IMG/VR virus record: IMGVR_UViG_3300024350_000006 | Source: a virus | Strand: one strand, 5' to 3' | DNA: 64,000 nucleotides | The notes under the pieces: generated by a model | Databases searched by the model: none | Told to the model about the DNA's origin: nothing | What the model saw: only the letters and a program-made list of their open reading frames with translations | In this document: positions 1 to 64,000 of the stretch, piece by piece | Position numbering within the stretch: the first letter of the stretch is position 1 | Layout: the number at the start of each line of letters is the position of its first letter | Made by a program: the position numbers and the translations under genes

Positions 1-1
1 A

Positions 2-781
2 CTTGATGAAGCCTGGTTACACGCACTGGGTGTAGACACTAGTGAAGATAAACTATTAAAACTGAATATGGCGATGATCGACGACGTGGCCAAGGTTATA
101 AATGATTTTGTCAAAGAATACAAAACGCTTCCGGAAAATGATCGACCCAAAGTGTTGTTTATTATTGACAGTTTAGGTATGTTATTAACTCCCACTGATG
201 TTAATCAGTTTGAAGCAGGTGATTTGAAGGGTGATATGGGCCGTAAGCCCAAGGCTTTAACAGCACTAGTTCGTAACTGTGTAAATATGTTCGGCAGTTT
301 GAATATAGGACTAATTGCAACTAACCACACTTACGCATCACAGGATATGTTTGATCCTGACGATAAAATTTCAGGTGGTCAGGGCTTTATCTATGCAAGC
401 TCAATCGTTGTCGCTATGCGTAAACTCAAACTTAAAGAGGATGAGGACGGCAACAAAGTCAGTGACGTCAAAGGTATTCGAGCTGCCTGTAAGATTATGA
501 AAACTCGTTATGCTAAACCTTTTGAAAGTGTTCAAGTAAAGATTCCCTATGAAACAGGTATGAATCCCTATAGCGGGTTGGTAGATCTTTTTGAAGAAAA
601 GGGGTTACTGGCCAAGGAAGGCAACAGTCTTAAATACACCCTAGCAGATGGTACTGTGATCAAACAGTTCCGTAAGGCGTGGGAACGTAACGAGGATGGT
701 AGCCTAGACCAAGTAATGGCTGACTTCACAGCAAATCCACATAAAAAAGCTAAACTGGAAGAACTAGCGACAGAAGAATAA
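2..781 (+). CDS. uvsX: RecA/UvsX recombinase (5' truncated by window edge)
   Basis: Frame open from base 2; Walker B FIIDSLG, GDMGRKPK and ISGGQGFIYASS motifs of T4-type UvsX. Confidence 0.93.
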   Translation, partial: LDEAWLHALGVDTSEDKLLKLNMAMIDDVAKVINDFVKEYKTLPENDRPKVLFIIDSLGMLLTPTDVNQFEAGDLKGDMGRKPKALTALVRNCVNMFGSLNIGLIATNHTYASQDMFDPDDKISGGQGFIYASSIVVAMRKLKLKEDEDGNKVSDVKGIRAACKIMKTRYAKPFESVQVKIPYETGMNPYSGLVDLFEEKGLLAKEGNSLKYTLADGTVIKQFRKAWERNEDGSLDQVMADFTANPHKKAKLEELATEE

Positions 782-782
782 A

Positions 783-1310
783 ATGGATATTTTAACCCTG
801 GAGTTTACAGCAACTGAATCTCTGGGTTGGCCCAAGATTAAACTCTACGTTAATGACGATCTTTATGAGGACTTTAGTTTTGAATCGGACTATGCCAGGG
901 TAAATATACCTCTTGATTTAATGGAGGGAGACCACGTATTACGAATAGAATTATACGGAAAACATCCCAATAGTACAGTCCTAGTTGACAATACTATTGT
1001 TAAAGATCAATCTGTAACATTGATAAATCTTTATCTTGATGACATTTTGGTCCCAGATCTAATTAAATATCAGGGAGTATATTTTACTCCCAATGGTCCT
1101 TATCCACAGGCGCTAACCTGGGCGTTAAATAATGCTTACTGGGAATTAAAATTTAAGTTTCCTGTCAAAACCTGGGTATTAGACGAAAAATTAAATCATA
1201 GTTTAAAATTCAATGAATTATATTCTGAAAACTATTCGGAAGAACGACAGAAAGTTATACTAGAAAAAATAGAAAAAATAGAAGCACTATTGCAAAATGT
1301 CAAAGTTTAA
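783..1310 (+). CDS. hypothetical protein
   Basis: 175 aa ORF coupled to neighbours; no recognisable motif. Confidence 0.75.
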   Translation: MDILTLEFTATESLGWPKIKLYVNDDLYEDFSFESDYARVNIPLDLMEGDHVLRIELYGKHPNSTVLVDNTIVKDQSVTLINLYLDDILVPDLIKYQGVYFTPNGPYPQALTWALNNAYWELKFKFPVKTWVLDEKLNHSLKFNELYSENYSEERQKVILEKIEKIEALLQNVKV

Positions 1311-2835
1311 CAATGTCTTGATTATAACGTCAGGATTAATTTCTGTGGACAGGCCACCACCAGGCGCTGCATTTGTAGCTGGCGTCTGCGAGAATAACAA
1401 TATAAATTACAATTTTTTTGACTTTAATATATTTTTTAGAAATAATGTAAATGCAGATATCACAGAAAAAATATATGTAGCTAGATCAGAAAAGGATTTA
1501 GAAAATCTAGAACTAGCAAACCCTGGCTCCTTGAGTGTTCTTGAGAATGTTCTAGATCTAGCAGTGGAAAAAATAAAGTCATACCAAGCAGATCTTATTG
1601 CTGCAACAGTTTTTAGTGTGATGCAACACTTACTAGCTAAAAGGCTATTAGAACGTATCAAACATAATTTAGACATAAAAATAATAGCAGGTGGCCCTGG
1701 TGTGTCAGCGGGCTATGGGAATAAATCGCTAGTTGGCCAAGAAAAAAACGGTAGATCTTTTGGTAAGTTTCTTTTAGAAAATAATCTAGTTGATTATTAT
1801 GTTATGGGCGAAGGTGATGTCGTCTTAGATGAATTTTTTAAAGGCAACAATGTTCTGGGATTAAATGATAAGTCAACAGAATATGAAACTTGGGCTCCTC
1901 AAATAGATAATTTAGATGCACTGGCATTGCCTTCCTATAATAAAATAAATTTTCAGGATTATGTAAATCCTGGCAACCCTACTAGAACAGTGACAATCAC
2001 TGCTAGCCGTGGCTGTGTGCGTAGATGCACTTTTTGTGACGTGGGAGCTATTTGGAAAAAGTTCAGATTCAGATCAGGTCAAAATGTAGTACGGGAAATA
2101 ACACAAAATTATCTAAAACACGGAGTAACTGATTATTTTTTCTCTGATAGTTTACTAAATGGATCTCTTAAACAACTTAATGATCTCACAACAGGATTAA
2201 TAGATCTACATAAAACACATCCTGGTCTTAAAAATATAAAATATAGCGGTCAGTTTATTATTAGACCTAGATCACAGCATCCGGAAAAAATGTTTGCATT
2301 GTTAAAAGAGTCAGGGTGTAAACAAATACAGATAGGAGTAGAATCTGGTAGTGAACGTGTACGCGAACATCTTGGGAAAAAATTTAGTAACCAAGATATA
2401 GACTGGCATCTGGAAATGTGCAGTAAGTATAAAATAGAAAACTTTTTATTAATGTTTACTGGTTATCCTACAGAAACTTTAGAAGATCACAATGACACCC
2501 TTAACTTGTTAAAAAAATATCAAAAATATCTAATAGACGATACCATAATAGGTATAAGTCTAGATAGTCCACTTGTAATACTACCTGATACTCCTCTGTC
2601 TAATATGTCGACAGAACTAGGCATTCACTTGTATAATAATGAATACGGTAATCTTTGGACTGCTGACTCTAATCCCGAGCTAACTATTAAAGAAAGATTT
2701 TTGAGATATGCTGAGACAACTAAATTAGTTATGAAGCTAAGATATAATAGATTTCCCACAACATTGACCACTATGGAATACCAAATACACGATTTACTTA
2801 AACTTAATAAAAAGGAATTTGAAAATGAGTATTGA
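1297..2835 (+). CDS. B12-binding-type radical SAM protein
   Basis: SRGCVRRCTFC (CxxxCxxC), N-terminal GGP/GEGD motifs, GVESGS. Confidence 0.9.
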   Translation: MSKFNNVLIITSGLISVDRPPPGAAFVAGVCENNNINYNFFDFNIFFRNNVNADITEKIYVARSEKDLENLELANPGSLSVLENVLDLAVEKIKSYQADLIAATVFSVMQHLLAKRLLERIKHNLDIKIIAGGPGVSAGYGNKSLVGQEKNGRSFGKFLLENNLVDYYVMGEGDVVLDEFFKGNNVLGLNDKSTEYETWAPQIDNLDALALPSYNKINFQDYVNPGNPTRTVTITASRGCVRRCTFCDVGAIWKKFRFRSGQNVVREITQNYLKHGVTDYFFSDSLLNGSLKQLNDLTTGLIDLHKTHPGLKNIKYSGQFIIRPRSQHPEKMFALLKESGCKQIQIGVESGSERVREHLGKKFSNQDIDWHLEMCSKYKIENFLLMFTGYPTETLEDHNDTLNLLKKYQKYLIDDTIIGISLDSPLVILPDTPLSNMSTELGIHLYNNEYGNLWTADSNPELTIKERFLRYAETTKLVMKLRYNRFPTTLTTMEYQIHDLLKLNKKEFENEY

Positions 2836-3055
2836 AATTGATACACTTACAGAAACATATAGTATACTCAAACAGTATATTCCTGCCAAGGATAGGCAAG
2901 AGGCTAGCGACAACTTAATGAGTGTACTAGTTGATTTGCTGGGTGATCTAGATCTAAATGAATTCGCAATGACAGATCAATATACTAAACGCAGTTATCA
3001 ACAATATGCATCAGAATCTGAAGATGATGATGAAAATTACGATTATGAAGATTAA
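2825..3055 (+). CDS. small acidic phage protein
   Basis: ORF directly upstream of uvsY, acidic tail. Confidence 0.7.
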   Translation: MSIEIDTLTETYSILKQYIPAKDRQEASDNLMSVLVDLLGDLDLNEFAMTDQYTKRSYQQYASESEDDDENYDYED

Positions 3056-3059
3056 TTAA

Positions 3060-3512
3060 ATGTGGTATAATCAAATAGTTTCCGATCTAGGTAAAATACC
3101 AGACTTTATAAGTTACTATGAATCTGAATTAATTCAGGCCAAACAGGACTGTACGGTCAAAGGAAACTTAGAAAAAAATGTTGCGAATCTTCCTGGAATA
3201 ACTGAACACAGATTTAATCAACTTCAAGAAATAGAAGCAGTATTAAATTACCTAAATATACAACTTAAAAAAATACGACGTAGGCATTTTCAAAAATATC
3301 TAGAAAATTATAACAGATCTTTGACTAGTAGAGATGCAGAAAAATATACTGACGGAGAAGACGAAGTAATTGACTATGAGACTATTATTAATGAAGTAGC
3401 TCTGATTAGAAATAAATGGCTAGGTCTTATGAAGGGATTAGAAAGTAAAAACTTTATGCTTGGTCACGTAGCTAGATTACGCACTGCTGGTATGGAAGAT
3501 ATTGTTATATGA
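3060..3512 (+). CDS. uvsY: recombination mediator UvsY
   Basis: 150 aa helical protein with T4 UvsY-like C-terminus (RNKWLGLMKGLESK...LRTAG), near uvsX. Confidence 0.8.
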   Translation: MWYNQIVSDLGKIPDFISYYESELIQAKQDCTVKGNLEKNVANLPGITEHRFNQLQEIEAVLNYLNIQLKKIRRRHFQKYLENYNRSLTSRDAEKYTDGEDEVIDYETIINEVALIRNKWLGLMKGLESKNFMLGHVARLRTAGMEDIVI

Positions 3513-4276
3513 ATGCTAGATCTAGGAATAGACTATTTGCTAGCGATGAAGAAAGTCATCAACACAGTCTGGAAACATTACAGCTTCTTGAAAAATACGA
3601 AGATTTTATGCAGAGTGTAAGTGTAGTCTATGATATGGGCTGCGGTGCTGGTTTTGATACACAATGGTGGGCCACACAAATTAATCCTAGAACAGAAAGA
3701 CCCTACAATATACAATGTTATGCGCTGGACATAGATAAAAGATTGAAAATACATTTAAGAGATAATCTTAAGTTTGTACAAGGAGATTTTGAACAATATG
3801 ATCCAGGAATCAAGGCAGATTTAATTTGGAGTCACGATAGTTTTAGATTCAGCGTTAATCCACTTACCACTTTAAAAACTTGGAATAAACAACTTAACCC
3901 TGGCGGTGCTATAATATTGATTACTCCACAATCATCTATTAAAGATGATCAAGGTGTACAGCATCCCAGGACACTTAGCTATAGTTACTTTAACTATAAT
4001 ATTACAAATCTGATGTATATGTTAGCAGTTGCGGGTTTCGATTGTAGGACAGGGCATTTTTATAAAAAACCCAATGATCCCTGGATTTATAGTATGGTAT
4101 ATAAGACAAACAATCCCGAGCTTGATCCCAAAAATACTAGCTTAGGAGATTTGGTAGATTTAAATGTATTACCAGACAGTGCAGTGGTGGGAATAAAAAC
4201 CACTGGAGAAATAAGACAGGAAGATATTTTTACACATTGGATATCAGGACATTATTGCCGTTGGAGTCAAGTATGA
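3509..4276 (+). CDS. class I SAM-dependent methyltransferase
   Basis: Motif I YDMGCGAG; LNPGG. Confidence 0.85.
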   Translation: MNARSRNRLFASDEESHQHSLETLQLLEKYEDFMQSVSVVYDMGCGAGFDTQWWATQINPRTERPYNIQCYALDIDKRLKIHLRDNLKFVQGDFEQYDPGIKADLIWSHDSFRFSVNPLTTLKTWNKQLNPGGAIILITPQSSIKDDQGVQHPRTLSYSYFNYNITNLMYMLAVAGFDCRTGHFYKKPNDPWIYSMVYKTNNPELDPKNTSLGDLVDLNVLPDSAVVGIKTTGEIRQEDIFTHWISGHYCRWSQV

Positions 4277-5082
4277 AAAATCAAAATGAAATAGAAGATA
4301 AAGATATTATAGTTTTAGTTACAGGTGGTTTCGATCCAGTACATTCTGGGCATATTGCCTATTTTAAAGAAGCAAAAAAACTAGGGCACTATTTGATAGT
4401 GGGGCTTAACAGTGATGAATGGCTGGAACGTAAAAAAGGCCGTGCGTTTATGCCCTGGAACGAAAGATTGTGTATAGTAAACAATCTAGCTATGGTTGAT
4501 GAAGTATATACATTCGATGATGATGATGGGTCTGCTAAAGAATTTATACGTCAAGTAAGGGCACATTATCCAAATAATAAATTAATTTTTGCCAACGGTG
4601 GAGATCGTACTGCAAAAAACATTCCCGAAATGGATGTAAATGATCCTAATTGTGAGTTTGTATTTGGGGTAGGTGGTGAAGATAAAAAGAATTCAAGTAG
4701 CTGGATACTAGAAGAATGGAAAGCACCTAAAACAGATCGTAATTGGGGCTATTACAGAGTATTACACACTGTGGGTGATCATACAAAAGTTAAAGAATTG
4801 ACCGTAGAACCTGGTTGTAGTTTAAGTATGCAACGTCACCAGGATCGTGCTGAGCATTGGTTCGTTGTAGAAGGCACTGCTGAAGTTTATACAATTAATG
4901 ACAGAAGCACAGATTATGAGTTACGTGGTATCTACGGAAAACATCAAAGTCTACATATAGCAAAAAATCAATGGCACCAATTATGTAATCCCAAGAATCA
5001 GCCATTAAAATTAGTGGAAATTCAATATGGTGCCCGTTGCGACGAAGATGACATTGAGCGTAAAACTAGGACTAGCGTATAA
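4273..5082 (+). CDS. cytidylyltransferase-like domain fused to mannose-6-phosphate isomerase-type cupin
   Basis: TGGFDPVHSGH (HIGH), ANGGDR, then SLSMQRHQDRAEHW...EIQYG cupin. Confidence 0.88.
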   Translation: MKNQNEIEDKDIIVLVTGGFDPVHSGHIAYFKEAKKLGHYLIVGLNSDEWLERKKGRAFMPWNERLCIVNNLAMVDEVYTFDDDDGSAKEFIRQVRAHYPNNKLIFANGGDRTAKNIPEMDVNDPNCEFVFGVGGEDKKNSSSWILEEWKAPKTDRNWGYYRVLHTVGDHTKVKELTVEPGCSLSMQRHQDRAEHWFVVEGTAEVYTINDRSTDYELRGIYGKHQSLHIAKNQWHQLCNPKNQPLKLVEIQYGARCDEDDIERKTRTSV

Positions 5083-5154
5083 CTAGATGGTCTAGGTACT
5101 CAGCAGCCTTTTTACAACGATACTCAATGATGTAATCTAATAATTTTCTAAACA

Positions 5155-5316
5155 TTATAGCCAGCATCTTTCCTGGCTATAATTCCATTGTTTAATTAAA
5201 TGTTCTACATCAGCCGCATTTTTAGGATTATTGCGAGCTATAAAAGCCTCGATTTCTGTGTGCGGCCCGGATCTCAGCCATTTCGTTAAATTATCTAGTG
5301 TATTTTTGATTGACAT
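5155..5316 (-). CDS. small hypothetical protein (53 aa)
   Basis: Translated by hand: MSIKNTLDNLTKWLRSGPHTEIEAFIARNNPKNAADVEHLIKQW...; fills an intergenic gap. Confidence 0.55.
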   Translation of the reverse strand: MSIKNTLDNLTKWLRSGPHTEIEAFIARNNPKNAADVEHLIKQWNYSQERCWL

Positions 5317-5405
5317 ATTGGTTTTTATTGTATAAAGTTAGGTTGTAATAATATTTATTGCGCTGCAACATACATAATATTTTACTTTTAAACTATAAAT
5401 ACAGG

Positions 5406-6932
5406 ATGAATCTTATGGAACTTTTTAACTTGCAGGAACTAGCTGTGGATGCAAGATATGCTACCCGGGCAGAACTTGGTATTCTTGCTGCTAACCTAGG
5501 CTCAGTGATGCCGGGGATTCGTTTTGAAGTAGAAAAGAAAGCAGAGAGTCCTGTGATCTATATAAGGATTAAAGGTGCTCAGCGCGAGGATATAACCAAC
5601 TACTTCGCCAGTCTGGGACTGGACGAGCTACCACCTGATCCTGATCAACTTAGAATTAGCGGTCAATATCGTGCCAACATCCTAAGCTACAGCACAACTA
5701 GTAACGTTATTGATCAAATTAAACCAGGCAAGGCACATCAACTACCCAGCGACGATCAAGATATAAAGAACATAATCTACACCCTAGTAGTAGCCGGAGT
5801 TGGTGATCAAGGAAGTATTAGTGTAGGTAAAAAAGAATTAACACCAGTTAGTCTGGGACTAGCTGTTAGAACTTATAACAAGGACGAATTAGTAGGCGCC
5901 ACAAAACAAGCCCTAGCAGATAAAATTAAAACACGACCTGAATTAATTGAAATTTGTTCACAACTATTAGACATAGCCGCGGCTGGAGGGCAAGGAACTA
6001 TATCCCCTGAGTTAAATAAAAAACTAGGTAGTAAAGCACGTAATCAACTCAGTGTTGATTTCGGAGAGATACTTGCACCCATAATGTTTTCCCAGGGAGG
6101 AGAACTTATAGAGTTTCCTGCAGAAGGAAACTTCCCTTTAATTGATGTAATAGTGGGGAAAAATAATTATAGCGTAAAAAGTCTTACTGGGTCTGGGACA
6201 AGCTTTGCTAGCATTGCTGATCTAATGGATAGCTATGAAGACAAACTTAAAAAATCCGGAAGTAAAGACAGTAAAAAAGTAGAAAAACTATTTCAACTTT
6301 TTAAAGGTTATCACCCCAGTGCTGGTGGCAAAAACGTTGACAAGATTATCCGCGGTGCAGCCTTTGTAAAAACAGCAGAGTATGTCAAACTAACGGAAAT
6401 TTTAGGTGGAAGTTTTAACGACTATGATGGCCTACAAGCTCTAGTTAATGAATTAATTAAAAAAATTTATAGTAAGGACAAAGTTCAAAATCCTACCGAA
6501 TACTATTCAGATTTTTTAAATACTGTTTATCCAGCAATGACAGCTGGTGGTTGGGAAAAGCCCGCAGGATTACCAGCTGATGGTGCTTACTATATGGGCA
6601 AAGCCAAGGAGCTTAAAGCAGAAAAAACTGCGGGATACCCTAGCTTTAGAACCAACACAGTCAAAGCAGCAACAGATATTTTAACTTATGTATTAGGCGT
6701 TGGTACGCTTAATTTAGTCACACGTGGCAGTGATGCAGAACAATATGCTGAAATGATGACAAACATTGTAAATCAAAGCCCAGCTTATCTAGGTCGATTG
6801 GACATCACTGGTAATGGTGGTTTGGTTGCCGTCAAAACAGCATTTACTGATCTAAAATTTAAATTCCAGTATCACGCTCCAAGTCATATACCTGGTAATA
6901 ACTTACCTGGGTTTATGATTGTGATGGATTAA
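5406..6932 (+). CDS. hypothetical late protein, possible PD-(D/E)xK nuclease fold
   Basis: TATAAATA late motif just upstream; DFGE...NFPLIDV...YSVKS resembles a PD-(D/E)xK active site. Confidence 0.6.
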   Translation: MNLMELFNLQELAVDARYATRAELGILAANLGSVMPGIRFEVEKKAESPVIYIRIKGAQREDITNYFASLGLDELPPDPDQLRISGQYRANILSYSTTSNVIDQIKPGKAHQLPSDDQDIKNIIYTLVVAGVGDQGSISVGKKELTPVSLGLAVRTYNKDELVGATKQALADKIKTRPELIEICSQLLDIAAAGGQGTISPELNKKLGSKARNQLSVDFGEILAPIMFSQGGELIEFPAEGNFPLIDVIVGKNNYSVKSLTGSGTSFASIADLMDSYEDKLKKSGSKDSKKVEKLFQLFKGYHPSAGGKNVDKIIRGAAFVKTAEYVKLTEILGGSFNDYDGLQALVNELIKKIYSKDKVQNPTEYYSDFLNTVYPAMTAGGWEKPAGLPADGAYYMGKAKELKAEKTAGYPSFRTNTVKAATDILTYVLGVGTLNLVTRGSDAEQYAEMMTNIVNQSPAYLGRLDITGNGGLVAVKTAFTDLKFKFQYHAPSHIPGNNLPGFMIVMD

Positions 6933-7611
6933 TCTGTTTTTTTAACGCTGCGCGGTAACTACTACGTACTACTTTCTGCCAATCACTAGCAAATGTGCCG
7001 TGAACTATAATATGAAATCTATCCTGATGACTGTTATTATAAACGGCGTGTGTATAATTTGTGTTAAACAAAAACGCTGATCCAGAATCTTTAAAGGGCA
7101 CTTCACCGCTAGTGGTAACCAATCTACAATTCTCGGGATTGTTAAGACTTATATTAACTGCACTTCCTAAAAAACTCTCAGGGTTATCAAAATGTGGAGA
7201 GATATATCCATCGGGCTCCAGTAACATATACCTTATTCTATCGTAATTTTGATAGGGAAATTTATTTTTAAAATAGTCCACTGTCACAGGACACAACGGT
7301 GCTATATCTGTCCAAGAATAAGGAACTTGATCTGAAGTATAGCCATATTCTTCTGGAACTCCGGTCTTTTCTGCACTGATTCCGTGTACACAAAGACTTC
7401 GCCAACCCTCGCCGTCCTGTGGCCTGTGTGTTACAAATCTATCTTTTAATGCACGAGCTTCCTGTAACATTCCTGCATAGGGTGCATCTAGTAATAATTC
7501 CAAATAGGGAGCTTTACTCTGGAATAGAGGATCAGAGATATCTGTTTCATAGACAAACGTATTACTTTTGTTTGCTTCTATAAATTTTATAGTTTGATCA
7601 AGTGCTGACAT
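6913..7611 (-). CDS. aspartyl/asparaginyl beta-hydroxylase-like 2OG-Fe(II) oxygenase
   Basis: PHFD (HxD) ... HAVYN ... DRFHIIVHG. Confidence 0.8.
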   Translation of the reverse strand: MSALDQTIKFIEANKSNTFVYETDISDPLFQSKAPYLELLLDAPYAGMLQEARALKDRFVTHRPQDGEGWRSLCVHGISAEKTGVPEEYGYTSDQVPYSWTDIAPLCPVTVDYFKNKFPYQNYDRIRYMLLEPDGYISPHFDNPESFLGSAVNISLNNPENCRLVTTSGEVPFKDSGSAFLFNTNYTHAVYNNSHQDRFHIIVHGTFASDWQKVVRSSYRAALKKQINPSQS

Positions 7612-7687
7612 TTATCCAAATTGGTAAGAAAGAGCTAGACATTAAAATATTTATCGTGCATAATGTGGTTGTTGCTTGTGCAGCACT

Positions 7688-7765
7688 GGGCCTTTAGCTC
7701 ACGGTGGTTAGAGCATCCGACTCATAATCGGGTGGTAGTTGGTTCGACTCCAACAAGGCCCACCA
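7688..7765 (+). tRNA. tRNA-Ile2 (CAT, lysidine type) or Met
   Basis: Cloverleaf, loop CTCATAA, resembles bacterial Ile2, CCA encoded. Confidence 0.85.
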
Positions 7766-7773
7766 AAGAATTC

Positions 7774-7802
7774 TTGACACTAAATAAACTACGCTGTAAT
7801 AT
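7774..7802 (+). promoter_or_regulatory. sigma70-type promoter with nested late motif (CTAAATA)
   Basis: TTGACA-17 bp-TAATAT. Confidence 0.55.
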
Positions 7803-7811
7803 AATGAATAT

Positions 7812-7896
7812 GCGACTGTGGTGAAATCGGTATACACAGCAGACTTAAAATCTGCCGCCGCAAGGCGTGCCGGTTCGATTCCGGCCAGTCGCACCA
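7812..7896 (+). tRNA. tRNA-Leu(TAA)
   Basis: Cloverleaf with long variable arm, loop CTTAAAA, CCA. Confidence 0.95.
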
Positions 7897-7932
7897 AAAT
7901 ATAGTTCTGCTAACTTTTTATAAATTTACAAA

Positions 7933-8508
7933 ATGACAATCGAAAATTGGTTTAGTGTACCTGTTCTGTATTACGATTTGTCAGAGGAAGAATTTGAAAA
8001 AGTTCAGGATTCAATACAACTAGCTATGCCCAAGATTCTCGAATTAGATCTTGGAAATCCCTGGGGTGATTCAGTAGAAACTTCATTTAAGTACAAAACT
8101 GATTGTAACTTAATAGAAGATTTGGGGCTAGAAGTTTTGAAAACAGTTATAATGGATCAGGCAACTTTATTTTGCCAGTCCTATGATTTAAATTACACAT
8201 TAAGGCTTAAAGAAAGCTGGGTGAATATTTCTAAAAAACAAGGGTTCCAATACCCTCATAATCACCTTCCTTTTTTGTTTTCTGGTGTATATTTTTATCA
8301 GACTAATGGAGAAGATGGCTCATTGCAGTTTAAGAGCCCCAATCCCTGGTTAAATGCAATGACATATCCTTTTGGCTACGATAAAGTAACCTATCGTCCT
8401 ATTGAGGGTAGATTGATAATGTTTCCAGCATATTTGGAGCATCTAGTTAATCTAAATAATACTGCATCTACTAGGATATCTTTATCCTTTAATATAGAAT
8501 GTAATTAA
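7933..8508 (+). CDS. putative 2OG-Fe(II) oxygenase (phage family)
   Basis: ESWVN...PHNH...SGVYF...MFPAYLEH...RISLSFN. Confidence 0.85.
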   Translation: MTIENWFSVPVLYYDLSEEEFEKVQDSIQLAMPKILELDLGNPWGDSVETSFKYKTDCNLIEDLGLEVLKTVIMDQATLFCQSYDLNYTLRLKESWVNISKKQGFQYPHNHLPFLFSGVYFYQTNGEDGSLQFKSPNPWLNAMTYPFGYDKVTYRPIEGRLIMFPAYLEHLVNLNNTASTRISLSFNIECN

Positions 8509-8513
8509 ATTAT

Positions 8514-8588
8514 CTGGCGTTCGTTCAACGGATAGGACAACAGTCTTCTAAACTGTGAATGGGGGTTCGATTCCCTCACGCCGGACCA
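8514..8588 (+). tRNA. tRNA-Arg(TCT)
   Basis: Cloverleaf, loop CTTCTAA, CCA. Confidence 0.93.
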
Positions 8589-8594
8589 TACACA

Positions 8595-9140
8595 ATGTTA
8601 CTAACTAATTTGCTGGATTTACCCACTGCAATTTATATAGAAAATAAACTAGGGGATGATTATTTTCCTTGGTATTGGAACGAAAATACACTCACAGATC
8701 AAGAAGTGAGCAGTTTAAAAAATTTTCAGTTTACACATAATTTTTATATCAACGGAGCAATTAATTCAACCTATGCACGTATGCTAGATCCCATACTTGC
8801 AAGTATTGAAAGCAAAGCAGATATAAAAATAAAAAATATTTTCAGGGCAAAAGCTAATTTGTTAACTAATATGCAAATGTCCGAGCAGGAGCTAGCTAAC
8901 GAAATACATACTGATCACGATTCTACTGACTATAGAAGTTTTGTTTATTATGTTTCCACTAGCGATGGCGACACTATAATATATGATGAGAATGAAACAA
9001 TTTTAGAACAGGCAAGTCCTGTGTTTAATAGTGGTATATTGTTTCCCTCTAGGTTACAGCACAGAGGAACACCACCCCTGCTGCACAAAAGACGCATAGT
9101 AATAAATTTTATATTGGAAATACAAAATGAACGAAACTGA
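8595..9140 (+). CDS. 2OG-Fe(II) oxygenase
   Basis: HTD...YYV..SDGDT...HRG...RIVINF. Confidence 0.82.
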   Translation: MLLTNLLDLPTAIYIENKLGDDYFPWYWNENTLTDQEVSSLKNFQFTHNFYINGAINSTYARMLDPILASIESKADIKIKNIFRAKANLLTNMQMSEQELANEIHTDHDSTDYRSFVYYVSTSDGDTIIYDENETILEQASPVFNSGILFPSRLQHRGTPPLLHKRRIVINFILEIQNERN

Positions 9141-9399
9141 TAGAGAAATACTTGTAATCACCCAGGAAGAATGCGCTGAAGTCATACAGGAAATCAGCAA
9201 GTGTTTTCGTTTTGGTATAGATAAATTACACAAAAGTGGGCTTCCGCACAGACAGGTTTTAACCCAGGAAGTGGGAGATCTAATGTGTATGCTACAGTTA
9301 ATGATGGAGCATAATATTGTAGACTCCCAGGAAGTAGAAGTTGCTAGACTAGCAAAATTGCAAAAATTGCAAGTTTTTTCAAATATTTTTAAAAAGTAG
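9127..9399 (+). CDS. MazG-like NTP pyrophosphohydrolase
   Basis: EECAEVIQ...EVGDL (EExxE...ExxD). Confidence 0.8.
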   Translation: MNETDREILVITQEECAEVIQEISKCFRFGIDKLHKSGLPHRQVLTQEVGDLMCMLQLMMEHNIVDSQEVEVARLAKLQKLQVFSNIFKK

Positions 9400-9428
9400 T
9401 TGACAAAAAGACTAAATAAATTTACAAT
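9400..9428 (+). promoter_or_regulatory. sigma70 promoter with nested CTAAATA late motif, driving the leader/attenuator
   Basis: TTGACA (9400-9405), 17 bp spacer, TACAAT (9423-9428). Confidence 0.8.
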
Positions 9429-9437
9429 ACGACAATT

Positions 9438-9560
9438 ATGAAAACTAACCTACAACACTTGTTTATATCAAAACCCTGCTCAGTGCAGCCAGCTGGCTAT
9501 TGGGTTGCGATTACACGCGAGATTAGTAATCTAGACCAGGGGCTTTGTAGAGTCTTATAA
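9438..9560 (+). CDS. putative attenuator leader peptide (40 aa, all 20 amino acids)
   Basis: MKTNLQHLFISKPCSVQPAGYWVAITREISNLDQGLCRVL; 3' end overlaps the antiterminator strand. Confidence 0.7.
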   Translation: MKTNLQHLFISKPCSVQPAGYWVAITREISNLDQGLCRVL

Positions 9561-9593
9561 TTGTAATTAAATAGAATTCTACAAAACCCCAGG
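9536..9593 (+). promoter_or_regulatory. antiterminator helix, mutually exclusive with the terminator
   Basis: GGGGCTTTGTAGAGT (9539-9553) pairs with ATTCTACAAAACCCC (9576-9590), one mismatch and one GU pair. Confidence 0.75.
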
Positions 9594-9618
9594 ACTCGAA
9601 ACCCTGGGGTTTTTGTTT
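9583..9618 (+). terminator. intrinsic terminator (attenuator)
   Basis: AAAACCCCAGG / CCTGGGGTTTT stem followed by T-rich tract. Confidence 0.85.
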
Positions 9619-9632
9619 ATATAAAGGGAGAA

Positions 9633-9797
9633 ATGACAACTGAACAGGAAATTCTGTCGTTTCAAAAAAAGTTAGAAGAACGTAATTTTGTTTTTAACGA
9701 TCGATTGCTTGAACAATTGTTTAAAGAAAAAATGGAACGTTTGCGCAGGCAAACAGAACTTAATCAAGAATTACGTCGGCTAATAAAGAGGCGATAA
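9633..9797 (+). CDS. small basic helical protein (54 aa)
   Basis: AAGGGAG RBS; MTTEQEILSFQKKLEERNFVFNDRLLEQLFKEKMERLRRQ... Confidence 0.6.
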   Translation: MTTEQEILSFQKKLEERNFVFNDRLLEQLFKEKMERLRRQTELNQELRRLIKRR

Positions 9798-9804
9798 AGC
9801 AGTA

Positions 9805-9947
9805 AAGTGCAATGTGGAACGAGGCCACTGCTCACTATAAAAAGCTAAACGGGCGGACAGTATATATGAAATCACGGCGAGAACGTTGAGAGTAAGACTA
9901 CTGGTTGGGGTGTCGACCCCAACATAATGCGAGGTAACTCGCATTAT
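9805..9947 (+). ncRNA. unknown structured RNA
   Basis: Non-coding; hairpins GTTGGGG/CCCCAAC, ATAATGCGAG-GTAA-CTCGCATTAT, CAGTA/TACTG. Confidence 0.5.
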
Positions 9948-10055
9948 TCTAAAGCACACTGGGCTAAGTACACGCCTATGCTCTGGACGCAGCCGGGCCG
10001 CCGTAAGGGGGCCTTTAAGGTGGACGGTTCGAATCCGTTAGTGTGTTTTAGAATA
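9945..10055 (+). ncRNA. stem-closed RNA cassette 1, contains a tRNA-like T-arm
   Basis: TATTCTAAAGCACACT / AGTGTGTTTTAGAATA closing stem; GACGG-TTCGAAT-CCGTT inside. Confidence 0.65.
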
Positions 10056-10109
10056 GTTCACCAAATATACTTTACAATTAGTGAGTTTGGCTATATACTA
10101 GAAAAATAC

Positions 10110-10204
10110 GGAGCGTTGGCCGAGTTGGTCGAAGGCACTTTCCTGCTAAGAAAGCATCTGGACAAAAATCTGGATCGTTGGTTCGAATCCAACACGCTCC
10201 GCCA
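10110..10204 (+). tRNA. tRNA-Ser(GCT)
   Basis: Long variable arm, loop CTGCTAA, GCCA end. Confidence 0.95.
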
Positions 10205-10223
10205 AATTATTAAGTGATGATAT

Positions 10224-10844
10224 ATGGTAAATAAAAGTTTCTTATATAAGAATATATTTTCTCAAGAAGAAGTTAATCAAATTTTAAATTTTTTTAAAAA
10301 TCAGCCAATAGCTACAAAAAATTATTTAAATTTTGATAAAAACCTTGATTACCATATTGAAGATAGTTTTGCCCATACTTTTATTAAACCAAAGATACAA
10401 GCTCTAATAGGTGATCATCATTTTGAAAACGGTAGCTACAAAGAATGTATCCAACCCTATACTATACATATAGACAATTATGCTTGGTGGGACGATACCT
10501 ATACTTTTAAAGCAGAAGAAAACCATCAATGTTTTTTGTTGATACCTCTCGTTACTAGTCCTAAATTACGTACTGTAACATTTGATATATTTTACGAAAA
10601 ACGTTATGAAATGGGAGAACCAATGCCCAGTGAATGGTTAGGTGTTAAAAATACACTAGATCTAGAAGACTTTTCGCATTGTAAGCCTGAAACCCGAGAG
10701 CAAATACAGTATCTTCCAGTTGATAGAGATTTAGAATGGCAAGCAGGCGATGTTATTAGATGGCATAAAAACCAATTACATTGCAGCACTGATTTTGCCA
10801 AATACGATTTAGTTAAAAAATTTGTATTATTGGGTCTAGCATAA
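10224..10844 (+). CDS. hypothetical, 2OG-Fe(II) oxygenase-like
   Basis: HID ... LHCS pattern. Confidence 0.6.
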   Translation: MVNKSFLYKNIFSQEEVNQILNFFKNQPIATKNYLNFDKNLDYHIEDSFAHTFIKPKIQALIGDHHFENGSYKECIQPYTIHIDNYAWWDDTYTFKAEENHQCFLLIPLVTSPKLRTVTFDIFYEKRYEMGEPMPSEWLGVKNTLDLEDFSHCKPETREQIQYLPVDRDLEWQAGDVIRWHKNQLHCSTDFAKYDLVKKFVLLGLA

Positions 10845-10853
10845 CAAAATAAA

Positions 10854-10943
10854 GGAAGTGTGGCAGAGTCCGGTTTAATGCACCTGTCTTGAAAACAGAC
10901 GATCAGAAATGGTCCGTGGGTTCGAATCCTACCACTTCCGCCA
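10854..10943 (+). tRNA. tRNA-Ser(TGA)
   Basis: Long variable arm, loop CTTGAAA, GCCA end. Confidence 0.95.
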
Positions 10944-11029
10944 GAATGTTCAAAAACTATCAATACCTATTGACTTAAATTAGAACTTAAAGTAATATGT
11001 GAACTTCATTAACTAAGTAGGAGTTCATA

Positions 11030-11287
11030 ATGAACATTAAACTTCGAGCAGCAGGTCGCACAGTGGGTATGATTGCCATAGCTACACTGGCTCCTCTGTT
11101 TGTAATGCTCTTGTTTAGGCTAGATAGTGATACACTTTTTGGTCTATTTACAATTTCCTTTTTCGCCTGGATGATCTGGGTAGTCTATTCAATTAATTTA
11201 ACGCAGTTGGAATCGGAAGAAAAAATTAAAGAGATTCAGGAACGTCGTAGTACAATGATTTCTGGTATGATTAAAGATCCGGAGTAG
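11030..11287 (+). CDS. small two-TM membrane protein
   Basis: AGGAG RBS, two hydrophobic segments; stop codon lies inside tRNA-Trp. Confidence 0.7.
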   Translation: MNIKLRAAGRTVGMIAIATLAPLFVMLLFRLDSDTLFGLFTISFFAWMIWVVYSINLTQLESEEKIKEIQERRSTMISGMIKDPE

Positions 11288-11351
11288 TATAGTGGCAGTG
11301 CGGCGGTCTCCAAAACCGTTAGTGGGGGTTCGATTCCCTCCTCCGGAGCCA
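11278..11351 (+). tRNA. tRNA-Trp(CCA)
   Basis: Cloverleaf, loop CTCCAAA. Confidence 0.93.
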
Positions 11352-11374
11352 ACAATTTTTCTAGGAGTATAATT

Positions 11375-11554
11375 ATGAAGTATCTAAGACTTGCAGTTCC
11401 TACTAGCATTTTTATTTTGTGTTTTCTTAATCTTGCCTTGGCTGTACATCAACACAATGATATGGCGATATGGGCTAATGTAACAGCCCTGTTTGGTTGG
11501 TTAATTGTCAGCGCAGACGAATACACCTATTTTAAGACTAGAGGGACATTGTGA
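11375..11554 (+). CDS. small membrane protein (59 aa), paralog of the next ORF
   Basis: AGGAG RBS; MKYLRLAVPTSIFILCFLNL...GWLIV. Confidence 0.6.
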   Translation: MKYLRLAVPTSIFILCFLNLALAVHQHNDMAIWANVTALFGWLIVSADEYTYFKTRGTL

Positions 11555-11742
11555 AAGGCAGTATATTAAAAATAATTGTACCCGTGCTTTTAGTAATAAT
11601 GGGGGCGATTGGTATAGGCACGTATTATGTGCAGGGGAATATGCCAGCAGTGTCTGGATATTTTAGTGCAACACTGGGTTGGCTTATTGTAGCTGGTTTC
11701 AATACAGTCAATTATATTAAAGAGAAAGAATATCTTGTTTAA
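11551..11742 (+). CDS. small membrane protein
   Basis: Two TM segments, shares GWLIV with the upstream ORF, GTGA overlap. Confidence 0.6.
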   Translation: MKGSILKIIVPVLLVIMGAIGIGTYYVQGNMPAVSGYFSATLGWLIVAGFNTVNYIKEKEYLV

Positions 11743-11923
11743 ATTTCCTCTACGTGAATGGCCACATTATATTAAATGGAAATGGCAACAGTTGTTTAGA
11801 CGTAAAAATTTTATGTAATAAAGATAGTCCGGCCTGTAGTTGGGGTATAGCTAGAATTTACTAGTGAACGTATAGGACGCTATGCGCTACGGACATCTAG
11901 GAGGTAATAAGCCTCCAACCTAT

Positions 11924-12001
11924 GCATCGGTACCAGAGAGGCCTAATGGCGGGGTCTGCAAAACCTTCGATTCGCTGGTTCGAATCCAGCCCGATGCTCC
12001 A
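11924..12001 (+). tRNA. tRNA-Cys(GCA)
   Basis: Cloverleaf, loop CTGCAAA, TCCA end. Confidence 0.93.
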
Positions 12002-12012
12002 GGATACTTTGA

Positions 12013-12085
12013 TGCGGGTTAGGGAAGAGGTCATCCCGTTAGGCTCATAACCTGAAGATCGTTGGTTCGAATCCAGCACCCGCTT
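12013..12085 (+). tRNA. tRNA-Met(CAT), initiator-like, no encoded CCA
   Basis: Unpaired 1:72, GGCTCATAACC arm as in fMet tRNAs. Confidence 0.8.
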
Positions 12086-12117
12086 CAAAGTATCTTGCCA
12101 ATCTTATAAATATTTTT

Positions 12118-12354
12118 ATGTTATGGGATTGGCATATCTTCCAGTACCGAGCGGAAATACCCTGGCCACAGATGCCCGATGCGCAACTGGACTGGGTCTG
12201 GGGGTTATACTCCGTGGAAAACTGGTTGACCTCTAATGTGGGCCCTAGATATTCTAACTGGGCTTTTGAACCCACTGATCAAATTTACAATATAGGTGTC
12301 GCTTTCCGCTGGGAGCGAGATCAAGTTCTTTTCGTCCTTAAATGGACTCAGTAA
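12118..12354 (+). CDS. hypothetical protein
   Basis: TATAAATA motif upstream; ends in LFVLKW like several paralogs at 44-46 kb. Confidence 0.65.
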   Translation: MLWDWHIFQYRAEIPWPQMPDAQLDWVWGLYSVENWLTSNVGPRYSNWAFEPTDQIYNIGVAFRWERDQVLFVLKWTQ

Positions 12355-12364
12355 AATAATTTAT

Positions 12365-12457
12365 ACTTGGGTAGTGTAACGGTAGCACGACGAGATTTAT
12401 AACCTCGATACGCTAGATGGGCGGTTAGAGAGGGTTCGAATCCCTCCCCAAGTACCA
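12365..12457 (+). tRNA. atypical tRNA, anticodon TAT (Ile), long variable arm
   Basis: ACTTGGG/CCCAAGT acceptor, loop TTTATAA, ~22 nt variable region, T-arm, ACCA. Confidence 0.8.
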
Positions 12458-12464
12458 AAACAAT

Positions 12465-12540
12465 GCGGGCGTAGCTCAGTTGGTAGAGCGTTACCTTGCC
12501 AAGGTAAATGTCGTCAGTTCGAACCTGATCGCCCGCTCCA
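12465..12540 (+). tRNA. tRNA-Gly(GCC)
   Basis: Canonical cloverleaf. Confidence 0.96.
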
Positions 12541-12637
12541 GTTACTTTAAGGGGAAACAAAATGGGGCAATCGCAGTTTTTATTCTTGTAGTGTACTTAC
12601 TGGTCCTAATCGATAATAATGTAAAATAAATATTTGG

Positions 12638-12859
12638 ATGATTTATGTTGACTATGATAACACTGGACTAGAGATTTATATGGTCACTAATGATTACAAC
12701 GAATGTTTAATTAGGACTACCAATCGCGGCCTAGCCTATTTTGTAGATAAACACAGTCGCGGTCTTAAACAGGGGATGTTTCTTGTAGTTGGAGGAGACC
12801 CTGGATCAAGAAAAGCTAGGCGCCCAATATTTCATCATATAAGGCGTTATTCCAGGTAG
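12638..12859 (+). CDS. hypothetical protein
   Basis: ORF downstream of TAAATA motif. Confidence 0.6.
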   Translation: MIYVDYDNTGLEIYMVTNDYNECLIRTTNRGLAYFVDKHSRGLKQGMFLVVGGDPGSRKARRPIFHHIRRYSR

Positions 12860-12922
12860 TTGTTCAAAAAACTTGTGTTAAATGTATTTTCAAGTATAAT
12901 GTAAGGCAGTTAGGAAAAAATT

Positions 12923-13192
12923 ATGGATATTACAGTAGCAACAAATTTTGTAACAAGTACTTTATTGATTAGCGTGGCCTGTATGATAGTAGCAGGTTGT
13001 GCAATTTTAATTAACAATATGATTCACAGATGGTGGAAGCCTTTAAGCTGGAGTATTGTGCCGCAGAGTATAAAGGATGTTATATCAGGAAACTTTGAAC
13101 AACCTGCCAAGGAAGTTAAAGAACCTGTAAAACAAGAACCACACATTGAACATCAGGAAAATACAGTAACACAAGTACGAGTTAAAGATTAA
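12923..13192 (+). CDS. hypothetical membrane protein
   Basis: N-terminal TM helix, AGGA RBS. Confidence 0.65.
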   Translation: MDITVATNFVTSTLLISVACMIVAGCAILINNMIHRWWKPLSWSIVPQSIKDVISGNFEQPAKEVKEPVKQEPHIEHQENTVTQVRVKD

Positions 13193-13198
13193 TTTCTA

Positions 13199-13274
13199 GC
13201 CGCTGTAGCTCAGTTGGTAGAGCGCCTGATTTGTAATCAGGATGTCGAGGGTTCGATTCCTTTCGGCGGCACCA
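13199..13274 (+). tRNA. tRNA-Thr(TGT)
   Basis: Canonical cloverleaf. Confidence 0.96.
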
Positions 13275-13277
13275 AGA

Positions 13278-13480
13278 ACCTCGTAGTCCCATCTACGTTA
13301 TTAACTGGGGGTAAATTGGCTTCACCATAATGCCAGGGCTCATACGATGATAGCCTCAAGGCCCGCTATATGGGCGACTTGAAAAATCGTAGGTGGGTAC
13401 TACGCCTTGCCAGAAGTAAATGTAGAGGACGGAGTAACAGCCCAGTCTGGGGCTGATGAGGATCAGTAGCCAGACAACTT
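13278..13480 (+). ncRNA. unknown structured RNA (family A, copy 1)
   Basis: CGTAGTCCCATCTACG pairs with CGTAGGTGGGTACTACG; terminal GTCTGG/CCAGAC hairpin; motifs shared with 22440-22630. Confidence 0.6.
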
Positions 13481-13648
13481 ATTTTTTTAACCTAGGTACT
13501 ATTGTAGTATGCTAGGTTTTTTTATGCGTTGACAACAAGGAGATCCTGTTATGGATAGTGACAAGAAGGGTCTATTAAGATATGGTTGGACATATCGCGA
13601 TAGGCTTAAACGAGCAGCAATAATGTTCCAACTATATGGTATTACAAT

Positions 13649-13725
13649 GGGTGCGTAACTCAACTGGTTAGAGTAATCGGCTTTTAACCGATAAGTTGTG
13701 AGTTCGAGTCTCACCGCACCTACCA
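13649..13725 (+). tRNA. tRNA-Lys(TTT)
   Basis: Cloverleaf, loop CTTTTAA. Confidence 0.95.
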
Positions 13726-13811
13726 TATAAAAACACATTCGAATATAATAATAATAGCGCCCGGGGCTATGGAGAGTATACGACTGTCCAGGAATGTGTT
13801 TTTATATGGTA
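13721..13811 (+). ncRNA. stem-closed RNA cassette 2
   Basis: Perfect 20 bp inverted repeat TACCATATAAAAACACATTC / GAATGTGTTTTTATATGGTA. Confidence 0.6.
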
Positions 13812-14177
13812 CTAGTAAAAACTTATCTAGGGCCTAGCCCTATACACGGACTGGGAGTATTTGCAGATGAATTTGTCCCACAAGGAACTAAAATCTGGCA
13901 GCTAACACCAGGTCTAGATCTAGAGTGGTGTTATTTGGATTTTATTTCTCTACCACTCGCCGCACGAGAGTACATATTACATTGGGGATACAAAGATCCT
14001 GAATCTCAAATGTACAGATTAAGTTTTGACAATGACAGATTTATGAATTGGAGTCGAACTCCAAATGTCGTAGGTAATAGCAATGAAACATTTGCGGCTA
14101 GAGATATTGACAAAGGTGAAGAATTAACTTATCCATATTCCGAAGATTTATTAGGAGATCAAGATGCCAATGTATGA
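13806..14177 (+). CDS. SET domain protein (lysine methyltransferase-like)
   Basis: SPIHGLGVFA...RFMNWS..PN...AARDIDKGEELTYPY. Confidence 0.88.
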   Translation: MVLVKTYLGPSPIHGLGVFADEFVPQGTKIWQLTPGLDLEWCYLDFISLPLAAREYILHWGYKDPESQMYRLSFDNDRFMNWSRTPNVVGNSNETFAARDIDKGEELTYPYSEDLLGDQDANV

Positions 14178-14313
14178 AACTACTGTGCGTACTCCTCAGG
14201 GAGAGACTAAAGATAGGGTGTATGCCAAGGATCTTCAAGAAGCTCGTCAACTATTTGAGCAGCGACACGGTCCTAGGAATGTACCTTATATTCCCAAAGT
14301 TATACCTAGTTAA
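14164..14313 (+). CDS. small hypothetical protein (49 aa)
   Basis: AGGAG RBS; MPMYETTVRTPQGETKDRVYA... Confidence 0.6.
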   Translation: MPMYETTVRTPQGETKDRVYAKDLQEARQLFEQRHGPRNVPYIPKVIPS

Positions 14314-14317
14314 TAAA

Positions 14318-14392
14318 GGAAGCGTAGCATAATGGTAGTGCAACACCTTCATACGGTGCGCTGTGGGGGTTCGACTCCCTCCGCTTCTACCA
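14318..14392 (+). tRNA. tRNA-Met(CAT)
   Basis: Cloverleaf, loop TTCATAC. Confidence 0.85.
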
Positions 14393-14411
14393 ATTTAACT
14401 AAAATAAATTT

Positions 14412-14729
14412 ATGAAAAAATGTCTTCATTGTGGTATTAAACATTCTCAAAAAATATCCACCTGCACAGTATGTAGAAACGGCCTACGCAGATATGGGAT
14501 GACTAGATTGGATATGTTAGCTCTGCACAAAAAACAAAAAGAAAAATGTTATTTGTGTGGGGTAAAATTAGAAATGTTTGTGGGTGCCCGCGGCGGTATG
14601 ATAGATCACTGCCACAAGACTGGGCAAGTAAGAAGTATCCTGTGCTGTAAATGCAACACCGCAGTGGGTGGAATAGAAACTCACAAAAATGTCAAAAAGT
14701 TATTAGAATATGTAAAACTCGGGGAGTAG
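14412..14729 (+). CDS. endonuclease VII-family (His-Me) nuclease, possibly a homing endonuclease
   Basis: CYLC...IDHCHKTGQVRSILCCKCN. Confidence 0.88.
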   Translation: MKKCLHCGIKHSQKISTCTVCRNGLRRYGMTRLDMLALHKKQKEKCYLCGVKLEMFVGARGGMIDHCHKTGQVRSILCCKCNTAVGGIETHKNVKKLLEYVKLGE

Positions 14730-14797
14730 CTTAGTCTGGTTAAAGCGCCTGCTTTGGGAGCAGGAGATCGAGAGTTCGAATCCCTCTTCCCCGACCA
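14720..14797 (+). tRNA. tRNA-Pro(TGG)
   Basis: Cloverleaf, loop TTTGGGA. Confidence 0.95.
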
Positions 14798-14798
14798 A

Positions 14799-15230
14799 TT
14801 ATTTAGGTGCCCAGGCGTTACAGCAAGCTCTGGGTTTCACCTTAGTATCTAGATTGAAAAAATCAGGAATTTTTTGGTTTAAAGTTTCAAAAAACGTACA
14901 AGTAGTTCCTTCTAGTGCCACACAGTTTTCACATCTAACCTTGGCAACTACGTAGCCTGCATCCTTGGGTGTAATAGAGTCCATTATAACCTGATTATCT
15001 GCAGGTACACCCTGTACGTAGAGACTACAACTGCCTTCAGCAACCACCTTGTAGTTTTTGCTAAACAGTGTGCATCTTTCACTGTCCGGCATAAAATGAG
15101 AACAGCTACTACACTGAGCAAAGTCCTTGATGTTATTCCTGGGTTCTAGGTAGATAAATGCGTCCCTACGAACTTTGTCAGAACTTTTTGTTGCTTCGGT
15201 AATTATGTTTATGTAGGATCTTAAATTCAT
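14799..15230 (-). CDS. Cys-rich protein with two HiPIP-like repeats
   Basis: CSSCSHF...C...GSCSLY and CENC...C...ACCNAW; TAAATA upstream on the - strand. Confidence 0.65.
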   Translation of the reverse strand: MNLRSYINIITEATKSSDKVRRDAFIYLEPRNNIKDFAQCSSCSHFMPDSERCTLFSKNYKVVAEGSCSLYVQGVPADNQVIMDSITPKDAGYVVAKVRCENCVALEGTTCTFFETLNQKIPDFFNLDTKVKPRACCNAWAPK

Positions 15231-15247
15231 AGTAATATTTATTTTAT

Positions 15248-15322
15248 GCCTTCGTAGCTCAGTGGTAGAGCATCGTCTTGATAAGGCGAGGGTCGGTGGA
15301 TCGTTCCCACCCGGAGGTACCA
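15248..15322 (+). tRNA. tRNA-Ile(GAT)
   Basis: Cloverleaf; atypical T-loop ATCGTTC. Confidence 0.9.
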
Positions 15323-15329
15323 GAACAAT

Positions 15330-15406
15330 TGGGGATTCGCCAAGTTGGTCAAGGCATCGGATTTTGATTCCGACATTCATAGGTTCGAATCCTATATCCC
15401 CTACCA
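15330..15406 (+). tRNA. tRNA-Gln(TTG)
   Basis: Cloverleaf, loop TTTTGAT. Confidence 0.92.
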
Positions 15407-15413
15407 TAACAAT

Positions 15414-15489
15414 GGTGACTGTAGCATAACGGTAGTGCCACGGATTGTGATTCCGTACAGTGTGAGTTCGACTCTCATCAGTCACCCCA
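15414..15489 (+). tRNA. tRNA-His(GTG)
   Basis: G-1/C73, loop TTGTGAT. Confidence 0.94.
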
Positions 15490-15495
15490 ATTTAA

Positions 15496-15571
15496 GCCGT
15501 CCAAGCTAACCTAGTGGAAGCGTCTGTCTGAAGAACAGAATGGCCTGGAGCGTAACCAGGGGTCGGCACCA
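15496..15571 (+). tRNA. tRNA-Phe(GAA), atypical
   Basis: Loop CTGAAGA; A8 and T-loop AGCGTAA deviate from consensus. Confidence 0.82.
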
Positions 15572-15575
15572 ATTA

Positions 15576-15650
15576 CGGTCCGTAGCTCAGCGGAAGAGTT
15601 CTGGTCTTCGAAACCAGCTGTCGGGAGTTCGAATCTCTCCGGACCGGCCA
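15576..15650 (+). tRNA. tRNA-Arg(TCG)
   Basis: Cloverleaf, loop CTTCGAA. Confidence 0.92.
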
Positions 15651-15822
15651 GCAAAATAAAATTAGTCTTGCTAGGTGATAAATACAAGTGCAACGCCAAG
15701 TTAATTGACGTCGGCAATTCAAACGACGCTTGACATATTGATGTCTTTACTGTATTGTTAATACAGAACGCCAGCCGTGAGCAGGATGCACTGCGAGCAC
15801 TACACCAACACAAGGACAAATA

Positions 15823-16866
15823 ATGAAAACTAGACCATTGAAAAATTATGGTGCTAGTGTTGGACTTGAAGCTTATGATATTGATTGGAACTCTCAAGAA
15901 GAAATTCTTGAACTAGGTCGTCTAGCAGCCAGTCAGTGTGTAGTAGTTGTCAATGAACACATTAGCACCGAGCAACTTTATAAAACTATGATTAACTGGG
16001 GCGATGTAAGTCATCCCATTATAACTGACTATGTAAGTCGTAAACTATTAACAGGCAGTCACTGGCGCGAGCTAACACTTAATCTGCGCTATATAACAAG
16101 TGAAGTTCCTGAACTTAAATCCGTAGCACTAGTAAGTTACCTTAAAAAAGAAAAAGATAGACCACGCGGTTTATTTTCCAATGGAGAACTTGACTGGCAC
16201 AGTGATCAATGCGCTATAGACGACGGACAACGAGTTATTGGTCTTCAAAGTATAAGTGATACAGCAAACAGCCAGACACAATTTTTATGCACACACGATG
16301 CCTACGAGTCATTAAGCTCGGATATGCGTAGTATGATCAAGGAATTGGTCTGTAAGCACCGTTGGTATGAGGGACTTATGGCACCTGGCTTAAACAGGGC
16401 TCAGTCAATGATGCTTAGATATAATATGGTACCCATTGACGGACTTGAAACAAACTTATATTCAGAAACTGCCAGCGGCTTAACTGGAATAAAAATTCCT
16501 AGTCATACCTTTGATGGATTTGTGGGTATGAGCCGTGAAGAAAGTATTAAATTACTAGATGAAATTAAATCAGTAGTCTACAACGATCGTTACGTGCATA
16601 CACAAGACTGGCAGGATGGGCAGATTGTGTTTATGGACCAAGAGATTACTCTACACAAACGACCAACTAATGTAAAAGACGGTGATCGTCGTACAATGGC
16701 ACGTAGTATTACCTATGTTAACTATTTGTACCCTGACAGCGCATACGCCATAAGAAGATCAACTTACAAATATCAAGGTTCAGTTTATACTGAAGAAGAT
16801 TTTGTAAAATTAGTTGATCAAGACCGTCGCACACAATATGAACAAGAATTGGAGTTTGCAGAATGA
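15823..16866 (+). CDS. TauD/TfdA family 2OG-Fe(II) dioxygenase
   Basis: WHSD, TQF, WQDGQIVFMD..TLHKR, R motifs. Confidence 0.9.
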   Translation: MKTRPLKNYGASVGLEAYDIDWNSQEEILELGRLAASQCVVVVNEHISTEQLYKTMINWGDVSHPIITDYVSRKLLTGSHWRELTLNLRYITSEVPELKSVALVSYLKKEKDRPRGLFSNGELDWHSDQCAIDDGQRVIGLQSISDTANSQTQFLCTHDAYESLSSDMRSMIKELVCKHRWYEGLMAPGLNRAQSMMLRYNMVPIDGLETNLYSETASGLTGIKIPSHTFDGFVGMSREESIKLLDEIKSVVYNDRYVHTQDWQDGQIVFMDQEITLHKRPTNVKDGDRRTMARSITYVNYLYPDSAYAIRRSTYKYQGSVYTEEDFVKLVDQDRRTQYEQELEFAE

Positions 16867-17921
16867 AAATAAGACCATTAAAAAATTACCAGGGTAGCAT
16901 AGGTGTAGAAGTCTATGACATAGACCTCACACAGGACGATGAAATATTTGAGCTTGGTAAGCTAGTAGCAGATCAATGTGTGGTATTCATTGATCAGGGA
17001 GTACCAACACAACGGTTATACGATGTAATGACTCAGTGGGGAAGTCCTAGTCGAGCTCTAATCCATAACTACATAGTAAGTCAGAGACTAAGTGGACGCC
17101 ATTGGCGTGATTTATTCCTACAATTAGGTTACATCAATAATGGTATGGGTGAACTTGCTGGCGCAGTTAGTCGTGTTAGCTACCTAAAAGATGATCGAGG
17201 CCGGCCTAAAGGAATTTTTAGTAACGGAGAATTAGATTGGCACAGTGATCAGTGTGCATTTGATGATGCACCTCGTATGATTGGCCTAATGAGTGTGAGC
17301 GACAGTGCAGGTAGTCAGACACAGTTTATGCCCACACACGATCAATTTATGTCCTTGAGTTCAGATATGCAAAGTATGGTAAAAGAACTTGTAGTGCGTC
17401 ATAAATGGCGTGAAGGGGAAGAAGGATGTGCCCCGGGACTAAATCGTGAACAGACTATGATTATTCATTATAACGGTGTGCCACTAGACGGAATGGAAAC
17501 AAAGTTATACAGCGAAACAGTCACTGGACGCCCGGGGGTAAAATTCCCTCACTTTGATTTTGATGGGTTTGTGGGAATGAGCCAGGAAGAAAGCTGGCGC
17601 CTTTACCGTGAATTAAAGAAACATTTTTATGATGATCGTTATGTCTACACGCAGGATTGGCAGGATGGACAGATTGTGTTTATGGATCAAGAGATCACTC
17701 TACACAAGCGACCAACAAATATTCTAGATGGCGACAAAAGGATGATGCATAGGGTAATAACTTATCTTAATAAAATTAATCCCAACATTCAACCAGCGCA
17801 GACTGTCCGATATCGTGGTGAGATTTACACTCACGATGAATTTGCAAAATTAGTTGATGCAGACCGTCGCAGACAATATGAACAGGAACTTGATGAACAA
17901 GCAAGACTCCAACCATATTAA
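16863..17921 (+). CDS. TauD/TfdA family dioxygenase (tandem paralog)
   Basis: Same motifs, clearly paralogous to the upstream gene. Confidence 0.9.
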   Translation: MKIRPLKNYQGSIGVEVYDIDLTQDDEIFELGKLVADQCVVFIDQGVPTQRLYDVMTQWGSPSRALIHNYIVSQRLSGRHWRDLFLQLGYINNGMGELAGAVSRVSYLKDDRGRPKGIFSNGELDWHSDQCAFDDAPRMIGLMSVSDSAGSQTQFMPTHDQFMSLSSDMQSMVKELVVRHKWREGEEGCAPGLNREQTMIIHYNGVPLDGMETKLYSETVTGRPGVKFPHFDFDGFVGMSQEESWRLYRELKKHFYDDRYVYTQDWQDGQIVFMDQEITLHKRPTNILDGDKRMMHRVITYLNKINPNIQPAQTVRYRGEIYTHDEFAKLVDADRRRQYEQELDEQARLQPY

Positions 17922-18615
17922 TAACACAGATAGGCCCTTGATATTTCTTGGGTCTAACAGTGTTATGGAAAAATATACCGAGCTCTGCGAAGAGCTTGGT
18001 ATTGTAGTAGCTGGTCTGTTAGATAATGATTACTGGGGTAATACCGCCGAGCTTGGTGGAGTCAAGGTCCTTGACACAGAAAAAAACATTGATCAGTACT
18101 TAAATAATTATAATTTTTTCTGTGCCACTAACTGGAACCCTATTGATGATCCCATAATGGTGAGAAACAGACAAAAAAGACAGTATCTAATAGATTTGGT
18201 AAGACAAAAAAACATACAATGTATAAGCCTAGTAGATCCCACTGCTAGAATTTCCAAATATAGTAGACTGGGCAATGGGTGTTTCATTGATTGTCACGTT
18301 ATGGTTGAAAGTGGCAGTATAGTGGGCGACTTTACTAATATCTATGGACAGGTACAAGTGGGCCATAATACCACCATTGGTGAAAACTGTGTGCTGCAAC
18401 GAGCAGTAGGACTAGCCTCAGCTCAGATCTTAGAAAATGATGTCTATCTAAGTTCCGGAGTTAAAGCCCTTAAGCCTGGTGTCAAGATCAGTCAGGGAAC
18501 TTTTGTACACGAACTCGTCTACTTAGCTCGAGGCACAGTGTCCAATGAAGTAGTACAGTTTGGCACCAACAATACCAAAAGAGTTGAACGACCTTACAAT
18601 AGTGTATTAGGATAA
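17893..18615 (+). CDS. hexapeptide-repeat acyltransferase (PglD/NeuD-like)
   Basis: SLVDPTARIS...LGNGCFI...VGHNTTIGENC left-handed beta-helix. Confidence 0.85.
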   Translation: MNKQDSNHINNTDRPLIFLGSNSVMEKYTELCEELGIVVAGLLDNDYWGNTAELGGVKVLDTEKNIDQYLNNYNFFCATNWNPIDDPIMVRNRQKRQYLIDLVRQKNIQCISLVDPTARISKYSRLGNGCFIDCHVMVESGSIVGDFTNIYGQVQVGHNTTIGENCVLQRAVGLASAQILENDVYLSSGVKALKPGVKISQGTFVHELVYLARGTVSNEVVQFGTNNTKRVERPYNSVLG

Positions 18616-18636
18616 TGTTATAAACAAGAGGAAATT

Positions 18637-18882
18637 ATGAAAGAACAAATTAAGCAAGAAGTCAAACAAATCTTGGCCAAGCAGTTTGGTAAAACACTAG
18701 ATGAAATTTCCGATGATCTGGATCTAGAAACTCTAGGCGCAGACAGTCTAGACACAGTGGAAATTGTAATGGAACTAGAACATCATTTTCAAATCGTTAT
18801 TGAAGAAGATGAATACGAAGGCAAGTCTTCACTGACCAGCATTGTAGACCTTGTCTGCAAAAAGAAAAATCTTGAGTCCTAA
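18637..18882 (+). CDS. acyl carrier protein
   Basis: LGADSLDTVEIVMELE phosphopantetheine site. Confidence 0.93.
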   Translation: MKEQIKQEVKQILAKQFGKTLDEISDDLDLETLGADSLDTVEIVMELEHHFQIVIEEDEYEGKSSLTSIVDLVCKKKNLES

Positions 18883-20392
18883 AAAGTATCAGGTCGTTCT
18901 GTTTACAGATTTTACTGACGAGGTTTTAACTGTTAAAGCTCTAGGTGCCTATAAAATAGCCAGCGCACTACGCGAACAGGGGTATAGTTGTCTAGTAGTT
19001 GATAAACTTAGTCAGTGGACTCTTGAAGAGATTACTTCACTTGTCAACCTTGCAGTGGGACAAGAAACACTGTTTGTGGGCTTTAGCACGACTTTTCTAA
19101 AAAATTTAGACAGGATAGACAACCTATTTTTTGGTTATGCGCCTAATCTCAGTATTTTCCCACAGGGTAAGGATTTTGAAAATAGCGTAATTAAAGAAAT
19201 ACACAAGCTTAGTCCTGATTGTAAAATTTTACTGGGTGGCCACAAAATTAATCAGGACTGCGCCAACAAGAATGTCAACATAGTGGTAAGAGGTCTAGCT
19301 GAACAGGCCATTATGGATGTTGCTAACAGCCTTAGTAACAAAACTGAGATTCCCAATAGTTATAGGAATATTCACGGTGTAACGGTGGTACATCGCGATC
19401 AGGAAAAAACCTATGATTTTGCCAACAGTGCAATGCACTGGCAGGCTAGTGATATTTTAAACTATCGTGTACTGCCTTTTGAGCCAGCTCGTGGTTGTAT
19501 TTTTAATTGCAGATTTTGTAGTTTCCCACAACGTGGCAAAAAAACTCTAGACTACGTACTAACAGAAGAAATAATCTATAATGAGTTACAGAGCAATTAT
19601 GACAGATTTGGTATTACTACCTATCAGTTACTAGATGATACGTTTAATGACAGCGATCACAAACTTGATAGAATGTTATCAGTGGTTAAGCAGTTAAGCT
19701 TTCAGCCAGTATTCTGGTCCTACAACAGACTGGATCTGCTAGCTACCAAGCCCGAGCGCATTAAAAAATTATTTGATATTGGCCTAAGGGCCACTAGCTT
19801 TGGTATAGAAACTCTGAAAAAAGAGACTGGACTGGTAGTAGGTAAAGGCTTTGATGCTGCTAGACAGATACAGACTGTCAAGGATATTAAAAAAACCTAC
19901 GGCAATAATCTCTTGATGCACGGACTGTTTATAATAGGTCTACCACACGAAACTCTAGAAGAAGTGCAGCATACATTTGACTTAATAGATAGTGGTGAGT
20001 TTCCCTTACACTCGGCTTATTTCGAAGCATTGATGATAGCCAAGCCTAACCAGTATTTTTTACAGAGCGATTTTGACAAAAAATGGCCTGAGTATGGATA
20101 CAGAGATCTAGGTAGTGAGGGTCAGGGCATACTCAACTGGGCTAACGATCATATGAACTTTGACCAGGCTAGAGAAAAGAAAACAGAACTAGTGACTAGG
20201 TTGCAGCAAAGCAGTCGTTACCATATCCCTGGGCAAACCGCCTGGGCTCTAATGAACTATAATAATTTTACGCTGGACAGAGTGCAAAATTTAAAAAACA
20301 TAGAAATAGACTGGCAGGAAGTCAAGGACAGCAAACAGGCTTTTGTAACAGAATACAAGCAGAAAATGCTTGCTTTTTTAGCAACTAATTAG
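18851..20392 (+). CDS. B12-binding-type radical SAM protein
   Basis: ARGCIFNCRFC, DDTFND, FIIGLPHET. Confidence 0.9.
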   Translation: MSAKRKILSPKKYQVVLFTDFTDEVLTVKALGAYKIASALREQGYSCLVVDKLSQWTLEEITSLVNLAVGQETLFVGFSTTFLKNLDRIDNLFFGYAPNLSIFPQGKDFENSVIKEIHKLSPDCKILLGGHKINQDCANKNVNIVVRGLAEQAIMDVANSLSNKTEIPNSYRNIHGVTVVHRDQEKTYDFANSAMHWQASDILNYRVLPFEPARGCIFNCRFCSFPQRGKKTLDYVLTEEIIYNELQSNYDRFGITTYQLLDDTFNDSDHKLDRMLSVVKQLSFQPVFWSYNRLDLLATKPERIKKLFDIGLRATSFGIETLKKETGLVVGKGFDAARQIQTVKDIKKTYGNNLLMHGLFIIGLPHETLEEVQHTFDLIDSGEFPLHSAYFEALMIAKPNQYFLQSDFDKKWPEYGYRDLGSEGQGILNWANDHMNFDQAREKKTELVTRLQQSSRYHIPGQTAWALMNYNNFTLDRVQNLKNIEIDWQEVKDSKQAFVTEYKQKMLAFLATN

Positions 20393-20448
20393 CAAAATTA
20401 CAACAGTTGACATTAATGCACCAAATCGTTAAAATAGCGGTATAGTAA
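20369..20448 (+). promoter_or_regulatory. early sigma70 promoter with upstream palindromic boxes
   Basis: TTGACA(20407)-17-TAAAAT followed by AGCGGTATAGTAA, nearly identical to the promoter at 29157. Confidence 0.75.
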
Positions 20449-20465
20449 ACGATAAGGAGCAAGCA

Positions 20466-20708
20466 ATGTTAACAACTAAACAAGCACGTGAAATTGTTAA
20501 TAAACAAATTAAATATTTTCAGAGCTGGACGGATAAAAGTCGCGCTAGTGATGGTGAAGCGATGCGTAATGTTTGTTTTCACGTGGGCTACCTTACTAAA
20601 GAAAGTGATATTGCTAAAATTAAAAATAGTCTAGAGCTTGCTGGGCATACTGGCAAGACTAGGTTGATGGGTGGTTATCTGCGTTTAACCAACTTGGAAA
20701 TAAATTAA
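20466..20708 (+). CDS. hypothetical early protein
   Basis: AAGGAG RBS downstream of the promoter. Confidence 0.7.
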   Translation: MLTTKQAREIVNKQIKYFQSWTDKSRASDGEAMRNVCFHVGYLTKESDIAKIKNSLELAGHTGKTRLMGGYLRLTNLEIN

Positions 20709-20816
20709 TTAAAAAAGTAGTTGACAGTAATTGCACTAGATGATATAATATAAGACTGCACTAAACGATGCAGCCCAAGTAGTAGAAAAAAGTTCTATAA
20801 CAATTAGTAAAACAAT

Positions 20817-20900
20817 GCCCTGGTGGTGGAATGGTAGACACGCTAGTCTTAGGAACTAGTATCGCAAGGTGTGGGAGTTCGAGTCTCCCCTGGGGCACCA
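20817..20900 (+). tRNA. tRNA-Leu(TAG)
   Basis: Long variable arm, loop CTTAGGA. Confidence 0.95.
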
Positions 20901-21125
20901 TATTAAAATATATTAGGTTACCTAGCCAGTAGGGGGCCTAGAAGAGGATAACCACTTGACGGAGTGGCTCTTGCTAGGTCTCACGAAACCTTGAGATAAT
21001 ATCAGGAGGACGCTGGAACAACTAGGAACGTAATGTGTGACACAGACAAATCCGTGGACGGCACGGTTGGGCAGAGTTCAAAGGCTGCGATCTCTGTGAA
21101 GCATCCTAATATATTTTAATATGGT
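20897..21125 (+). ncRNA. stem-closed RNA cassette 3
   Basis: Perfect 21 bp inverted repeat ACCATATTAAAATATATTAGG / CCTAATATATTTTAATATGGT around a multi-hairpin insert. Confidence 0.65.
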
Positions 21126-21291
21126 ACAAGACTGTTCATATAACACTGCAATGGGATATGACAGGCTGCGTAAGTGTATTGGCTGGCACAGAAGCCCCAG
21201 TAGCGGAGAGTTGAAGCACTTGCAGGTGTGGATGAGTTCCGTGACCGGGCGTCTAGGTTGGGTTCGAATCCCATCGCATTTGTTTGCACCA
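21123..21291 (+). ncRNA. long tRNA-like RNA
   Basis: TGGG-TTCGAAT-CCCA T-arm and ACCA 3' end, but no standard cloverleaf. Confidence 0.5.
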
Positions 21292-21426
21292 TATTGAAGC
21301 ACATTTCTGTCATTGCCGTGCCAGCTTCACGGTGAGTACAAGAGTACGGAAGTAGCTACCCGACAGGTTGTACAAAGTTACAAGTGGGTTAATGACAGCC
21401 CCTTGGGAGTGTGTTTCAATATGGTG
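21287..21426 (+). ncRNA. stem-closed RNA cassette 4
   Basis: CACCATATTGAAGCACATT / AGTGTGTTTCAATATGGTG. Confidence 0.65.
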
Positions 21427-21427
21427 G

Positions 21428-21456
21428 TTGACATTAAAAGAATTTAGCTGTAATAT
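21428..21456 (+). promoter_or_regulatory. sigma70-type promoter for the large ncRNA
   Basis: TTGACA-17-TAATAT. Confidence 0.55.
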
Positions 21457-21461
21457 AGATA

Positions 21462-22348
21462 CTTAGGGAGTTTAATCTCTTGTTAGGCGGTTCGCCGTCT
21501 AACTAAGGATAAGTGGCGTGAGTCACCCAAAGCAGAATCCTCCTACAGGACTGCGCCAGAGATGGTCCAGTTAAACAAGCCTGCTCACTACCGCGAGGTA
21601 GCGATCACTGATAAGACCGGTGGTTGTAACAATGAAGCTGGTGTAGTGGAAAGAACTTGTATCGACTAGCCCGCAAGGGAACTAGGGTGCAAGGAAAGTA
21701 ACAGGTGGTGCTGACTTCACTACAAAACCAACCAGTTAGTTGGTATGAGAAAGGGTAGTGCATTTGTCCAAGGTTTCGCAGCCAAGGGCTTGTGTGCAGT
21801 ATGAATGGTACTTGGGGCTGCTGTGAGGCGTCACAAGAATCGTGAAATACTACTGAGTAGCCGGCAGGCGAAAGGTACGTGGTGTGTTGTATCGTGTATT
21901 CCAAAAGAGTATGCGGCAACTGGAGCAGCACATCATAGTAGGTTGATATAGCTCATTGGTAGAGCAACAGTCCTTTTAAACTGTAGGCAGTTGGTTCAAA
22001 TCCAACTATCATTAAACAAAAACGCAAAGACTGCTCCGGTTGTATGTGAAAAGCATCTAACACTTAGGGCGTAAGCTAACTAAGTTCAGTCTAACCCGCA
22101 AGGTGAAACTGATTTGTACTAGAAGATTCGTAGCTCGCAAGGCTTAATGGACCGCAAGTTCAACGGGTAATAAGGTACAGAGTAGCATACAATGACAAGA
22201 CTACTGCCTGTCTTTAAACGGCGATGCTGCAAGCAGACTGGATCACATAGCGATATGGATCTTGTGGATGTCGTGGAGAAGATTGGCTCGCAAGGCTGAC
22301 TATAATACCCGAGGTGCTTGTAGTTAAGATGTAATCTCAGTCTTAACA
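21462..22348 (+). ncRNA. large ornate ncRNA, GOLLD-like
   Basis: ~880 nt without a credible ORF, elevated GC, many GNRA-capped hairpins (CCGCAAGG, CGCGAG, GCGAAAG), inside a phage tRNA cluster, embedded tRNA-like domain. Confidence 0.7.
21942..22014 (+). pseudogene. embedded tRNA-Lys-like element with 8-nt anticodon loop, no CCA
   Basis: D-arm GCTC/GAGC, ACAGT-CCTTTTAA-ACTGT, T-arm GTTGG-TTCAAAT-CCAAC. Confidence 0.75.
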
Positions 22349-22438
22349 CTTTCTAAAACACATTGTAGTGGATTTCACAAGTATGAGTCGCATTCTAAAG
22401 AGTGCCCTTGAGATTGGATATAGTGTGTTTCAGAAAGT
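22348..22438 (+). ncRNA. stem-closed RNA cassette 5
   Basis: ACTTTCTAAAACACATTGTA / TATAGTGTGTTTCAGAAAGT. Confidence 0.6.
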
Positions 22439-22439
22439 C

Positions 22440-22630
22440 AAGAATCCGGTTACTACTTTCCTAAAAGTAGCGTATGGCACACGACAAGGCCCGGTGGCTA
22501 GGGCACCGTTAGCGTTACTAGAGACAGACGACCTAGCAGCGTGGACACTTCGTCGGCCGTCTGCCAAACAGTGTTCGGACAGGGTAACAACTCCAGGATA
22601 GGGGCGACCGTGGAAAAGCGTGGCCTAACC
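22440..22630 (+). ncRNA. unknown structured RNA (family A, copy 2)
   Basis: TACTAC...AAGTA and GGACAGGGTAACAACTCCAG motifs shared with 13278-13480. Confidence 0.55.
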
Positions 22631-22632
22631 AA

Positions 22633-22791
22633 TATATTAGCAAGTGTTATCGATGAAACATTGGGTATCGTAAACTGATCATTTACTATGCGGGCCTAAC
22701 TGGCGTGGAACAGGTCCTGACATAACCAGCCATACGCTCTGGAACGGAAGCACCGGACTCCTAAATTGGCACGATAGCACTTACTAATATA
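22633..22791 (+). ncRNA. stem-closed RNA cassette 6 (divergent stem)
   Basis: TATATTAGCAAGTGTTATCG / CGATAGCACTTACTAATATA. Confidence 0.55.
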
Positions 22792-22803
22792 ATACTAATA
22801 TAA

Positions 22804-22878
22804 GGTTCCATAGTATATCGGTTAGTACACCGCCCTGTCACGGCAGAAGGAGGGGTTCGACTCCCCTTGGGACCGCCA
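22804..22878 (+). tRNA. tRNA-Asp(GTC)
   Basis: Cloverleaf, loop CTGTCAC. Confidence 0.94.
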
Positions 22879-22953
22879 AGTTTCTCTACACTACATCTAA
22901 GCCTTGATAGGTAGGGGAAGGCAGGTGGCTTAGGCTTGCCGAGAGTTTTTATT

Positions 22954-23030
22954 GCACCGTTAGACATCTGGTTGAGGTCACCACCCTTTCAAGGTGGCTA
23001 GAGCGGGTTCGAATCCCCTACGGTGTACCA
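22954..23030 (+). tRNA. tRNA-Glu(TTC)
   Basis: Cloverleaf, loop CTTTCAA. Confidence 0.92.
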
Positions 23031-23141
23031 AGATGCACAGTGTCGCTTTACGCTGTGGCAGGACGGCCTCTGTATCCTAGGACTCAAGCCTCTCAGACTG
23101 CAACTAGAGTTCTCGCAAAAGAACATAGCAAGATTTAGATT

Positions 23142-23228
23142 GGGTGCTTAGTCCCGTAATGGTATCGGGGGCAGACTGTAAATCTGTTGTCTTTGGCCTT
23201 CTCTGTTCGAATCGGAGAGCACCCACCA
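23142..23228 (+). tRNA. tRNA-Tyr(GTA)
   Basis: Loop CTGTAAA, variable arm. Confidence 0.93.
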
Positions 23229-23244
23229 AGTTAAGAAAGTAGAT

Positions 23245-23448
23245 ATGTATAAAGTATATTGGACCTACGGTGATGAAACCTACGGTCAAGAATTTGAAGA
23301 TATGACAGAAGCACTTAATTATTGTCAGCATCTTAGAAGTACTGGTAGAAAGTATGTTACTATGTGCAGCGAGCTTGCTGATATGGTTGGCGAGTTTGGT
23401 GTAACGGAAACTGGACCTGGTTATGATTGGAAAAAACGTAGAGATTAA
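23245..23448 (+). CDS. hypothetical protein
   Basis: 67 aa ORF filling the space between two tRNAs. Confidence 0.7.
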   Translation: MYKVYWTYGDETYGQEFEDMTEALNYCQHLRSTGRKYVTMCSELADMVGEFGVTETGPGYDWKKRRD

Positions 23449-23449
23449 T

Positions 23450-23527
23450 CCGTCCTTAGCTCAGTAGGATTAGAGCATCAGGCTACGAACTTGAAGGTCG
23501 GGGGTTCGACTCCCTCAGGACGGTCCA
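23450..23527 (+). tRNA. tRNA-Arg(ACG)
   Basis: Cloverleaf, loop CTACGAA. Confidence 0.94.
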
Positions 23528-23538
23528 AAAATAATTAA

Positions 23539-23784
23539 ATGGATTTAATAAAAAACATTTCAGAGAAAGCCAAGGAGTCAGTGCCCAAGGGAGTACTGGC
23601 TCCTGACCTTTGGATAGAACATTATAATAAAATATTTGCTAGGTTAGTTGTACAGGAATGTCTAGACATTTTAAATGAACACATTCGGGAAGACAGTAAA
23701 GAAGAGAGGGATATATACTTAAAAAGTTTTAGACAGGATCTAAAACAACATTTTGGTCTAGGGAGAAATCAAGACAATGAATAG
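23539..23784 (+). CDS. hypothetical protein
   Basis: FARLVVQEC...HFGL, paralogous to the next ORF. Confidence 0.65.
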   Translation: MDLIKNISEKAKESVPKGVLAPDLWIEHYNKIFARLVVQECLDILNEHIREDSKEERDIYLKSFRQDLKQHFGLGRNQDNE

Positions 23785-24073
23785 CAATCTATTGGACGAC
23801 CTTATGTATCAAGCAGGTATGACTGCTCAGGGTTGCTGGGACAATCTTGACGATTATGATAAAGAGGCCATACTGAGATTGGCTAAATTAATAGTGCAAG
23901 AGTGTGTAAAATCTTGCGGTAGCCAGGCAGACAAGGCTAACATCTTAAAAACTTTTGGCCTGCCTGTGGAATCCAATGTTAAATATATTAGTCCTGAAGC
24001 ATCAGGTAGTGTGGACTCTCAATATAGAAGAAGATATAACCTAGCACCCACTCAGGGAGTAAATAATGACTAA
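23777..24073 (+). CDS. hypothetical protein
   Basis: LAKLIVQEC...TFGL. Confidence 0.65.
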   Translation: MNSNLLDDLMYQAGMTAQGCWDNLDDYDKEAILRLAKLIVQECVKSCGSQADKANILKTFGLPVESNVKYISPEASGSVDSQYRRRYNLAPTQGVNND

Positions 24074-24214
24074 GAAAAAAGTCAAAACTGATACTGAACT
24101 AGATAAAAAATGTAATGCAGCAATAAAAAGAGTTAATAAACATATAGATACACTTGTTGCACGACATTTAAAAGAGATGGGACTTGTCGTAACTGATACT
24201 AAAAAAATAATTTA

Positions 24215-25267
24215 ATGAAACCCAGTCATTTTTATTTCGACGATAAAATATTAGAACGCGAACAATTACTTTTTAAACAGGCAAGATATCTAGGACACGA
24301 ACTATCTGTCAATAACTATCGCACACTTCCACAGGACAATAGTGGTAGAGTGTTAGTTAAAAACAACAACGGTATAGAGTGTATAGAAAATGTCTGCCGC
24401 CACCGCCAAGCAGTAATGCTAACAGGCAGTGGAGAAACATCAAACATTATTTGTCCATTACACGGCTGGACCTACAATCTAGAAGGCGAACTTGTTGGCG
24501 CCCCACATTTTGATCCTTGCCCTAATAGACCACTAAGAAAATTTAGCACACAGAGCTGGAACGGTCTATTTTTTGAATCAGGTAAGTTTAACATTGTTCG
24601 AGATCTTATTGGTATGAGAGCTGGTAAGTATTTTGATTTTAACAATTACCAGTACCATAGCACTCAGGAACATCATTGTGATTACAACTGGAAGACCTTT
24701 ATAGAAGTCTACCTAGACGATTATCACGTGGTACCTTTCCATCCTGGCCTTGGTAATTTTGTAGATTGTAATAAACTAGACTGGCAGTTTGGTGACTGGT
24801 ATAGTGTGCAGACTGTGGGAGTTCATAATGAATTGCGCACTCCCGGTACACCAGTTTATCGTCGCTGGCACGATGTATTAATGAATTATCGTAAGGGACA
24901 AATACCTGAATTTGGGGCAATATGGCTGACCATCTATCCTAATGTAATGGTGGAATGGTATCCTGAAGTTTTAGTAATTTCTAGTCTGTGGCCGGAAACA
25001 CCACAGCGCACAAAAAATATTGTTGAATTTTATTATCCCGAGGATATAGCTTTATTTGAACCTGAGTTTGTTCAAGCTCATCAGGCTGCCTATATGGAAA
25101 CCTGTTATGAAGATGATGAAATAGCAAGGCGTATGGATCAGGGTAGATGTCATCTTAATAACAATAATTATAGTGATTACGGACCTGTACACAATCCTAT
25201 GGAACTAGGTCTAGAATATTTTTACAAGTATTACAACAATTATGTTTTTGGTTTATTTGGCGAATAA
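24215..25267 (+). CDS. Rieske non-heme iron oxygenase alpha subunit
   Basis: CRHR...CPLHGWTY Rieske motif; NWK...DDYHVVPFH iron site. Confidence 0.93.
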   Translation: MKPSHFYFDDKILEREQLLFKQARYLGHELSVNNYRTLPQDNSGRVLVKNNNGIECIENVCRHRQAVMLTGSGETSNIICPLHGWTYNLEGELVGAPHFDPCPNRPLRKFSTQSWNGLFFESGKFNIVRDLIGMRAGKYFDFNNYQYHSTQEHHCDYNWKTFIEVYLDDYHVVPFHPGLGNFVDCNKLDWQFGDWYSVQTVGVHNELRTPGTPVYRRWHDVLMNYRKGQIPEFGAIWLTIYPNVMVEWYPEVLVISSLWPETPQRTKNIVEFYYPEDIALFEPEFVQAHQAAYMETCYEDDEIARRMDQGRCHLNNNNYSDYGPVHNPMELGLEYFYKYYNNYVFGLFGE

Positions 25268-25307
25268 CAATTCGACTTAATAAACTTTTAGTAGTAAAAT
25301 GTTATAT

Positions 25308-25383
25308 GGGAAGTTAGCTCAGTTGGTAGAGCGTCTGCTTTACACGCAGAATGTCGGCGGTTCGATCCCGTCACTTCCTACCA
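25308..25383 (+). tRNA. tRNA-Val(TAC)
   Basis: Canonical cloverleaf. Confidence 0.96.
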
Positions 25384-25390
25384 ATTTTAT

Positions 25391-25466
25391 TCCAGCGTAG
25401 CTCAGTGGTAGTAGCAGTTGACTGTTAATCAATTGGTCGTTGGTTCGATCCCAACCGCTGGAGCCA
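25391..25466 (+). tRNA. tRNA-Asn(GTT)
   Basis: Canonical cloverleaf. Confidence 0.95.
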
Positions 25467-25485
25467 ATTTTATAAGGGGAAAGTA

Positions 25486-25695
25486 ATGCTAATAACGGAA
25501 GCTCAGGGTTATAAACTCTATTGTGAAGTCACGCCAGTGGATTTTCCCCCGGCACTTTTTAGAGTGCATATTTTTACTAAGTTCGACTGGGCCAAGGACC
25601 CCGAGGCCATACAGACCAAGATGGAACTGTTTTTTGATGAGGCTGAACTGGAAGCTTTTAGAACCGCTTTGAGCGTACCACGCCTAGATCAGTAA
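25486..25695 (+). CDS. hypothetical protein
   Basis: ORF with AAGGGG RBS. Confidence 0.65.
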   Translation: MLITEAQGYKLYCEVTPVDFPPALFRVHIFTKFDWAKDPEAIQTKMELFFDEAELEAFRTALSVPRLDQ

Positions 25696-25714
25696 TTCCC
25701 TGTTAAATACAGGT

Positions 25715-25963
25715 ATGAAAGACCTGTTAAAGAATTTACCTCAAATATTAAGTGCTCTTCCCGAAATAGTTAAGTATTTAAAATATATACCTATTTTAAT
25801 GTTACTAGCGGGCATAGGCTATGGGGTATTGTATTATATGGACAATCACAAAGATCCCTACAAATGTGTCAATAACCACGTTTTTGAACAGTTAAGAATA
25901 GACAGTGATGTCTATGTGTTCAAGGGCGGTACTTGCATTGATGCCAAGGACCTAGAACAATGA
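25715..25963 (+). CDS. small membrane protein
   Basis: TM helix; TAAATA upstream. Confidence 0.65.
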   Translation: MKDLLKNLPQILSALPEIVKYLKYIPILMLLAGIGYGVLYYMDNHKDPYKCVNNHVFEQLRIDSDVYVFKGGTCIDAKDLEQ

Positions 25964-26244
25964 TAGTTTACCGTGTGCCTAGTTCTTTACTAACTGACTA
26001 TGCTCAAGTTGGCCAACATCAACAAGTGTTAGCCAAGTATAAAAGACAAGATGCTGAATTACAAAATTACAACGAACTTGTCAAGCTTATTTCTATGCAG
26101 GAAGGTCTTAGGTTATTAAGAAATTACAATTATATGAAGGACACTGAATTTTTAACTCAGTATGCCTATGCCGAAAGCATCAAGGAACAACGACTAGTAC
26201 AAAGAGCTGCTAGTGTTGGTCTCTATATAGACAGATACATATAA
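25960..26244 (+). CDS. hypothetical protein
   Basis: Coupled ORF (ATGA overlap). Confidence 0.6.
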   Translation: MIVYRVPSSLLTDYAQVGQHQQVLAKYKRQDAELQNYNELVKLISMQEGLRLLRNYNYMKDTEFLTQYAYAESIKEQRLVQRAASVGLYIDRYI

Positions 26245-26351
26245 TATTATCGCGTGTGAGGAAGTCGCCTTTACTGACGGCGTACAGTAGGATAAATTGT
26301 CAGTAGTCTACAGACCCCGTCTTAGCAGTCTCGGACGATAAACGAGACTGC

Positions 26352-26417
26352 ATATTGAAGCACATTGCGATGCCGTTCCGCGGCGGCGACCACAACGAGA
26401 GTAGTGTGTTTCAATAT
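26352..26417 (+). ncRNA. stem-closed RNA cassette 7
   Basis: ATATTGAAGCACATTGC / GTAGTGTGTTTCAATAT. Confidence 0.6.
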
Positions 26418-26953
26418 TAATACCAAAGATGGTAAGGTTCAGGTTTAAATCTCATTGAGAATATAGCTCTAAGTTTATCCTGGTTATTTTCCACACTGTG
26501 TGGTATATCTACTCTAACTAGATGTGGTGTGGTAAGAGCAAGGCCAGCTAATTTAATTTTATTCTCACCGTCCATTTTGGCAATATTGTTACCGTAGGAT
26601 TGATGACTACGATATTCCACAATATCTACATTATCCCACCAGATCATTTCCGACTGATCGCAGTTTAGTAGTGGTAAGTTAAGACTAAAAATTCTGGAAA
26701 CTTCCGAATTTCCGTCTACGTGGATGTATAACCCATCTCTAGGTGGAGTTACAAAAAATCTTCCTACATCTAGTACAAGATTGTTTGCGTTAAAAAACTT
26801 TACTAGTTCTGGGCAATATTGTTCTATAAGATCGTGACTGGTAGCCTTGGTGTTTGTAGAATCGAAGTCTGTGATAGTCTTGTACATAAGATCTATCAGC
26901 TTAGGTTTAATAATTTGAAAGTCAGGAAGGTCTATGGCTTTGTAGGGAAGCAT
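26417..26953 (-). CDS. 2OG-Fe(II)/cupin-like hypothetical protein
   Basis: IHVD...LNLP...PHSVEN...R..FSMRF. Confidence 0.7.
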   Translation of the reverse strand: MLPYKAIDLPDFQIIKPKLIDLMYKTITDFDSTNTKATSHDLIEQYCPELVKFFNANNLVLDVGRFFVTPPRDGLYIHVDGNSEVSRIFSLNLPLLNCDQSEMIWWDNVDIVEYRSHQSYGNNIAKMDGENKIKLAGLALTTPHLVRVDIPHSVENNQDKLRAIFSMRFKPEPYHLWY

Positions 26954-26991
26954 AAAAATATTTATAGTGAGTTGTTATAGTAAAAGAAAAT

Positions 26992-27067
26992 GGGGGTGTA
27001 GCTCAGCTGGGAGAGCAGGACCTTTGCAAGGTCAAGGTAGCGGGTTCGAGTCCTGTCACCTCCACCA
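26992..27067 (+). tRNA. tRNA-Ala(TGC)
   Basis: G3:U70 pair, loop TTTGCAA. Confidence 0.95.
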
Positions 27068-27083
27068 TTTTAAGGAGTGTATT

Positions 27084-27479
27084 ATGTGGATAGAAAATGT
27101 AGCCGCCATTGATGTCAAAAACGGGCATCATTTCGATGCTGGCCCCAATAGTATGTTGATACAAATAGCCGATCCTGCAGGCTGGTTTCCTACCCCCAAA
27201 CACTCTTTTAAAGAAGTCCATAGGTTTGAATTTCTAGATGCCGACGATCAAGATGGCTTCCCTGAAGAAACCAAGATATCTAGAACACAGGCACAGGATA
27301 TCACTTTGTTACTTAAACGTGCAGTGTCTGACAGAATGAATGTAGTAGTACATTGCACAGCAGGTCTCTGTCGTAGTGGTGCAGTTTGTGAAGTAGGTAT
27401 TGTTCTAGGACTAGCTGATACTGGAAAGTTTAGACTACCCAATGTGCGTGTCAAAAAGTTTTTGTTGGATGCCATTTAA
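27084..27479 (+). CDS. tyrosine/dual-specificity phosphatase-like protein
   Basis: VHCTAGLCRS (HCxxGxxRS). Confidence 0.85.
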   Translation: MWIENVAAIDVKNGHHFDAGPNSMLIQIADPAGWFPTPKHSFKEVHRFEFLDADDQDGFPEETKISRTQAQDITLLLKRAVSDRMNVVVHCTAGLCRSGAVCEVGIVLGLADTGKFRLPNVRVKKFLLDAI

Positions 27480-28154
27480 CCGTAGCCAATCCTCATAAAA
27501 CTTTATACTAGTATTGGTAAAGGGAAATCCTAAAGTTTCTAGCCAGTTGTTAAATTTTTGCGGGTTAATAAGGTCTAAATAATCTATAGTATAGTCTGAA
27601 TCTAAATTAAAACAAGCAGGCAATAATTCTTGTTCATCAAAACTTTTAAGATAGTATTGTTTAAGTTCTTCTAGAGTTAGATTTTCTAGATTAAATTTAT
27701 CCTGTGGTGTTATTTCTATACCTGAAGTCTTTAAAAGATGTATGTGATGATCCACAAGGTGTTCTAATAAAGCGGGATAACTTCCTTGTGTGTAGGTTAC
27801 TGCCAGAGTACAACATCTATCCTGGTACTTTGCTACTATAAAGTTATACTGTTCTAGAGAATTAGTTCCAAACATAAGATGTTTACCCTGCTTAAATGCA
27901 GTATTAATTATACTATCTAGATAATCTTGACTAGATTGCCAGTCAACATTACGGAAGTTTCTGTAATTGCCTTCAATTCTTGGTAAAAAGTTTGTAACGA
28001 TTTCTCCCAGGGCACGTATTTTTAAAAATTTGTCCTCTAGAATATAATCACATATATTATAAAATTGATCCGGTGCATTTTTAATAATTTGAGCTCCAGC
28101 TATTTCAAACATATTAAGTCTTTGTGTTTTGAATAGATAGATAAAATTTGACAT
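27435..28154 (-). CDS. hypothetical protein
   Basis: 239 aa ORF. Confidence 0.7.
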   Translation of the reverse strand: MSNFIYLFKTQRLNMFEIAGAQIIKNAPDQFYNICDYILEDKFLKIRALGEIVTNFLPRIEGNYRNFRNVDWQSSQDYLDSIINTAFKQGKHLMFGTNSLEQYNFIVAKYQDRCCTLAVTYTQGSYPALLEHLVDHHIHLLKTSGIEITPQDKFNLENLTLEELKQYYLKSFDEQELLPACFNLDSDYTIDYLDLINPQKFNNWLETLGFPFTNTSIKFYEDWLRLNGIQQKLFDTHIG

Positions 28155-28199
28155 CTTGATAGTTTAATAGTAAAATATTTATAATAAGAGACTTGTATA

Positions 28200-28832
28200 A
28201 TGAACAAAATACCAATCTGGCTGCATCAGCCCGCGAATATAGATCCTAATGCGTTAGCTGATATAAAACTAGAAATTTTAAATCTGTTCAATGAAACTAA
28301 GACAAGTAGGTTATTCAGCGAAAAAACAATGGGATACAGTACTAAAGATCTCTACAGTAAAGTAGAGCTACTGAAAAAATTGCCAAGTTTGACGAGAGAA
28401 TTGAATAGGTTAAAAATTTTAAAATACTTTGACGTGCTGTGTTTATTCTGGCTGAGACCAGAATATTCCGAATTACCAATACATATAGACGATCCTGAAT
28501 TTAATGTTAATGTAGCTCTTAATATACCCGTGCAAGGTTGCACAGGCAGTTACACAGTGTGGTACGATGCTGAAATAGATTTTAATGCTAAAATACCCGA
28601 CTATGCCACTGATGGTATCTATGATCCTGGCGGCAGAACAATCACAGGTACTGCAAAAGAAATAGCTAGAATTGACAGCGGAGTGCCCAGCTGGGTAAAT
28701 ATTGCTGTACCACACAGAGGTATGTATATAAGTGGTCAGGAAAGAATAAACGCTAGTTTAAGATTTACTTCTGAAATATATGATATTTTAGACAGTGAGT
28801 TTTTTAACCAGCAATTAGTTATGCGGGCGTAG
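28200..28832 (+). CDS. 2OG-Fe(II)/cupin-like hypothetical protein
   Basis: PIHID...LNIP...PHRG...RINASLRF; stop codon inside tRNA-Gly. Confidence 0.7.
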   Translation: MNKIPIWLHQPANIDPNALADIKLEILNLFNETKTSRLFSEKTMGYSTKDLYSKVELLKKLPSLTRELNRLKILKYFDVLCLFWLRPEYSELPIHIDDPEFNVNVALNIPVQGCTGSYTVWYDAEIDFNAKIPDYATDGIYDPGGRTITGTAKEIARIDSGVPSWVNIAVPHRGMYISGQERINASLRFTSEIYDILDSEFFNQQLVMRA

Positions 28833-28898
28833 CTCAGTTGGTAGAGCACTTGCCTTCCAAGCAAGACGTCGAGAGTTCGAACCTCTTCGCCCGCTCCA
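28823..28898 (+). tRNA. tRNA-Gly(TCC)
   Basis: Canonical cloverleaf. Confidence 0.96.
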
Positions 28899-28917
28899 AG
28901 TTTCAAGGAGATAGTAA

Positions 28918-29100
28918 ATGAAACCTATTACATTTATTGTAGAACGTAGTAAAGAACGTGTGATATGTGAGAACACTCGCGATGTTCGTGTGATAGATGG
29001 CGTAGAATATCTCACTGTTCACAAAGAAAACAATCCTAGACCTTTCCTAATGCGGCGTGACAGTCTTAAAAAACTTGAACGCAAGTCAATCAATTTTTAA
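28918..29100 (+). CDS. hypothetical protein
   Basis: AAGGAG RBS. Confidence 0.65.
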   Translation: MKPITFIVERSKERVICENTRDVRVIDGVEYLTVHKENNPRPFLMRRDSLKKLERKSINF

Positions 29101-29105
29101 TCAAT

Positions 29106-29198
29106 GTTGCTAATATTGTAACTTTTTTATTGTTAAAAAAGCAACAAAAATTCTGGTTGACATTATCCCCCAAATAGGTTATAATAGCGGTATAGTAA
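29106..29198 (+). promoter_or_regulatory. early sigma70 promoter with upstream palindromic boxes
   Basis: TTGACA(29157)-17-TATAAT followed by AGCGGTATAGTAA. Confidence 0.8.
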
Positions 29199-29215
29199 TT
29201 AACAAGGAGCGGGCG

Positions 29216-29497
29216 ATGGAAATCTTCGCATATATCGGAATGGTAGCAGTGGGTATGGGAATATTTGGTATTGCCTGCGTGTTATATAGTTTGATCCGCG
29301 CCCTGTTTCTAGCACACGATTTTATTATGTGGCAGTATGCTATGAGCAAAGAGAGCAATCCTGACCTTAAGTTTGAATTTAAACTGTACTTCCGTGGCAT
29401 TGCCAAGAACTGGATTGATATGATAGGATACACATCTGACAGCTTTACCTGCCGCATTGGGTCTAGCGAGTGGTCAGGTTGGAGATCCTGGCGATAA
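29216..29497 (+). CDS. hypothetical membrane protein
   Basis: RBS, N-terminal TM helix. Confidence 0.65.
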   Translation: MEIFAYIGMVAVGMGIFGIACVLYSLIRALFLAHDFIMWQYAMSKESNPDLKFEFKLYFRGIAKNWIDMIGYTSDSFTCRIGSSEWSGWRSWR

Positions 29498-29664
29498 TGT
29501 GGATCTTACTTAATATTTTACTAATTGCTGGACAGCCCGACATCACAGTAGTTGCCAAAACTACCACAATGACGGAATGCATTAACCTACTGAAACAGCA
29601 GCCCAGAAACTCTGGCCATTATTGTGTCTATGCAAAGACAGGTGACAAAACAAATGAGAAGTAA
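29497..29664 (+). CDS. small hypothetical protein
   Basis: TAATG translational coupling. Confidence 0.5.
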   Translation: MWILLNILLIAGQPDITVVAKTTTMTECINLLKQQPRNSGHYCVYAKTGDKTNEK

Positions 29665-29932
29665 ATTTTCAATATACGACATTGATAGAGACCGTAAAAT
29701 TATTTTTATTGAAGATGACAACGGCCCTGTCTCAGTTACAAATGATGCAGAAAATGTTCTTCGATCTGTGCGCAATGCAACAGGAGATAGCTATCGTGTA
29801 GTGTATAAAGACAGCACGGGTGAGTGGTGGGAAATTGTTGAGAATCGCACCACTTGGATGGGCACAGGCATTGGATTCGAACCTTGGAATGGGTTAGCCT
29901 GGGACATACTAAACACCGAGGAGCCGCAATGA
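29654..29932 (+). CDS. hypothetical protein
   Basis: SVTNDAENV motif. Confidence 0.65.
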   Translation: MRSKFSIYDIDRDRKIIFIEDDNGPVSVTNDAENVLRSVRNATGDSYRVVYKDSTGEWWEIVENRTTWMGTGIGFEPWNGLAWDILNTEEPQ

Positions 29933-30126
29933 ACAAATTTGAACAATGGATGCTAAAGCGTATTATCAGACAAGAAGTGCGCCAGGGAGGCCATCCCGAA
30001 CGAATAGTTAAACTCTACGCAATGATACGTGAAGCCTGTGAGCAAGAGTTTTATGAAGACAATATACCAACATTAAATTATTCCCTCTGTGGATGGTTTG
30101 AAGATAGTTTAAGAAAATTAAAATAA
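29929..30126 (+). CDS. hypothetical protein
   Basis: GAGGAG RBS, ATGA overlap. Confidence 0.6.
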   Translation: MNKFEQWMLKRIIRQEVRQGGHPERIVKLYAMIREACEQEFYEDNIPTLNYSLCGWFEDSLRKLK

Positions 30127-30136
30127 GGAGAGCAAA

Positions 30137-30700
30137 ATGCCAGCAGTGTTTTTAGTAAGTGACACGCATTTTGGTCACGCTGGCGTTTGCCGCTTTATGC
30201 GGAACGATGGAGTAACCAAACTGCGCCCCTGGGACAACCCCGAGGAAATGGATGAGTTTATGGTCAAAGCCTGGAACGAACGAGTTAGGCCCAACGACAA
30301 AGTCTATCATCTTGGTGACGTTGTTATTAACCGTCGAGCACTTGCTACACTTGCACGCCTAAACGGTGACAAAGTCTTGATACGTGGTAACCACGATATC
30401 TTCCGTGATGACGAATATAGAAAGTACTTCCGTGAACTACGTGCGTACCACGTTATGAACGGAATGATACTGAGCCATATTCCCATCCACGAGGAAAGCC
30501 TGGGTCGTTTTGGTACCAACATACACGGTCATCTTCACGCAAACCGCGTAATGAAAGATGGTGTAGTTGATACTCGCTATCACTGTGTGTGCGTAGAACA
30601 AACAGACTTTCGTCCCATACTGTTTGAAGATGTCATCAAGCGTATCGAGGCTGAGGGTGGTTCAGTGGGTTTTAAAAATGGGAACGGTCCTATTATGTAA
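30137..30700 (+). CDS. calcineurin-like metallophosphoesterase
   Basis: SDTHFGH, HLGDV, GNHD, HGHLH. Confidence 0.92.
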   Translation: MPAVFLVSDTHFGHAGVCRFMRNDGVTKLRPWDNPEEMDEFMVKAWNERVRPNDKVYHLGDVVINRRALATLARLNGDKVLIRGNHDIFRDDEYRKYFRELRAYHVMNGMILSHIPIHEESLGRFGTNIHGHLHANRVMKDGVVDTRYHCVCVEQTDFRPILFEDVIKRIEAEGGSVGFKNGNGPIM

Positions 30701-30727
30701 ATACTAGGACTGTTTTCCAGGATTTTT

Positions 30728-31288
30728 ATGAAAAAAGACGAAAATTTTGATGCTAGGCAACGTATTGAATTAAAGTTACTGGAAAATTCCACACATTATA
30801 TCTACGGTGAAATTAACTCAGAAAACATAGCTGAAGCAATAAAATGGATTCTTTATGAAAATTTGCAAGCCAAAGAACAAAAAACACTGACGTTATATAT
30901 TAACAGTATAGGGGGAGATCTTTATGATGCCTTCGCTCTAATAGATGTTATGAAGAACAGCCCACATACTATCAGGACCGTGGGCATTGGGTCAGTGATG
31001 TCATCAGCATTTCTAATTTTTTCTGCAGGAACAAAGGGGGAACGCTGGGCCAGTGCCAATGCAAGTTTTATGAGTCATCAGTATTCTGACAATCTCAGTG
31101 GCAAGCATCACGATCTCAAGGCCACGATGAAAGACGGAGAACTTATGAATCAGCGTATGATTGATCTGCTTAAAACAGTCACCGGGCTACCCGCAAGCAA
31201 GGTTAAATCTAAATTATTACCACCCACGGATGTTTATCTGACTGCACAGGAGATCATTGACCTTGGTGTAGCGGATCATTTAATATAA
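30728..31288 (+). CDS. clpP: ClpP-family protease subunit
   Basis: LYINSIGG, catalytic Ser/His/Asp region, YLTAQE..DLGVAD. Confidence 0.88.
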   Translation: MKKDENFDARQRIELKLLENSTHYIYGEINSENIAEAIKWILYENLQAKEQKTLTLYINSIGGDLYDAFALIDVMKNSPHTIRTVGIGSVMSSAFLIFSAGTKGERWASANASFMSHQYSDNLSGKHHDLKATMKDGELMNQRMIDLLKTVTGLPASKVKSKLLPPTDVYLTAQEIIDLGVADHLI

Positions 31289-31289
31289 T

Positions 31290-31365
31290 GCTGCTATAGC
31301 TCTAGTGGTAGAGCGCCGCCTTGGTAAGGCGGAGGTCACTGGTTCGAATCCAGTTAGCAGCACCA
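31290..31365 (+). tRNA. tRNA-Thr(GGT)
   Basis: Canonical cloverleaf. Confidence 0.95.
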
Positions 31366-31384
31366 AATAATTCAAGAGGCGTAA

Positions 31385-31858
31385 ATGGAAAGAAAACTTG
31401 ATATCGATGCAGTAAAAAAATTTATAGACCAACAAAGTGATAGTACCAAAATTTATATCGGTGCAGACAGTGCCAGATATAAAGTTGGTAATAAGTGGTA
31501 TGCTGATTATACACTGGCTGTGGTAGTGCATATTGATGGTTGTCACGGTTGTAAGATTTTTGGTGAAGTACAGACAGAAGTTGATTATGATCACAAAGCC
31601 AGCCGTCCCAGTATGCGTCTTATGAACGAAGTCTACAAGGTGGCAGAACTCTATCAGAAGTTGGTAGACGTAATTGGTGATCGTGAGGTACAAATACATC
31701 TTGACATTAATCCTGATGAGCGCCATAATAGCAGCATTGTGATACAACAGGCTGTGGGTTATATTCGTGGTGTGTGCAATGTGATACCAATGGTGAAGCC
31801 TCGTGCCTTCGCTGCTAGTTATGCAGCAGATAGGTTAAAAGAAGTCCTAGCAGCCTAG
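31385..31858 (+). CDS. RNase H-like YkuK family protein
   Basis: IYIGADS...E...IHLDIN..S...VKPRAFAASYAAD. Confidence 0.82.
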   Translation: MERKLDIDAVKKFIDQQSDSTKIYIGADSARYKVGNKWYADYTLAVVVHIDGCHGCKIFGEVQTEVDYDHKASRPSMRLMNEVYKVAELYQKLVDVIGDREVQIHLDINPDERHNSSIVIQQAVGYIRGVCNVIPMVKPRAFAASYAADRLKEVLAA

Positions 31859-31864
31859 AAATAA

Positions 31865-31939
31865 ACTTCGGTGGCAGAATGGTTGATGCTCCCATCTCTA
31901 AAATGGGCTAAATGGGTTCGAATCCCATCCGAAGTACCA
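31865..31939 (+). tRNA. amber suppressor tRNA (anticodon CTA)
   Basis: ACTTCGG/CCGAAGT acceptor, CCCAT-CTCTAAA-ATGGG anticodon arm, canonical T-arm, ACCA. Confidence 0.9.
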
Positions 31940-31945
31940 TAATTT

Positions 31946-31971
31946 AACCGCCCCTAGGGGCGGTTTTTCTT
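31946..31971 (+). terminator. intrinsic terminator ending the tRNA island
   Basis: AACCGCCCC-TA-GGGGCGGTT followed by T tract. Confidence 0.8.
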
Positions 31972-32032
31972 TGACTATTTTTTTAATAACCTGTAAACTA
32001 AACGTTAAATACACTATATTTTCAACTACCCT

Positions 32033-33010
32033 ATGTTAAAAAATCAAATATTAAAATATAGTAGGCAAACTACTATGGCTCCACTGGGAGCTTGGTTTGA
32101 TCAAACTCTTGACAAACTTATCTATAAAAATACCTACGTCTACGAAGATACTTTAAAAGTGTTTCAGGAACGCCTTGTACAAGGGCTTCGTGATTACCGT
32201 GACAAATATAAAATAGAAAATGTTGCATTGGGAATGAGTGGTGGTGTAGATAGTGCTCTTACTGCTGCATTATTTAAACAAGCAGGATGGAATGTATTGG
32301 GCGTAACAATGCCTATACATCAAAATCCTGAAGAAACTGCCCGCGGTATTGAAACAATACAGGCATTAGGTATAGAACATAAACATATAGATCTAACTGA
32401 AGATTTTGATAGGTTATATAATAGTTTCCTAGCCCGAGACTTTAGTCTAGGCAATAGTCCACTGCGCAGTGGTAATCTAAGAGTTCGTCTGCGTATGATG
32501 ACAGTTTATAATGAAGCTTCACGCATTGGGGGACTAGTAGGCAGTACTGACAACTTTAGCGAACTAGCAGCAGGTTTTTGGACACTACACGGTGACGTTG
32601 GTGATCTAGCACCCATACAAAGTTTAAACAAAAGTTGGGAAGTTCCTAAACTTGCTGAAATGGCCGGTGTGCCTGATTCCACAGTGTTTGCAAGACCCAC
32701 CGACGGACTAGGCATTAGCAATGGTGATGAAGAACAGTTTGGCTTTAGCTATCTTGAATTTGATATTGTTTTATTGTCTCTAGTCACGGCAGTTGCAAGG
32801 CATAATCTAAAAACTGCTGATCAGATTTTACTAATGTTAGAGGTAGATCCCTCTGATCAAGATACAGTAACTCGTGTTAAAAAAATTCTGGATAGAATTA
32901 AATCAAGTACTTTTAAACGAGCTAACCCCTATAATCTTGCTCATCCTATTGATAGTTATAGGTATCAAGGACTAGCCAATCTTGACCAAGCTCTTAGATC
33001 TAATCTATGA
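32033..33010 (+). CDS. nadE: NH3-dependent NAD+ synthetase
   Basis: GMSGGVDS, GNLRVRLRM, N.SE...GFWTLHGD, PTDGL...DEEQFG.SY. Confidence 0.9.
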   Translation: MLKNQILKYSRQTTMAPLGAWFDQTLDKLIYKNTYVYEDTLKVFQERLVQGLRDYRDKYKIENVALGMSGGVDSALTAALFKQAGWNVLGVTMPIHQNPEETARGIETIQALGIEHKHIDLTEDFDRLYNSFLARDFSLGNSPLRSGNLRVRLRMMTVYNEASRIGGLVGSTDNFSELAAGFWTLHGDVGDLAPIQSLNKSWEVPKLAEMAGVPDSTVFARPTDGLGISNGDEEQFGFSYLEFDIVLLSLVTAVARHNLKTADQILLMLEVDPSDQDTVTRVKKILDRIKSSTFKRANPYNLAHPIDSYRYQGLANLDQALRSNL

Positions 33011-33819
33011 AAAAAATAGCCATACTTGGTGCCAATGGCACTCTGGGAAATTTACTCGGCGTTCTACTTAAAGATGTTGGCACTATATTACCAGTAACTA
33101 GAAAAGATCTCGACTTATTAAACTACACTGCTGTTTATGACTGGCTACAACGAGAACACCCAGATGTAATTATTAACTGTGCTTTCAGTGGCGGTAGTGT
33201 TAATACCACCGATGTTAATTTAAGTGATTTGCAGAGAAATATGCAGATGTTCCTTAATTTTTATCATCAGCCATCTAAATTTAGATATATTAACTTTGGT
33301 AGTGGGGCTGAATTCGATAGAGCTAGGGATATCAATAATGTCCAAGAACTGGAAATTACAGAACGTAATCCCATAGACACCTATGGGCTCGCTAAAAACT
33401 ATATTGCCCGCACTATTTGGAAAAGAGACAATTTTTATACATTAAGACTATTTGGTTGTTTTGGTTACAATGAGCCTAGTTCCAGATTATTTAAGAGACT
33501 TCTAAACACAGGCAAACTTAGCGTAATTGATCGTAAATTTGATTTTTTTAGTCATAGAGATATGGCCACTGTCGTTAAACACTACATAAATGCAGATCAA
33601 AAAGACTTAATCAAAGACATTAATTTAGTCTATAAAGAAAAATACAGTCTATACTATCAGGCATTATTGTTTGCTGACACACATTGCCCAACAGGGGAAG
33701 TTTTACTACAGGGATCTAGTGATCTAAATTATACTGGTAACAGTGACTTATTATATAGTCTTAATCTAGATTTACACGGTTTGAAACAGGGAATAGAGGA
33801 TTATAAACCCAATGAATAA
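33007..33819 (+). CDS. NAD-dependent epimerase/reductase (extended SDR)
   Basis: GANGTLG, YGLAK. Confidence 0.85.
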   Translation: MKKIAILGANGTLGNLLGVLLKDVGTILPVTRKDLDLLNYTAVYDWLQREHPDVIINCAFSGGSVNTTDVNLSDLQRNMQMFLNFYHQPSKFRYINFGSGAEFDRARDINNVQELEITERNPIDTYGLAKNYIARTIWKRDNFYTLRLFGCFGYNEPSSRLFKRLLNTGKLSVIDRKFDFFSHRDMATVVKHYINADQKDLIKDINLVYKEKYSLYYQALLFADTHCPTGEVLLQGSSDLNYTGNSDLLYSLNLDLHGLKQGIEDYKPNE

Positions 33820-34756
33820 TAAAAAAATAGTATACATAACTGGATGTCTAGGCTTTATAGGAAGCCACCTAACCAGGCAATGTCTTAACCTAGGGTGGTA
33901 CGTTTGTGGTGTAGATAAACTTACCTATGCAGCCAATCAACAATTTCTACCCGAATTTAAAAATTATCCTAATTTCAAATTTATAGAAAGCGACATTAAT
34001 GATCTTGATATGCTCTATGAATGTGATTATGTAATCAACACTGCGGCAGAAAGTCACGTGGATAACAGTATTGAAGATAGTGACAGTTTTGTACATTCCA
34101 ACATTAATGGTGTTCATAATCTACTAAAACTTATAGCCAAAAAGAAACAACGTCGTCCTATATTTTTACACTACAGCACAGACGAAGTTTATGGAGATAT
34201 TGTAGAAGGCAGTCATAGTGAAAAAGATTTACTCAAACCTAGTAATCCCTATAGCGCAACCAAGGCTGCTGCTGATCAACTAGTGCTAGCCTGGAGTAGA
34301 ACACACGGTATTAACTACATCATTGTTAGGCCTACCAATAATTATGGTATTGGACAATACGTGGAAAAACTTATACCCAAGAGTGTTAAATTTCTGGAAA
34401 TAGGTAGAAAGATAGACCTACATAATAACGGGACACCTATTAGGACCTGGTTACACGCTGCCGATACAGCTAGGGCCACCATACACATTATTAATTCTGG
34501 TGTAGTAAACGAAATCTATAACATAAGCGGCAATCTAGAATTACCAAACATAGAAGTGGTTAAAAAGATTCTTGGTCTTTTTGGTATAGAAGAAAACATA
34601 CAGGATTATATTGAGCCCAGTATGAGGCAGGGGCAGGATGTAAGGTACAGCATTGATGATAGTAAATTGAAGAATCTGGGCTGGCAACCTCAGGCAATAT
34701 TTGACACAGAGCTAGAAAAAATAGTAGAATACTATAGAAATAATTTTGTGTGGTAA
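33812..34756 (+). CDS. rmlB: NDP-glucose 4,6-dehydratase (RmlB-like)
   Basis: TGCLGFIG, AAESHVD, STDEVYG, PYSATK, NNYG. Confidence 0.88.
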   Translation: MNNKKIVYITGCLGFIGSHLTRQCLNLGWYVCGVDKLTYAANQQFLPEFKNYPNFKFIESDINDLDMLYECDYVINTAAESHVDNSIEDSDSFVHSNINGVHNLLKLIAKKKQRRPIFLHYSTDEVYGDIVEGSHSEKDLLKPSNPYSATKAAADQLVLAWSRTHGINYIIVRPTNNYGIGQYVEKLIPKSVKFLEIGRKIDLHNNGTPIRTWLHAADTARATIHIINSGVVNEIYNISGNLELPNIEVVKKILGLFGIEENIQDYIEPSMRQGQDVRYSIDDSKLKNLGWQPQAIFDTELEKIVEYYRNNFVW

Positions 34757-35502
34757 CAATGACAGTAAAAAACTATATAGTAAATTCAGTAAGGCCCATA
34801 CGTAACGGCTGGATGCTGGAAAAAAATCGTGATCTCTACCTAGCCTACCAAAAAATGTCACAATACAGTCGAGCTAGCTATGAGCATTATGTGGAAGAGC
34901 CTTTTGAATACATACAGCTTACAGAAGAAGTAGACGATAATGATACTTACACTCTAGCTGTCTGGGAGGATATTAAACGTATCTGGAATCAGGAGCCCTG
35001 TAATATATTCTTTGCAGGTGCTGATACAATTATGATAAGACCCACCTCACTGTTTGGGGATAGATTTAAAGAGTATAGGATGTTTAACTATACAGATCCT
35101 AAAAGCGAAGGTGAATTCCAGCATTATTTTAATGATGATATACAGTATTATCCTCATACAATGAGTCGGACAGTCTGGGACCTAGGCGAACAACTATGGT
35201 CACAGAGAGTGGGTCATCCTTATCAACACTGGGGATTTGATCAGGTTAGGCATAATTATATGTTCTGGAGTCAGGATATACCAATGGAGGATAGATTCCA
35301 TCCTGAGTTGGCTTACCAAGCTATGAACCTAAGGGCACTAACAGAACAGGCCATTGCCTGGCATAATTCCTGGAACGGTATTGATATTAATGCAGCACAC
35401 ATACTACACTTCCACGCTAGTCGTGGCAGTCAACAAGTAATAGATCTTATGAAATATTTTTGCGACTATTTAGAAATTCCCTATGACAACTCCAACACTT
35501 GA
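34750..35502 (+). CDS. putative glycosyltransferase
   Basis: Within the sugar operon; ADT, FN.D, DQ, ILHFH pattern of GT-A-like enzymes. Confidence 0.55.
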   Translation: MVTMTVKNYIVNSVRPIRNGWMLEKNRDLYLAYQKMSQYSRASYEHYVEEPFEYIQLTEEVDDNDTYTLAVWEDIKRIWNQEPCNIFFAGADTIMIRPTSLFGDRFKEYRMFNYTDPKSEGEFQHYFNDDIQYYPHTMSRTVWDLGEQLWSQRVGHPYQHWGFDQVRHNYMFWSQDIPMEDRFHPELAYQAMNLRALTEQAIAWHNSWNGIDINAAHILHFHASRGSQQVIDLMKYFCDYLEIPYDNSNT

Positions 35503-36817
35503 TAAAATATTAGAATTAGTAGAACAACATTATAAAGAACGTCAGGAATCCCGTACCTGGACTGCGGGTCGAGATTTTGTAAACTATGCTGGCGCCTACT
35601 ACGATCAGGAGGAATATCTAGCAGGTGTCAAAAGCCTACTTAGTGGCTGGTTGGCAATGGGTAATGAAAGTTTAAAATTTGAACGACAGTTCCCCAAACA
35701 GTTTGGAAAAAAACTTGGTATAGTTACTAATTCAGGTAGCAGCAGTAACCTATTAATGATGGCAAGTCTTACCAGCAAACGTGGATACAATTTACCTAAA
35801 GGCACCAAGGTTCTTATGCCTATTGCAGGTTTTCCTACTACACTAAACCCTACATTGCAAATGGGTTTTACGCCAGTGTTTGTGGACATAGAGCTTGATA
35901 CTCTCAACCTAGATCTTGATCAGGTGGAGGCTGCACTTAAACAAAATCCTGATATTAGAGTCATTACCTTTGCGCACGTACTGGGAAATCCTCCCAATAT
36001 GGATAGAGTAATGGAAATAGTTAAAAAATATGATCTTATTCTATTAGAAGATTGCTGCGATGCTCTAGGAAGTACCTATAGAGAGAAACCACTGGGTAGT
36101 TATGGTCTTATGGCTAGTTGTAGTTTTTATCCTGCTCACCATATGACTATGGGCGAAGGTGGTTATGTAGCCACTGATGATCCCGAACAAGATATTATTT
36201 TAAGAAGTTTTAGAGAATGGGGTCGCGGCTGTTATTGTGTGGGACCTGAAGCTAATAAACTAAAATGTGGCACTTGTGGAACTAGATTTAAAAATTGGAT
36301 ACCCACTATGCCGGATGAAATTTTTGATCACAAATATGTATATGATGAGATTGGATACAATCTTAAGCCAATCGAACTACAGTGTGCAATGGGCATCAAA
36401 CAACTGGATAAGTTGCCGGAAATACACGCACTACGTAGACGAAACTACCAACTATTATTTTCCATATACGAGAAATATGAAGAATATTTTCATCTTCCTA
36501 GAGCTCAGGAACACAGCGACCCCAGCTGGTTTGCTTTTCCACTAACAGTAAGATCAAACGCTCCGTTTACTCGTGCGGATATAGTTGACTACCTGGAAGA
36601 AAAATTGATTCAGACTAGACCCTACTTCGCTGGTAACATTATGTTGCAACCAGCTTACAGTCATTTAATGGATCAAAATTTAGCAAAAAATAATTTCCCC
36701 AATGCAACACTAGCAATGACCAACACCTACTTCCACGGCACTAGCCCGGTAATCACTCCCGAGCAGATTGCCTATATTGGAGAAGTAGTAGACGGATTTA
36801 TGAGTCTGTTCAATTAA
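35483..36817 (+). CDS. rfbH: CDP-4-keto-6-deoxyglucose 3-dehydrase (RfbH/DdhC)
   Basis: NSGSSSNL, EDCCDALGS, SFYPAHHMTMGEGG (His replaces Lys), WGRGCYC...CG, DHKY. Confidence 0.9.
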   Translation: MTTPTLDKILELVEQHYKERQESRTWTAGRDFVNYAGAYYDQEEYLAGVKSLLSGWLAMGNESLKFERQFPKQFGKKLGIVTNSGSSSNLLMMASLTSKRGYNLPKGTKVLMPIAGFPTTLNPTLQMGFTPVFVDIELDTLNLDLDQVEAALKQNPDIRVITFAHVLGNPPNMDRVMEIVKKYDLILLEDCCDALGSTYREKPLGSYGLMASCSFYPAHHMTMGEGGYVATDDPEQDIILRSFREWGRGCYCVGPEANKLKCGTCGTRFKNWIPTMPDEIFDHKYVYDEIGYNLKPIELQCAMGIKQLDKLPEIHALRRRNYQLLFSIYEKYEEYFHLPRAQEHSDPSWFAFPLTVRSNAPFTRADIVDYLEEKLIQTRPYFAGNIMLQPAYSHLMDQNLAKNNFPNATLAMTNTYFHGTSPVITPEQIAYIGEVVDGFMSLFN

Positions 36818-36832
36818 TTACAGAGGAACACT

Positions 36833-38593
36833 ATGAGAGGCGATCAATACGTAGCACAATTTTTAAAAGCAATTAATAGCAACAAGGTATTTTTAGTACA
36901 GGGCGGAGCTTGTGCCTTTATGCTAGATGCAGTGGGCGAAACACCTGGAATGAGTTATGTGGCCTTCCAGCACGAACAGGCAGCGGCTATGGCGGCTGAT
37001 GCACTCTGGCGAACCAGCGGCCAGCTGGGGGTGACATTCTGCACCAGCGGACCAGGCGCAAGTAATCTATTAACAGGCATCGCCTGCGGCTACTACGATA
37101 GCATACCCAGCCTACATATCTGTGGTCAGGTGAACGGTAAAGAGGTAGCACAGTATAAAGGTGCCAAAGTAAGACAGGCTGGATTCCAGCAGATGGACAT
37201 TGTAAGTATGGCCAAGCCTGTATGTAACTATGCCGTGGCAGTGACCAAGGCCAGTGAGCTACCACTTGCTCTTAAAACTGCTGTGGAACAGGCGTTTACT
37301 GGCAGAATGGGACCAGTGTTAGTGGACATTCCTATGGACATACAGACGGAAGACATAGGCACAGATGAAATATTGTTACCAGAAATTAAAGTTCCCAGTA
37401 TTGCAGATGATCAAACACAAATTATTGCTAATAGCGTAAATGAATTTTTCCAGTCAGGTCAAAGGCCCTTGGTTGTATTAGGAGCTGGTGTTGAACTAGC
37501 AGGCAGACAACAAGAGATGGTAGACTGGTTACAGAAAACTCGAACACCGTTCGTGGCCAGCTGGAGTGCTCTAAATATTTTTGATCATAGTATGCCTAAC
37601 TATCTAGGTCATTTTGGTGTCTACGGTAACCGTGGTGGTAACTATGTAATACAAAACGCAGATCGCATTCTGGTATTAGGCAGCAGACTGGATAATCGTC
37701 AGACTTCAGGCAACGTGGATAATTTTGCGCCCAGTGCTAAACTAATGGCCCTGGATATTGACGGCGAAGAATTAATAAAGTATCCTGATAGATTTACAGG
37801 TATACAAGTTAACCTTACACACCTTGATAAAATTTTACCTAATGTTGCTGCGCCAGAAGCTAGTTCAGACTGGCTGGAATATACTAATAGAATTAGAGAA
37901 AAATATCTAAACACCGATATTAGTCAGGAAAGTGAAAAATATAACAGTCTTAATCCCTACAGTGTAGTTAGAAAGATAACTAGTCTGCTTGATGATGATG
38001 CGCACATCTTTGCTGATGCTGGTGCCAACCACGTTTGGCTCTATCAGATGTGGAATCGTAAAGGTAGACAAAAATTATTTACTAGTAGCGGTCACTATGC
38101 AATGGGTTACAGTCTACCTGCTGCTATTGGTAGCCTAATAGGAAATCCTGAAGTTCAGGCAGTCAGTTTTAATGGTGATGGTGGTGTACAGATGAACATA
38201 CAGGAACTACAGACTGCAAGAGAATATGGTCTAGACATCAAAGTGGTGGTATTTAATAACCAGGGTCTGGGTATGATACGTCAATTCCAGAATAGTTATA
38301 TGGGTGGACGCCATCACGCCACCACACAGGGTCAGGGACCAGGTGTTCCTGATTTTGAAAAACTAGCTGCCGCCTACGGTATGAAATATACCAAGGTTGT
38401 GGACCTTAAGCAATTAGACAGTGACTTATTCCAGCAAGGTTCAAGATTAATAGAATGTGTGATTGACCAACGAGTGCTTATTGAACCCAAATTGGAAATG
38501 GGAAGACCAATTAATGATCAGTTCCCCTACGTCACTGACGAAGAATTTTTAGAAAACAACCAATTTGTGGAATACACCCACAGAAAAAAATAA
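36833..38593 (+). CDS. ThDP-dependent enzyme (acetolactate synthase/YerE-like)
   Basis: HEQAAAMAA, TSGPG, GDGG...NN ThDP motif. Confidence 0.88.
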   Translation: MRGDQYVAQFLKAINSNKVFLVQGGACAFMLDAVGETPGMSYVAFQHEQAAAMAADALWRTSGQLGVTFCTSGPGASNLLTGIACGYYDSIPSLHICGQVNGKEVAQYKGAKVRQAGFQQMDIVSMAKPVCNYAVAVTKASELPLALKTAVEQAFTGRMGPVLVDIPMDIQTEDIGTDEILLPEIKVPSIADDQTQIIANSVNEFFQSGQRPLVVLGAGVELAGRQQEMVDWLQKTRTPFVASWSALNIFDHSMPNYLGHFGVYGNRGGNYVIQNADRILVLGSRLDNRQTSGNVDNFAPSAKLMALDIDGEELIKYPDRFTGIQVNLTHLDKILPNVAAPEASSDWLEYTNRIREKYLNTDISQESEKYNSLNPYSVVRKITSLLDDDAHIFADAGANHVWLYQMWNRKGRQKLFTSSGHYAMGYSLPAAIGSLIGNPEVQAVSFNGDGGVQMNIQELQTAREYGLDIKVVVFNNQGLGMIRQFQNSYMGGRHHATTQGQGPGVPDFEKLAAAYGMKYTKVVDLKQLDSDLFQQGSRLIECVIDQRVLIEPKLEMGRPINDQFPYVTDEEFLENNQFVEYTHRKK

Positions 38594-38669
38594 ACTGAAG
38601 AAATTTCCACTTGCAGTATTGATACTTCTATGTTAATATAGGGGTATCAATCACTTATGGGATTTTTCT

Positions 38670-38828
38670 ATGTTTGAATCTATCGAAATTCGCAAAGCAG
38701 CCAACGGTTTTATTCTAGTAGTGCATACAGAAGATGAAGATCTTGAATACGTTTATGATAGCAGCCGCAAGGCAATGCGAGTAATTAAACAGTATATTGA
38801 AGCTGATACTACTAAAAATTCAGATTAA
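38670..38828 (+). CDS. small hypothetical protein (52 aa)
   Basis: MFESIEIRKAANGFILVV... Confidence 0.6.
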   Translation: MFESIEIRKAANGFILVVHTEDEDLEYVYDSSRKAMRVIKQYIEADTTKNSD

Positions 38829-38944
38829 TAATTTATTAACGTTGCAAATTAAGCAACTTAGTTAATAAAATGTTAACAGTTGACTTTAACCCCGGGTTCC
38901 TGTATTATTACGAAATAAACTAATAACTACCAAGGAGCCTAACT

Positions 38945-39967
38945 ATGAAACCCATTGTGGAAATTATTGCTGGCAGCTATCGCGATCAAGACTGTACTGG
39001 TATGCAGTTTGAACTAAAACAGCCCTTTACCAACACAGGCAAAAACGCATTTATTGCTGTCAAAAATGATGGACAGATTCCCGGCGGTCCAAAAGTGATC
39101 CGCATTAATGTTAAAGGTCCTATGGACTATCAATTTACAAATGGTAATTTTGTTGTAGAAGACAACACCAAGCCCACACAGGCTGCACCAGCTGAGACAG
39201 ACCAAGAAGCAATAGCTCGTATTCGCGAACGTTTTGAAATCCTGCACGAAATGACCAAGGCTGCTACTAACGGCGACATTCGTGCTATGATTGTAAGTGG
39301 TCCTCCTGGTGTTGGTAAGAGCTTTGGTGTTGAGCAAGAAATTGAAAAAGCCCAACTTATAGATCAACTTGCTGGACGTCGCCTACGTGCAGAGGTAGTA
39401 AAAGGCAGTGCCAGCCCAATTGGTCTGTATCAAACTCTCTACAAGTATTCAGATTCGAACTGTGTTATCGTGTTTGATGATTGCGACAGTATCCTACTAG
39501 ACGACGTCGCACTTAACTTGCTTAAAGGTGCTCTGGATTCCGGTAAGAAGCGCAAGATCAGCTGGTTGAGCGAGAGCCGTGTACTCAAGGACGAGGGTAT
39601 CCCCTCAACCTTTGATTTTAAAGGCAGTGTTATCTTTATCACTAACCTTAAGTTTGACAAGATGAAATCGCAAAAACTGCGTGATCACTTGGATGCACTG
39701 CAATCACGTTGCCACTATCTGGATCTTACCCTGGATACTCAGCGTGACAAAATCCTGCGTATTAAGCAGATTGCAGGTGACGGTGTATTGTTTGATGGTT
39801 ATGATTTCAGCAAAGATGAACAGGAAGAAATCATTGAGTATATGGATGAAACCAAGGACAATCTGCGCGAACTAAGTCTGCGTATGGCTCTCAAGATTGC
39901 TGACCTCCGCAAGAGCTTCCCTAATAAATGGAAGGCAATGGCTAATACTACCTGTGTCAAGGTATAA
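38945..39967 (+). CDS. P-loop AAA-type ATPase
   Basis: GPPGVGKS, VFDDCD, IFITN, SR. Confidence 0.88.
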   Translation: MKPIVEIIAGSYRDQDCTGMQFELKQPFTNTGKNAFIAVKNDGQIPGGPKVIRINVKGPMDYQFTNGNFVVEDNTKPTQAAPAETDQEAIARIRERFEILHEMTKAATNGDIRAMIVSGPPGVGKSFGVEQEIEKAQLIDQLAGRRLRAEVVKGSASPIGLYQTLYKYSDSNCVIVFDDCDSILLDDVALNLLKGALDSGKKRKISWLSESRVLKDEGIPSTFDFKGSVIFITNLKFDKMKSQKLRDHLDALQSRCHYLDLTLDTQRDKILRIKQIAGDGVLFDGYDFSKDEQEEIIEYMDETKDNLRELSLRMALKIADLRKSFPNKWKAMANTTCVKV

Positions 39968-39968
39968 T

Positions 39969-40166
39969 ATGGCAACAGATTCTCTTTTGTTAACAAAAGA
40001 ACAAATAAAAAAGATGGCCCAGCTTGTGGAACGATTTCCTGAGATAGATGATTATACTCTGGAAATAGATAACAGCTCGGGTATTGGGCCAAGCTACACA
40101 ATTAAGTTTTCTTTATATCTGGACGATGATTTTAGGGTAGATATTACAGATGTCACAACCTGGTAA
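39969..40166 (+). CDS. hypothetical protein
   Basis: SSGIG...DITDVTTW. Confidence 0.65.
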   Translation: MATDSLLLTKEQIKKMAQLVERFPEIDDYTLEIDNSSGIGPSYTIKFSLYLDDDFRVDITDVTTW

Positions 40167-40341
40167 AATATCGAGAGACAGATTGGATCAAATCCTAATG
40201 TCTATGCTAGGCAGCAAGGATCTAGTAGAACGTTGGTGGACCACGCCCAATAGGGCTTTTGAAATGCAACCGCCTGAACTAGCTGATCCTGCATTAGTAA
40301 AAGATTATATCATCTGGCACGCCTACTGTGCGGGTGGTTAG
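40150..40341 (+). CDS. hypothetical protein (Xre/MbcA antitoxin C-terminal-like)
   Basis: RWWTTPNRAFEMQPP. Confidence 0.5.
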   Translation: MSQPGKISRDRLDQILMSMLGSKDLVERWWTTPNRAFEMQPPELADPALVKDYIIWHAYCAGG

Positions 40342-40401
40342 GTTTCAGACCTAAAGGTCTGGGTCTGCTGATTTTCAGTTAGCTCCTGCGGCGGACCTTA
40401 C

Positions 40402-40433
40402 AAACCCTGTCTAAATTAGACAGGGTTTTTTTT
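40402..40433 (+). terminator. intrinsic terminator
   Basis: AAACCCTGTCTAA / TTAGACAGGGTTT plus T8. Confidence 0.85.
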
Positions 40434-40465
40434 GACTTGTAAATCTAGATGTTGTATAATGAATT

Positions 40466-41548
40466 ATGAAAAATACATTTCCCTACGTTGAGCATTATAT
40501 CGAATTTTTGGGCGGGTATCGTGATGCCAGCGGCGCACTCTACGGTCTGTTCAATCAACAGCAACCTCCCATAAATCTGGCCCGGTACGACGTTAATATT
40601 GTTGAGAGCCTAGCTTGTCAGACTTCGGAAACAAAACTAGGTTACACTGACCGTCAGGCTGATCTAGCTAGGAAACTGGTCAGCAAGTACAAAAAACAAT
40701 TAAGTAACCTACCTACTCCTATAATTGCCCCAGGACTGGAAGAAACTCTAGATTACAGAATGCCCATACGTCAGATTGATCGTAGACGTAGAGTTTTCAT
40801 AGAACAAGATAAATTTATTTTAAAGTTTCCCTTTGACAGCGAACTAATCAACGCTCTTAAGAAACAACTCAAAGAAGGTCAAGGCACAGGTAAATGGAAC
40901 GACGAGGAAAAGACCTGGGCCCTTGGTATGACTGAAAGTACTCTTAACTGGATCTTGGCTGTCAAAGACATATATAACTTTGAGACTAGTGATGACATAG
41001 ATAAACTAGCACAGGCTATGCTAGAACGCGAACGCACACCCTACAAACTAGAACTTAGACTAGTAAATGATAAACTAGTGATTACTAATGCTGCCACTAG
41101 TCTAATAGAATATATAAACGAAAACCTAGGAGGGCTAGACTTGAATAATCTAGTTAGGTTGGTGGATTATAGCAGTGTGCTAGGCTACTCTGTGGATACT
41201 AGCCTAGTAGAAAGATTAAATATTGACAAGGAGTTTATACCCTGGTTAGTCAATAAAACAATCAAGCTTGATAAAGACCTAGAAGAAGCACAGGCACTTG
41301 ACAAAGTTATAGAATATGCTAGACTGACTAATAGATTGCCAGTGTATCTTTACCAAGGACAGACCAAGATTAAAAAGAACACAGATGGTAAAGACTTGGT
41401 CTACCTGGACAGAGATAGCGAAGCCACTATAGAGCCTAGATTGCTAGTTACTACCACTACCTTTATGATAGGCCACAAACGTGCTCGTTGGTTACAGAGC
41501 GCAGAAAAGATTGCCATAATAAACAATGCAAGCCACACTACAGATTAA
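40466..41548 (+). CDS. hypothetical protein
   Basis: 360 aa ORF coupled to the helicase. Confidence 0.75.
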   Translation: MKNTFPYVEHYIEFLGGYRDASGALYGLFNQQQPPINLARYDVNIVESLACQTSETKLGYTDRQADLARKLVSKYKKQLSNLPTPIIAPGLEETLDYRMPIRQIDRRRRVFIEQDKFILKFPFDSELINALKKQLKEGQGTGKWNDEEKTWALGMTESTLNWILAVKDIYNFETSDDIDKLAQAMLERERTPYKLELRLVNDKLVITNAATSLIEYINENLGGLDLNNLVRLVDYSSVLGYSVDTSLVERLNIDKEFIPWLVNKTIKLDKDLEEAQALDKVIEYARLTNRLPVYLYQGQTKIKKNTDGKDLVYLDRDSEATIEPRLLVTTTTFMIGHKRARWLQSAEKIAIINNASHTTD

Positions 41549-43037
41549 CGACGAAGTAAATGTAAAAATACAGGGACTAGATCTTAAACATAGAAAATAT
41601 CTTTCGGACAAGTACAAGTTCGAAATTCCCGGTGCCAGGTATCTCCCTGTGGTACGTCTAGGACGCTGGGATGGCAAGGTAAGTTATTTTCAGTTAGGTG
41701 GCACTACCTACATTAACTTACTGCCCGAGATACTGCCCTATCTAGATGATCAGGGCTATGATATTGAAATCAATGACACTAGAGAATACAATACTAAGTT
41801 CAACTTTCCCAGATTTGATAGTGATACCTTTGCCAACAAAACCTGGCCTCAGGGTCATCCACAGGCCGGACAGCCCATAACCTTCCGCGACTATCAAGTA
41901 GAAATAATCAATAACTTTTTAGAAAATCCACAGAGTGTTCAGGAGATAGCTACAGGTGCTGGCAAGACCTTGATCACTGCTGCTCTCAGTAAGACGGTGG
42001 AATCGCAAGGGCGCAGCATTGTCATTGTGCCCAATAAAAGTCTAGTAGCACAGACCGAGGCAGATTACATTAATCTAGGTCTTGATGTAGGAGTCTATTA
42101 CGGAGAAAGAAAAGAACTAGCACACAGGCACGTTATCTGTACCTGGCAGAGTATCAATGTTCTAATTAAAAATAGTCAGGGTAGAAATGCTGAAGACGAA
42201 CCAGCGAGCCTTAGGTTACTTAAAGATCCCAAAGACTATCTAATAGATGATCTAGCACAAGATGTTGTTTTAGTTATGGTTGATGAAGTACATCAAGCTA
42301 AAGCAGAAGTCCTCAAACAACTTCTTTCTGGTGTTTTTAGTCGTGTGCCTCTACGCTGGGGACTGACTGGTACTATACCCAAAGAAGATTTCGCTCGTGT
42401 AAGTATTCTATGTACACTGGGGCCAGTGGTGGGTCGTCTTAGTGCAAGTGAGCTACAGGAAGCAGGGCATCTAGCTGACTGCCACGTGAATATATTACAA
42501 TTACAGGATTACGCAGAGTATTCGGATTATAAATCCGAACTAAATTATCTTACTACTGATACAGCTCGTATTAAATTTTTGTCTGAATTAATCAATAACA
42601 TAAAAGACACTGGCAATAGTCTTGTATTAGTGGACAGAATAGAATCCGGCCGGGGAATAGTGGAAGCACTAAATATGCTGACCCCTGATTCAGCAGTGTT
42701 TGTTTCAGGATCCACTAAATCTAAAACTCGACAAGCTGAATATGATGAAATTGCGACTGCTACTAACAAGATTATTGTGGCGACTTATGGTGTGGCCGCT
42801 GTGGGTATTAATATCCCTCGTATTTTTAATCTGGTTCTTCTGGAACCCGGAAAGAGCTTTGTACGTGTTATACAGAGTATTGGGCGAGGCATTAGACGAG
42901 CTGAGGACAAAGACTTCGTCCAAATCTGGGACTTGACCAGCAGTTGTAGATTTGCCAAACGCCATCTAACACAACGTAAAAAGTTTTACACTGAAGCTAA
43001 CTACCCCTATACCTTTGAAAGAGTGGAATGGAAATAG
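41526..43037 (+). CDS. uvsW: SF2 DNA helicase UvsW
   Basis: RDYQ, ATGAGKT, DEVH, LTGT, QSIGRGIR. Confidence 0.92.
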   Translation: MQATLQINDEVNVKIQGLDLKHRKYLSDKYKFEIPGARYLPVVRLGRWDGKVSYFQLGGTTYINLLPEILPYLDDQGYDIEINDTREYNTKFNFPRFDSDTFANKTWPQGHPQAGQPITFRDYQVEIINNFLENPQSVQEIATGAGKTLITAALSKTVESQGRSIVIVPNKSLVAQTEADYINLGLDVGVYYGERKELAHRHVICTWQSINVLIKNSQGRNAEDEPASLRLLKDPKDYLIDDLAQDVVLVMVDEVHQAKAEVLKQLLSGVFSRVPLRWGLTGTIPKEDFARVSILCTLGPVVGRLSASELQEAGHLADCHVNILQLQDYAEYSDYKSELNYLTTDTARIKFLSELINNIKDTGNSLVLVDRIESGRGIVEALNMLTPDSAVFVSGSTKSKTRQAEYDEIATATNKIIVATYGVAAVGINIPRIFNLVLLEPGKSFVRVIQSIGRGIRRAEDKDFVQIWDLTSSCRFAKRHLTQRKKFYTEANYPYTFERVEWK

Positions 43038-43071
43038 CTCTTTTAAATTTAAGCAATACACGGAGAATAAT

Positions 43072-43578
43072 TTGAGAATATTACAACTAGACACTAATGC
43101 AGCCTACAGCCTTAATGAAATACCTGAAGAAATTGATGATGTAAGATTCTGTGTTCTAGATAATTCTGATCCTCGTAATCCCGATTATTATTATATTCCG
43201 CTAATTTTTCTAGAAAGTTTTAATGCACCAGCTCTGGTGCTTCGTATAGGCGAGAATGAAATAAAAATGCCAGTTGACTGGCAGATATTAATTGGCGAAC
43301 CTGATCTGGGAGATCTAGAAGTTGTGCCTCTAACTAGTATAAACGATCGAGGATTTAGCGTGTTCACCTTCAATCCCATCAAGAGTTTTAGGCCGGAATT
43401 TAAACCAGTAGAAGTAATGGATATCTATCAGGATGTAAAATGGTATTTTCCTAAACTTAAACCTGGACAGATGTTGGCAGTGCCCTTGGAAACTGGTGTG
43501 GAAAGTCCACTCTGTGCTTTCTTTGTCAAGGATATAAGTAGGCAGAGTGAGATCGTTAATTATAGTAAGGTATGGTGA
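43072..43578 (+). CDS. hypothetical phage protein
   Basis: Open ORF, probable TTG start after a GGAG RBS. Confidence 0.7.
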   Translation: MRILQLDTNAAYSLNEIPEEIDDVRFCVLDNSDPRNPDYYYIPLIFLESFNAPALVLRIGENEIKMPVDWQILIGEPDLGDLEVVPLTSINDRGFSVFTFNPIKSFRPEFKPVEVMDIYQDVKWYFPKLKPGQMLAVPLETGVESPLCAFFVKDISRQSEIVNYSKVW

Positions 43579-43579
43579 T

Positions 43580-43735
43580 ATGAGTAAACTAAGCGAACAG
43601 GAATGGCTAGAACGTGTACGTAAAGCTTCTGAACAATATACTTTATCTTTAACTGACGAGGAAGCAAAATATAATTCAGCTAGAGATTTTGTTAGATGGT
43701 TATACGAGCAATGGGGCTATGAATACCGTGGGTAG
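43580..43735 (+). CDS. hypothetical protein
   Basis: Coupled small ORF. Confidence 0.5.
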   Translation: MSKLSEQEWLERVRKASEQYTLSLTDEEAKYNSARDFVRWLYEQWGYEYRG

Positions 43736-43979
43736 TCTTAAACCGGGTGTCACTTACATTTATGAACGAGTGGGTGGGAGAACCTATGCTCGTGAGATGG
43801 GTTCCAAGGAGCGTGTACTAATAGGTGAAGAATACGCACTAAAAATTAATCGCCGAAGAATGGAACTTACTGACGAATGGATGCCTATATTAGAACAAGC
43901 AGACACCAATCCTGCTTTACAAGAAGCATTGGATCGTGTTAAAGTAATATATGAACTTACAAGGCAACACAACACCTGA
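43719..43979 (+). CDS. hypothetical protein
   Basis: LKPGVTYIYER..G.TYARE. Confidence 0.65.
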   Translation: MNTVGSLKPGVTYIYERVGGRTYAREMGSKERVLIGEEYALKINRRRMELTDEWMPILEQADTNPALQEALDRVKVIYELTRQHNT

Positions 43980-44226
43980 TAGTCTGGTCACTGACTTTTG
44001 GGATTATCGTCTAGAACGTGACAAATTTTGGACTAGGCTACGTATTTTTCGAGAGGATGCAGTCAAACAAGATCCTGATCTAGAAAATTTAACCAAACTG
44101 CAAGTCTTGTTAGAACAAAATTATGGTGTCAGGATACATTTAAATGATGCAGGATATATTCTACCTAGTTATGACATCGTGGACGAAGCAAGCTTTACTA
44201 TGTTTCTATTAAAATATGACCGATAA
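43951..44226 (+). CDS. hypothetical protein
   Basis: ends in MFLLKY. Confidence 0.6.
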   Translation: MNLQGNTTPDSLVTDFWDYRLERDKFWTRLRIFREDAVKQDPDLENLTKLQVLLEQNYGVRIHLNDAGYILPSYDIVDEASFTMFLLKYDR

Positions 44227-44686
44227 ATTAAGTATACAAAATGAAATGCGTCAGTTCGATTCCAAGAACAGAGATTTCTGGGACGAACTCACAGATGAGG
44301 AGCGGAAAAAGTTTAGCCCTTTTCTAATGATACGCTGGGGTGCTGGAGTAGAAGGCGGCGCAGATATGCAGGAATGGTATATACGTGCTGTCAATGAAAG
44401 ACTTAATCATAACTTCTTTGAGTTAAGTAAACATCCTAAATTACAATGGCTACTAGCAACCACAGTTAGCCCGGGACTGGGCTCACAACGGCACTACTGG
44501 CAGTCCACAAAAAAACGTGAAGGCACCACCAACAGTAAACTAGTAAAATTCTTGGCTAATCTTCGTCCTGATTTAAAACAAGATGATGTTGAATTGTTGG
44601 CGTCGCTCAATGACATTAAAACTGTAAAAGAATGGGCTAGAAATGCAGGCTACTCAGAACAGGACATTAAACGCGAACTTGGCTGA
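44216..44686 (+). CDS. putative clamp loader small subunit (gp62-like)
   Basis: FSPFLMIRW...N...HPKLQW resembles T4 gp62; replication context. Confidence 0.55.
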   Translation: MTDKLSIQNEMRQFDSKNRDFWDELTDEERKKFSPFLMIRWGAGVEGGADMQEWYIRAVNERLNHNFFELSKHPKLQWLLATTVSPGLGSQRHYWQSTKKREGTTNSKLVKFLANLRPDLKQDDVELLASLNDIKTVKEWARNAGYSEQDIKRELG

Positions 44687-45377
44687 TTTTAAATGTAAGT
44701 ATTGTGATAAAGTATTTCGCCGCGAAAGCTCTTTAGCGGCACATCTGTGTGAGAAAAAACGTCGCTGGCAGCAACAAAATGAACAGGGAGTACAAATTGG
44801 ATATAATGCCTACTTACAATTTTATGAAACGACTCAGGGATCAGCTCGTCTTAAAACCTATCAGGACTTTGTGGACAGTCCTTTCTATCTGGCTTTTGTA
44901 CGTTACGGCAGATATCTGGTTGGCGTTCGTGCTGTTAATGCTAATAGCTTTACAACTTGGTTATTAAAAAATAATAAAAAACTAGATCATTGGTGTAAAG
45001 ATAGTTTTTATGAAGAATGGTTGCGGGAATATTTAAGAAAAGAAAACCCCAGAGATGCTCTGGAGCGAGCTATCAAGGAGATGCAGGATTATGCAGAAAA
45101 ACTTAGACTGGATGGAACGGACTCTCTTGGCGATTATAGTAATTATTTCCGTCACGCTAACACTAATCGTGTCTGCTACCATATTACTACCGGTCGTATT
45201 AGCCCTTGGGTTCTTTACAATTGTGATAGTGGTCTGGGCTTTCTTGACACTCTTAGCCCAGAGCAAGTACTTTTGGTTATGCCTTATATTGACCCTGATT
45301 ACTGGAATCGTCGTTTCAAGGAATACCTGGCTGACACTGAGTGGGCTAGGTTAATATTGACTCAAGCTGGCCTATGA
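44643..45377 (+). CDS. C2H2 zinc-finger phage protein
   Basis: CKYCDKVF...HLC. Confidence 0.7.
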   Translation: MQATQNRTLNANLADFKCKYCDKVFRRESSLAAHLCEKKRRWQQQNEQGVQIGYNAYLQFYETTQGSARLKTYQDFVDSPFYLAFVRYGRYLVGVRAVNANSFTTWLLKNNKKLDHWCKDSFYEEWLREYLRKENPRDALERAIKEMQDYAEKLRLDGTDSLGDYSNYFRHANTNRVCYHITTGRISPWVLYNCDSGLGFLDTLSPEQVLLVMPYIDPDYWNRRFKEYLADTEWARLILTQAGL

Positions 45378-45607
45378 TATTATTTGTACTAGATTTAACT
45401 AGGGAATCTAGTACTAGACAGGAACTAGGTTGGCGTGCCACCCTAGGTATAGAAATTAGTCGTTGGTGCCGTGATCTAGGATTAGAACGCGACGTTGACT
45501 ATGACTGGGCCTTGATGTCTGCTAAAAATGAATTGCATTTTAGGTTCTGGGGTGAAGATCCAGCCTTCGCCACTATGTTTGCACTACGCTGGGCGGAATA
45601 TCTCTAA
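45374..45607 (+). CDS. hypothetical protein
   Basis: ends in MFALRW. Confidence 0.6.
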   Translation: MILFVLDLTRESSTRQELGWRATLGIEISRWCRDLGLERDVDYDWALMSAKNELHFRFWGEDPAFATMFALRWAEYL

Positions 45608-45877
45608 ATGTTTTATACTACAGATGTTATAACAAACTTTGTGAAAAATCCTAAAAGACTTTATAAAATTGACTGGGTAAGAGACCTAGAGTTGTGTCTA
45701 CATAATCCCTACGACAGCACTGACCTAGCCTATTATTATTATCATACGGAACAGGAACTAGATGAAATTAATTCCTGGGTTGAAGAAAATAACCTAGGCC
45801 AACGAACGTTTATTAATCGATGGCGTCTACGAGACGACCTAGCACTTGCAGTGTTTATACTTAAATGGATCAAATGA
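45608..45877 (+). CDS. hypothetical protein
   Basis: ends in VFILKW. Confidence 0.6.
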   Translation: MFYTTDVITNFVKNPKRLYKIDWVRDLELCLHNPYDSTDLAYYYYHTEQELDEINSWVEENNLGQRTFINRWRLRDDLALAVFILKWIK

Positions 45878-46443
45878 AATTTACATCTGATATTGATATT
45901 GATTTTGCAGATAGGTCCAAGATACTAGAGCTTATTAAACACACACCTGCAAAACTCGAGGATGGGCAACGTCACGCCAGTGGTGTCTATGTTACTGAAA
46001 TCCCTGTTGATCCCTATACAGGGTTGGCCAGTCTTGATTACAAAACGGCAGAAGAACTAGGATATCTTAAATTAGATTTTTTGAATGTCAGTGTTTATAA
46101 TCTTGTTCGAGACCCTGAGCATCTAAAACAGTTAATGGCACAAGAACCTGCCTGGCATCGCCTCTATGAACAAGATTTTTGCGCAAAACTAATACATCTA
46201 GGTAATCATTACAAAACACTTATAGAAATGCCCGAAGCAGTAAACAGTATACCCAGACTGGCAATGTTTTTGAGTGTGATAAGGCCAGCTAAACGTCATT
46301 TAATTGGCAAGCCCTGGGCTGAAGTAGCACAGACTATCTGGAATCGCCCCGAGGACGGTGGTTATTATTTTAAGAAAAGCCACGCCGTTGCCTATGCACA
46401 TCTAGTGGCAGTTCATATGAATCTACTAGACTCTACGAACTAG
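45874..46443 (+). CDS. miniature DnaE (Pol III alpha)-like protein
   Basis: DIDIDF, RHASGV, KLDFL, IRP, FKKSHAVAYA motifs in 189 aa. Confidence 0.82.
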   Translation: MKFTSDIDIDFADRSKILELIKHTPAKLEDGQRHASGVYVTEIPVDPYTGLASLDYKTAEELGYLKLDFLNVSVYNLVRDPEHLKQLMAQEPAWHRLYEQDFCAKLIHLGNHYKTLIEMPEAVNSIPRLAMFLSVIRPAKRHLIGKPWAEVAQTIWNRPEDGGYYFKKSHAVAYAHLVAVHMNLLDSTN

Positions 46444-46818
46444 TATTATACTTCTACGTTTACTTTTCCTAAGGATTGTTTCTTTTAGGCTAATAGCGGG
46501 GCCGTATTTGAGAGCTACGTCCTTGCTGTTGAATGTTTTTAATGTGTATCTAAACTGGTACCAGTCAGATTTTAAAAATATGTTTATGGGCACAAGTCTA
46601 TTACTTTCCCACCACCAGGTCTCTCCCATCTCTAGAAAAGCCATTTTTTCCTGATCAGTTTTTAAAGCGCCAAAATCGTAGATGCTAGTAATAACATCGT
46701 CCAGATTCTGGACTATGCCAATGTACTCGTTGCCCCCGTAAGTTAAAAAGCTTAAAAAAGGATGATCTTTTAATATATTTTGGTGATCTGGTAGTGTCAT
46801 CGTATTAAAAATGCTCAT
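46426..46818 (-). CDS. hypothetical phage protein
   Basis: WWWESNRLVPINIFL; CTAAATA upstream on the - strand. Confidence 0.7.
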   Translation of the reverse strand: MSIFNTMTLPDHQNILKDHPFLSFLTYGGNEYIGIVQNLDDVITSIYDFGALKTDQEKMAFLEMGETWWWESNRLVPINIFLKSDWYQFRYTLKTFNSKDVALKYGPAISLKETILRKSKRRSIILVRRV

Positions 46819-46882
46819 TTATTTAGTGTTCTGGTAGTGTGCTGACGCCAAATGTCCAAATAACTAAATATATAAATACAAG

Positions 46883-47323
46883 ATGCAACAAATAACCAGT
46901 TACATCTATAATAATAGAATCACGGTGGTCTACGACACCGATCTTTCTACAACTGTAAGGAACAGACAAGTGTACACTAGAACAGTGGATATATACCCCG
47001 AGGTGGATAATCCCATACAGATACGTTTTTTGAATCAGGATCAGAAACCCACAGTTTTATCCAACGTCACTGTTCGTCTAGATGTAATTGATGATTATGT
47101 GGGCGCAAACAGTAATGTAGTTCTAAGTCGCACTGCCACTGCTATAAACGCAGCAGCGGGGTTATGGACATTAACTATAACTAGTGCCAATGTAGCAGGG
47201 CTAGACAGAAGTACCTACAATTATATGATTAAAATTGATAACGGTTCAGCTAATACCGCAGCCTACACTGATGATAATTTTGGCGCCTACGGACAGATAA
47301 GAGTCCATAACAATACAAAATAA
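46883..47323 (+). CDS. putative virion/baseplate protein
   Basis: Late motif CTAAATA upstream; beta-rich sequence. Confidence 0.55.
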   Translation: MQQITSYIYNNRITVVYDTDLSTTVRNRQVYTRTVDIYPEVDNPIQIRFLNQDQKPTVLSNVTVRLDVIDDYVGANSNVVLSRTATAINAAAGLWTLTITSANVAGLDRSTYNYMIKIDNGSANTAAYTDDNFGAYGQIRVHNNTK

Positions 47324-47325
47324 TT

Positions 47326-47550
47326 ATGGCTGCTAACGGGATCAGTACTTTATCTAGCAAGGAAGATAGACAAGTTGCAAAACTTGACCTAGCTCAGATC
47401 GACCGCCAGGCTGGAGGGAATGTACTTGCTCCTGCTTATAGAGCTAGAAACAATTATGATATAACACAGTTACCCACTCAGTACAGTGGTAATACGGTTG
47501 TAAATAACCCCAACACTGGAGGTTTAATTAATGGAAGACCCTGGGTATGA
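47326..47550 (+). CDS. small late protein
   Basis: MAANGISTL...LPTQY...GRPW. Confidence 0.6.
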   Translation: MAANGISTLSSKEDRQVAKLDLAQIDRQAGGNVLAPAYRARNNYDITQLPTQYSGNTVVNNPNTGGLINGRPWV

Positions 47551-49172
47551 GTGATAGTAATAAATTAGCAAACGTTGATTATAGATTAAAAAATCTTACT
47601 AATGCTCTTTATCTAACTAATGACGATGACGTTGCGCTTCGCACTGGTATAGAGGGCAACATAGTGATTAGCGGTAATGTAAATGTTCCGGGAAATGTTA
47701 ACGTAGACTCCGCACATATAACAGAAGTGGGAACTAGTGGTATACTTACTACACCATATCTTCCTGTAGGCGGTAACGTAGCTATAACCAATAATGTAAC
47801 AGTGGTAGATGGTGGCGGGAGTATCACTGTGGATGGTAATGTAACTGCCACAGTCTCAGGCAATGTTAATATTGGAACTTTACCTGAAGTAGAAATTAAA
47901 AACGATACAGGCAACCCTATAGCTATTAGTAAAAACACTACCACTAATAGTGAATCTAACCCCATCTGGGTTAAAGGTACTAGTGACACAAGTTTCTTTA
48001 GTCCTGTACAGAGTGATGCCTTTGGTAGACTGCGTATTAGCAATCCTTTTACATTGTTTGATGGGGCAATGCGCTACAATGATAATGAGTTTAAATGGAA
48101 TCAGAAAGATACTGCGGGAGGTACGAGTTCTTTCCTAGCTAACGAAAGTAGTGTACTTATGTCAGTGTCCTCCAATGGCGATGAAAGTATAAGACAAAGT
48201 AAACAAGTATTTGCCTACCAACCTGGTAAAAGCTTACTAACCCTTGTAACTTTTGCAGCTACCACACCCACAGTGGGATTAAGACAGCGTGTGGGATATT
48301 TTGGAGCACAAAATGGCGTCTATCTAGAACTTGATGGCACCACGGTCAATATGGTTATAAGAAAGTTTACCTCAGGTACCGTAGACGATACATCAGAAAA
48401 GATAGCTAGATCCAGCTGGAATGGAGACAAACTAGATGGCACTGGGCCCAGCGGAATAACTTTAAACTTCAGTAAATCCCAAATATGGTGGTGTGATGTA
48501 GAATGGCTAGGTGTGGGGTCAGTAAGAACAGGATTTGTTGTAAATGGTCAGTTTATAATCTGTCACACTTTCCATCACGCTAATGTACTAGATAAAGTTT
48601 ATATGACCACTGCCTGTTTACCCGTGCGATATGAAATAACAAGTACAGGTGCAGCAGGTAATCTAAGAGCTATTTGTAGTACAGTTATATCAGAAGGTGG
48701 ATATAGTAATAGAAGCCTTCCAAGAGCAAAAAGTACAGCACTTACCGGACGTAATTTATCAGATACAGAGTTTAGGCCTTTGATTTGTATTAGGTTAAAA
48801 AGTGGTAATATAGATTCAATTGTGACCCCTAGTAAATTTGATCTTTATGGGTTACAGCAGGCAGCCTTTATATATAGAGTTATTTTAAATCCCACACTCA
48901 CAGGGGCATCCTGGGTAAGTGCTGATACCAATAGTCGTGTTGAATATGACATTAGTAGCAATGCTCTTTCAGGTGGCACTGTAATTAACGAGGGCATTTT
49001 TGTAGGATCAAATAAAGGTGGTGCAGCCTCTGTAAGTTCTAACGAAATAGATTTTTCACAACAACTAGGTAGAACTATTGATGGGGTCAGTGATATCTAT
49101 TGTATTGCTGCTATTGCAACCACAAATAACGATGACGCAGTGGCTAGTCTGAGCTGGCAGGAACATATTTAA
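47547..49172 (+). CDS. putative virion structural protein
   Basis: G/N/V/T-rich N-terminal repeats, DAFGRLRIS, YQPGKS, WLGVG. Confidence 0.65.
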   Translation: MSDSNKLANVDYRLKNLTNALYLTNDDDVALRTGIEGNIVISGNVNVPGNVNVDSAHITEVGTSGILTTPYLPVGGNVAITNNVTVVDGGGSITVDGNVTATVSGNVNIGTLPEVEIKNDTGNPIAISKNTTTNSESNPIWVKGTSDTSFFSPVQSDAFGRLRISNPFTLFDGAMRYNDNEFKWNQKDTAGGTSSFLANESSVLMSVSSNGDESIRQSKQVFAYQPGKSLLTLVTFAATTPTVGLRQRVGYFGAQNGVYLELDGTTVNMVIRKFTSGTVDDTSEKIARSSWNGDKLDGTGPSGITLNFSKSQIWWCDVEWLGVGSVRTGFVVNGQFIICHTFHHANVLDKVYMTTACLPVRYEITSTGAAGNLRAICSTVISEGGYSNRSLPRAKSTALTGRNLSDTEFRPLICIRLKSGNIDSIVTPSKFDLYGLQQAAFIYRVILNPTLTGASWVSADTNSRVEYDISSNALSGGTVINEGIFVGSNKGGAASVSSNEIDFSQQLGRTIDGVSDIYCIAAIATTNNDDAVASLSWQEHI

Positions 49173-49230
49173 CCATATTCCTTACTCTAAAGTCTTGCTA
49201 AATCAACCTAACTAGTGTAGAATATACACT

Positions 49231-50298
49231 ATGTATTCTGCCATTCAGGACTATGTCCTACAACATCTTCCTTTTAGAAAAAAAACCAGCCAGAGTGGCT
49301 GGATAAGCTTTGATGCTCCTTGCTGTGTGTATCGTGGAGAAAGTGCAGATACACGCAGTCGCGGTGGTATAAAAACCACTCCGGAAGGTGGCGTCAGTTA
49401 TCATTGTTTTAACTGTTCTTACACAGCCAGCTACCAGCCTGGCAGATCTCTTAGTTATAAATTTAGAAGATTACTTAAATGGTTGGGCACAGATGATCTA
49501 GAAATACAACGTCTTGCAATAGAAGCAACTAGATATCGTAGCTTAATTGATCCCAGCGCACTCGCAGTGCAAGAAGAAAATACTGCCATAACTTTTGAGT
49601 CAAGAGAACTTCCCGAGCAGTCCAGGGACATTGTAGAACTAGCCACACATTATACTCTCGCAGACTATAAACATATACCCGAAGAGTACCACAGTGTGGT
49701 AAAGTATATAATGGATGACCGCAAGATAGATACAAGTAAATATAACTTCCGGTGGACTCCTGAAGTAGCTTATAATCTACATAAACGTGTGATTATTCCT
49801 TTTTACTATCAGGGAAATATAGTGGGCTACACAGCTCGCGCTGTAATAGATGATGTAAAGCCCAAGTATAGAAGTAGCCATCCAGCAGATTTTGTTTTTA
49901 ACCTGGATAGACAGACAGCGGATAAAAAATTTGTCATAGTCTGTGAAGGACCTTTTGATGCTATGAGTATAGATGGTGTGGCAATATTGACCAATGAAGT
50001 AAGTAAACAGCAGGCTGAACTTATAGAAAATCTAGAAAGAGAAATCATCGTAGTTCCTGATTTTGATGTCAAGCCTCATCCCAAGTCCGGCAAAAAAATC
50101 TGGGCTGGACAACGATTAGTGGACCAAGCCCTTGAACTAGGTTGGTCAGTAAGTTTCCCAGTCTGGCGGGAAACCTGCAAGGATATAAATGAAGCGGTTG
50201 TAAAATATGGTCAGCTATTTGTACTCAAGTCCATACTGGATGCTTGTGAAACAAGTAGAATTAAAATAGAATTACTAAAACGTGGAGTAGTGCATTAA
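49231..50298 (+). CDS. DNA primase (gp61-like)
   Basis: Zn-binding PCC...HCFNC, TOPRIM VCEGPFD, PDFD, KDINE. Confidence 0.88.
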   Translation: MYSAIQDYVLQHLPFRKKTSQSGWISFDAPCCVYRGESADTRSRGGIKTTPEGGVSYHCFNCSYTASYQPGRSLSYKFRRLLKWLGTDDLEIQRLAIEATRYRSLIDPSALAVQEENTAITFESRELPEQSRDIVELATHYTLADYKHIPEEYHSVVKYIMDDRKIDTSKYNFRWTPEVAYNLHKRVIIPFYYQGNIVGYTARAVIDDVKPKYRSSHPADFVFNLDRQTADKKFVIVCEGPFDAMSIDGVAILTNEVSKQQAELIENLEREIIVVPDFDVKPHPKSGKKIWAGQRLVDQALELGWSVSFPVWRETCKDINEAVVKYGQLFVLKSILDACETSRIKIELLKRGVVH

Positions 50299-51713
50299 TG
50301 GCAAAAGATTATAATACAGAAACACAGAAGTTATTTTTAGAAATAATGATCACTGATCCTGAAATGTATGTCAGGATTCAGAATATCTACAATAATGAAA
50401 ACTTTGATCGAGCTCTTAAGGATGCGGCTAAATTTATCAGCCAGCATAGTAACGATTATAAAAGTTTACCTAGTAGAGAACAAGTACAGGCAGTGACCGG
50501 CGTTGAGCTAAGAGTCATTGACAATCTTGATGATGGTACTAGAGAATGGTTCCTAAAGGAGTTTGAAGGCTTTAGTCGTCGACGTGAACTGGAACGTGCT
50601 ATCTTGAAATCTGCAGATATGATAGAAAAGGGCGAGTATGATCCCGTGGAAAACATTATCAAAAATGCAGTGCAGATTGGACTTACCCGAGATATGGGCA
50701 CAGACTACTTTGCCAATCCCAGTGAACGTATTAATAGATACTTTAACAGTGGCGGACAGGTCAGCACAGGATGGCCACAACTAGATAAAGTACTCTATGG
50801 TGGATTTAGTCGAGGAGAGCTTAACATATTTGCCGGTGGGTCAGGATCAGGTAAATCACTGGTTATGATGAACATAGCTCTAAGCTGGCTACAGATGGGA
50901 CTGAGTGGTGTCTATATCAGTCTAGAACTTAGTGAAGAGCTTTGTGGCTTGAGAACAGATGCTATGTTAACTGGTACAAGTACCAAGGACATACGTCGAG
51001 ACGTAGAAAACACAGAACTTAAAATTAGGCTGGTGAGTAAAAAGTCTGGTAAGTATCGCATCAAGGCACTGCCCGCACAAAGCAACATCAACGATATAAG
51101 AAGTTTCCTCAAGGAATATCAGATACAGACTGGCAACGCAGTGGACTTTGTGATGATCGACTATTTAGATTTGTTGATGCCAGTAAGTGCTAAGGTCAGT
51201 CCCAATGACTTGTTTATTAAAGACAAGTATGTATCTGAAGAATTGCGCAACCTAGCCAAGGAACTTAATGTACTAATGGTCACAGCAAGTCAGCTAAACC
51301 GTAGTGCTGTGGAAGAAGTAGAATTTGACCACAGTCATATTTCGGGTGGTATCAGTAAAATTAACACAGCAGATAATGTATTTGGTATTTTTACTAGTCG
51401 TCAGATGCGCGAGCGAGGCCGTTACCAGATACAGTGTATGAAGAGTCGTAGTAGTACAGGGGTGGGTATGAAGATAGATCTTGATTATAATATTGAAACA
51501 ATGCGTATCACTGATCCCGGGGAAGACGCTGGACCAGGTACATTGAAACCACAGGTTGGCAGTATTATGGATCAGATCAAGGCCAAGACCAACGTGGAAT
51601 CTCGAGATAGTTCCAGTGCAGACGACGATAGTGGTAGCAAGGATCTTGGAGAAGCACAGAGTACCAAGCTTAAACAAATGCTGGCCAGTCTTAAAACTTC
51701 CAAAACCCTATAA
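50298..51713 (+). CDS. replicative DnaB/gp41 helicase
   Basis: GGSGSGKS, ISLEL, IDYLD, TASQLNR. Confidence 0.92.
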   Translation: MAKDYNTETQKLFLEIMITDPEMYVRIQNIYNNENFDRALKDAAKFISQHSNDYKSLPSREQVQAVTGVELRVIDNLDDGTREWFLKEFEGFSRRRELERAILKSADMIEKGEYDPVENIIKNAVQIGLTRDMGTDYFANPSERINRYFNSGGQVSTGWPQLDKVLYGGFSRGELNIFAGGSGSGKSLVMMNIALSWLQMGLSGVYISLELSEELCGLRTDAMLTGTSTKDIRRDVENTELKIRLVSKKSGKYRIKALPAQSNINDIRSFLKEYQIQTGNAVDFVMIDYLDLLMPVSAKVSPNDLFIKDKYVSEELRNLAKELNVLMVTASQLNRSAVEEVEFDHSHISGGISKINTADNVFGIFTSRQMRERGRYQIQCMKSRSSTGVGMKIDLDYNIETMRITDPGEDAGPGTLKPQVGSIMDQIKAKTNVESRDSSSADDDSGSKDLGEAQSTKLKQMLASLKTSKTL

Positions 51714-51743
51714 AACATAAATATTACTAATCCGGAGCTGATC

Positions 51744-52034
51744 TTGCAAAAACGCACACGTAGTATACTAGAGGAACTAGATAGCATTCGTCGAGAGCGA
51801 GATAGGGAAAGTCTAGTAGAAAGCCGCGCCAATCACGTAATACAGGGCGCAATTAATCTTATAGGTTTTATAAGAGAGAACTACGATGCTGAACAAGCGG
51901 ATGAGTTAGAGCGTAGACTTTTAAACAGTATTAGATCCCAGGATCTAAGTAAGTTCAGCCGTGGTGTTAAACGAATACAAAATGAAAATAAAAGAAATAA
52001 TCCTAGAGAAGACCACAGCAACACCACTGGGTAG
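51744..52034 (+). CDS. hypothetical phage protein
   Basis: TTG start after GGAG. Confidence 0.7.
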   Translation: MQKRTRSILEELDSIRRERDRESLVESRANHVIQGAINLIGFIRENYDAEQADELERRLLNSIRSQDLSKFSRGVKRIQNENKRNNPREDHSNTTG

Positions 52035-52701
52035 TTTAAAAAATCAACCCGGATTCGCTCAGGGTTTTATATCTGGTCTAGTGCCTGGCGCAGATCAGGC
52101 CTTTCAGACCTCCCGTAGGAACAGAATAGCTACAGCGTCGCCCTACACTGACGCTCCCACCACCACCTCTGCTAATGCTAGTAGTAGTACAAGCAACATA
52201 AGTCCTGAATATCAAAAAGCACAACAGCAGGCGCAGCAGTTGGCACAACGTGCAGCAGCCTATAAGCCAGCTAAACTAGGTCAGGTAAATCCTCGCCAGG
52301 ATCAAGATAATACCTATGATGTTAGTTTTGCTGATGGTACAAGAGGTATTGTACGAGTGGGTTACAAAGACGAGCAGGGACGAGATGTTCCAAGTAGAAT
52401 AAGCACAATAGATCCTAACACTAAAAAACCCTATAGTTATAGTTACGATAATACAACTAGAGAGTGGCGCTATGTGGGTGGTGGACCACTTACTGATCCT
52501 GAAGAAATTAATAATTTAAACTCTATAATTCAAACTGTTGGTCAGCAGGCACAACAGATAAACACTCAGGCAGCAGCACAACAAAAACGTGCTGCTAACC
52601 TTCAAAGAGCTAGACAAAATAGAAAACAAAAAATAGCTGGTAAACAAGGCACATCTACCACAGCAGCACCAGCAACTGCTCCAGAACAAGGAACACCATA
52701 A
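51982..52701 (+). CDS. Q/A-rich putative virion protein
   Basis: MKIKEIILE N-terminus. Confidence 0.65.
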   Translation: MKIKEIILEKTTATPLGSLKNQPGFAQGFISGLVPGADQAFQTSRRNRIATASPYTDAPTTTSANASSSTSNISPEYQKAQQQAQQLAQRAAAYKPAKLGQVNPRQDQDNTYDVSFADGTRGIVRVGYKDEQGRDVPSRISTIDPNTKKPYSYSYDNTTREWRYVGGGPLTDPEEINNLNSIIQTVGQQAQQINTQAAAQQKRAANLQRARQNRKQKIAGKQGTSTTAAPATAPEQGTP

Positions 52702-52703
52702 CA

Positions 52704-54071
52704 ATGCGACTTTTTGAAATTAAAAATACACAACCTACTTGGAGACGCCTCAACGAGTCTGACGAGAAAGCAACACACTTAGAACATCTTGAAGATGAAA
52801 TTTTTAACAAGGGTTATGTGGGTGCTCTAGAAGCTTTCAACTACATAGAAGGTCTAAAACAGATGTTGACCAAGGAAGGCACAGGAGAAAATACTCGTGT
52901 TACTGTTAAGTGGGACGGTAGTCCAGCCATACACTGTGGTATAGATCCAGAAGACAATACATTTTTTATAGGTACAAAAAGTGTTTTTAGTAAGGCTGCT
53001 AAACTTTGTAAAAGCAACAAAGATATAGATAACTGGTATGGGGATGTTCCTGAACTTGCAGCTACACTCAAAGCTTGTTTGCAGTATCTTCCCAAGCTAG
53101 GTATCAAGGATGTTATTAAAGGCGATCTATTGTTTGTGCGTGGTACTAATAGAGATCTAGTAGAACAAGAAATTAATGGAAGACGTTATCTAACCTTTAC
53201 ACCTAACACTATTACCTATGCAGTGGATATGGAAAATCAGGCCGCCCTGGCAAAACAGATGCAGGCAGCTAAACTGGGTATTGTGTTCCATACAGTCTAC
53301 CAGTGGACTCCACCTACTCCAGAAGATCAACAGGAAAGACAGGAGCAAGGGAAAGAACCCCTAAGTGATACTCCCAATCTACCTGATATGAAGGCGCATT
53401 TTAGATTTAATCCAAGCAGCCTAGAACACATACGTGATGTCTGGTGGGACGATGCCTATTACGAAGATATGACAGGTATTGCCACACTAACACCGCAGGA
53501 AGCTCGCCGTGTGGAATCACAGCTTAATCGTGTTGCTGTAATTTTTAGCAAGGTTGACCCTGCAGTATTTGATAGATTCCTTGGTGCAGGAAATAATAAA
53601 ACCAGCGATTTTGTTACCTATATTAAACCTTTTATCAACACCAAGGTACAGCAGGGCGAAACACAGGTGGGAAGTGCTATAGAGTTCTTAAAGGAATTCC
53701 AGGACTATGTAGAACAAAAAATGCAAGCAGAAATAGCCAAACTTAAAGGCGGGCCTGAAAGTCAAGCAGCACAGGATAGACTGGAACGTGTGGAAGCTAT
53801 CAAAAAGTTTATAGCAGATAATAGTAACACATTATTAAGCATACTAGCACTGTATAAAAAAGCAGTGGAGTTGAAGTTGTTTTTTGTAAAGAAACTACAG
53901 ATGATAGAAAGCACTGTGGGGACATTTATCAAAACGGAAAGCGGCTATAAAGTAACCAAGCCCGAGGGATTTGTGGCTGTAGGCGGCGATGGCCAGGTAG
54001 TTAAACTTATTGATCGTCTGGAATTTAGCAGAGAGAATTTCCAGAAAAGTCGCAATAGAAATCCTGCCTAA
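52704..54071 (+). CDS. phage protein with ligase/nucleotidyltransferase-like motifs
   Basis: HLEHLED, TVKWDGSPA, GDLLF, PEGFV...KLIDR. Confidence 0.6.
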   Translation: MRLFEIKNTQPTWRRLNESDEKATHLEHLEDEIFNKGYVGALEAFNYIEGLKQMLTKEGTGENTRVTVKWDGSPAIHCGIDPEDNTFFIGTKSVFSKAAKLCKSNKDIDNWYGDVPELAATLKACLQYLPKLGIKDVIKGDLLFVRGTNRDLVEQEINGRRYLTFTPNTITYAVDMENQAALAKQMQAAKLGIVFHTVYQWTPPTPEDQQERQEQGKEPLSDTPNLPDMKAHFRFNPSSLEHIRDVWWDDAYYEDMTGIATLTPQEARRVESQLNRVAVIFSKVDPAVFDRFLGAGNNKTSDFVTYIKPFINTKVQQGETQVGSAIEFLKEFQDYVEQKMQAEIAKLKGGPESQAAQDRLERVEAIKKFIADNSNTLLSILALYKKAVELKLFFVKKLQMIESTVGTFIKTESGYKVTKPEGFVAVGGDGQVVKLIDRLEFSRENFQKSRNRNPA

Positions 54072-54144
54072 TTCCAAGATAATTAATACATTTGGTATAA
54101 ATAATGATATGCGCAGTGCGCAGAATTTTTAAAGGAACAAGAAA

Positions 54145-54528
54145 ATGCCAGTATTTACAAGAACCAATGGTGGTGCTAGTCCAGTAACTAACACAGCTAA
54201 TGCAGCCATTAGCAATCAAGACTCACAAGCAGTTATTATCTCTACCGGTATCGGTAAGCCAGTTCAGGCTTTTGGTGTTAATGCTAATGCAAGTATTGCT
54301 ACAGCATTTGGCGCAGGCGAAGCAATTGAAGTTGCACTAAGAGCTATCTCTAGTCGCGCTACTATCCTAGCCTATCAGGTAGACAGCCCTCTACTAAGTG
54401 TATTAGTAGAAGAAAGTGATTGGACAACCAGCACTCTACAGTCCAACATTAATGCAGCACTAACAGGTGCAAGTATTAATATTTCTACTACTGTAACCAA
54501 CGTAGGTATGAAACTACAACTTTCCTAA
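54145..54528 (+). CDS. putative virion protein
   Basis: TATAAATA promoter upstream and own terminator. Confidence 0.65.
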   Translation: MPVFTRTNGGASPVTNTANAAISNQDSQAVIISTGIGKPVQAFGVNANASIATAFGAGEAIEVALRAISSRATILAYQVDSPLLSVLVEESDWTTSTLQSNINAALTGASINISTTVTNVGMKLQLS

Positions 54529-54553
54529 TATCTAGGTAAGTATAAAAGAAGTC

Positions 54554-54584
54554 AAATAAGGCAACCTAGGTTGCCTTATTTTTT
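54554..54584 (+). terminator. intrinsic terminator
   Basis: AAATAAGGCAACC-TA-GGTTGCCTTATTT plus T tract. Confidence 0.8.
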
Positions 54585-54633
54585 ACTAAAATTTTGCAGT
54601 TACTAAATACAGGGTCAGTAAAATATTAATAAA

Positions 54634-54894
54634 ATGAGCTCTACAGACATAGAAAAAGAAAACCTAGAAGCGCACGTTGAACTCTGCGCTGAACGTTATA
54701 AGCAACTGGAAAGCAGAATTGCGGGAATAGACAAACGTTTGGAAAACGTAGAAGAACATCTGGTGGCTATACGTGATACTATTTCACACAAATCCAGTAA
54801 TACTGATAAACAGTTCATAACGATTGGCACAAGTGTACTGGGCATCTTACTAACAGCAGTAATAGGACTTTTAGTACATCTAGCCACCAAATGA
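54634..54894 (+). CDS. coiled-coil protein with C-terminal TM helix
   Basis: LEAHVELCAERY, hydrophobic C-terminus. Confidence 0.7.
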   Translation: MSSTDIEKENLEAHVELCAERYKQLESRIAGIDKRLENVEEHLVAIRDTISHKSSNTDKQFITIGTSVLGILLTAVIGLLVHLATK

Positions 54895-55136
54895 AAATAA
54901 CTGAAATCCTTAAAGCCAATACAAAATTGCACGTAGCTCTCAACAACGAAGAAGCAGAGCTACTCAAGGAACTTAGAACCAAGGAATCAATTTTAAAGTC
55001 AGATCTGTCGGAGAGACAACAGTTGATAGCCAATCAACTTGTAAATAAAGATCTACTATTGAGAATCAATGACAACAACCAAATCATTTACAAACAACCA
55101 ACTAGGGCAGATCATAATAGATCTAGCACTAGATAA
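54891..55136 (+). CDS. hypothetical protein
   Basis: MKITEIL N-terminus. Confidence 0.65.
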   Translation: MKITEILKANTKLHVALNNEEAELLKELRTKESILKSDLSERQQLIANQLVNKDLLLRINDNNQIIYKQPTRADHNRSSTR

Positions 55137-55593
55137 AATAAAAAACTGGACCAAGCAAGAGTATAGACGTATAAGATCACGGTCCCGTGTACCACTTTGC
55201 ATAGAAATAAACAAAAATACCTGGACTATAGGCAATTTTGTAATAAGACATCAAGGCACTCATATCTACCGTGTGGATACAACAGGGGTTAAAGTGCATA
55301 TTTTTTACAGTAGGGCCGCTGCAATTTTCTACTGTGCTCTGACTACACTAAATCAGTTTAGACTAGCTGATAAGATACTTTATGCAGATCAGGAAACTGC
55401 TAGACGCTACGAAGATACAGAATTTTATAGAGAAAAGCTAAACAATAGAACAACAAATCTAGATGATTTTAAAAAGCTGCTTTATACTACTAGATATCAC
55501 GAATCCAAGCTTTCACTAGCTAATGCTAAACGAGAACTGGAAGAAAGTTTGGAAAGTGCTAAATACATTAAAATCTGGGAAGACCTATTATGA
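55069..55593 (+). CDS. hypothetical protein
   Basis: 174 aa ORF. Confidence 0.65.
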   Translation: MTTTKSFTNNQLGQIIIDLALDKIKNWTKQEYRRIRSRSRVPLCIEINKNTWTIGNFVIRHQGTHIYRVDTTGVKVHIFYSRAAAIFYCALTTLNQFRLADKILYADQETARRYEDTEFYREKLNNRTTNLDDFKKLLYTTRYHESKLSLANAKRELEESLESAKYIKIWEDLL

Positions 55594-56261
55594 ACTTAAA
55601 AGAACTAACACCACAAAAAACCAAGAAATTAAACCGCGTGATGGAAAGCCGTTTCGGGTTTAAAATTGACTACGATAAACTAGACTACGCCAAGGCCCAG
55701 CGTCTCAAGCTAGCCCTGGACGAGGGCCTAGACCGCATACGTCGCAGTGCTGCTATACACAGCGCCGAACGTGATCCTCAGTATATGGAAATGCTTATGG
55801 TTCGTGAAGGACTTACAGAGTGGATCAAACAACAGGATGTGCTACTAGAAGGTGAACTAGAAAGTGCAGAAGCAGTATTAGCAGCCAAGGATATGGTTGA
55901 TAGTATTCAGGATATGATCACAGATGCTAGCAAGATGTTAAATGAGCAATTACCTCCCTTACTAGATACTATTAAGGATCAAATCGGTACAGCTCAGGCT
56001 GACGGCTTTAAGAACAAGGCACAGGAAGCATTAAACAATTTACTTACAGTTTTAAACTCTACAAGAGAGTCATTAGACAGTGGCGCTAGACAATTAGCTG
56101 GTGAGGAAGCTCCTATGAATGAACCACTGGGACCAAGTCCTGAGTCCAGCCCGGAGCCTGAAGTAAGTGACCTAGATCAAGAAGAAGAACCACAAGATGA
56201 TTTCGCAGCCAGCGCAGCAGCAGTGGGCGGTAACGAGCCTCTAGGTCGTGAGCGTAGATAA
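55590..56261 (+). CDS. hypothetical helical protein (scaffold-like)
   Basis: Acidic, helical, ends in LGRERR. Confidence 0.7.
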   Translation: MNLKELTPQKTKKLNRVMESRFGFKIDYDKLDYAKAQRLKLALDEGLDRIRRSAAIHSAERDPQYMEMLMVREGLTEWIKQQDVLLEGELESAEAVLAAKDMVDSIQDMITDASKMLNEQLPPLLDTIKDQIGTAQADGFKNKAQEALNNLLTVLNSTRESLDSGARQLAGEEAPMNEPLGPSPESSPEPEVSDLDQEEEPQDDFAASAAAVGGNEPLGRERR

Positions 56262-56749
56262 TGCGTCTTAAAGAGTTTGTCAGCGAGCAGGCGCCCTTGG
56301 CGCCTCCTGCACCCCCTCTTGATATGCAACCAATGGGTTTGGAACAGCCGGGTCAGGCCTCTCCAACGAGTCCAATGAGCAAAGCAGAACTCAAACATAA
56401 ACAACTTCACAAACAAGAGCTCGCTAAAAAAGATATGCCTGCTGTGGCAGCTCTAGCACAGATTCAGCAAAGAATTATAAAAAATAAAATGGAACCCAGA
56501 ATGGACATTGATGCCGTTCTGGATCAACTGGGCAATGCCCTACGCACTGATAGTTTTACTGCTGATGCGTTAAGGGATCTAAATGACAGAAATCCCGCTG
56601 TAAAAAATGTAGTCAAAAATATTGAACCAGACACGGTTACATTCAAAACCAATGATACTGACAATCTATCTAGTGCTAATATGCCAGATAATTCTCAGCA
56701 AACTGTCAGTGCAATGGCCAACAAAGCAGTAAAACGTAGACAAAAATAA
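56261..56749 (+). CDS. hypothetical protein
   Basis: MRLKEFVSE N-terminus. Confidence 0.7.
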   Translation: MRLKEFVSEQAPLAPPAPPLDMQPMGLEQPGQASPTSPMSKAELKHKQLHKQELAKKDMPAVAALAQIQQRIIKNKMEPRMDIDAVLDQLGNALRTDSFTADALRDLNDRNPAVKNVVKNIEPDTVTFKTNDTDNLSSANMPDNSQQTVSAMANKAVKRRQK

Positions 56750-56848
56750 AAACACTCTTTTTACTTTACAATAGGCCCAAAATAGTATAGACTAGGCCAA
56801 AGTTTCAGCGACTCATTTTTACATTAAATATAGATATAGGAGACAAGA

Positions 56849-57235
56849 ATGGCATATTCGGATCAGGTAGTAGATCATTACGAAAATCCAAGAAATGTAG
56901 GTAAATTAGATAAAAATGACCCAGCAGTGGGAACTGGTCTAGTAGGCGCACCTGCCTGTGGAGATGTTTTACAATTGCAAATTAAGGTAGAAGATGACAT
57001 TATTACAGATGCCAAATTTAAGACTTATGGTTGCGGTTCAGCGATCGCATCTTCGTCGCTTGTCACTACGTGGCTTAAAGGAAAGAGTATTAACGAGGCG
57101 GCAGCGATTAAGAATACCGATATTGCGGAAGAACTCGCGTTACCTCCAGTCAAAATCCACTGTTCCATATTGGCGGAAGATGCAATTAAAGCGGCCCTAG
57201 CAGACTATAAAAGTAAACATTTAGCAGATCAATGA
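56849..57235 (+). CDS. iscU: Fe-S cluster scaffold IscU
   Basis: HYENPRNVG, APACGD, GCGSAIASSS, LPPVKIHCS. Confidence 0.97.
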   Translation: MAYSDQVVDHYENPRNVGKLDKNDPAVGTGLVGAPACGDVLQLQIKVEDDIITDAKFKTYGCGSAIASSSLVTTWLKGKSINEAAAIKNTDIAEELALPPVKIHCSILAEDAIKAALADYKSKHLADQ

Positions 57236-58959
57236 TAAAAGTTTTATTTTATCATAAAGTAGCAGTATTTGCAGCTTCTTTTGATTTTGATTATTTCAGA
57301 GACGGTATACAGACTGTTTATCCATCTCTAGCCAGTGTATATCTTAAAACGCACTTGGAACTTAACAATCCAGATTTAGCTAATAAGGTAGAATGGTTAT
57401 TGCCTATACAGTTTGAAAAAAACAATCAAGAACTAATAGACATAATAAACAAAGAAAAACCTGATCTATTTTGCACAGGCCATTATATTTGGAATCACGA
57501 TAGTATTATGGAACAATTAGAGGCTATTAAGCCTCATATTCCTTCACAAACTAAAATAGTTGTGGGGGGACCGCATATAGATGTTGCACAAAATCCAGAT
57601 TTTTTTACAAAATATCCTTTTGTTGACTATGCTATCTATGCTTCCGGCGAAAATGCTTTTGCTGACTTAGTTAATAGTATTGTAAACGATAAAAAATTAA
57701 TAGCATTTAATGTTTCTAATCTTGCGTGGTTTGATAAGGAAAAAAATAAACAGATAGTCGCAGAATGGAAATATGTTCCACAGAATAAAACAAGTCCCTA
57801 TTTGTATAATCGAGATTATTTTTCTAGAATAATAAAAGATATTTTCCAACAGGGTTACGAAGTAAGTATGCCCTACGAACTCACACGAGGCTGCCCCTAC
57901 GCTTGTACTTTTTGTGACTGGAACTCAGGGTTTACTAACAAAACTACTAGACGCAAAGGCAGCTATCAGGATGAAATAGATTTATTCCAGGAACTAGGAA
58001 TCAAAAATATATTATTATCAGATGCCAACGTGGGACAATACGAGGAAGATATAGATCTAGTAAAATATATTCTTGAAAAAAATACCAAGGAAAATGCAGG
58101 TTTCAAAGTAGACGGCAATTTTGCTAAACTTAAAAAAGACAATGTGTTAAAGATGTTTCATATTATTGCTAGAATTAACACAAACAATTTTACTGAATCT
58201 ACTGGACTTGGTTTTATGTTAGCAGTTCAGGATATCAATAAAGAGGTGCTTAAAAACATCGATAGACCTGATGTAGGCTGGGACGATCATTTAAAGATGG
58301 CCTACGAACTGCGAGAGTCATATCCCCAAATACAAACCAAGGTACAAGTAATTCAAGGCCTACCGGGACAAACTAAAGAAAGCTGGAGAGCTACACTTGC
58401 AGAAATAGCTAGACATAATATTGTACTTCAGCCCTTTTTACATTCTTTGTTACCTAGCAGTCCAGCCTATATGAATCCTGAATATGCTGCTAAATGGAAA
58501 CCTACCTATAGCGATAGTATAAGATACAGTGCAGACCATAAGTACTTCCGTGGCACATTTATGTCCTCTTGTGTATCTTTTTCTGAATCAGATATGGTAG
58601 AAATGTCGGTTATTACACAATTTTATGTTACACTTACTACCTTCAAGTTTTTATATCAATATTTAAATTTTGATTTTGAAAAAATTGTTACAGCTTTTAC
58701 TAAAACCAAATATTATCACGGGTTAAGAGAAAACCTATATACTAATTGGAAAGAAAAAGACAGTTATTACTACACTGTAGATTTAGATTTAAATAATAAA
58801 ATATATTCGGCTTGTGAATATGGTTATGCTGCCAGTCACTGGGCGTTTGCAGATAGCATTACTAAACTAGTTTTGGAAAATGTTGACAAAACACAAAGAA
58901 CAAACTTTTTTAAAAACGGTAGAAAAAGTAGAATTATTAAAATTCCGGAGTATGCATAA
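57232..58959 (+). CDS. B12-binding-type radical SAM protein
   Basis: GGP, GE, TRGCPYACTFCDW. Confidence 0.9.
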   Translation: MIKVLFYHKVAVFAASFDFDYFRDGIQTVYPSLASVYLKTHLELNNPDLANKVEWLLPIQFEKNNQELIDIINKEKPDLFCTGHYIWNHDSIMEQLEAIKPHIPSQTKIVVGGPHIDVAQNPDFFTKYPFVDYAIYASGENAFADLVNSIVNDKKLIAFNVSNLAWFDKEKNKQIVAEWKYVPQNKTSPYLYNRDYFSRIIKDIFQQGYEVSMPYELTRGCPYACTFCDWNSGFTNKTTRRKGSYQDEIDLFQELGIKNILLSDANVGQYEEDIDLVKYILEKNTKENAGFKVDGNFAKLKKDNVLKMFHIIARINTNNFTESTGLGFMLAVQDINKEVLKNIDRPDVGWDDHLKMAYELRESYPQIQTKVQVIQGLPGQTKESWRATLAEIARHNIVLQPFLHSLLPSSPAYMNPEYAAKWKPTYSDSIRYSADHKYFRGTFMSSCVSFSESDMVEMSVITQFYVTLTTFKFLYQYLNFDFEKIVTAFTKTKYYHGLRENLYTNWKEKDSYYYTVDLDLNNKIYSACEYGYAASHWAFADSITKLVLENVDKTQRTNFFKNGRKSRIIKIPEYA

Positions 58960-59285
58960 TGGTTACACTTACAGATACAGCAGCAAAAAAAGTAAAACAG
59001 CAAATAGAAAAACGTGGTCGCGGTCAGGGAATTATGATTGGTGTAAGGACCACGGGCTGTTCCGGACTAGCCTATAAACTTGAATATGTTGATAATGTTC
59101 CTGATTCAAATGAATGGACAACCTACGATTCTAATGGTGTAAAAGTCTGGATTAGCGGCAAAGATTTGCCTTACATCAATGGACTTACAATGGATTACCG
59201 ACGCCAAGGCCTTAATGAAGGTTTTGAGTTTGTTAATCCCAACGAACGTGATCGCTGCGGTTGCGGAGAAAGTTTCAGAGTTTAA
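58959..59285 (+). CDS. iscA: A-type Fe-S carrier IscA
   Basis: TTGCSGLAY, NPN...CGCGESF. Confidence 0.95.
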   Translation: MVTLTDTAAKKVKQQIEKRGRGQGIMIGVRTTGCSGLAYKLEYVDNVPDSNEWTTYDSNGVKVWISGKDLPYINGLTMDYRRQGLNEGFEFVNPNERDRCGCGESFRV

Positions 59286-59996
59286 ATGATTACTCAACGA
59301 TACGACTATAAAACTCTTACTAGACGATTTGAGGACGGCAAGCGACACTATTGCTTGCCTGACGGCAAGGCTGTCCCCAGTGTCACTACTATTCTCGCTG
59401 CTACTACACCAGCAGAAAAAAAGCAAGTCCTGGCTGACTGGAAAGCGCGAGTAGGTGAGAAACAAGCACAGGCTATTACCACCGAAGCAGCCAGCCGTGG
59501 CACTCGTATGCACACCTATCTAGAACGTTATATACGTGATGACGATCTCGGAGAATTACCTACTAATCCCTTTGCCCAGCCCAGCTGGTTTATGGCTGCT
59601 GAAGTAATTCTTCAAGGACTAGGTAATGTTACTGAATACTGGGGTAGCGAAGTGCCAGTGTATTACAGTGGACTCTATGCCGGCACCACAGACTGTATTG
59701 GACTGTGGAAAGGTAAGCCTGCTATTATGGACTTTAAACAAACTAATAAACCCAAGAAGCGAGAATGGATAGATGATTATTTTATTCAGCTAGTCGCCTA
59801 CGCAGAGGCACACAATAATACTCACGGCACTGATATAAAGTCTGGGGTTATATTGATGTGTGCTCGCCCTGAGCAATTACCTGATGGCAGTTATGCTACT
59901 CCACAGTATCAGGAGTTTGAACTGACCCCGGCTGATTATGCTTACTGGCAAGATCAGTGGCTACGTAGAGTAGAACTTTACTACCTAACTGCCTAA
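59286..59996 (+). CDS. PD-(D/E)xK exonuclease
   Basis: PSVTTIL, RGTRMH, YAGTTD, DFK, QLVAY. Confidence 0.88.
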   Translation: MITQRYDYKTLTRRFEDGKRHYCLPDGKAVPSVTTILAATTPAEKKQVLADWKARVGEKQAQAITTEAASRGTRMHTYLERYIRDDDLGELPTNPFAQPSWFMAAEVILQGLGNVTEYWGSEVPVYYSGLYAGTTDCIGLWKGKPAIMDFKQTNKPKKREWIDDYFIQLVAYAEAHNNTHGTDIKSGVILMCARPEQLPDGSYATPQYQEFELTPADYAYWQDQWLRRVELYYLTA

Positions 59997-60024
59997 CTGC
60001 TAAATACGAAATAGGAGCAGGTAT

Positions 60025-60729
60025 ATGGCAATTGTACAAATTTCTCAAATAAAACATCGTAGAGGCACAGGAAGCCCACCACAACTAGCCAGTGCTGAGC
60101 TAGGTTTCAGTGTAGATACACAAAGATTATATATAGGTAATGGCACCCTTGCAGAAGGTGCTCCAGTAATTGGAGTTACAGAAATTGTCACAGAGGCAAG
60201 TTTTGCCACTTTCATTGCAGAAAGTCTTTCTGGTGTTTATGAAGTTATAAAATTAACTATTCCTCCAAATAAGTACAAAAATCTTCCTTCTAGCAACACT
60301 GATCCTGCTACTCTAGAAACTATACCTTTCGTTTTATATCCTTTGACTGAAGCTGAGCCCACTACCTACATAAGATATCAATTAAGAACAACAGGTGGTT
60401 ACAGCAGGTCAGGAGTGGCTACCATAAGTTATAAAGAAAATGCTAGATCAGGTACAAATGATGCTAATCTAGATGATTATGATAGTAGTATCAATGATGA
60501 CTACATTTCCAATGGTGAACCGTCTCCATCAAGTAGCCTTTTGAACTTTAATGTTGATGTTAGAACGTTTGATGATGGTATAGAATATGCTACTATTAGA
60601 TTTGAAAATAGAAGCAGTGAAGATGTTGAATTGTACTATTATATGAATAGTATGTTTTACACGCCAGATAATTTACTTAAAACACCTGGTAATGAATCTG
60701 GCACAGGCTACGAAGCTCAATCTTTATAA
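60025..60729 (+). CDS. putative virion protein
   Basis: MAIVQISQIKHRRG...ELGF..D..RLYIG fibre/neck-type N-terminus; CTAAATA upstream. Confidence 0.65.
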   Translation: MAIVQISQIKHRRGTGSPPQLASAELGFSVDTQRLYIGNGTLAEGAPVIGVTEIVTEASFATFIAESLSGVYEVIKLTIPPNKYKNLPSSNTDPATLETIPFVLYPLTEAEPTTYIRYQLRTTGGYSRSGVATISYKENARSGTNDANLDDYDSSINDDYISNGEPSPSSSLLNFNVDVRTFDDGIEYATIRFENRSSEDVELYYYMNSMFYTPDNLLKTPGNESGTGYEAQSL

Positions 60730-60751
60730 TTATTAAAAAACTCCTTACTCG

Positions 60752-61204
60752 ATGTGGAATTTGAAGCCCGACGAGAGACTTCGCTTTTGGCAAAGTTTCA
60801 GATCTAGAATATCAAGTTTAGACAAGGAACAGGCCATCAAGGAAATCTCTCACCTTTGGAGTTATTGTCCTTTTGTTAAGTACTACCTTACCACAGATAA
60901 TGTCAAAAATTGGCCTGATCCCTGGGAATTAATTTATGATAATGAGTACTGTAATCTTGCAATAGCTCTAGGAATAGTGTATACTTATTACCTAAGCGAC
61001 CACGGCCAGAACAGTATGATAGATATCAGAATTTTTAAAAATAGATCTAGCGGAGAGCAATTTAACACCGTGTTCATTGATGATGGAAAATATGTGCTTA
61101 ATTTAGTTCACGACACTGTAGTAAATAAAAAACACATCGAATCAGACCTACAGCTTGTCAGAACTATCGACTCTGCCGAGCTAGAGCTTAAACATATAAT
61201 ATAA
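60752..61204 (+). CDS. hypothetical phage protein
   Basis: WPDPWELI motif. Confidence 0.7.
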   Translation: MWNLKPDERLRFWQSFRSRISSLDKEQAIKEISHLWSYCPFVKYYLTTDNVKNWPDPWELIYDNEYCNLAIALGIVYTYYLSDHGQNSMIDIRIFKNRSSGEQFNTVFIDDGKYVLNLVHDTVVNKKHIESDLQLVRTIDSAELELKHII

Positions 61205-61223
61205 TAAAAACTGGACTCAAATT

Positions 61224-63542
61224 ATGCAAATTCAAGTAACAAAAAGAGATGGAACTAAAGAACCCCTAATGTTAGAAAAATGGCAGACACAGATTGCCAA
61301 GGTCTGTAGTGGCACTGCTGATGTCAGCCAATCAATGATCGAAATTACAGCACAGCCTCATTTTTACGACGGCATCACTACACGTGAGATAGATGAAATT
61401 ACTCTACGTGCCATAGTAAATCTTATTGATGTAGAAAATAATCCTGACCTAGGTCACGTAAACTATCAATACGTGGCGGGTAAACAGCGCCTTAGTATGT
61501 TGCGCAAGGATGTCTATGGCCAATATACTGTGCCCAGGCTATACGAAATTATAAAAAAGAATGTAGCAGTGGGACTTTATACTCCTGAACTTCTTGAGTG
61601 GTACACTGAAGAAGAATGGAACAAGATGGACGAGTTTATCGACCATAACAAAGACGAGCAATACAGTTATGCTGCCATTGAACAGCTAATAGAAAAATAT
61701 CTGGTGCGTAATCGCAGCACCAAGGAAATTTACGAAACGCCACAGGTTAGATATATGGTGGCAGCCGCCACGGTCTTTCATAAAGAAGAACCGCAGACTG
61801 CTCGTATGCGTTACATTAAGGAATATTATAATGCTGCTAGTGATGGTCTTTTTACTCTTGCTACTCCTGTCCTTGCTGGTCTTGGCACTCCGACTAAACA
61901 ATTTTCTAGTTGCGTTCTTATTAGGTCTGATGATGATTTGGACAGTATATTCGCTAGCGGCGAGATGATGGCCAAGTATGCCAGCAAACGTGCAGGCATC
62001 GGCTTGGAGATAGGACGTCTACGTCCACTAGGTAGTCCCATACGTGGTGGCGAAATTATGCATACAGGAATGATTCCATTCCTTAAAAAGTGGTTCGGTG
62101 ATCTACGTAGTTGCTCACAGGGAGGTATTCGTAATGCTAGTGCTACTGTTTTCTATCCTATTTGGCATCATCAGTTTGATGATCTTATTGTGCTTAAAAA
62201 TAATCAGGGTACAGATGAGACAAGGGTCCGTCATATGGACTATGGAGTGGTTCTCAGTGCGTTCTTCTGGCGCAGATTTAAAAACAGAGAAAACATTACC
62301 TTCTTTGACCCCAACGAAGTTCCCGATCTCTACGAAGCCTTCTACCGGAATACACCACTGTTTGAAGAACTATATGTAAAATATGAACAAAGAAAAGATC
62401 TACGTAAAAAAGTAATGAGTGCGGAGGAAGTTTTCCGTGGTGGTATTTTAAAAGAGCGCACTGACACAGGACGTATCTATCTAGTGTTCATTGACAACGT
62501 AATGAACCAAGGACCTTTTGATCCTGAATATCATACAATTTATCAGAGTAACCTTTGCTGTGAAATTCTATTGCCAACCAAACCCTTTAAACGTCTGGAT
62601 GACGTAGAGGGAAGAATTGCACTTTGTACTCTTGGTAGTATTAACTGGGGAGCCTTCCGTCATCCCGAGGATATGCGTCGTGCTTGCCGTATTCTACAAC
62701 GCAGCCTGTGTAATATATTAGATTACCAAGACTTTTTAAGCATACAAAGTAAACTAAGCAATGACGAAATACAACCACTGGGAATCGGGGTAACTAATCT
62801 TGGTTTTTGGCACGCCAAACGTGGACACAAGTATGGCGAGAAAGATGCTCTAGCTGAAGTCAAGAGTTGGATGGAGCATCAGGCTTACTATCTAACAGAA
62901 GCTACAGTGGAACTGGCCAAGGAACGAGGTAAGTGTCTAGACAGTGACCGCACAAGATATGGGCAAGGAAATTTTCCCTGGGAATTTCGTGCAGCTGGAG
63001 TCAACGAGTTAGCTGACTTTACGCCTGAACTAGATTGGGAACCTTTACGCGAGGAGATGAAACAGTATGGTGTACGAAATGCTACTCTTATGGCTATCGC
63101 TCCAGTTGAGTCTAGTAGTGTTGTTATTAATAGTACAAATGGCATTGAAATGCCTATGAGTTTAATCAGCACGAAAGAGTCCAAGGCAGGTAGTTTTACA
63201 CAGGTTGTTCCTGATTATCATAAGTTAAAATCAAAATATCAACTTATGTGGGAACAGCAAGATTGTGTGGGTTATCTTAAAACTGCGGCAGTACTTCAGG
63301 CTTATGTGGATCAAAGTATTAGCACTAATACTTTTTATAATCCTGCAAATTACCCGGATAGAAAAGTACCTACTACGTTAATTGCAAAAAATCTAATGTT
63401 AGCACATCACTGGGGTATCAAGACTTTCTACTACAGTTTGATTAACAAACAGGGAAGCAAAGTGGAAGAAACTCCACAACCTAGTTCCTTAGAAAATGTT
63501 AATTTTGATGAACTAGAAGATTGCGAAGCCTGTAAACTTTAA
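61224..63542 (+). CDS. nrdA: ribonucleotide reductase class Ia alpha subunit
   Basis: ATP-cone VTKRDG, FSSC, SNLCCEI, KTFYY, C-terminal CEAC. Confidence 0.96.
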   Translation: MQIQVTKRDGTKEPLMLEKWQTQIAKVCSGTADVSQSMIEITAQPHFYDGITTREIDEITLRAIVNLIDVENNPDLGHVNYQYVAGKQRLSMLRKDVYGQYTVPRLYEIIKKNVAVGLYTPELLEWYTEEEWNKMDEFIDHNKDEQYSYAAIEQLIEKYLVRNRSTKEIYETPQVRYMVAAATVFHKEEPQTARMRYIKEYYNAASDGLFTLATPVLAGLGTPTKQFSSCVLIRSDDDLDSIFASGEMMAKYASKRAGIGLEIGRLRPLGSPIRGGEIMHTGMIPFLKKWFGDLRSCSQGGIRNASATVFYPIWHHQFDDLIVLKNNQGTDETRVRHMDYGVVLSAFFWRRFKNRENITFFDPNEVPDLYEAFYRNTPLFEELYVKYEQRKDLRKKVMSAEEVFRGGILKERTDTGRIYLVFIDNVMNQGPFDPEYHTIYQSNLCCEILLPTKPFKRLDDVEGRIALCTLGSINWGAFRHPEDMRRACRILQRSLCNILDYQDFLSIQSKLSNDEIQPLGIGVTNLGFWHAKRGHKYGEKDALAEVKSWMEHQAYYLTEATVELAKERGKCLDSDRTRYGQGNFPWEFRAAGVNELADFTPELDWEPLREEMKQYGVRNATLMAIAPVESSSVVINSTNGIEMPMSLISTKESKAGSFTQVVPDYHKLKSKYQLMWEQQDCVGYLKTAAVLQAYVDQSISTNTFYNPANYPDRKVPTTLIAKNLMLAHHWGIKTFYYSLINKQGSKVEETPQPSSLENVNFDELEDCEACKL

Positions 63543-63543
63543 T

Positions 63544-64000
63544 ATGCCAACGTCAATCGGTTTTTTTGGTGACAGTTTTTGCTATAGTCACAGTCCCAAT
63601 AGTTACCTGGGTATGATAGTGGATAGGCTGGGTTTAAATCTTGTACATACAGGAAAAGCTGGATCTTCTATAGAAGATGCCATATTAATGCAGTTTAACA
63701 AATTTGCCAAGGTCAACAAGATTCCTGATATTTGCGTGTTTGTCTGGACAGACTCGCATAGACTTTATAATTACAAAGTAAGAAATCTTACATTGGGTTC
63801 ACTTGATAAAAATGATGATCCTGAAATAACACAGGCAGCAAAAACATATTATAGATGTTTATTTGATGATGAAGCTCATATACTAAGACATAATGCAACA
63901 GTTTATTATTTTAATCAGGTTTTGTTAAATAGATATCCTGACAAAAAAATAATAAATCTCTGGAGTTTTGGGGAAGTAAATGAAGCAAAAGATACAGAAA
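63544..64000 (+). CDS. hypothetical protein (3' truncated), SGNH-like GDS motif
   Basis: MPTSIGFFGDSF..., open to the window end. Confidence 0.6.
   Translation, partial: MPTSIGFFGDSFCYSHSPNSYLGMIVDRLGLNLVHTGKAGSSIEDAILMQFNKFAKVNKIPDICVFVWTDSHRLYNYKVRNLTLGSLDKNDDPEITQAAKTYYRCLFDDEAHILRHNATVYYFNQVLLNRYPDKKIINLWSFGEVNEAKDTE

Follow-up and report, generated by a model that had tools for sequence, protein, structure and literature searches.

An element of ~220 bp in the genome of an uncultured large phage (IMG/VR record IMGVR_UViG_3300024350_000006) is, judged from its sequence, a real, conserved and statistically strong feature, and it probably acts as a ribosome-mediated transcription attenuator, in which selection keeps all the amino acids represented in the leader peptide. 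Most likely, this attenuator would work as a translation-speed gauge gating the tRNA module of the phage, a reading for which we infer that the leader is translated, in which direction the switch works and to what physiological signal it responds. In the 64,000-nucleotide stretch of DNA that was analysed as a whole (the window), the element is made of the following parts:

9400..9428, + strand: sigma-70-type promoter (TTGACA at 9400-9405, 17-nt spacer, TACAAT at 9423-9428)
9438..9560, + strand: leader ORF (40 codons, plus TAA at 9558-9560)
9536..9552, + strand: antiterminator 5' arm, inside leader codons 33-39
9576..9593, + strand: antiterminator 3' arm, the last 9 bases of which (9585-9593) are also the terminator 5' arm
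9585..9618, + strand: intrinsic terminator (9-bp stem 9585-9593/9603-9611, 9-nt loop, U tract to 9618)

Leader ORF, relatives and amino-acid coverage

The promoter was found where the original prediction had placed it, i.e., as TTGACA-17-TACAAT a few nucleotides before an ATG. Its hexamers agree with the consensus at 11/12 positions and are the top match within 8000-12000, and the ATG at 9438 lies 9 nt past the -10 box, the leader mRNA being nearly leaderless. No Shine-Dalgarno sequence is present before this ATG. The leader ORF likewise has the composition that had been claimed for it: its 40 codons include 35 distinct ones, without any codon run, and the twentieth amino acid (Asp33) is reached at codon 33. 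In the relatives (29 distinct sequences), an equivalent promoter is located 6-10 nt upstream of the ATG, with a spacer that is A-rich and conserved. Conservation of the spacer (9406-9422 in the window; A-rich, ..AAGACTAAATAAA..) extends even to distant family members, which points to a particular class of promoter, or to a binding site besides the two hexamers.

Homologues were collected by several routes. The first relative (L001), the element of which has an in-frame insertion of three codons, was reached through the upstream MazG-like gene. A scan of IMG/VR with the terminator pattern then yielded 95 stretches, a second scan of the same resource with 15 bases inside the ORF (no terminator constraint) ~47 further members featuring other terminator variants, and a metagenome scan 13 additional loci of the window's own subfamily. 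In total, there are ~100 non-identical homologues, corresponding to 105 distinct ORF sequences that encode 101 different peptides (32-54 aa), which diverge to <30% identity; the phage genomes in which the family is set have a G+C content of ~39%. Pattern matches devoid of a U tract had no comparable ORF and serve as internal negatives. Among cultured phages (INPHARED), blastn searches with the window element and two typical members returned nothing beyond a tRNA, and an exact-pattern scan of bacterial and archaeal genomes gave no match.

In the window alone, full coverage is not significant, because 5 of 134 ATG-ORFs of 30-60 aa also have all 20, and since coverage there does not exceed chance, the case rests on the relatives. 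It becomes significant at the level of the family: all 20 amino acids are present in 88 of the 101 distinct leader peptides (19 in 12 others and 18 in the last one), for a chance expectation of 0.7-3%, with 0.7% at 40 aa for this phage's proteome (2.1% at 46 aa, 0.6% for windows of real proteins, and 0.06-5% over the range of leader lengths). This coverage persists, as the original prediction required, in spite of the divergence of the peptides and of the changing positions of the rare residues. Within the window's subfamily (39-43 aa), nine of the 13 distinct peptides are complete and the others have 19 amino acids.

The excess is also seen when conservation is accounted for. Among 25 representatives sharing <60% identity, 20 are complete (80%), against 11% on average and 36% at most (5000 trials) after within-column shuffling, a procedure that preserves the conservation of each column and breaks the links between columns. 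Amino acids missing from incomplete leaders are scattered and none is dispensable, Cys being absent most notably (five times). Most rare residues are single-copy: Cys occurs once in 80% of the representatives, spread over 20 columns, and His once in 92%, spread over 11 columns; Ala amounts to 6% of leader residues. Because single-copy Cys and His shift columns, rare residues would have been lost, then regained elsewhere, which fits selection on coverage. We therefore regard full amino-acid coverage as being itself under selection. An internal Met is found in 56/59 leaders, and the window's leader has none. Codon diversity exceeds expectation as well (35.3 distinct codons per leader vs. 32.2 upon synonymous resampling), which is weaker evidence, inflated by sequence kinship and RNA constraints.

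One lineage departs from this picture. In IMGVR_UViG_3300044701_000569 (357 kb; loci L022/L043), the promoter, the antiterminator and the terminator are kept, and the leader ORF is 30 codons long and encodes no more than 13 types of amino acids. This copy may be either degenerate or re-purposed, and hairpins that persist without coverage count as evidence against our interpretation.

Two overlapping hairpins and the polarity of the proposed switch

The terminator stem is G+C-rich (-15.4 kcal/mol), and the stop codon of the leader (9558-9560) sits, as anticipated, within the antiterminator, in its apical part. When the nascent RNA of the window is folded before the terminator 3' arm is made, the antiterminator takes 7/9 bases of the terminator 5' arm. 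The original prediction had considered the two helices to be mutually exclusive; this is so at their bases, where those seven nucleotides are sequestered, but not for the distal 9 bp of the antiterminator, which can coexist with the terminator, such that competition in the window takes place only at the helix bases, a point that counts against our interpretation. Folding both conformations, another of the proposed checks, gave states that are close in energy: over a 99-nt segment of the window, the terminator and antiterminator states differ by 2.0 kcal/mol, and the median gap in the family is 0.8 kcal/mol, i.e., nearly isoenergetic.

This arrangement is conserved. In 99/99 non-identical variants, the nascent fold has the end of the ORF paired to the terminator 5' arm, over 5-9 of the nine bases of this arm, and the geometry is nearly fixed, with an antiterminator starting ~25 nt before the stop codon (last ~8 codons), a terminator arm starting 24-27 nt past it in almost all loci, and a U tract ~50 nt past it. 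ORF length and stop position, which had been expected to persist in relatives, are accordingly almost constant across the family. Compensatory changes are present too. The terminator is paired in 99.3% of cells (99 sequences) and the antiterminator in 88% (MAFFT alignment, in which the window's subfamily is misaligned over that region). In the same alignment, the antiterminator shows 38 doubly changed cells vs. 12 in shuffles, even if such cells overcount independent events, many of the sequences being related. Where the shared column changes from C to U, the leader arm changes from G to A in 26 sequences, and the terminator 3' arm either changes from G to A (nine sequences) or keeps a G-U pair (21 sequences). 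Both helices thus covary via a shared base, in line with the compensatory pairing that the original prediction called for. Moreover, one distal pair varies between G-C, G-U and A-U within the window's subfamily. Applied to the full-length elements, RNAalifold recovered the terminator alone, the upstream part being poorly aligned, and for that upstream region it detected no conserved pairing of the trp-like 1:2 kind.

The spacing of these parts bears on the direction of the switch. A ribosome at a stop codon covers ~12-15 nt downstream, so that the terminator arm, which starts 24-27 nt past the stop, would be out of reach of a terminating ribosome. Since a finishing ribosome would instead hold the antiterminator 5' arm, completion of the leader should cause termination. 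With no ribosome, the antiterminator would form first, so the default state would be read-through, as in whiB7. Briefly, our model is as follows. Transcription would start a few bases before the ATG and a ribosome would translate the leader as RNA polymerase advances. The last ~8 codons would be able to pair with the sequence before and inside the terminator 5' arm, enclosing the stop codon. A ribosome that has reached the last ~12 codons or the stop codon when the terminator 3' arm is made would hold the antiterminator 5' arm; the terminator would then form and transcription would end at ~9615. Conversely, slow decoding of any of the ~18-19 amino-acid types in the first ~28 codons would make the ribosome late, and a late or absent ribosome would let the antiterminator form first, with read-through into a 54-aa ORF, a structured RNA and the proximal tRNAs. 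The signal would be the shortage, cleavage or poor charging of tRNAs, or a general translation stress.

The same geometry would limit what the leader can sense. A stalled ribosome would free the antiterminator arm only with its A site ~13 or more codons before the stop; a stall in roughly the last 12 codons should mask it. When the last eight codons are dropped, 74% of leaders still have all 20 amino acids; when the last 12 are dropped, only 18% do, which is evidence against our interpretation insofar as coverage is incomplete in the zone where the antiterminator would be free. Most of this drop is due to Glu, which is lost in 59/101 leaders, this residue, and often Asp or Val, being encoded only in the last ~12 codons. 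In the window, 19 amino acids occur within codons 2-29, and a ribosome stalled at Asp33 would mask the antiterminator arm, because this codon is at its edge. The gauge would therefore cover ~18-19 amino-acid types, not strictly all of them. Consequently, the original proposal that a stall at any tRNA opens the switch can be retained for the roughly 18-19 types found in the first ~28 codons, and has to be given up for the last ~12 (Glu, and Asp33 in the window).

Another argument of the original prediction was that TTA and AGA codons, read by the Leu-UAA and Arg-UCU tRNAs encoded upstream of the switch, are kept out of the sensing part of the leader. This did not survive comparison: in L001, the closest relative, codon 6 is TTA, and tRNA-Leu(UAA) also reads the TTG found at codon 8 of the window's leader. 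We regard the confinement of TTA and AGA to the end of the leader as a coincidence. Matching leader codons to phage anticodons was in general uninformative, because the tRNA set of the phage reads nearly every codon.

Genes downstream of the proposed switch

A tRNA array on the same strand follows the element in each of the 53 loci for which the downstream flank reaches at least 1.5 kb; the first tRNA lies 185-990 nt past the terminator, and few or no tRNAs are found upstream. For the window, ARAGORN identifies 29 tRNAs, 26 of which are downstream of the switch. The earlier count of 27 out of 30 must thus be corrected to 26/29 plus a tRNA-like cassette. The first products beyond the switch are:

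9633..9797, + strand: 54-aa ORF, first gene past the switch, preceded by a strong Shine-Dalgarno sequence and starting 15 nt past the U tract
9799..9945, + strand: conserved structured RNA between the switch and the first tRNA, its motif being found downstream in 94/99 loci
9945-10055: tRNA-like cassette with a 14-bp closing stem
10110..15650, + strand: proximal tRNA block (15 tRNA genes)

The 54-aa protein is helical and basic, and its family shares a ..EQ..KLI..K.ERA.. motif; searches against Pfam, PHROGs and Atlas gave no match. A homologous ORF of 49-65 aa, led by a Shine-Dalgarno sequence, starts 15-21 nt past the U tract in 74/99 loci, in most of them without a promoter of its own. The structured RNA, which is also found in L004 (4036-4200), L008, L009 and others, features a hairpin, the AACGNGN loop of which is invariant, as well as GGGCGG and GUAAAA blocks that are conserved and single-stranded, and two helices rich in compensatory changes (21-26 per pair in the long-range helix); it has no match in Rfam. 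As for the switch itself, Rfam searches (E <= 1 over 7000-33000 and E <= 10 over 9780-10060) returned no riboswitch or T-box match.

In the cassette at 9945-10055, the T arm is canonical (GGTTCGAATCC) and the variable arm is long, yet the cassette is recognised by neither ARAGORN nor the Rfam tRNA model. The window is devoid of canonical tRNA-Tyr and tRNA-Phe, and relatives carry a tRNA-Tyr at the position of the cassette. Several other features of the tRNA region were observed. The tRNA-Ile(TAT) at 12365-12457 is 93 nt long, which is unusual for an Ile tRNA, and may contain an intron or some other insertion. The array ends with a tRNA gene (31865-31939) whose anticodon is CTA; its product is a potential amber suppressor, annotated as Pyl by ARAGORN. 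A full-length GOLLD RNA (Rfam RF02032, 214 bits) is located at 21879-22343 inside the tRNA region and contains a tRNA-like element (21942-22014) with an aberrant anticodon loop. Regarding protein genes, 2OG-Fe(II) oxygenase-like and MazG-like pyrophosphohydrolase genes (6913-9399 and 10224-10844) are found among the first tRNAs, and two B12-binding radical SAM genes are present at 1297-2835 and 18851-20392.

On the + strand of the window, there is no strong promoter or terminator between 9620 and ~20356. A weaker promoter-like site (10071-10099) precedes the first tRNA and may add expression that is independent of the switch; this counts against our interpretation, since the tRNAs may then not rely solely on the element. 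Further on, consensus promoter-like sites occur at 20407, 20721, 21428 and 29157, exactly the internal promoters listed by the original prediction. Plausibly, the unit under control would comprise the 54-aa ORF, the structured RNA, the cassette, the 15 tRNAs and the genes up to 20392.

Alternative explanations, known attenuators and biological meaning

Interpreting the element as an attenuator is supported by an open ORF, an amino-acid coverage, a geometry, a covariation pattern and a link to tRNA arrays that are all conserved. As expected of an attenuator, an intrinsic terminator (9585-9618) stands between the leader and the downstream genes, and an alternative hairpin shares bases with the terminator arm as well as with the end of the ORF, where a ribosome would sit (99/99 variants). 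Four other explanations were weighed against these observations.

It is unlikely that a real switch responds not to the ribosome but to a factor acting in trans, be it a protein, a tRNA or the downstream RNA, while the ORF encodes a peptide that does something else. Some constraint on the peptide beyond coverage does exist, since the Y/S-W and N-D-R-T-P-E motifs are conserved, and the terminator loop is conserved in sequence across the family. In addition, the conserved structured RNA and the small protein directly downstream could feed back on the switch, and the L022/L043 lineage has retained its hairpins in the absence of full coverage. Nevertheless, such a factor would leave unexplained both the full coverage at moving positions and the fixed place of the stop codon inside the antiterminator, and Rfam yields no riboswitch or T-box match that would point to one.

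The chances are smaller still that we are dealing with an ordinary small protein gene having its own promoter and terminator, in which the hairpin around the stop codon would be incidental or involved in mRNA stability only. Promoter, ORF and terminator indeed form a complete unit of ~180 nt, and the peptide is under purifying selection. Yet there is no known need for a protein of 40 aa to have exactly one Cys, one His and one Trp at shifting positions. Nor would an ordinary gene account for a hairpin that covaries with the terminator arm it overlaps, for two folds balanced to ~1 kcal/mol, or for the presence, 15-21 nt past the U tract, of a gene led by a Shine-Dalgarno sequence and mostly lacking its own promoter.

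We find it very improbable that the polarity is the opposite one, i.e., that leader translation promotes read-through, with the ribosome blocking the terminator in a pyrBI-type coupling. In some operons, ribosomes close behind the polymerase do suppress terminators. Here, a stop codon 24-27 nt before the terminator arm exceeds the ~12-15 nt that a ribosome reaches past its A site; because of this distance, a terminating ribosome would free the terminator arm instead of covering it. Lastly, a non-coding small RNA with a spurious ORF is scarcely credible: although the window ORF lacks a Shine-Dalgarno sequence, its RNA folds slightly better than shuffled copies (z = -2.1) and its coverage could be due to chance in the window alone, frame 0 is open in 105/105 distinct sequences (vs. 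3.2 and 4.3 stops on average in the other frames), synonymous changes are in excess (46% of single-base codon differences), leader lengths are always whole numbers of codons, and amino-acid coverage is conserved.

Taking the element as a ribosome-mediated attenuator, its nearest known counterpart is the whiB7 uORF attenuator, and by analogy the phage element would work like that of whiB7. There, efficient translation of the uORF leads to the terminator and poor translation to the antiterminator (PMC10274678). In both cases, the intrinsic terminator is found behind a short uORF that is mixed in composition, and for whiB7/wblC the residues encoded decide which shortages are sensed (PMC10274678). 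The M. smegmatis uORF has 19/20 amino acids, and without its single Trp codon or its His codons, the response to the corresponding depletion is reduced or abolished (PMC10274678). Sensing of multiple amino acids is therefore already known from whiB7 and is not a new principle. The differences lie elsewhere: whiB7/wblC uORFs contain 25-40% Ala and in many cases miss several amino acids, whereas the phage leaders are 6% Ala and have a conserved coverage; whiB7 controls a transcription factor in a bacterium, whereas the phage element would control tRNA genes, an RNA and a small protein; and whiB7/wblC, which belong to mycobacteria and other Actinobacteria, have no sequence relationship to the phage element. 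Contrary to the Ala-rich uORFs that precede a WhiB-family regulator in Actinobacteria, the phage leader is followed by no WhiB gene.

With the leaders of amino-acid operons (trpL, hisL, pheL, thrL, leuL and the ilv leaders), the element has in common a terminator and an alternative hairpin overlapping it, the fate of which would depend on how far a ribosome has moved along the leader. In these operons, one or a few regulatory codons are present as runs in the leader, the biosynthesis of the amino acids concerned is what is controlled, and a 1:2 pairing enforces termination without translation. In the phage element, by contrast with the trp/his type, the ribosome-free fold favours read-through, the leader of the window has 35 distinct codons in 40 instead of codon runs, and what lies downstream is not a set of biosynthesis or charging genes but the 54-aa ORF, the RNA and the tRNA genes. 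Among these systems, pheL is a documented leader-peptide attenuator of an amino-acid operon (PMC3082878). The phage element also differs from a T-box, in that it shows no Stem I specifier loop or T-box sequence for pairing with the tRNA acceptor end, and has no Rfam match. T-box riboswitches couple tRNA charging to terminator read-through by binding one uncharged tRNA, and need no translation. Two further systems share part of the design. The toiL uORF of E. coli topAI-yjhQ resembles it in that it senses in a general way the stalling of ribosomes, at more than one position, and is set apart by its description as a sensor of ribosome-targeting antibiotics (PMC12121999). Mycobacterial leaderless polycysteine short ORFs are amino-acid-responsive attenuators at the 5' end of operons, which sense one amino acid, Cys, through codon runs (bioRxiv 10.1101/834739).

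A full-text search of the literature found no attenuator on phage tRNA genes and no leader containing all amino acids. The element is thus most likely a new form of leader-peptide attenuation, which would differ from known ones in its conserved coverage and in the genes controlled. Phage tRNA genes are usually seen as constitutive helpers in codon usage or as spares against tRNA-cleaving defences, and, to our knowledge, their regulation is largely unknown. More tentatively, and as a possibility to which we give less than even chances, the leader may gauge the whole tRNA pool in a feedback loop that switches on replacement tRNAs, the RNA and the small protein, then switches them off. If so, the ribosome would be delayed, and the unit turned on, whenever the tRNA for any amino-acid type runs short, stays uncharged or is cleaved by a host anticodon nuclease; once decoding has recovered, the leader would be finished on time and the unit turned off.

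Besides the tRNAs, the element points to two more products that would be under the same control, namely a conserved protein of ~55 aa and a structured RNA that is not in Rfam. Its small size, sigma-70 promoter and intrinsic terminator should make it directly testable in laboratory bacteria, and it could serve as a reporter of translation stress. If our interpretation is true, a leader from which no amino acid is missing would provide a small, general-purpose sensor of decoding capacity, and attenuation as known for single amino acids would have been generalised in nature to the whole code. Should the feedback reading also be true, tRNA genes would for the first time be seen under the control of an attenuator, which would also be a phage-encoded sensor of tRNA-targeting defence.

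What the first reader, a model, noticed from the sequence alone, without database searches (positions are those of the whole stretch)
9945..26417. Family of seven small RNA cassettes closed by a shared 16-21 bp stem
SEEN: Unrelated structured inserts (32-187 nt) are each bracketed by a long inverted repeat with consensus 5'-(CC)ATATTRAARCACAYT ... ARTGTGTTTYAATAT(GG)-3'. Copies lie at 9945-10055, 13721-13811, 20897-21125, 21287-21426, 22348-22438 and 26352-26417, with a divergent one at 22633-22791. Differences between copies mostly keep pairing, often as G-U, which points to RNA-level function on the + strand. In three cases the left arm begins within the ACCA end of the preceding tRNA or tRNA-like RNA, so the stem would sequester the CCA. 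In cassette 2 the right arm also covers the likely ATG of the SET-domain gene. INFERENCE: the stem is a common processing signal (RNase III-like) or protein handle that releases a panel of cargo RNAs, perhaps decoys or antitoxin-like RNAs, from the tRNA polycistron.
Basis: partly seen in the sequence, partly recalled or inferred. Interest (0 to 1): 0.8.

Follow-up and report, generated by a model that had tools for sequence, protein, structure and literature searches.

The report
RNase III-type stem cassettes in phage tRNA array
A large uncultured phage, like well over a hundred uncultured relatives, separates the tRNAs and other small RNAs of its RNA operon with hairpins that share one constant stem. 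That stem matches, base pair by base pair, the phage T7 R1.1 cutting site of the host enzyme RNase III, so it is most likely a cut-here adaptor that frees the neighbouring RNAs and a swappable small RNA.

Summary
The core AARCACAYT / ARTGTGTTT occurs five times per strand in 64 kb, always as the two arms of one hairpin (C1, C2, C4, C5, C6). C3 keeps the same frame with a drifted core. C7 is a stem-closed RNA of another kind.

The stem is widespread. A pattern scan hit at least 118 uncultured viral contigs, nearly all in tRNA arrays. I analysed 134 distinct copies carrying about 102 unrelated cargoes. The polarity is fixed on the tRNA strand: U.G outnumbers C.A 89 to 2 at one position. In 56 copies the stem starts exactly on a tRNA's CCA.

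My main addition is that the constant stem reproduces the E. coli RNase III consensus defined on T7 R1.1 (proximal box, distal box UA/UG, spacing) in one register only. That fit explains the conserved U.G, the invariant A-U pairs and the tolerated A.C mismatch. A second, unrelated stalk around tRNA-Met in this window carries a complete R1.1-type set.

The same stem follows GOLLD RNA in 8 of 8 loci and fills the intervening segment of phage permuted tmRNA genes.

Nothing matches in Rfam, cultured phages or the papers searched. Cleavage and cargo function are untested. This scan found the same family earlier on other DNA.

The parts
9943..10057 (+). Cassette C1: constant stem closing a 79-nt tRNA-like cargo with a T arm at 10023-10039 that abuts the right arm
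   Evidence: Arms 9943-9962 / 10038-10057. Fold -49.5 kcal/mol, z -3.9. T arm found. RNase III consensus score 7/10 with pb4 at 9951; db2 is C-G. Predicted cuts 9950|9951 and 10051|10052 (inference).
13721..13811 (+). Cassette C2, docked on the CCA of tRNA-Lys (13649-13725). Its right arm holds the start codon of the SET-domain gene.
   Evidence: 20-bp perfect arms. Fold z -6.6. Score 8/10 with pb4 at 13730. Predicted cuts 13729|13730 and 13804|13805, which would leave U-AUG at the 5' end of the SET mRNA (ATG 13806).
20897..21125 (+). Cassette C3: drifted core, same register, docked on the CCA of tRNA-Leu (20817-20900). The 187-nt cargo is a conserved structured RNA.
   Evidence: 21-bp perfect arms. 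Cargo homologues in L086, L020, L047 and L101. Alignment A1 gives 75 pairs, 30 with compensatory changes; positions 0, +1, +6 and +8 of the closing stem are invariant. Score 8/10 with pb4 at 20905.
21287..21426 (+). Cassette C4, docked on the CCA of the tRNA-like RNA at 21126-21290. It lies just upstream of the GOLLD promoter.
   Evidence: Arms 21287-21309 / 21404-21426 with G.U at +2 and U.G at +7. Score 8/10; pb4 is G-C, a catalytic antideterminant in E. coli. Promoter TTGACA-17-TAATAT at 21428-21456.
22348..22438 (+). Cassette C5, starting 4-5 nt after the 3' end of GOLLD RNA. It is the best RNase III match in the window.
   Evidence: Rfam GOLLD hit 21879-22343. Arms 22348-22367 / 22419-22438, with A.C at -1 and U.G at +7. 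Score 9/10. The same cargo, 96% identical, sits in L041 with different outer arms and behind a tRNA. Predicted cuts 22354|22355 and 22433|22434.
26352..26417 (+). Cassette C6: the smallest copy (36-nt cargo), not preceded by CCA, at the end of a + strand unit
   Evidence: Arms 26352-26368 / 26401-26417. Cargo recurs in L022 (97%) and L037 (88%, where GCCG/CGGC has become GCUG/CAGC). Score 7/10; pb4 is G-C.
22631..22793 (+). C7: a stem-closed RNA of another kind, not a member of the core family. It is docked on the CCA-like end of the RNA at 22439-22632.
   Evidence: 22-bp stem with one bulge. The conserved cargo is closed by different, covarying stems in six contigs (alignment A2). The right arm overlaps a promoter-like site at 22766-22793, upstream of tRNA-Asp.
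12000..12097 (+). Independent R1.1-type stalk: a 13-bp extension helix stacked on the acceptor stem of a tRNA-Met that lacks an encoded CCA
   Evidence: Inverted repeat I4. Read outward on the 3' flank the pairs are A-U, A-U, A-U, G-C, then four pairs, then U.G, U-A, G-C. That meets all six pb and db determinants of uR1.1. Predicted cuts 12012|12013 and 12086|12087. Not conserved in other loci.
21427..22343 (+). GOLLD RNA (variable 5' domain plus Rfam-matched 3' domain), flanked by C4 and C5
   Evidence: RF02032, 214 bits, at 21879-22343. The 5' domain is 70-77% identical to eight other loci. In 8 of 8 complete GOLLD loci the family core starts 13 nt after the GOLLD model end.
13806..14177 (+). 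SET-domain gene whose start codon lies in the right arm of C2
   Evidence: Pfam SET, E 4e-10. The ORF starting at the arm's AUG is 123 codons.

Best explanation
The cassettes are transcribed RNA hairpins that punctuate the phage's long tRNA and small-RNA transcripts. Their constant 18-20 bp stem is a phage T7 R1.1-type recognition site for the host's double-strand-specific RNase III.

Numbering used here: the core AARCACAYU is positions 0 to +8, and the outer stem runs from -1 to -9.

- Positions -1 to +2 form the proximal box.
- The U.G at +7 and the U-A at +8 form the distal box.
- The outer AUAUGG/CCAUAU part forms the dyad-related second proximal box. The tRNA's own CCA supplies its C that pairs with G.

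Predicted cleavage (inferred, not shown):
- On the 5' arm, between -2 and -1.
- On the 3' arm, after the partner of -3.

Predicted consequences:
- The upstream tRNA or RNA is detached with 4 extra nucleotides, to be trimmed by 3' exonucleases.
- In the permuted-tmRNA variant the cut falls exactly after CCA.
- The downstream tRNA is left with a 3-nt leader for RNase P.
- The top of the hairpin (about 10 bp of stem plus cargo) is released as a small RNA with a 2-nt 3' overhang.
- In C2 the cut would also expose the sequestered AUG of the SET gene.

The constant core also acts as the seam at which cargoes and outer arms are exchanged between phages. What the cargoes do is unknown.
For: **RNA structure on the tRNA strand**
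- All tRNAs of a locus lie on one strand.
- In 134 non-redundant copies, 88% of cells in the stem (positions -9 to +8) are Watson-Crick. At +7, U.G outnumbers C.A 89 to 2. At +2, G.U outnumbers A.C 27 to 1.
- Different outer arms within one genome are each self-complementary.
- The + strand folds are more stable than the - strand folds.

**Docking on RNA ends**
- A tRNA's terminal A is exactly position -6 in 56 of 134 copies.
- 30 copies fill the whole tRNA-to-tRNA gap, with G+1 of the next tRNA in the right arm.

**Match to RNase III determinants**
- PMC1540722 defines the determinants: pb1 G-C, pb2 A-U or U-A, pb3 A-U, pb4 A-U or U-A with G-C a catalytic antideterminant, db U-A then U.G (stringent), and an 11-bp minimal helix. 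It also reports that natural R1.1 has a mismatch at pb4.
- The T7 genome sequence confirms the numbering.
- Family counts: 0 and +1 are A-U in 130-134 of 134; +8 is U-A in 130; +7 is U.G in 89; +5, +6, +7 and +8 equal C13, A14, U15 and U16 of uR1.1; +9 is paired in 114. Position -1 is A.C in 49, A-U in 32 and G-C in 33.
- In a register scan the mean score is 7.9 of 10 at this register, at most 4.8 in every other register and 6.0 at the dyad mate. This register is best in 125 of 134 copies. 72% of copies score 8 or more, against 2.2% of helices built from the same pairs in shuffled order.
- All six window members peak in this register.

**Independent support**
- In the diverged C3 clade the box positions stay fixed while +2, +3 and +5 covary.
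- The unrelated tRNA-Met stalk at 12000-12097 meets 6 of 6 pb and db determinants.
- pb4 is G-C in only 8 of 56 tRNA-docked copies against 25 of 78 others (Fisher p = 0.025).

**Context**
- The same stem abuts GOLLD's 3' end in 8 of 8 loci.
- It is the intervening segment of phage permuted tmRNA genes in 10 loci. There the predicted cut falls right after CCA.
Against:
- The determinants come from E. coli RNase III. The authors themselves say distal-box preferences may differ between bacteria, and the hosts here are unknown. Permuted tmRNA types in related contigs hint at alpha- or betaproteobacteria.
- pb1 is A-U rather than G-C in most copies.
- 33 of 134 copies, including C4 and C6 of this window, have G-C at pb4, which in E. 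coli allows binding but suppresses cutting.
- C1 and C2 lack the U.G.
- Family members are related, so the fit is essentially one consensus helix against one consensus (roughly p = 0.02).
- A plain hairpin would be enough for processing, so the model does not explain why the cargoes are long, structured and in part conserved.
- The literature attributes excision of the permuted tmRNA segment to tRNA-processing enzymes, not to RNase III.
Confidence: 0.6

Rival explanations
1. The hairpins are spacers excised only by the ordinary tRNA-processing enzymes: RNase P at the next tRNA, and RNase E, RNase Z or exonucleases at the CCA. The constant stem is then an exonuclease-proof clamp or the handle of an unidentified, possibly phage-encoded, RNA-binding protein that uses the cargo.
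For: - 30 copies span exactly from CCA to G+1 of the next tRNA, with U at -1 of that tRNA.
- Published views of permuted tmRNA maturation invoke tRNA-processing enzymes.
- The cargoes are structured and some are conserved with compensatory changes.
- 14 of 134 cargoes carry a T arm, like tRNA-mimicking Y RNAs or T4 rnaC.
Against: - It gives no reason for the oriented U.G, the invariant A-U pairs or the tolerated A.C at exactly the R1.1 spacing.
- A stable stem that begins on CCA would block exonucleolytic 3' trimming and hide the AU-rich single strand that RNase E needs.
- No RNA-binding or nuclease gene was found next to the cassettes among the 30 window proteins scanned.
Confidence: 0.25
2. 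The repeats act at the DNA level, either as terminal inverted repeats of a miniature mobile element or as attC-like or recombinase sites that shuffle tRNA and small-RNA gene cassettes. Transcription would be incidental.
For: - Cargoes and outer arms are clearly exchanged: about 102 cargo clusters in 134 copies, and 23 of 26 multi-member cargo clusters occur with more than one outer-arm version.
- The C5 cargo sits behind GOLLD here and behind a tRNA in L041.
- Filled and empty inter-tRNA sites both exist.
- The A.C at -1 would be a G.T on the opposite strand.
Against: - No target-site duplication at filled versus empty sites.
- The left end lies inside a functional tRNA CCA.
- Several different self-complementary arm versions coexist in one genome, which argues for intramolecular pairing rather than one protein's half-sites.
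- Wobble pairs strongly favour the transcribed strand everywhere except -1.
- The integron core sites (GTTRRRY / RYYYAAC) are not present in the arms, read directly from the consensus.
- No integrase or transposase was found among the 30 window proteins scanned.
Confidence: 0.08
3. The stem is a Y-RNA-like scaffold: a conserved helix bound by a Ro/Rsr-type protein, presenting tRNA-like or other modules.
For: The architecture resembles it: a long closing helix plus a variable module. About 10% of cargoes have a T arm stacked on the stem, C1 among them.
Against: - No Rfam Y_RNA or other match even at E <= 1.
- The helix has no conserved bulge.
- No TROVE-domain protein was found among the window proteins scanned.
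- Most cargoes are not tRNA-like.
Confidence: 0.04

Closest known systems
Phage T7 RNase III processing signals (R1.1 and the minimal substrate uR1.1; PMC1540722)
   Same: - A hairpin in a phage polycistronic transcript with about two helical turns.
- From the cleavage site inward the pairs are: weak pair or mismatch, A-U, A-U, (G-C), then four pairs ending C-G and A-U, then U.G, U-A, then one more pair.
- Four consecutive pairs (C-G, A-U, U.G, U-A) are identical to T7 R1.1.
   Different: - T7 sites lie between mRNAs and end in a tetraloop. These lie between tRNAs and small RNAs, start on a CCA end and carry 29-190 nt of variable structured cargo.
- pb1 is usually A-U.
- The lower stem is fully paired, so double-strand cutting is expected, whereas natural R1.1 is cut once.
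- Cleavage here is unproven.
Intervening segment of circularly permuted (two-piece) tmRNA genes (Rfam RF01850, RF01849, RF04321)
   Same: In 10 related viral loci the family stem is itself the segment between the acceptor piece's CCA and the 5' end of the coding piece. The topology is the same as between two tRNAs: from a CCA to the next RNase P site.
   Different: - No tmRNA is present in this window.
- The two cellular beta-type permuted tmRNA genes examined have short segments without the core.
- Published processing models name tRNA-processing enzymes, not RNase III.
Phage T4 stable RNAs rnaC and rnaD (species 1 and 2) in the T4 tRNA cluster
   Same: They are small stable non-tRNA RNAs co-located and co-oriented with phage tRNAs. 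rnaC has a T arm, like cargo C1 and the RNA at 21126-21290.
   Different: T4 rnaC and rnaD have no shared long closing stem and no R1.1-like core. They are two fixed genes, not a swappable family.
RNase III processing stalks of rRNA operons and excised intervening sequences of 23S rRNA
   Same: Long helices are cut by RNase III to free stable RNAs from a polycistronic precursor. The tRNA-Met stalk at 12000-12097 has exactly the stalk topology, with the flanks pairing around the mature RNA.
   Different: In the cassettes the helix closes the spacer, not the functional neighbour. The stem sequence is conserved across many phages.
Miniature inverted-repeat elements transcribed and cut by RNase III (for example the Neisseria Correia elements; recalled from memory)
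   Same: Repeated inverted repeats form RNA hairpins, with signs of mobility or exchange.
   Different: There is no target-site duplication, the interior is not conserved, and the ends coincide with functional RNA termini.

Membership tests
E. coli-type RNase III substrate (T7 R1.1 class) | [quoted passage not shown] | tested here: met
   Stems are 17-25 bp in the window. In the family, positions -9 to +9 are paired and +9 is paired in 114 of 134 copies.
E. coli-type RNase III substrate (T7 R1.1 class) | Distal box: a U-A pair then a U.G pair (U on the 5' strand), 9-10 bp from pb4 | tested here: met
   Family: +8 is U-A in 130 of 134 and +7 is U.G in 89 of 134 (C-G 29, U-A 14, C.A 2). In the window it is fully met in C4, C5 and C6. 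C1 has C-G, and C2 and C3 have U-A, at db2.
E. coli-type RNase III substrate (T7 R1.1 class) | Proximal box: pb1 G-C, pb2 A-U or U-A (no G-C), pb3 A-U, pb4 weak pair | tested here: inconclusive
   pb2 and pb3 are A-U in nearly all copies. pb4 is A.C or A-U in 81 copies and G-C in 33, including C4 and C6. pb1 is A-U in 98, G.U in 27 and G-C in 8, so the preferred G-C is mostly absent.
E. coli-type RNase III substrate (T7 R1.1 class) | Staggered cleavage by RNase III that leaves 2-nt 3' overhangs | not testable with these tools
No wet assay was possible.
Any Rfam family (release 15) | Covariance-model match over the cassette | tested here: not met
   Only tRNAs and GOLLD reach threshold. Nothing covers the cassettes even at E <= 1.
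Permuted tmRNA intervening segment | Lies between the acceptor-piece CCA and the coding-piece 5' end of a tmRNA gene | tested here: not met
   The window has no tmRNA. The feature is met only for sister copies in L022, L107, L035, L079, L091, L027, L072, L084, L111 and L114.
Y RNA / YrlA | Ro-binding helix with a conserved bulge, a Rfam Y_RNA match, and an Rsr/TROVE partner | tested here: not met
   No Rfam hit, no bulge in the consensus helix, and no TROVE protein among the window proteins scanned.
MITE / Correia-like mobile element | Terminal inverted repeats plus target-site duplication and a conserved interior | tested here: not met
   No duplication at filled versus empty inter-tRNA sites. 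There are about 102 unrelated interiors in 134 copies.
Integron attC site | R''/R' core sites RYYYAAC / GTTRRRY, extrahelical bases, and an IntI integrase | tested here: not met
   The arm consensus (A)CCAUAUWR-AARCACAYU / ARUGUGUUU-YWAUAUGG(U) contains neither core site and has no bulged bases. No integrase was found in the window proteins scanned.

The most novel reading that the evidence does not exclude
The constant stem is a universal plug-in adaptor. Any small RNA placed between its arms is expressed from the phage tRNA operon and released by RNase III with defined ends. Phages would trade a large library of such cargoes (over 100 kinds seen here) by recombination at the stem. The cargoes would be functional effectors, for example decoys for host tRNA-targeting or RNA-sensing defences, and the same adaptor would also set the 3' end of GOLLD and split phage tmRNA into two pieces.
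Probability: 0.3. Interest if true: 0.85.

Novelty: new variant of a known kind. Interest (0 to 1): 0.68.

Why it matters
Phage tRNA arrays are usually annotated as bare tRNAs, and the RNA between them is ignored. This work makes four points.

- The gaps hold a large, undescribed and exchangeable family of small RNAs with a shared stem.
- That stem now has a concrete, testable enzyme assigned to it, with nucleotide-level predictions of the cut sites.
- It links three open problems: how long phage tRNA transcripts are matured, how GOLLD RNA (function unknown) gets its 3' end, and how phage two-piece tmRNAs are split.
- It points to more than 100 candidate small RNAs whose function could be screened.

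The adaptor could also serve as a natural design for releasing RNAs with defined ends in bacteria.

Tried and rejected
- **Rfam.** Gathering thresholds and E <= 1 gave nothing on any cassette.
- **Cultured-phage collection.** No relative of the window was found. Short-query searches with C2 and C6 gave only noise.
- **Whole genome of the window.** Not held.
- **Protein-anchored relatives.** The SET protein found none, and the radical SAM protein found only 28-30% identical relatives.
- **Cellular genomes.** The pattern's hits are almost all chance: 10 of 121 sites have at least 7 of 8 outer pairs, against 106 of 137 in viral contigs.
- **Literature.** Five searches found no description of the motif.
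- **A cellular origin in the beta-proteobacterial tmRNA intervening segment.** The two bona fide cellular genes found among 121 genomes lack the core. Three genomes reached through loci had no permuted tmRNA.
- **Target-site duplications.** None.
- **The arm's AUG as a general translation start.** It opens a long ORF in only 5 of 97 copies.
- **T4 rnaC and rnaD as structural homologues.** They have no shared closing stem.
- **The tRNA-Met stalk in other contigs.** Not conserved.
- **RNase III scoring of C7.** Unreliable because of its bulge, so it was not used.
- **Neighbouring proteins.** Thirty window proteins were scanned. None is an RNase III, Ro, RNA ligase, integrase or transposase.

Full report
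**Setting.** The window comes from a large uncultured phage.
- It carries 29 tRNA genes, all on the + strand, between 7.7 and 32 kb.
- It carries a GOLLD RNA: Rfam RF02032, 214 bits, at 21879-22343.
- It has many auxiliary metabolic genes, a UvsW-type helicase and a ribonucleotide reductase.
- No whole genome is held for it, and no cultured phage is close.

**Observation.** All seven inverted repeats are present at the stated places.
- The 9-nt core AARCACAYT occurs exactly five times per strand in 64 kb, only as the two arms of C1, C2, C4, C5 and C6.
- Each cassette folds with its arms as the closing helix, with z-scores of -3.9 to -6.6. Each is 5-11 kcal/mol more stable on the + strand.
- C2, C3, C4 and C7 start on the ACCA of the preceding RNA.
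- The right arm of C2 contains both candidate ATGs of the SET-domain gene.
- C3 shares the outer stem only, and C7 shares neither part.

**A widespread family.** I scanned uncultured viral contigs for the two core halves 30-60 nt apart.
- Sequence outside the pattern is conserved: (A)CCAUAUWR-AARCACAYU ... ARUGUGUUU-YWAUAUGG(U).
- 106 of 137 viral sites have at least 7 of 8 outer pairs. Only 10 of 121 pattern hits in 596 Gb of cellular genomes do, so the latter serve as a chance control.
- The 118 viral loci plus the window (1.1 Mb) hold 1085 tRNA genes, always on one strand per locus.
- After removing duplicates and chimeric arm pairs, 134 distinct elements remain in 69 loci.
- They carry about 102 unrelated cargo clusters. 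23 of 26 multi-member cargo clusters occur with more than one outer-arm version.
- The cargo of C5 is 96% identical in L041. There it has other outer arms and follows a tRNA instead of GOLLD.
- The cargo of C6 recurs in L022 and in L037, in L037 with a compensatory GCCG/CGGC to GCUG/CAGC change.
- Cultured phages gave no match. Rfam gave none even at E <= 1. Five literature searches found no description.
- Earlier notes of this scan describe the same family on other genomes.

**Polarity and anatomy.** I number the core 0 to +8 and the outer stem -1 to -9. All counts below are on the tRNA strand.
- 88% of stem cells are Watson-Crick.
- +7 is U.G in 89 copies, C-G in 29, U-A in 14 and C.A in 2.
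- +2 is A-U in 98, G.U in 27, G-C in 8 and A.C in 1.
- Positions 0, +1, +6 and +8 are nearly invariant.
- -1 is A.C in 49, G-C in 33, A-U in 32 and G.U in 0.
- The search pattern treated both strands symmetrically at +7, so that asymmetry is real.
- The helix is therefore an RNA structure on the transcribed strand, with one conserved wobble and one tolerated mismatch.
- In 56 copies the terminal A of a tRNA's CCA is exactly position -6. Another 30 have CCA there without a recognisable tRNA. 30 copies span precisely from one tRNA's CCA to G+1 of the next.
- Inter-tRNA spacers in these arrays are either 1-12 nt or hold an element. No target-site duplication is seen.

**RNase III test.** I read it and tested the idea position by position.
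- The paper defines, on the T7-derived minimal substrate uR1.1: pb4 A7:U32, pb3 A8:U31, pb2 A9:U30, pb1 G10:C29, middle box U12:G27 and C13:G26, db2 U15.G24 (a stringent requirement; changing UG to GU costs 50-fold) and db1 U16:A23.
- It also defines an 11-bp minimal helix, G-C at pb4 as a catalytic antideterminant, and a mismatch at pb4 in natural R1.1.
- The T7 genome sequence (AAGGTCATTCGCAAGAGTGGCCTTTAT) confirms this numbering.
- Mapping -1 to pb4, 0 to pb3, +1 to pb2, +2 to pb1, +7 to db2 and +8 to db1 reproduces the spacing exactly.
- The mapping accounts for the invariant A-U pairs, the oriented U.G, the paired +9 and the odd A.C at -1, which is a weak pair next to the scissile bond.
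- By dyad symmetry the outer AUAUGG/CCAUAU stem reads as a second proximal box (U-A, A-U, U-A, G-C).
- In a scan of all registers and both orientations with ten constraints, the family mean is 7.9 at this register, at most 4.8 elsewhere and 6.0 at the dyad mate. This register is best in 125 of 134 copies.
- 72% of copies score at least 8, against 2.2% of helices made of the same pairs in shuffled order.
- Because the copies are related, this amounts to about p = 0.02 for one consensus helix.

**Three further observations add independent weight.**
- The five-sequence alignment of the C3 clade has 75 predicted pairs, 30 with compensatory changes. In its diverged closing stem the box positions (0, +1, +6, +8, and +7 as U.G or U-A) stay fixed while +2, +3 and +5 covary.
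- In this window the tRNA-Met at 12013-12086 lacks an encoded CCA and is enclosed by a 13-bp extension helix of unrelated sequence. Read outward along the 3' flank, that helix gives A-U, A-U, A-U, G-C, four pairs, U.G, U-A, G-C. All six pb and db determinants are met.
- pb4 is G-C in 8 of 56 tRNA-docked copies against 25 of 78 others (p = 0.025).

**Window scores.** C5 scores 9. C2, C3 and C4 score 8. C1 and C6 score 7. All peak in the same register.

**Predicted events (inferred).**
- Cuts fall between -2 and -1 on the left arm and after the partner of -3 on the right arm.
- The upstream tRNA keeps CCA plus 4 nt. From general knowledge of E. coli tRNA maturation, these would be removed by 3' exonucleases.
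- The downstream tRNA keeps a 3-nt leader ending in U for RNase P.
- The hairpin top leaves as a small RNA.
- In the permuted-tmRNA variant (...UCCACCA-G-AAACACAYU) the left cut falls exactly after CCA. Ten loci carry this variant, each with a Rfam permuted tmRNA hit that encloses the element.
- In C2 the right cut (13804|13805) would leave U-AUG at the start of the SET mRNA and so unmask a sequestered start codon. This use of the arm's AUG is rare in the family: 5 of 97 copies.

**GOLLD.** In all eight complete GOLLD loci (the window, L082, L026, L070, L040, L107, L007 and L009) the family core begins 13 nt after the end of the Rfam GOLLD model. At least six different cargoes are involved. 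The element is therefore a conserved 3' boundary of this GOLLD lineage.

**Limits.**
- Nothing shows cleavage.
- The hosts are unknown and their RNase III may read other features.
- pb1 is mostly A-U.
- C4 and C6 have the E. coli catalytic antideterminant at pb4.
- C1 and C2 lack the U.G.
- Processing alone does not explain why cargoes are long, structured, sometimes tRNA-like (14 of 134 with a T arm, C1 among them) and in part conserved.

**Rivals kept.**
- Excision by tRNA-processing enzymes alone, with the stem as a protein handle or clamp.
- A DNA-level exchange or mobility site. The exchange itself is real, but the structure evidence favours RNA.
- A Y-RNA-like scaffold.

**Verdict.**
The 'decoy' idea is untested.
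- The family is absent from Rfam, from cultured phages and from the papers searched.
- The mechanism proposed is a new variant of a known kind, the phage RNase III processing hairpin.

Noticed in passing
window 12000-12097: A tRNA-Met (12013-12086) ends in UCA instead of CCA. It is enclosed by a 13-bp extension helix that starts at the CCA of tRNA-Cys and carries a complete T7 R1.1-type set of RNase III determinants. The stalk is not conserved in the related contigs.
   Followed up: partly
window 21427-22343: The GOLLD RNA has its own strong sigma-70-type promoter (TTGACA-17-TAATAT, 21428-21456) and an embedded tRNA-like unit (21942-22014, irregular anticodon loop). Its 5' domain is 70-77% identical to eight other viral contigs.
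   Followed up: partly
window 22439-22632, 13275-13500 and 9800-9944: Three further non-coding stretches have homologues (64-84% identity) in 8-12 of the viral contigs each. The first ends in AACCA and docks C7. The second ends in an intrinsic-terminator-like hairpin. None matches Rfam.
   Followed up: partly
window 21126-21290: A tRNA-like RNA with a T arm (GGGTTCGAATCCC) and a GCACCA end, not called by ARAGORN or Rfam. No homologue was found in the fetched loci, and its single-sequence fold is no better than shuffles.
   Followed up: partly
window 21112-21130 with 21283-21301: The right arm of C3 can pair over 19 bp with the left arm of C4, enclosing the tRNA-like RNA between them. Because all arms are alike, neighbouring cassettes can form alternative helices around the intervening RNA. 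The same cross-pairs appear in L008, L058, L105 and L120.
   Followed up: no
window 31865-31939: ARAGORN calls a tRNA with anticodon CTA (labelled Pyl), that is, a candidate amber-suppressor tRNA. This might point to stop-codon reassignment or suppression late in infection.
   Followed up: no
window 12365-12457: tRNA-Ile (anticodon TAT) is 93 nt long, unusually long for this isoacceptor. It may carry an insertion.
   Followed up: no
window 22766-22793: A near-consensus promoter-like site (TTGGCA-16-TATAAT) lies inside the right arm of C7, just upstream of tRNA-Asp. This stem may overlap a transcription start.
   Followed up: no
window 9539-9590: A 20-bp hairpin with a 12-nt loop overlaps a promoter-like site, upstream of the conserved non-coding stretch that precedes C1. 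It does not fit the RNase III consensus well (6 of 10).
   Followed up: partly
L022 13913-14302; L107 754-1160; L035, L079, L091, L027, L072, L084, L111, L114: Many of the related viral contigs encode circularly permuted (two-piece) tmRNA genes of the beta or alpha type. Their intervening segment is a member of this stem family.
   Followed up: yes

Follow-up and report, generated by a model that had tools for sequence, protein, structure and literature searches.

A phage GOLLD RNA carries a conserved tRNA-shaped linker domain with a Lys/Asn-type anticodon loop and an unstable anticodon

Results

A GOLLD RNA in a phage tRNA island

We examined IMG/VR record IMGVR_UViG_3300024350_000006, a stretch of viral DNA of 64,000 nt (hereafter the window), and within it a tract of 887 nt at positions 21462–22348. 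The original prediction had described this tract as free of ORFs and enriched in GC, with its own promoter and many GNRA-capped hairpins, and every one of these features, the promoter as a promoter-like site, was found where it had been placed. Only short mechanical ORFs occur in the tract (the longest, of 108 aa, is on the minus strand), its GC content is 0.462 vs 0.394 in the window, and it holds five GNRA hairpins with stems ≥4 bp, where other 887-nt stretches of the window average 0.76. CGCAAG hairpins, likewise five in number, can be made out in its sequence as well. The setting is that of a phage, as the window encodes 28 other tRNAs together with helicase, virion protein and ribonucleotide reductase genes; no close match to the window was found in a collection of cultured phages. 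A tRNA at 31865–31939 bears the anticodon CUA, that of an amber suppressor, with an encoded CCA, and is labeled 'Pyl' by ARAGORN. Since 5 of the 47 long plus-strand frames in the window still terminate in TAG, recoding is not evident here despite this tRNA.

Membership of the tract in the GOLLD family (Rfam RF02032, attributed to Weinberg et al., 2009) had been guessed from size and context, and a search with the Rfam model bears the guess out. Using cmscan, we found that RF02032 matches 21879–22343 on the plus strand with 214.4 bits (E = 3e-59; gathering threshold 150), and that the match spans model positions 1–416 of 416, pseudoknot included, without truncation. In the cmscan alignment, the bracketed pseudoknot strands and the CGCAAG hairpins of the 3′ domain stand in register with the model. 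ROOL RNA, a family against which the tract was also to be compared, is likewise a large ornate phage RNA that occurs near tRNA islands and forms a cage with an internal linker, but it is unrelated in sequence and fold, and neither ROOL nor any other large-RNA family in Rfam gave a match at the gathering threshold across the whole window or at E ≤ 1 within 20400–24300. The tract shares with other GOLLD RNAs the match to the full model, the conserved 3′ domain with its pseudoknot, a variable 5′ domain, a length of ~0.9 kb and a location in a phage tRNA island. Judged by its sequence, the locus encodes a true GOLLD RNA and lies inside the tRNA island of a large uncultivated phage.

Relatives of the RNA in cultured and uncultivated phages

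Relatives were collected by blastn against cultured phages and by two scans of IMG/VR with 16-nt motifs, one taken from the linker and one from the 5′ domain. Among cultured phages, blastn returned GOLLDs in phiCbK-type Caulobacter phages and in Sinorhizobium phage Phosso (L001–L003; 165–187 bits). The linker-motif scan yielded 28 GOLLD loci and one more copy of the phiCbK-type sequence, and the 5′-domain-motif scan at least 30 further GOLLD loci. The closest relatives among those collected are ~25 IMG/VR GOLLD loci that share 72–78% identity with the window over most of the ~0.9 kb (nhmmer, blastn), and all seven relatives that we checked pass the RF02032 threshold (166–226 bits). In total, 62 related phage GOLLD loci gave 47 distinct linkers, of which 44 could be parsed as tRNA-like elements, one was decayed, one was missing and one was cut off. 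A scan of bacterial genomes with the linker motif for a clue to a prophage or host (nhmmer) gave at least 120 chance matches, with no GOLLD among the matches listed.

The phiCbK-type phages and Phosso are the cultivated-phage relatives of the window, and they carry an orthologous tRNA-like domain at the same position and between the same flanking motifs. They differ from the window in that their identity is ~70% and is confined to 185–250 bases around the last 5′-domain hairpin and the tRNA-like domain, and in that their anticodons are CUU, UCU or, in an odd loop with G33 and U37, UCC. Depositors annotated the element as tRNA-Lys or tRNA-Gly, both labels occurring in phiCbK-type phages, or left it unannotated. 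The phiCbK-type phages also encode a permuted tmRNA, on the strand opposite to the GOLLD and ~25–345 nt upstream of its start (L002:698–1017 and L003:699–1017, both minus). In phiCbK itself (L003), the GOLLD with its tRNA-like domain spans ~1041–2024.

Architecture and ends of the RNA

From the Rfam match and the relatives we place the whole RNA at 21462–22348 on the plus strand (~885 nt), with a conserved core running from ~21465 to 22343; all features described below are on the same strand. A putative sigma-70-like promoter (TTGACA-17-TAATAT; score 10/12) occupies 21428–21456 and ends 9–10 nt 5′ of the conserved GOLLD start, conservation beginning at ~21465. An 11/12 promoter match ending 9–12 nt before the same conserved start is present in 5 of 17 relatives, and in most of the remaining ones the GOLLD directly abuts an apparent tRNA 3′ end. 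GOLLD RNAs are characteristically made as a single long transcript that increases during lytic growth, and the feature of the window that speaks for such expression is the promoter-like site.

The 5′ domain (21465–21942) forms many predicted GNRA- and UUCG-capped hairpins. RF02032 covers only the last hairpin of this domain, the linker and the 3′ domain, and the 5′ half was tested through relatives: aligned with those of 13 relatives, the ~480-nt domain is predicted to form 138 pairs, and compensatory changes occur in 77 of these (RNAalifold, 14 sequences). Most of the domain is closed by a predicted long-range helix between CCUAC at 21542–21546, which is invariant in 14/14 sequences, and GUAGG at 21938–21942, the last G of which doubles as position 1 of the tRNA-like element. 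In the alignment CCUAC/GUAGG becomes CCCAU/GUGGG in phiCbK-type phages, a compensatory change. Read two bases further, the 3′ strand is a nearly invariant GUAGGUU in the close clade and GUGGGUU or UGGGUU in phiCbK-type phages and Phosso. The hairpin at 21879–21937 corresponds to RF02032 positions 1–62 in the cmscan match, is the last helix before the linker, and has covarying pairs in alignment columns 499–556.

The tRNA-shaped linker domain, which was delimited by the Rfam tRNA model, ARAGORN, a structural parse and covariation, follows at 21942–22014. A 16-nt linker motif at 22018–22033, the one used as a search pattern and invariant in the window, Phosso and the phiCbK-type phages, leads into the 3′ domain, which includes the pseudoknot and lies at 22034–22343 (cmscan, model positions ~140–416).

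Two hairpins with long closing stems (up to ~20 bp) bracket the RNA. One, at 21287–21426 (−58.7 kcal/mol, z −5.63), lies just 5′ of the promoter-like site and outside the GOLLD; the other, at 22348–22438 (−31.9 kcal/mol, z −5.25), flanks the RNA directly after its 3′ end. No intrinsic terminator was found 3′ of the GOLLD, and the downstream hairpin may be an end-forming or processing hairpin that sets the GOLLD 3′ end. Further upstream, the spacer between a tRNA-Leu (20817–20900) and the upstream hairpin cassette contains a T-arm-like GGGTTCGAATCCC stretch at 21254–21285, in which neither ARAGORN nor Rfam called a tRNA or tmRNA.

The linker domain has the covarying arms of a tRNA and lacks a chargeable end

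Intact D, anticodon and T arms, an 8-nt anticodon loop, a weak acceptor stem and a missing CCA had been claimed for 21942–22014, and our parse of the element confirmed each of them. The Rfam tRNA model scores the element at 59.3 bits and ARAGORN labels it 'tRNA-???'. Its D arm (21951–21965) and T arm (21990–22006) are paired at 4/4 and 5/5 positions and its anticodon stem (21967–21971 with 21980–21984) at 5/5, and the elbow nucleotides are conserved. The acceptor has five Watson-Crick pairs, a G-U at 1–72 and a mismatch at 2–71, with a kept stub formed by 21945–21948 and 22007–22010. The discriminator is A73 and is followed by AAC where CCA would be expected, unlike the free-standing tRNAs of the window, 27/28 of which encode CCA. 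Set against a canonical tRNA-Lys(UUU), the element has the arms but lacks the 7-nt loop, the 7-bp acceptor with a free 5′ end and the CCA; an ordinary tRNA-Lys(UUU) with CCA is encoded elsewhere in the window, at 13649–13725.

The folding energy of the isolated element is unexceptional (z −0.96), which is common for tRNAs, and it is covariation, rather than energy, that provides the structural support. Across 22 distinct orthologues, 90.9% of stem cells are paired, compared with 63% in shuffles, and double changes occur at 19/21 pairs. None of 500 shuffles reached the observed pairing and covariation, and controls with a slid register were 34–45% paired. The D stem (100% of cells paired), anticodon stem (97%) and T stem (98%) account for the conserved shape, and the acceptor follows at 76%.

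The weakness of the acceptor is unevenly distributed. Over 44 distinct elements, acceptor pairs 4–7 are kept in 93–95%, and pairs 1–3 in 48–55%, which is close to chance; CCA follows the element in 2/44. The outer acceptor pairs are not kept because position 1 sits in the GUAGG/CCUAC helix of the GOLLD scaffold. With its first base in a GOLLD helix, a 4-bp acceptor stub and no CCA, the element is therefore probably a built-in, non-chargeable module, and the comparative data are consistent with the earlier description of a non-chargeable Lys-like arm.

An orthologous element is found at the same place, between GUAGGUU and the linker motif, in nearly all 62 loci, and this position is shared by contigs of freshwater phages and by the phages of Caulobacter and Sinorhizobium. 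A free tRNA with an anticodon equal to the embedded one accompanies the GOLLD in 8/12 informative relatives. Three types of locus depart from the common arrangement. The embedded copy at L111:3680–3752 has a perfect 7-bp acceptor, C73 and CCA together with the odd anticodon AUG (A34); this could be a tRNA-His-like gene that is releasable from its GOLLD, and some embedded copies may therefore be real tRNAs. L235:4711–5551 is a GOLLD of the same clade with a linker of only ~40 nt and no tRNA-like domain, a natural deletion control from which it follows that the domain is not essential for every GOLLD. In L313, L289 and L276, the embedded element lies ~80 nt 5′ of GCAAAG in the linker motif; its D-loop has lost GG and the T-loop is degenerate, and the anticodon arm is intact with the loop CUGUUAA.

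An embedded pseudo-tRNA had been singled out as a special feature of this locus. That does not hold, as such a domain is the rule in this GOLLD clade and has been published for a Mycobacterium GOLLD, where Northern blotting detected no separate product of the internal pseudo-tRNA (Behra et al., 2019, PMC6582537). Morgado et al., 2020, as cited in PMC12990946, also describe a Mycobacterium GOLLD with an internal tRNA, and the same source points to PMC7549688 for Mycobacterium GOLLD arrays. As here, the Mycobacterium GOLLD carries a tRNA-like gene in the inter-domain linker, there within a horizontally acquired tRNA array. It differs in clade and host, and its anticodon is of Phe type rather than of the Lys/Asn type seen here; as far as we could find, neither loop-length variants nor rapid anticodon turnover are reported there. 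The window thus resembles the GOLLD family in having a variable inter-domain linker able to hold a tRNA, and differs from it in that this clade has a fixed tRNA-shaped domain for a linker instead of a loose spacer, a difference that leaves family membership unaffected.

The anticodon loop keeps its frame and changes its anticodon

The anticodon loop of the element, CCTTTTAA (21972–21979), has 8 nt and is known from a single assembly; our searches turned up no further copy of this exact phage. Among the relatives, 40 distinct 7-nt loops share a common frame (C32 in 85%, U33 in 95%, U35 in 88%, U36 in 93%, A37 in 93% and A38 in 100%) within which position 34 varies (G in 17, U in 15, C in 5 and A in 3). 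The resulting anticodons are GUU (16), UUU (10), CUU (5), UCU (3), AUU (2) and UCC, GAU, AUG and UUG (1 each), so that 33/40 are NUU anticodons of the Lys/Asn box. With 85–100% conservation of its frame the loop is not drifting freely, and something therefore reads it, possibly in decoding.

The anticodon itself is unstable. Seven different loops occur on one unchanged anticodon stem, and at a body identity of at least 85% the anticodon differs in 12/23 pairs of embedded elements vs 18/524 pairs of free tRNAs from the same contigs, figures to be taken as a contrast and not as a probability because the pairs are not phylogenetically independent. Loop length varies as well. Loops of 8 nt occur in 4/44 elements, and loops of other than 7 nt in 4/49 embedded vs 3/785 free tRNAs (Fisher p = 3e-4). 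The four 8-nt loops are that of the window, in which the additional C stands on the 5′ side, that of L288, in which it stands on the 3′ side, and those of L046 and L062; the last two are related loops on stems that differ at 3/5 pairs, and so have been kept through divergence. Loop-length variants arose at least three times. The nearest relatives collected for the window all have 7-nt loops, and the extra base of the window is therefore a recent, lineage-specific insertion.

The exact 8-nt loop of the window was not found inside other GOLLDs in our scan, which returned two free-standing tRNAs with it (L347 and L348). L347 also admits a reading with a 6-bp stem and a 7-nt loop. L348:1618–1690, on the minus strand of IMGVR_UViG_3300046479_000008, is a free tRNA with a 7-bp acceptor, A73, CCA and an 8-nt loop identical to that of the window; no GOLLD was present within the 2.8 kb examined around it.

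An internal specifier that pairs with the anticodon was considered and rejected, as no column of an alignment of 45 full-length sequences covaries complementarily with position 34 or 35; the columns with the highest mutual information for the anticodon positions all lie in the tRNA body itself. The self-complementary UUAA of the loop, through which loops might kiss, is missing from some variants. As far as we could find, a conserved loop frame combined with instability of anticodon and loop length has no published description.

Discussion

Cryo-EM has shown GOLLD RNAs as cages of 12 or 14 chains in which the 5′ and 3′ domains fold separately and the linker, unresolved in the structures, points inward and sometimes holds tRNAs (bioRxiv 10.1101/2024.12.08.627333). 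The solved examples are env-38, with 14 chains (PDB 9MEE), and the GOLLD of Streptococcus agalactiae, with 12 (9L0R) (PMC12990946). By homology with these two structures, the RNA of the window, probably transcribed from its own promoter within the phage tRNA island, would fold into separate 5′ and 3′ domains and assemble into a many-chain cage with the inter-domain linker facing the interior. That linker is a tRNA-shaped domain built into the scaffold, in all likelihood neither released nor charged, and would act as a built-in tRNA mimic, the best-kept part of which is an anticodon stem-loop of Lys/Asn type. Selection would fall on the cloverleaf shape and the Lys/Asn-type loop frame, not on a given codon, and the 8-nt loop would be a lineage-specific one-base insertion into the usual CUUUUAA, tolerated because the element would not decode. 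To this joint reading, a GOLLD RNA with a selected, scaffold-fused, non-released and non-charged tRNA mimic in its linker, we assign a probability of roughly 0.75.

A further reading would give the mimic a target. A cage containing a dozen or so non-chargeable Lys/Asn-type stem-loops that are uncleavable or slowly cleaved could absorb a host factor that targets or reads anticodons (for example, a nuclease of PrrC, RloC or AriB type) and so spare the real tRNAs, with the changeable wobble base and the repeated 8-nt loops as traces of an arms race. Several observations fit: the anticodon arm is the best-kept part and stays intact even where D- and T-loops have decayed, as in the L313 type; 33/40 seven-nt loops carry Lys/Asn-box anticodons in a canonical frame; the anticodon, above all its wobble base, turns over much more rapidly than in free tRNAs; loop length has changed repeatedly; and phage tRNAs with anticodon-loop changes are known to evade host nucleases (PMC10264068). 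The case is nonetheless purely circumstantial, as no nuclease, repair or trigger gene was found near the locus, where only metabolic and housekeeping families were seen, and cryo-EM places the linker inside a closed cage, where it is not obviously accessible. Lys and Asn codons are, moreover, simply the commonest in AT-rich phages. We regard bait or decoy function as unlikely.

Very unlikely, in our estimation, is a real tRNA precursor, from which RNase P and a 3′ nuclease would release a tRNA that is given CCA and charged, to serve as a tRNA-Lys prone to +1 frameshifting or reading four bases. The good Rfam tRNA score, the A73 discriminator and the canonical loop frame are those of a tRNA, the embedded L111 copy has a full acceptor stem and CCA, and the free tRNA of the unrelated contig L348, with full acceptor and CCA, indicates that the 8-nt loop of the window can exist in an apparently working tRNA. 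The element also resembles the +1 frameshift suppressors (Salmonella suf mutants and engineered four-base decoders) in having a loop one base larger on a normal anticodon stem; as the accounts in PMC3617221 and PMC9094753 present them, however, these suppressors are free, charged tRNAs with full acceptor stems, and the element has no acceptor end and is fused into a larger RNA. Against release and charging stand the near-chance pairing of the outer three acceptor pairs in 44 elements, the use of position 1 by a GOLLD helix, the absence of CCA in a phage that encodes it in 27/28 of its tRNAs, and the canonical tRNA-Lys(UUU) already present in the window. Unnatural anticodons (AUU, AUG) and G33 or C33 occur among the orthologues, release would split the GOLLD in two, and the Mycobacterium pseudo-tRNA gave no excised product (PMC6582537).

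An error of assembly or sequencing, with an ordinary 7-nt CUUUUAA as the true loop, would explain why the extra base is seen in one assembly and why the closest collected relatives all have 7-nt loops. We consider it highly improbable, given that the additional base, a C, has just one C next to it and does not lie in a long homopolymer, that three other GOLLD-embedded loops have 8 nt, with those of L046 and L062 kept through divergence, and that the same 8-nt loop recurs in the independent contig L348. Barely credible is a functionless passenger, that is, a tRNA gene captured in the variable linker and decaying neutrally with the 8-nt loop as part of the decay, for which the aberrant loops, lost acceptor pairs and missing CCA, the domain-less L235 and the type with decayed D- and T-loops could be cited, but which is at odds with three arms that are 97–100% paired with many compensatory changes among GOLLDs sharing only ~70–78% identity, with a loop frame conserved at 85–100%, and with a position kept across freshwater phage contigs and the phages of Caulobacter and Sinorhizobium.

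Reports of embedded tRNAs in GOLLD RNAs, a pseudo-tRNA among them, have already been published, and taken as a single locus the one described here is ordinary. Its value lies in the comparison, in which a selected and probably non-chargeable tRNA mimic keeps a conserved Lys/Asn-type loop frame, lets the wobble position run free and repeatedly acquires 8-nt loops. This pattern points to the anticodon arm and offers a modest new handle on GOLLD function, and the same arrangement is carried by the tractable Caulobacter phage phiCbK. If true, the decoy or sponge reading would give GOLLD RNA its first function, and the tRNA-shaped domain would be the working end of this clade.
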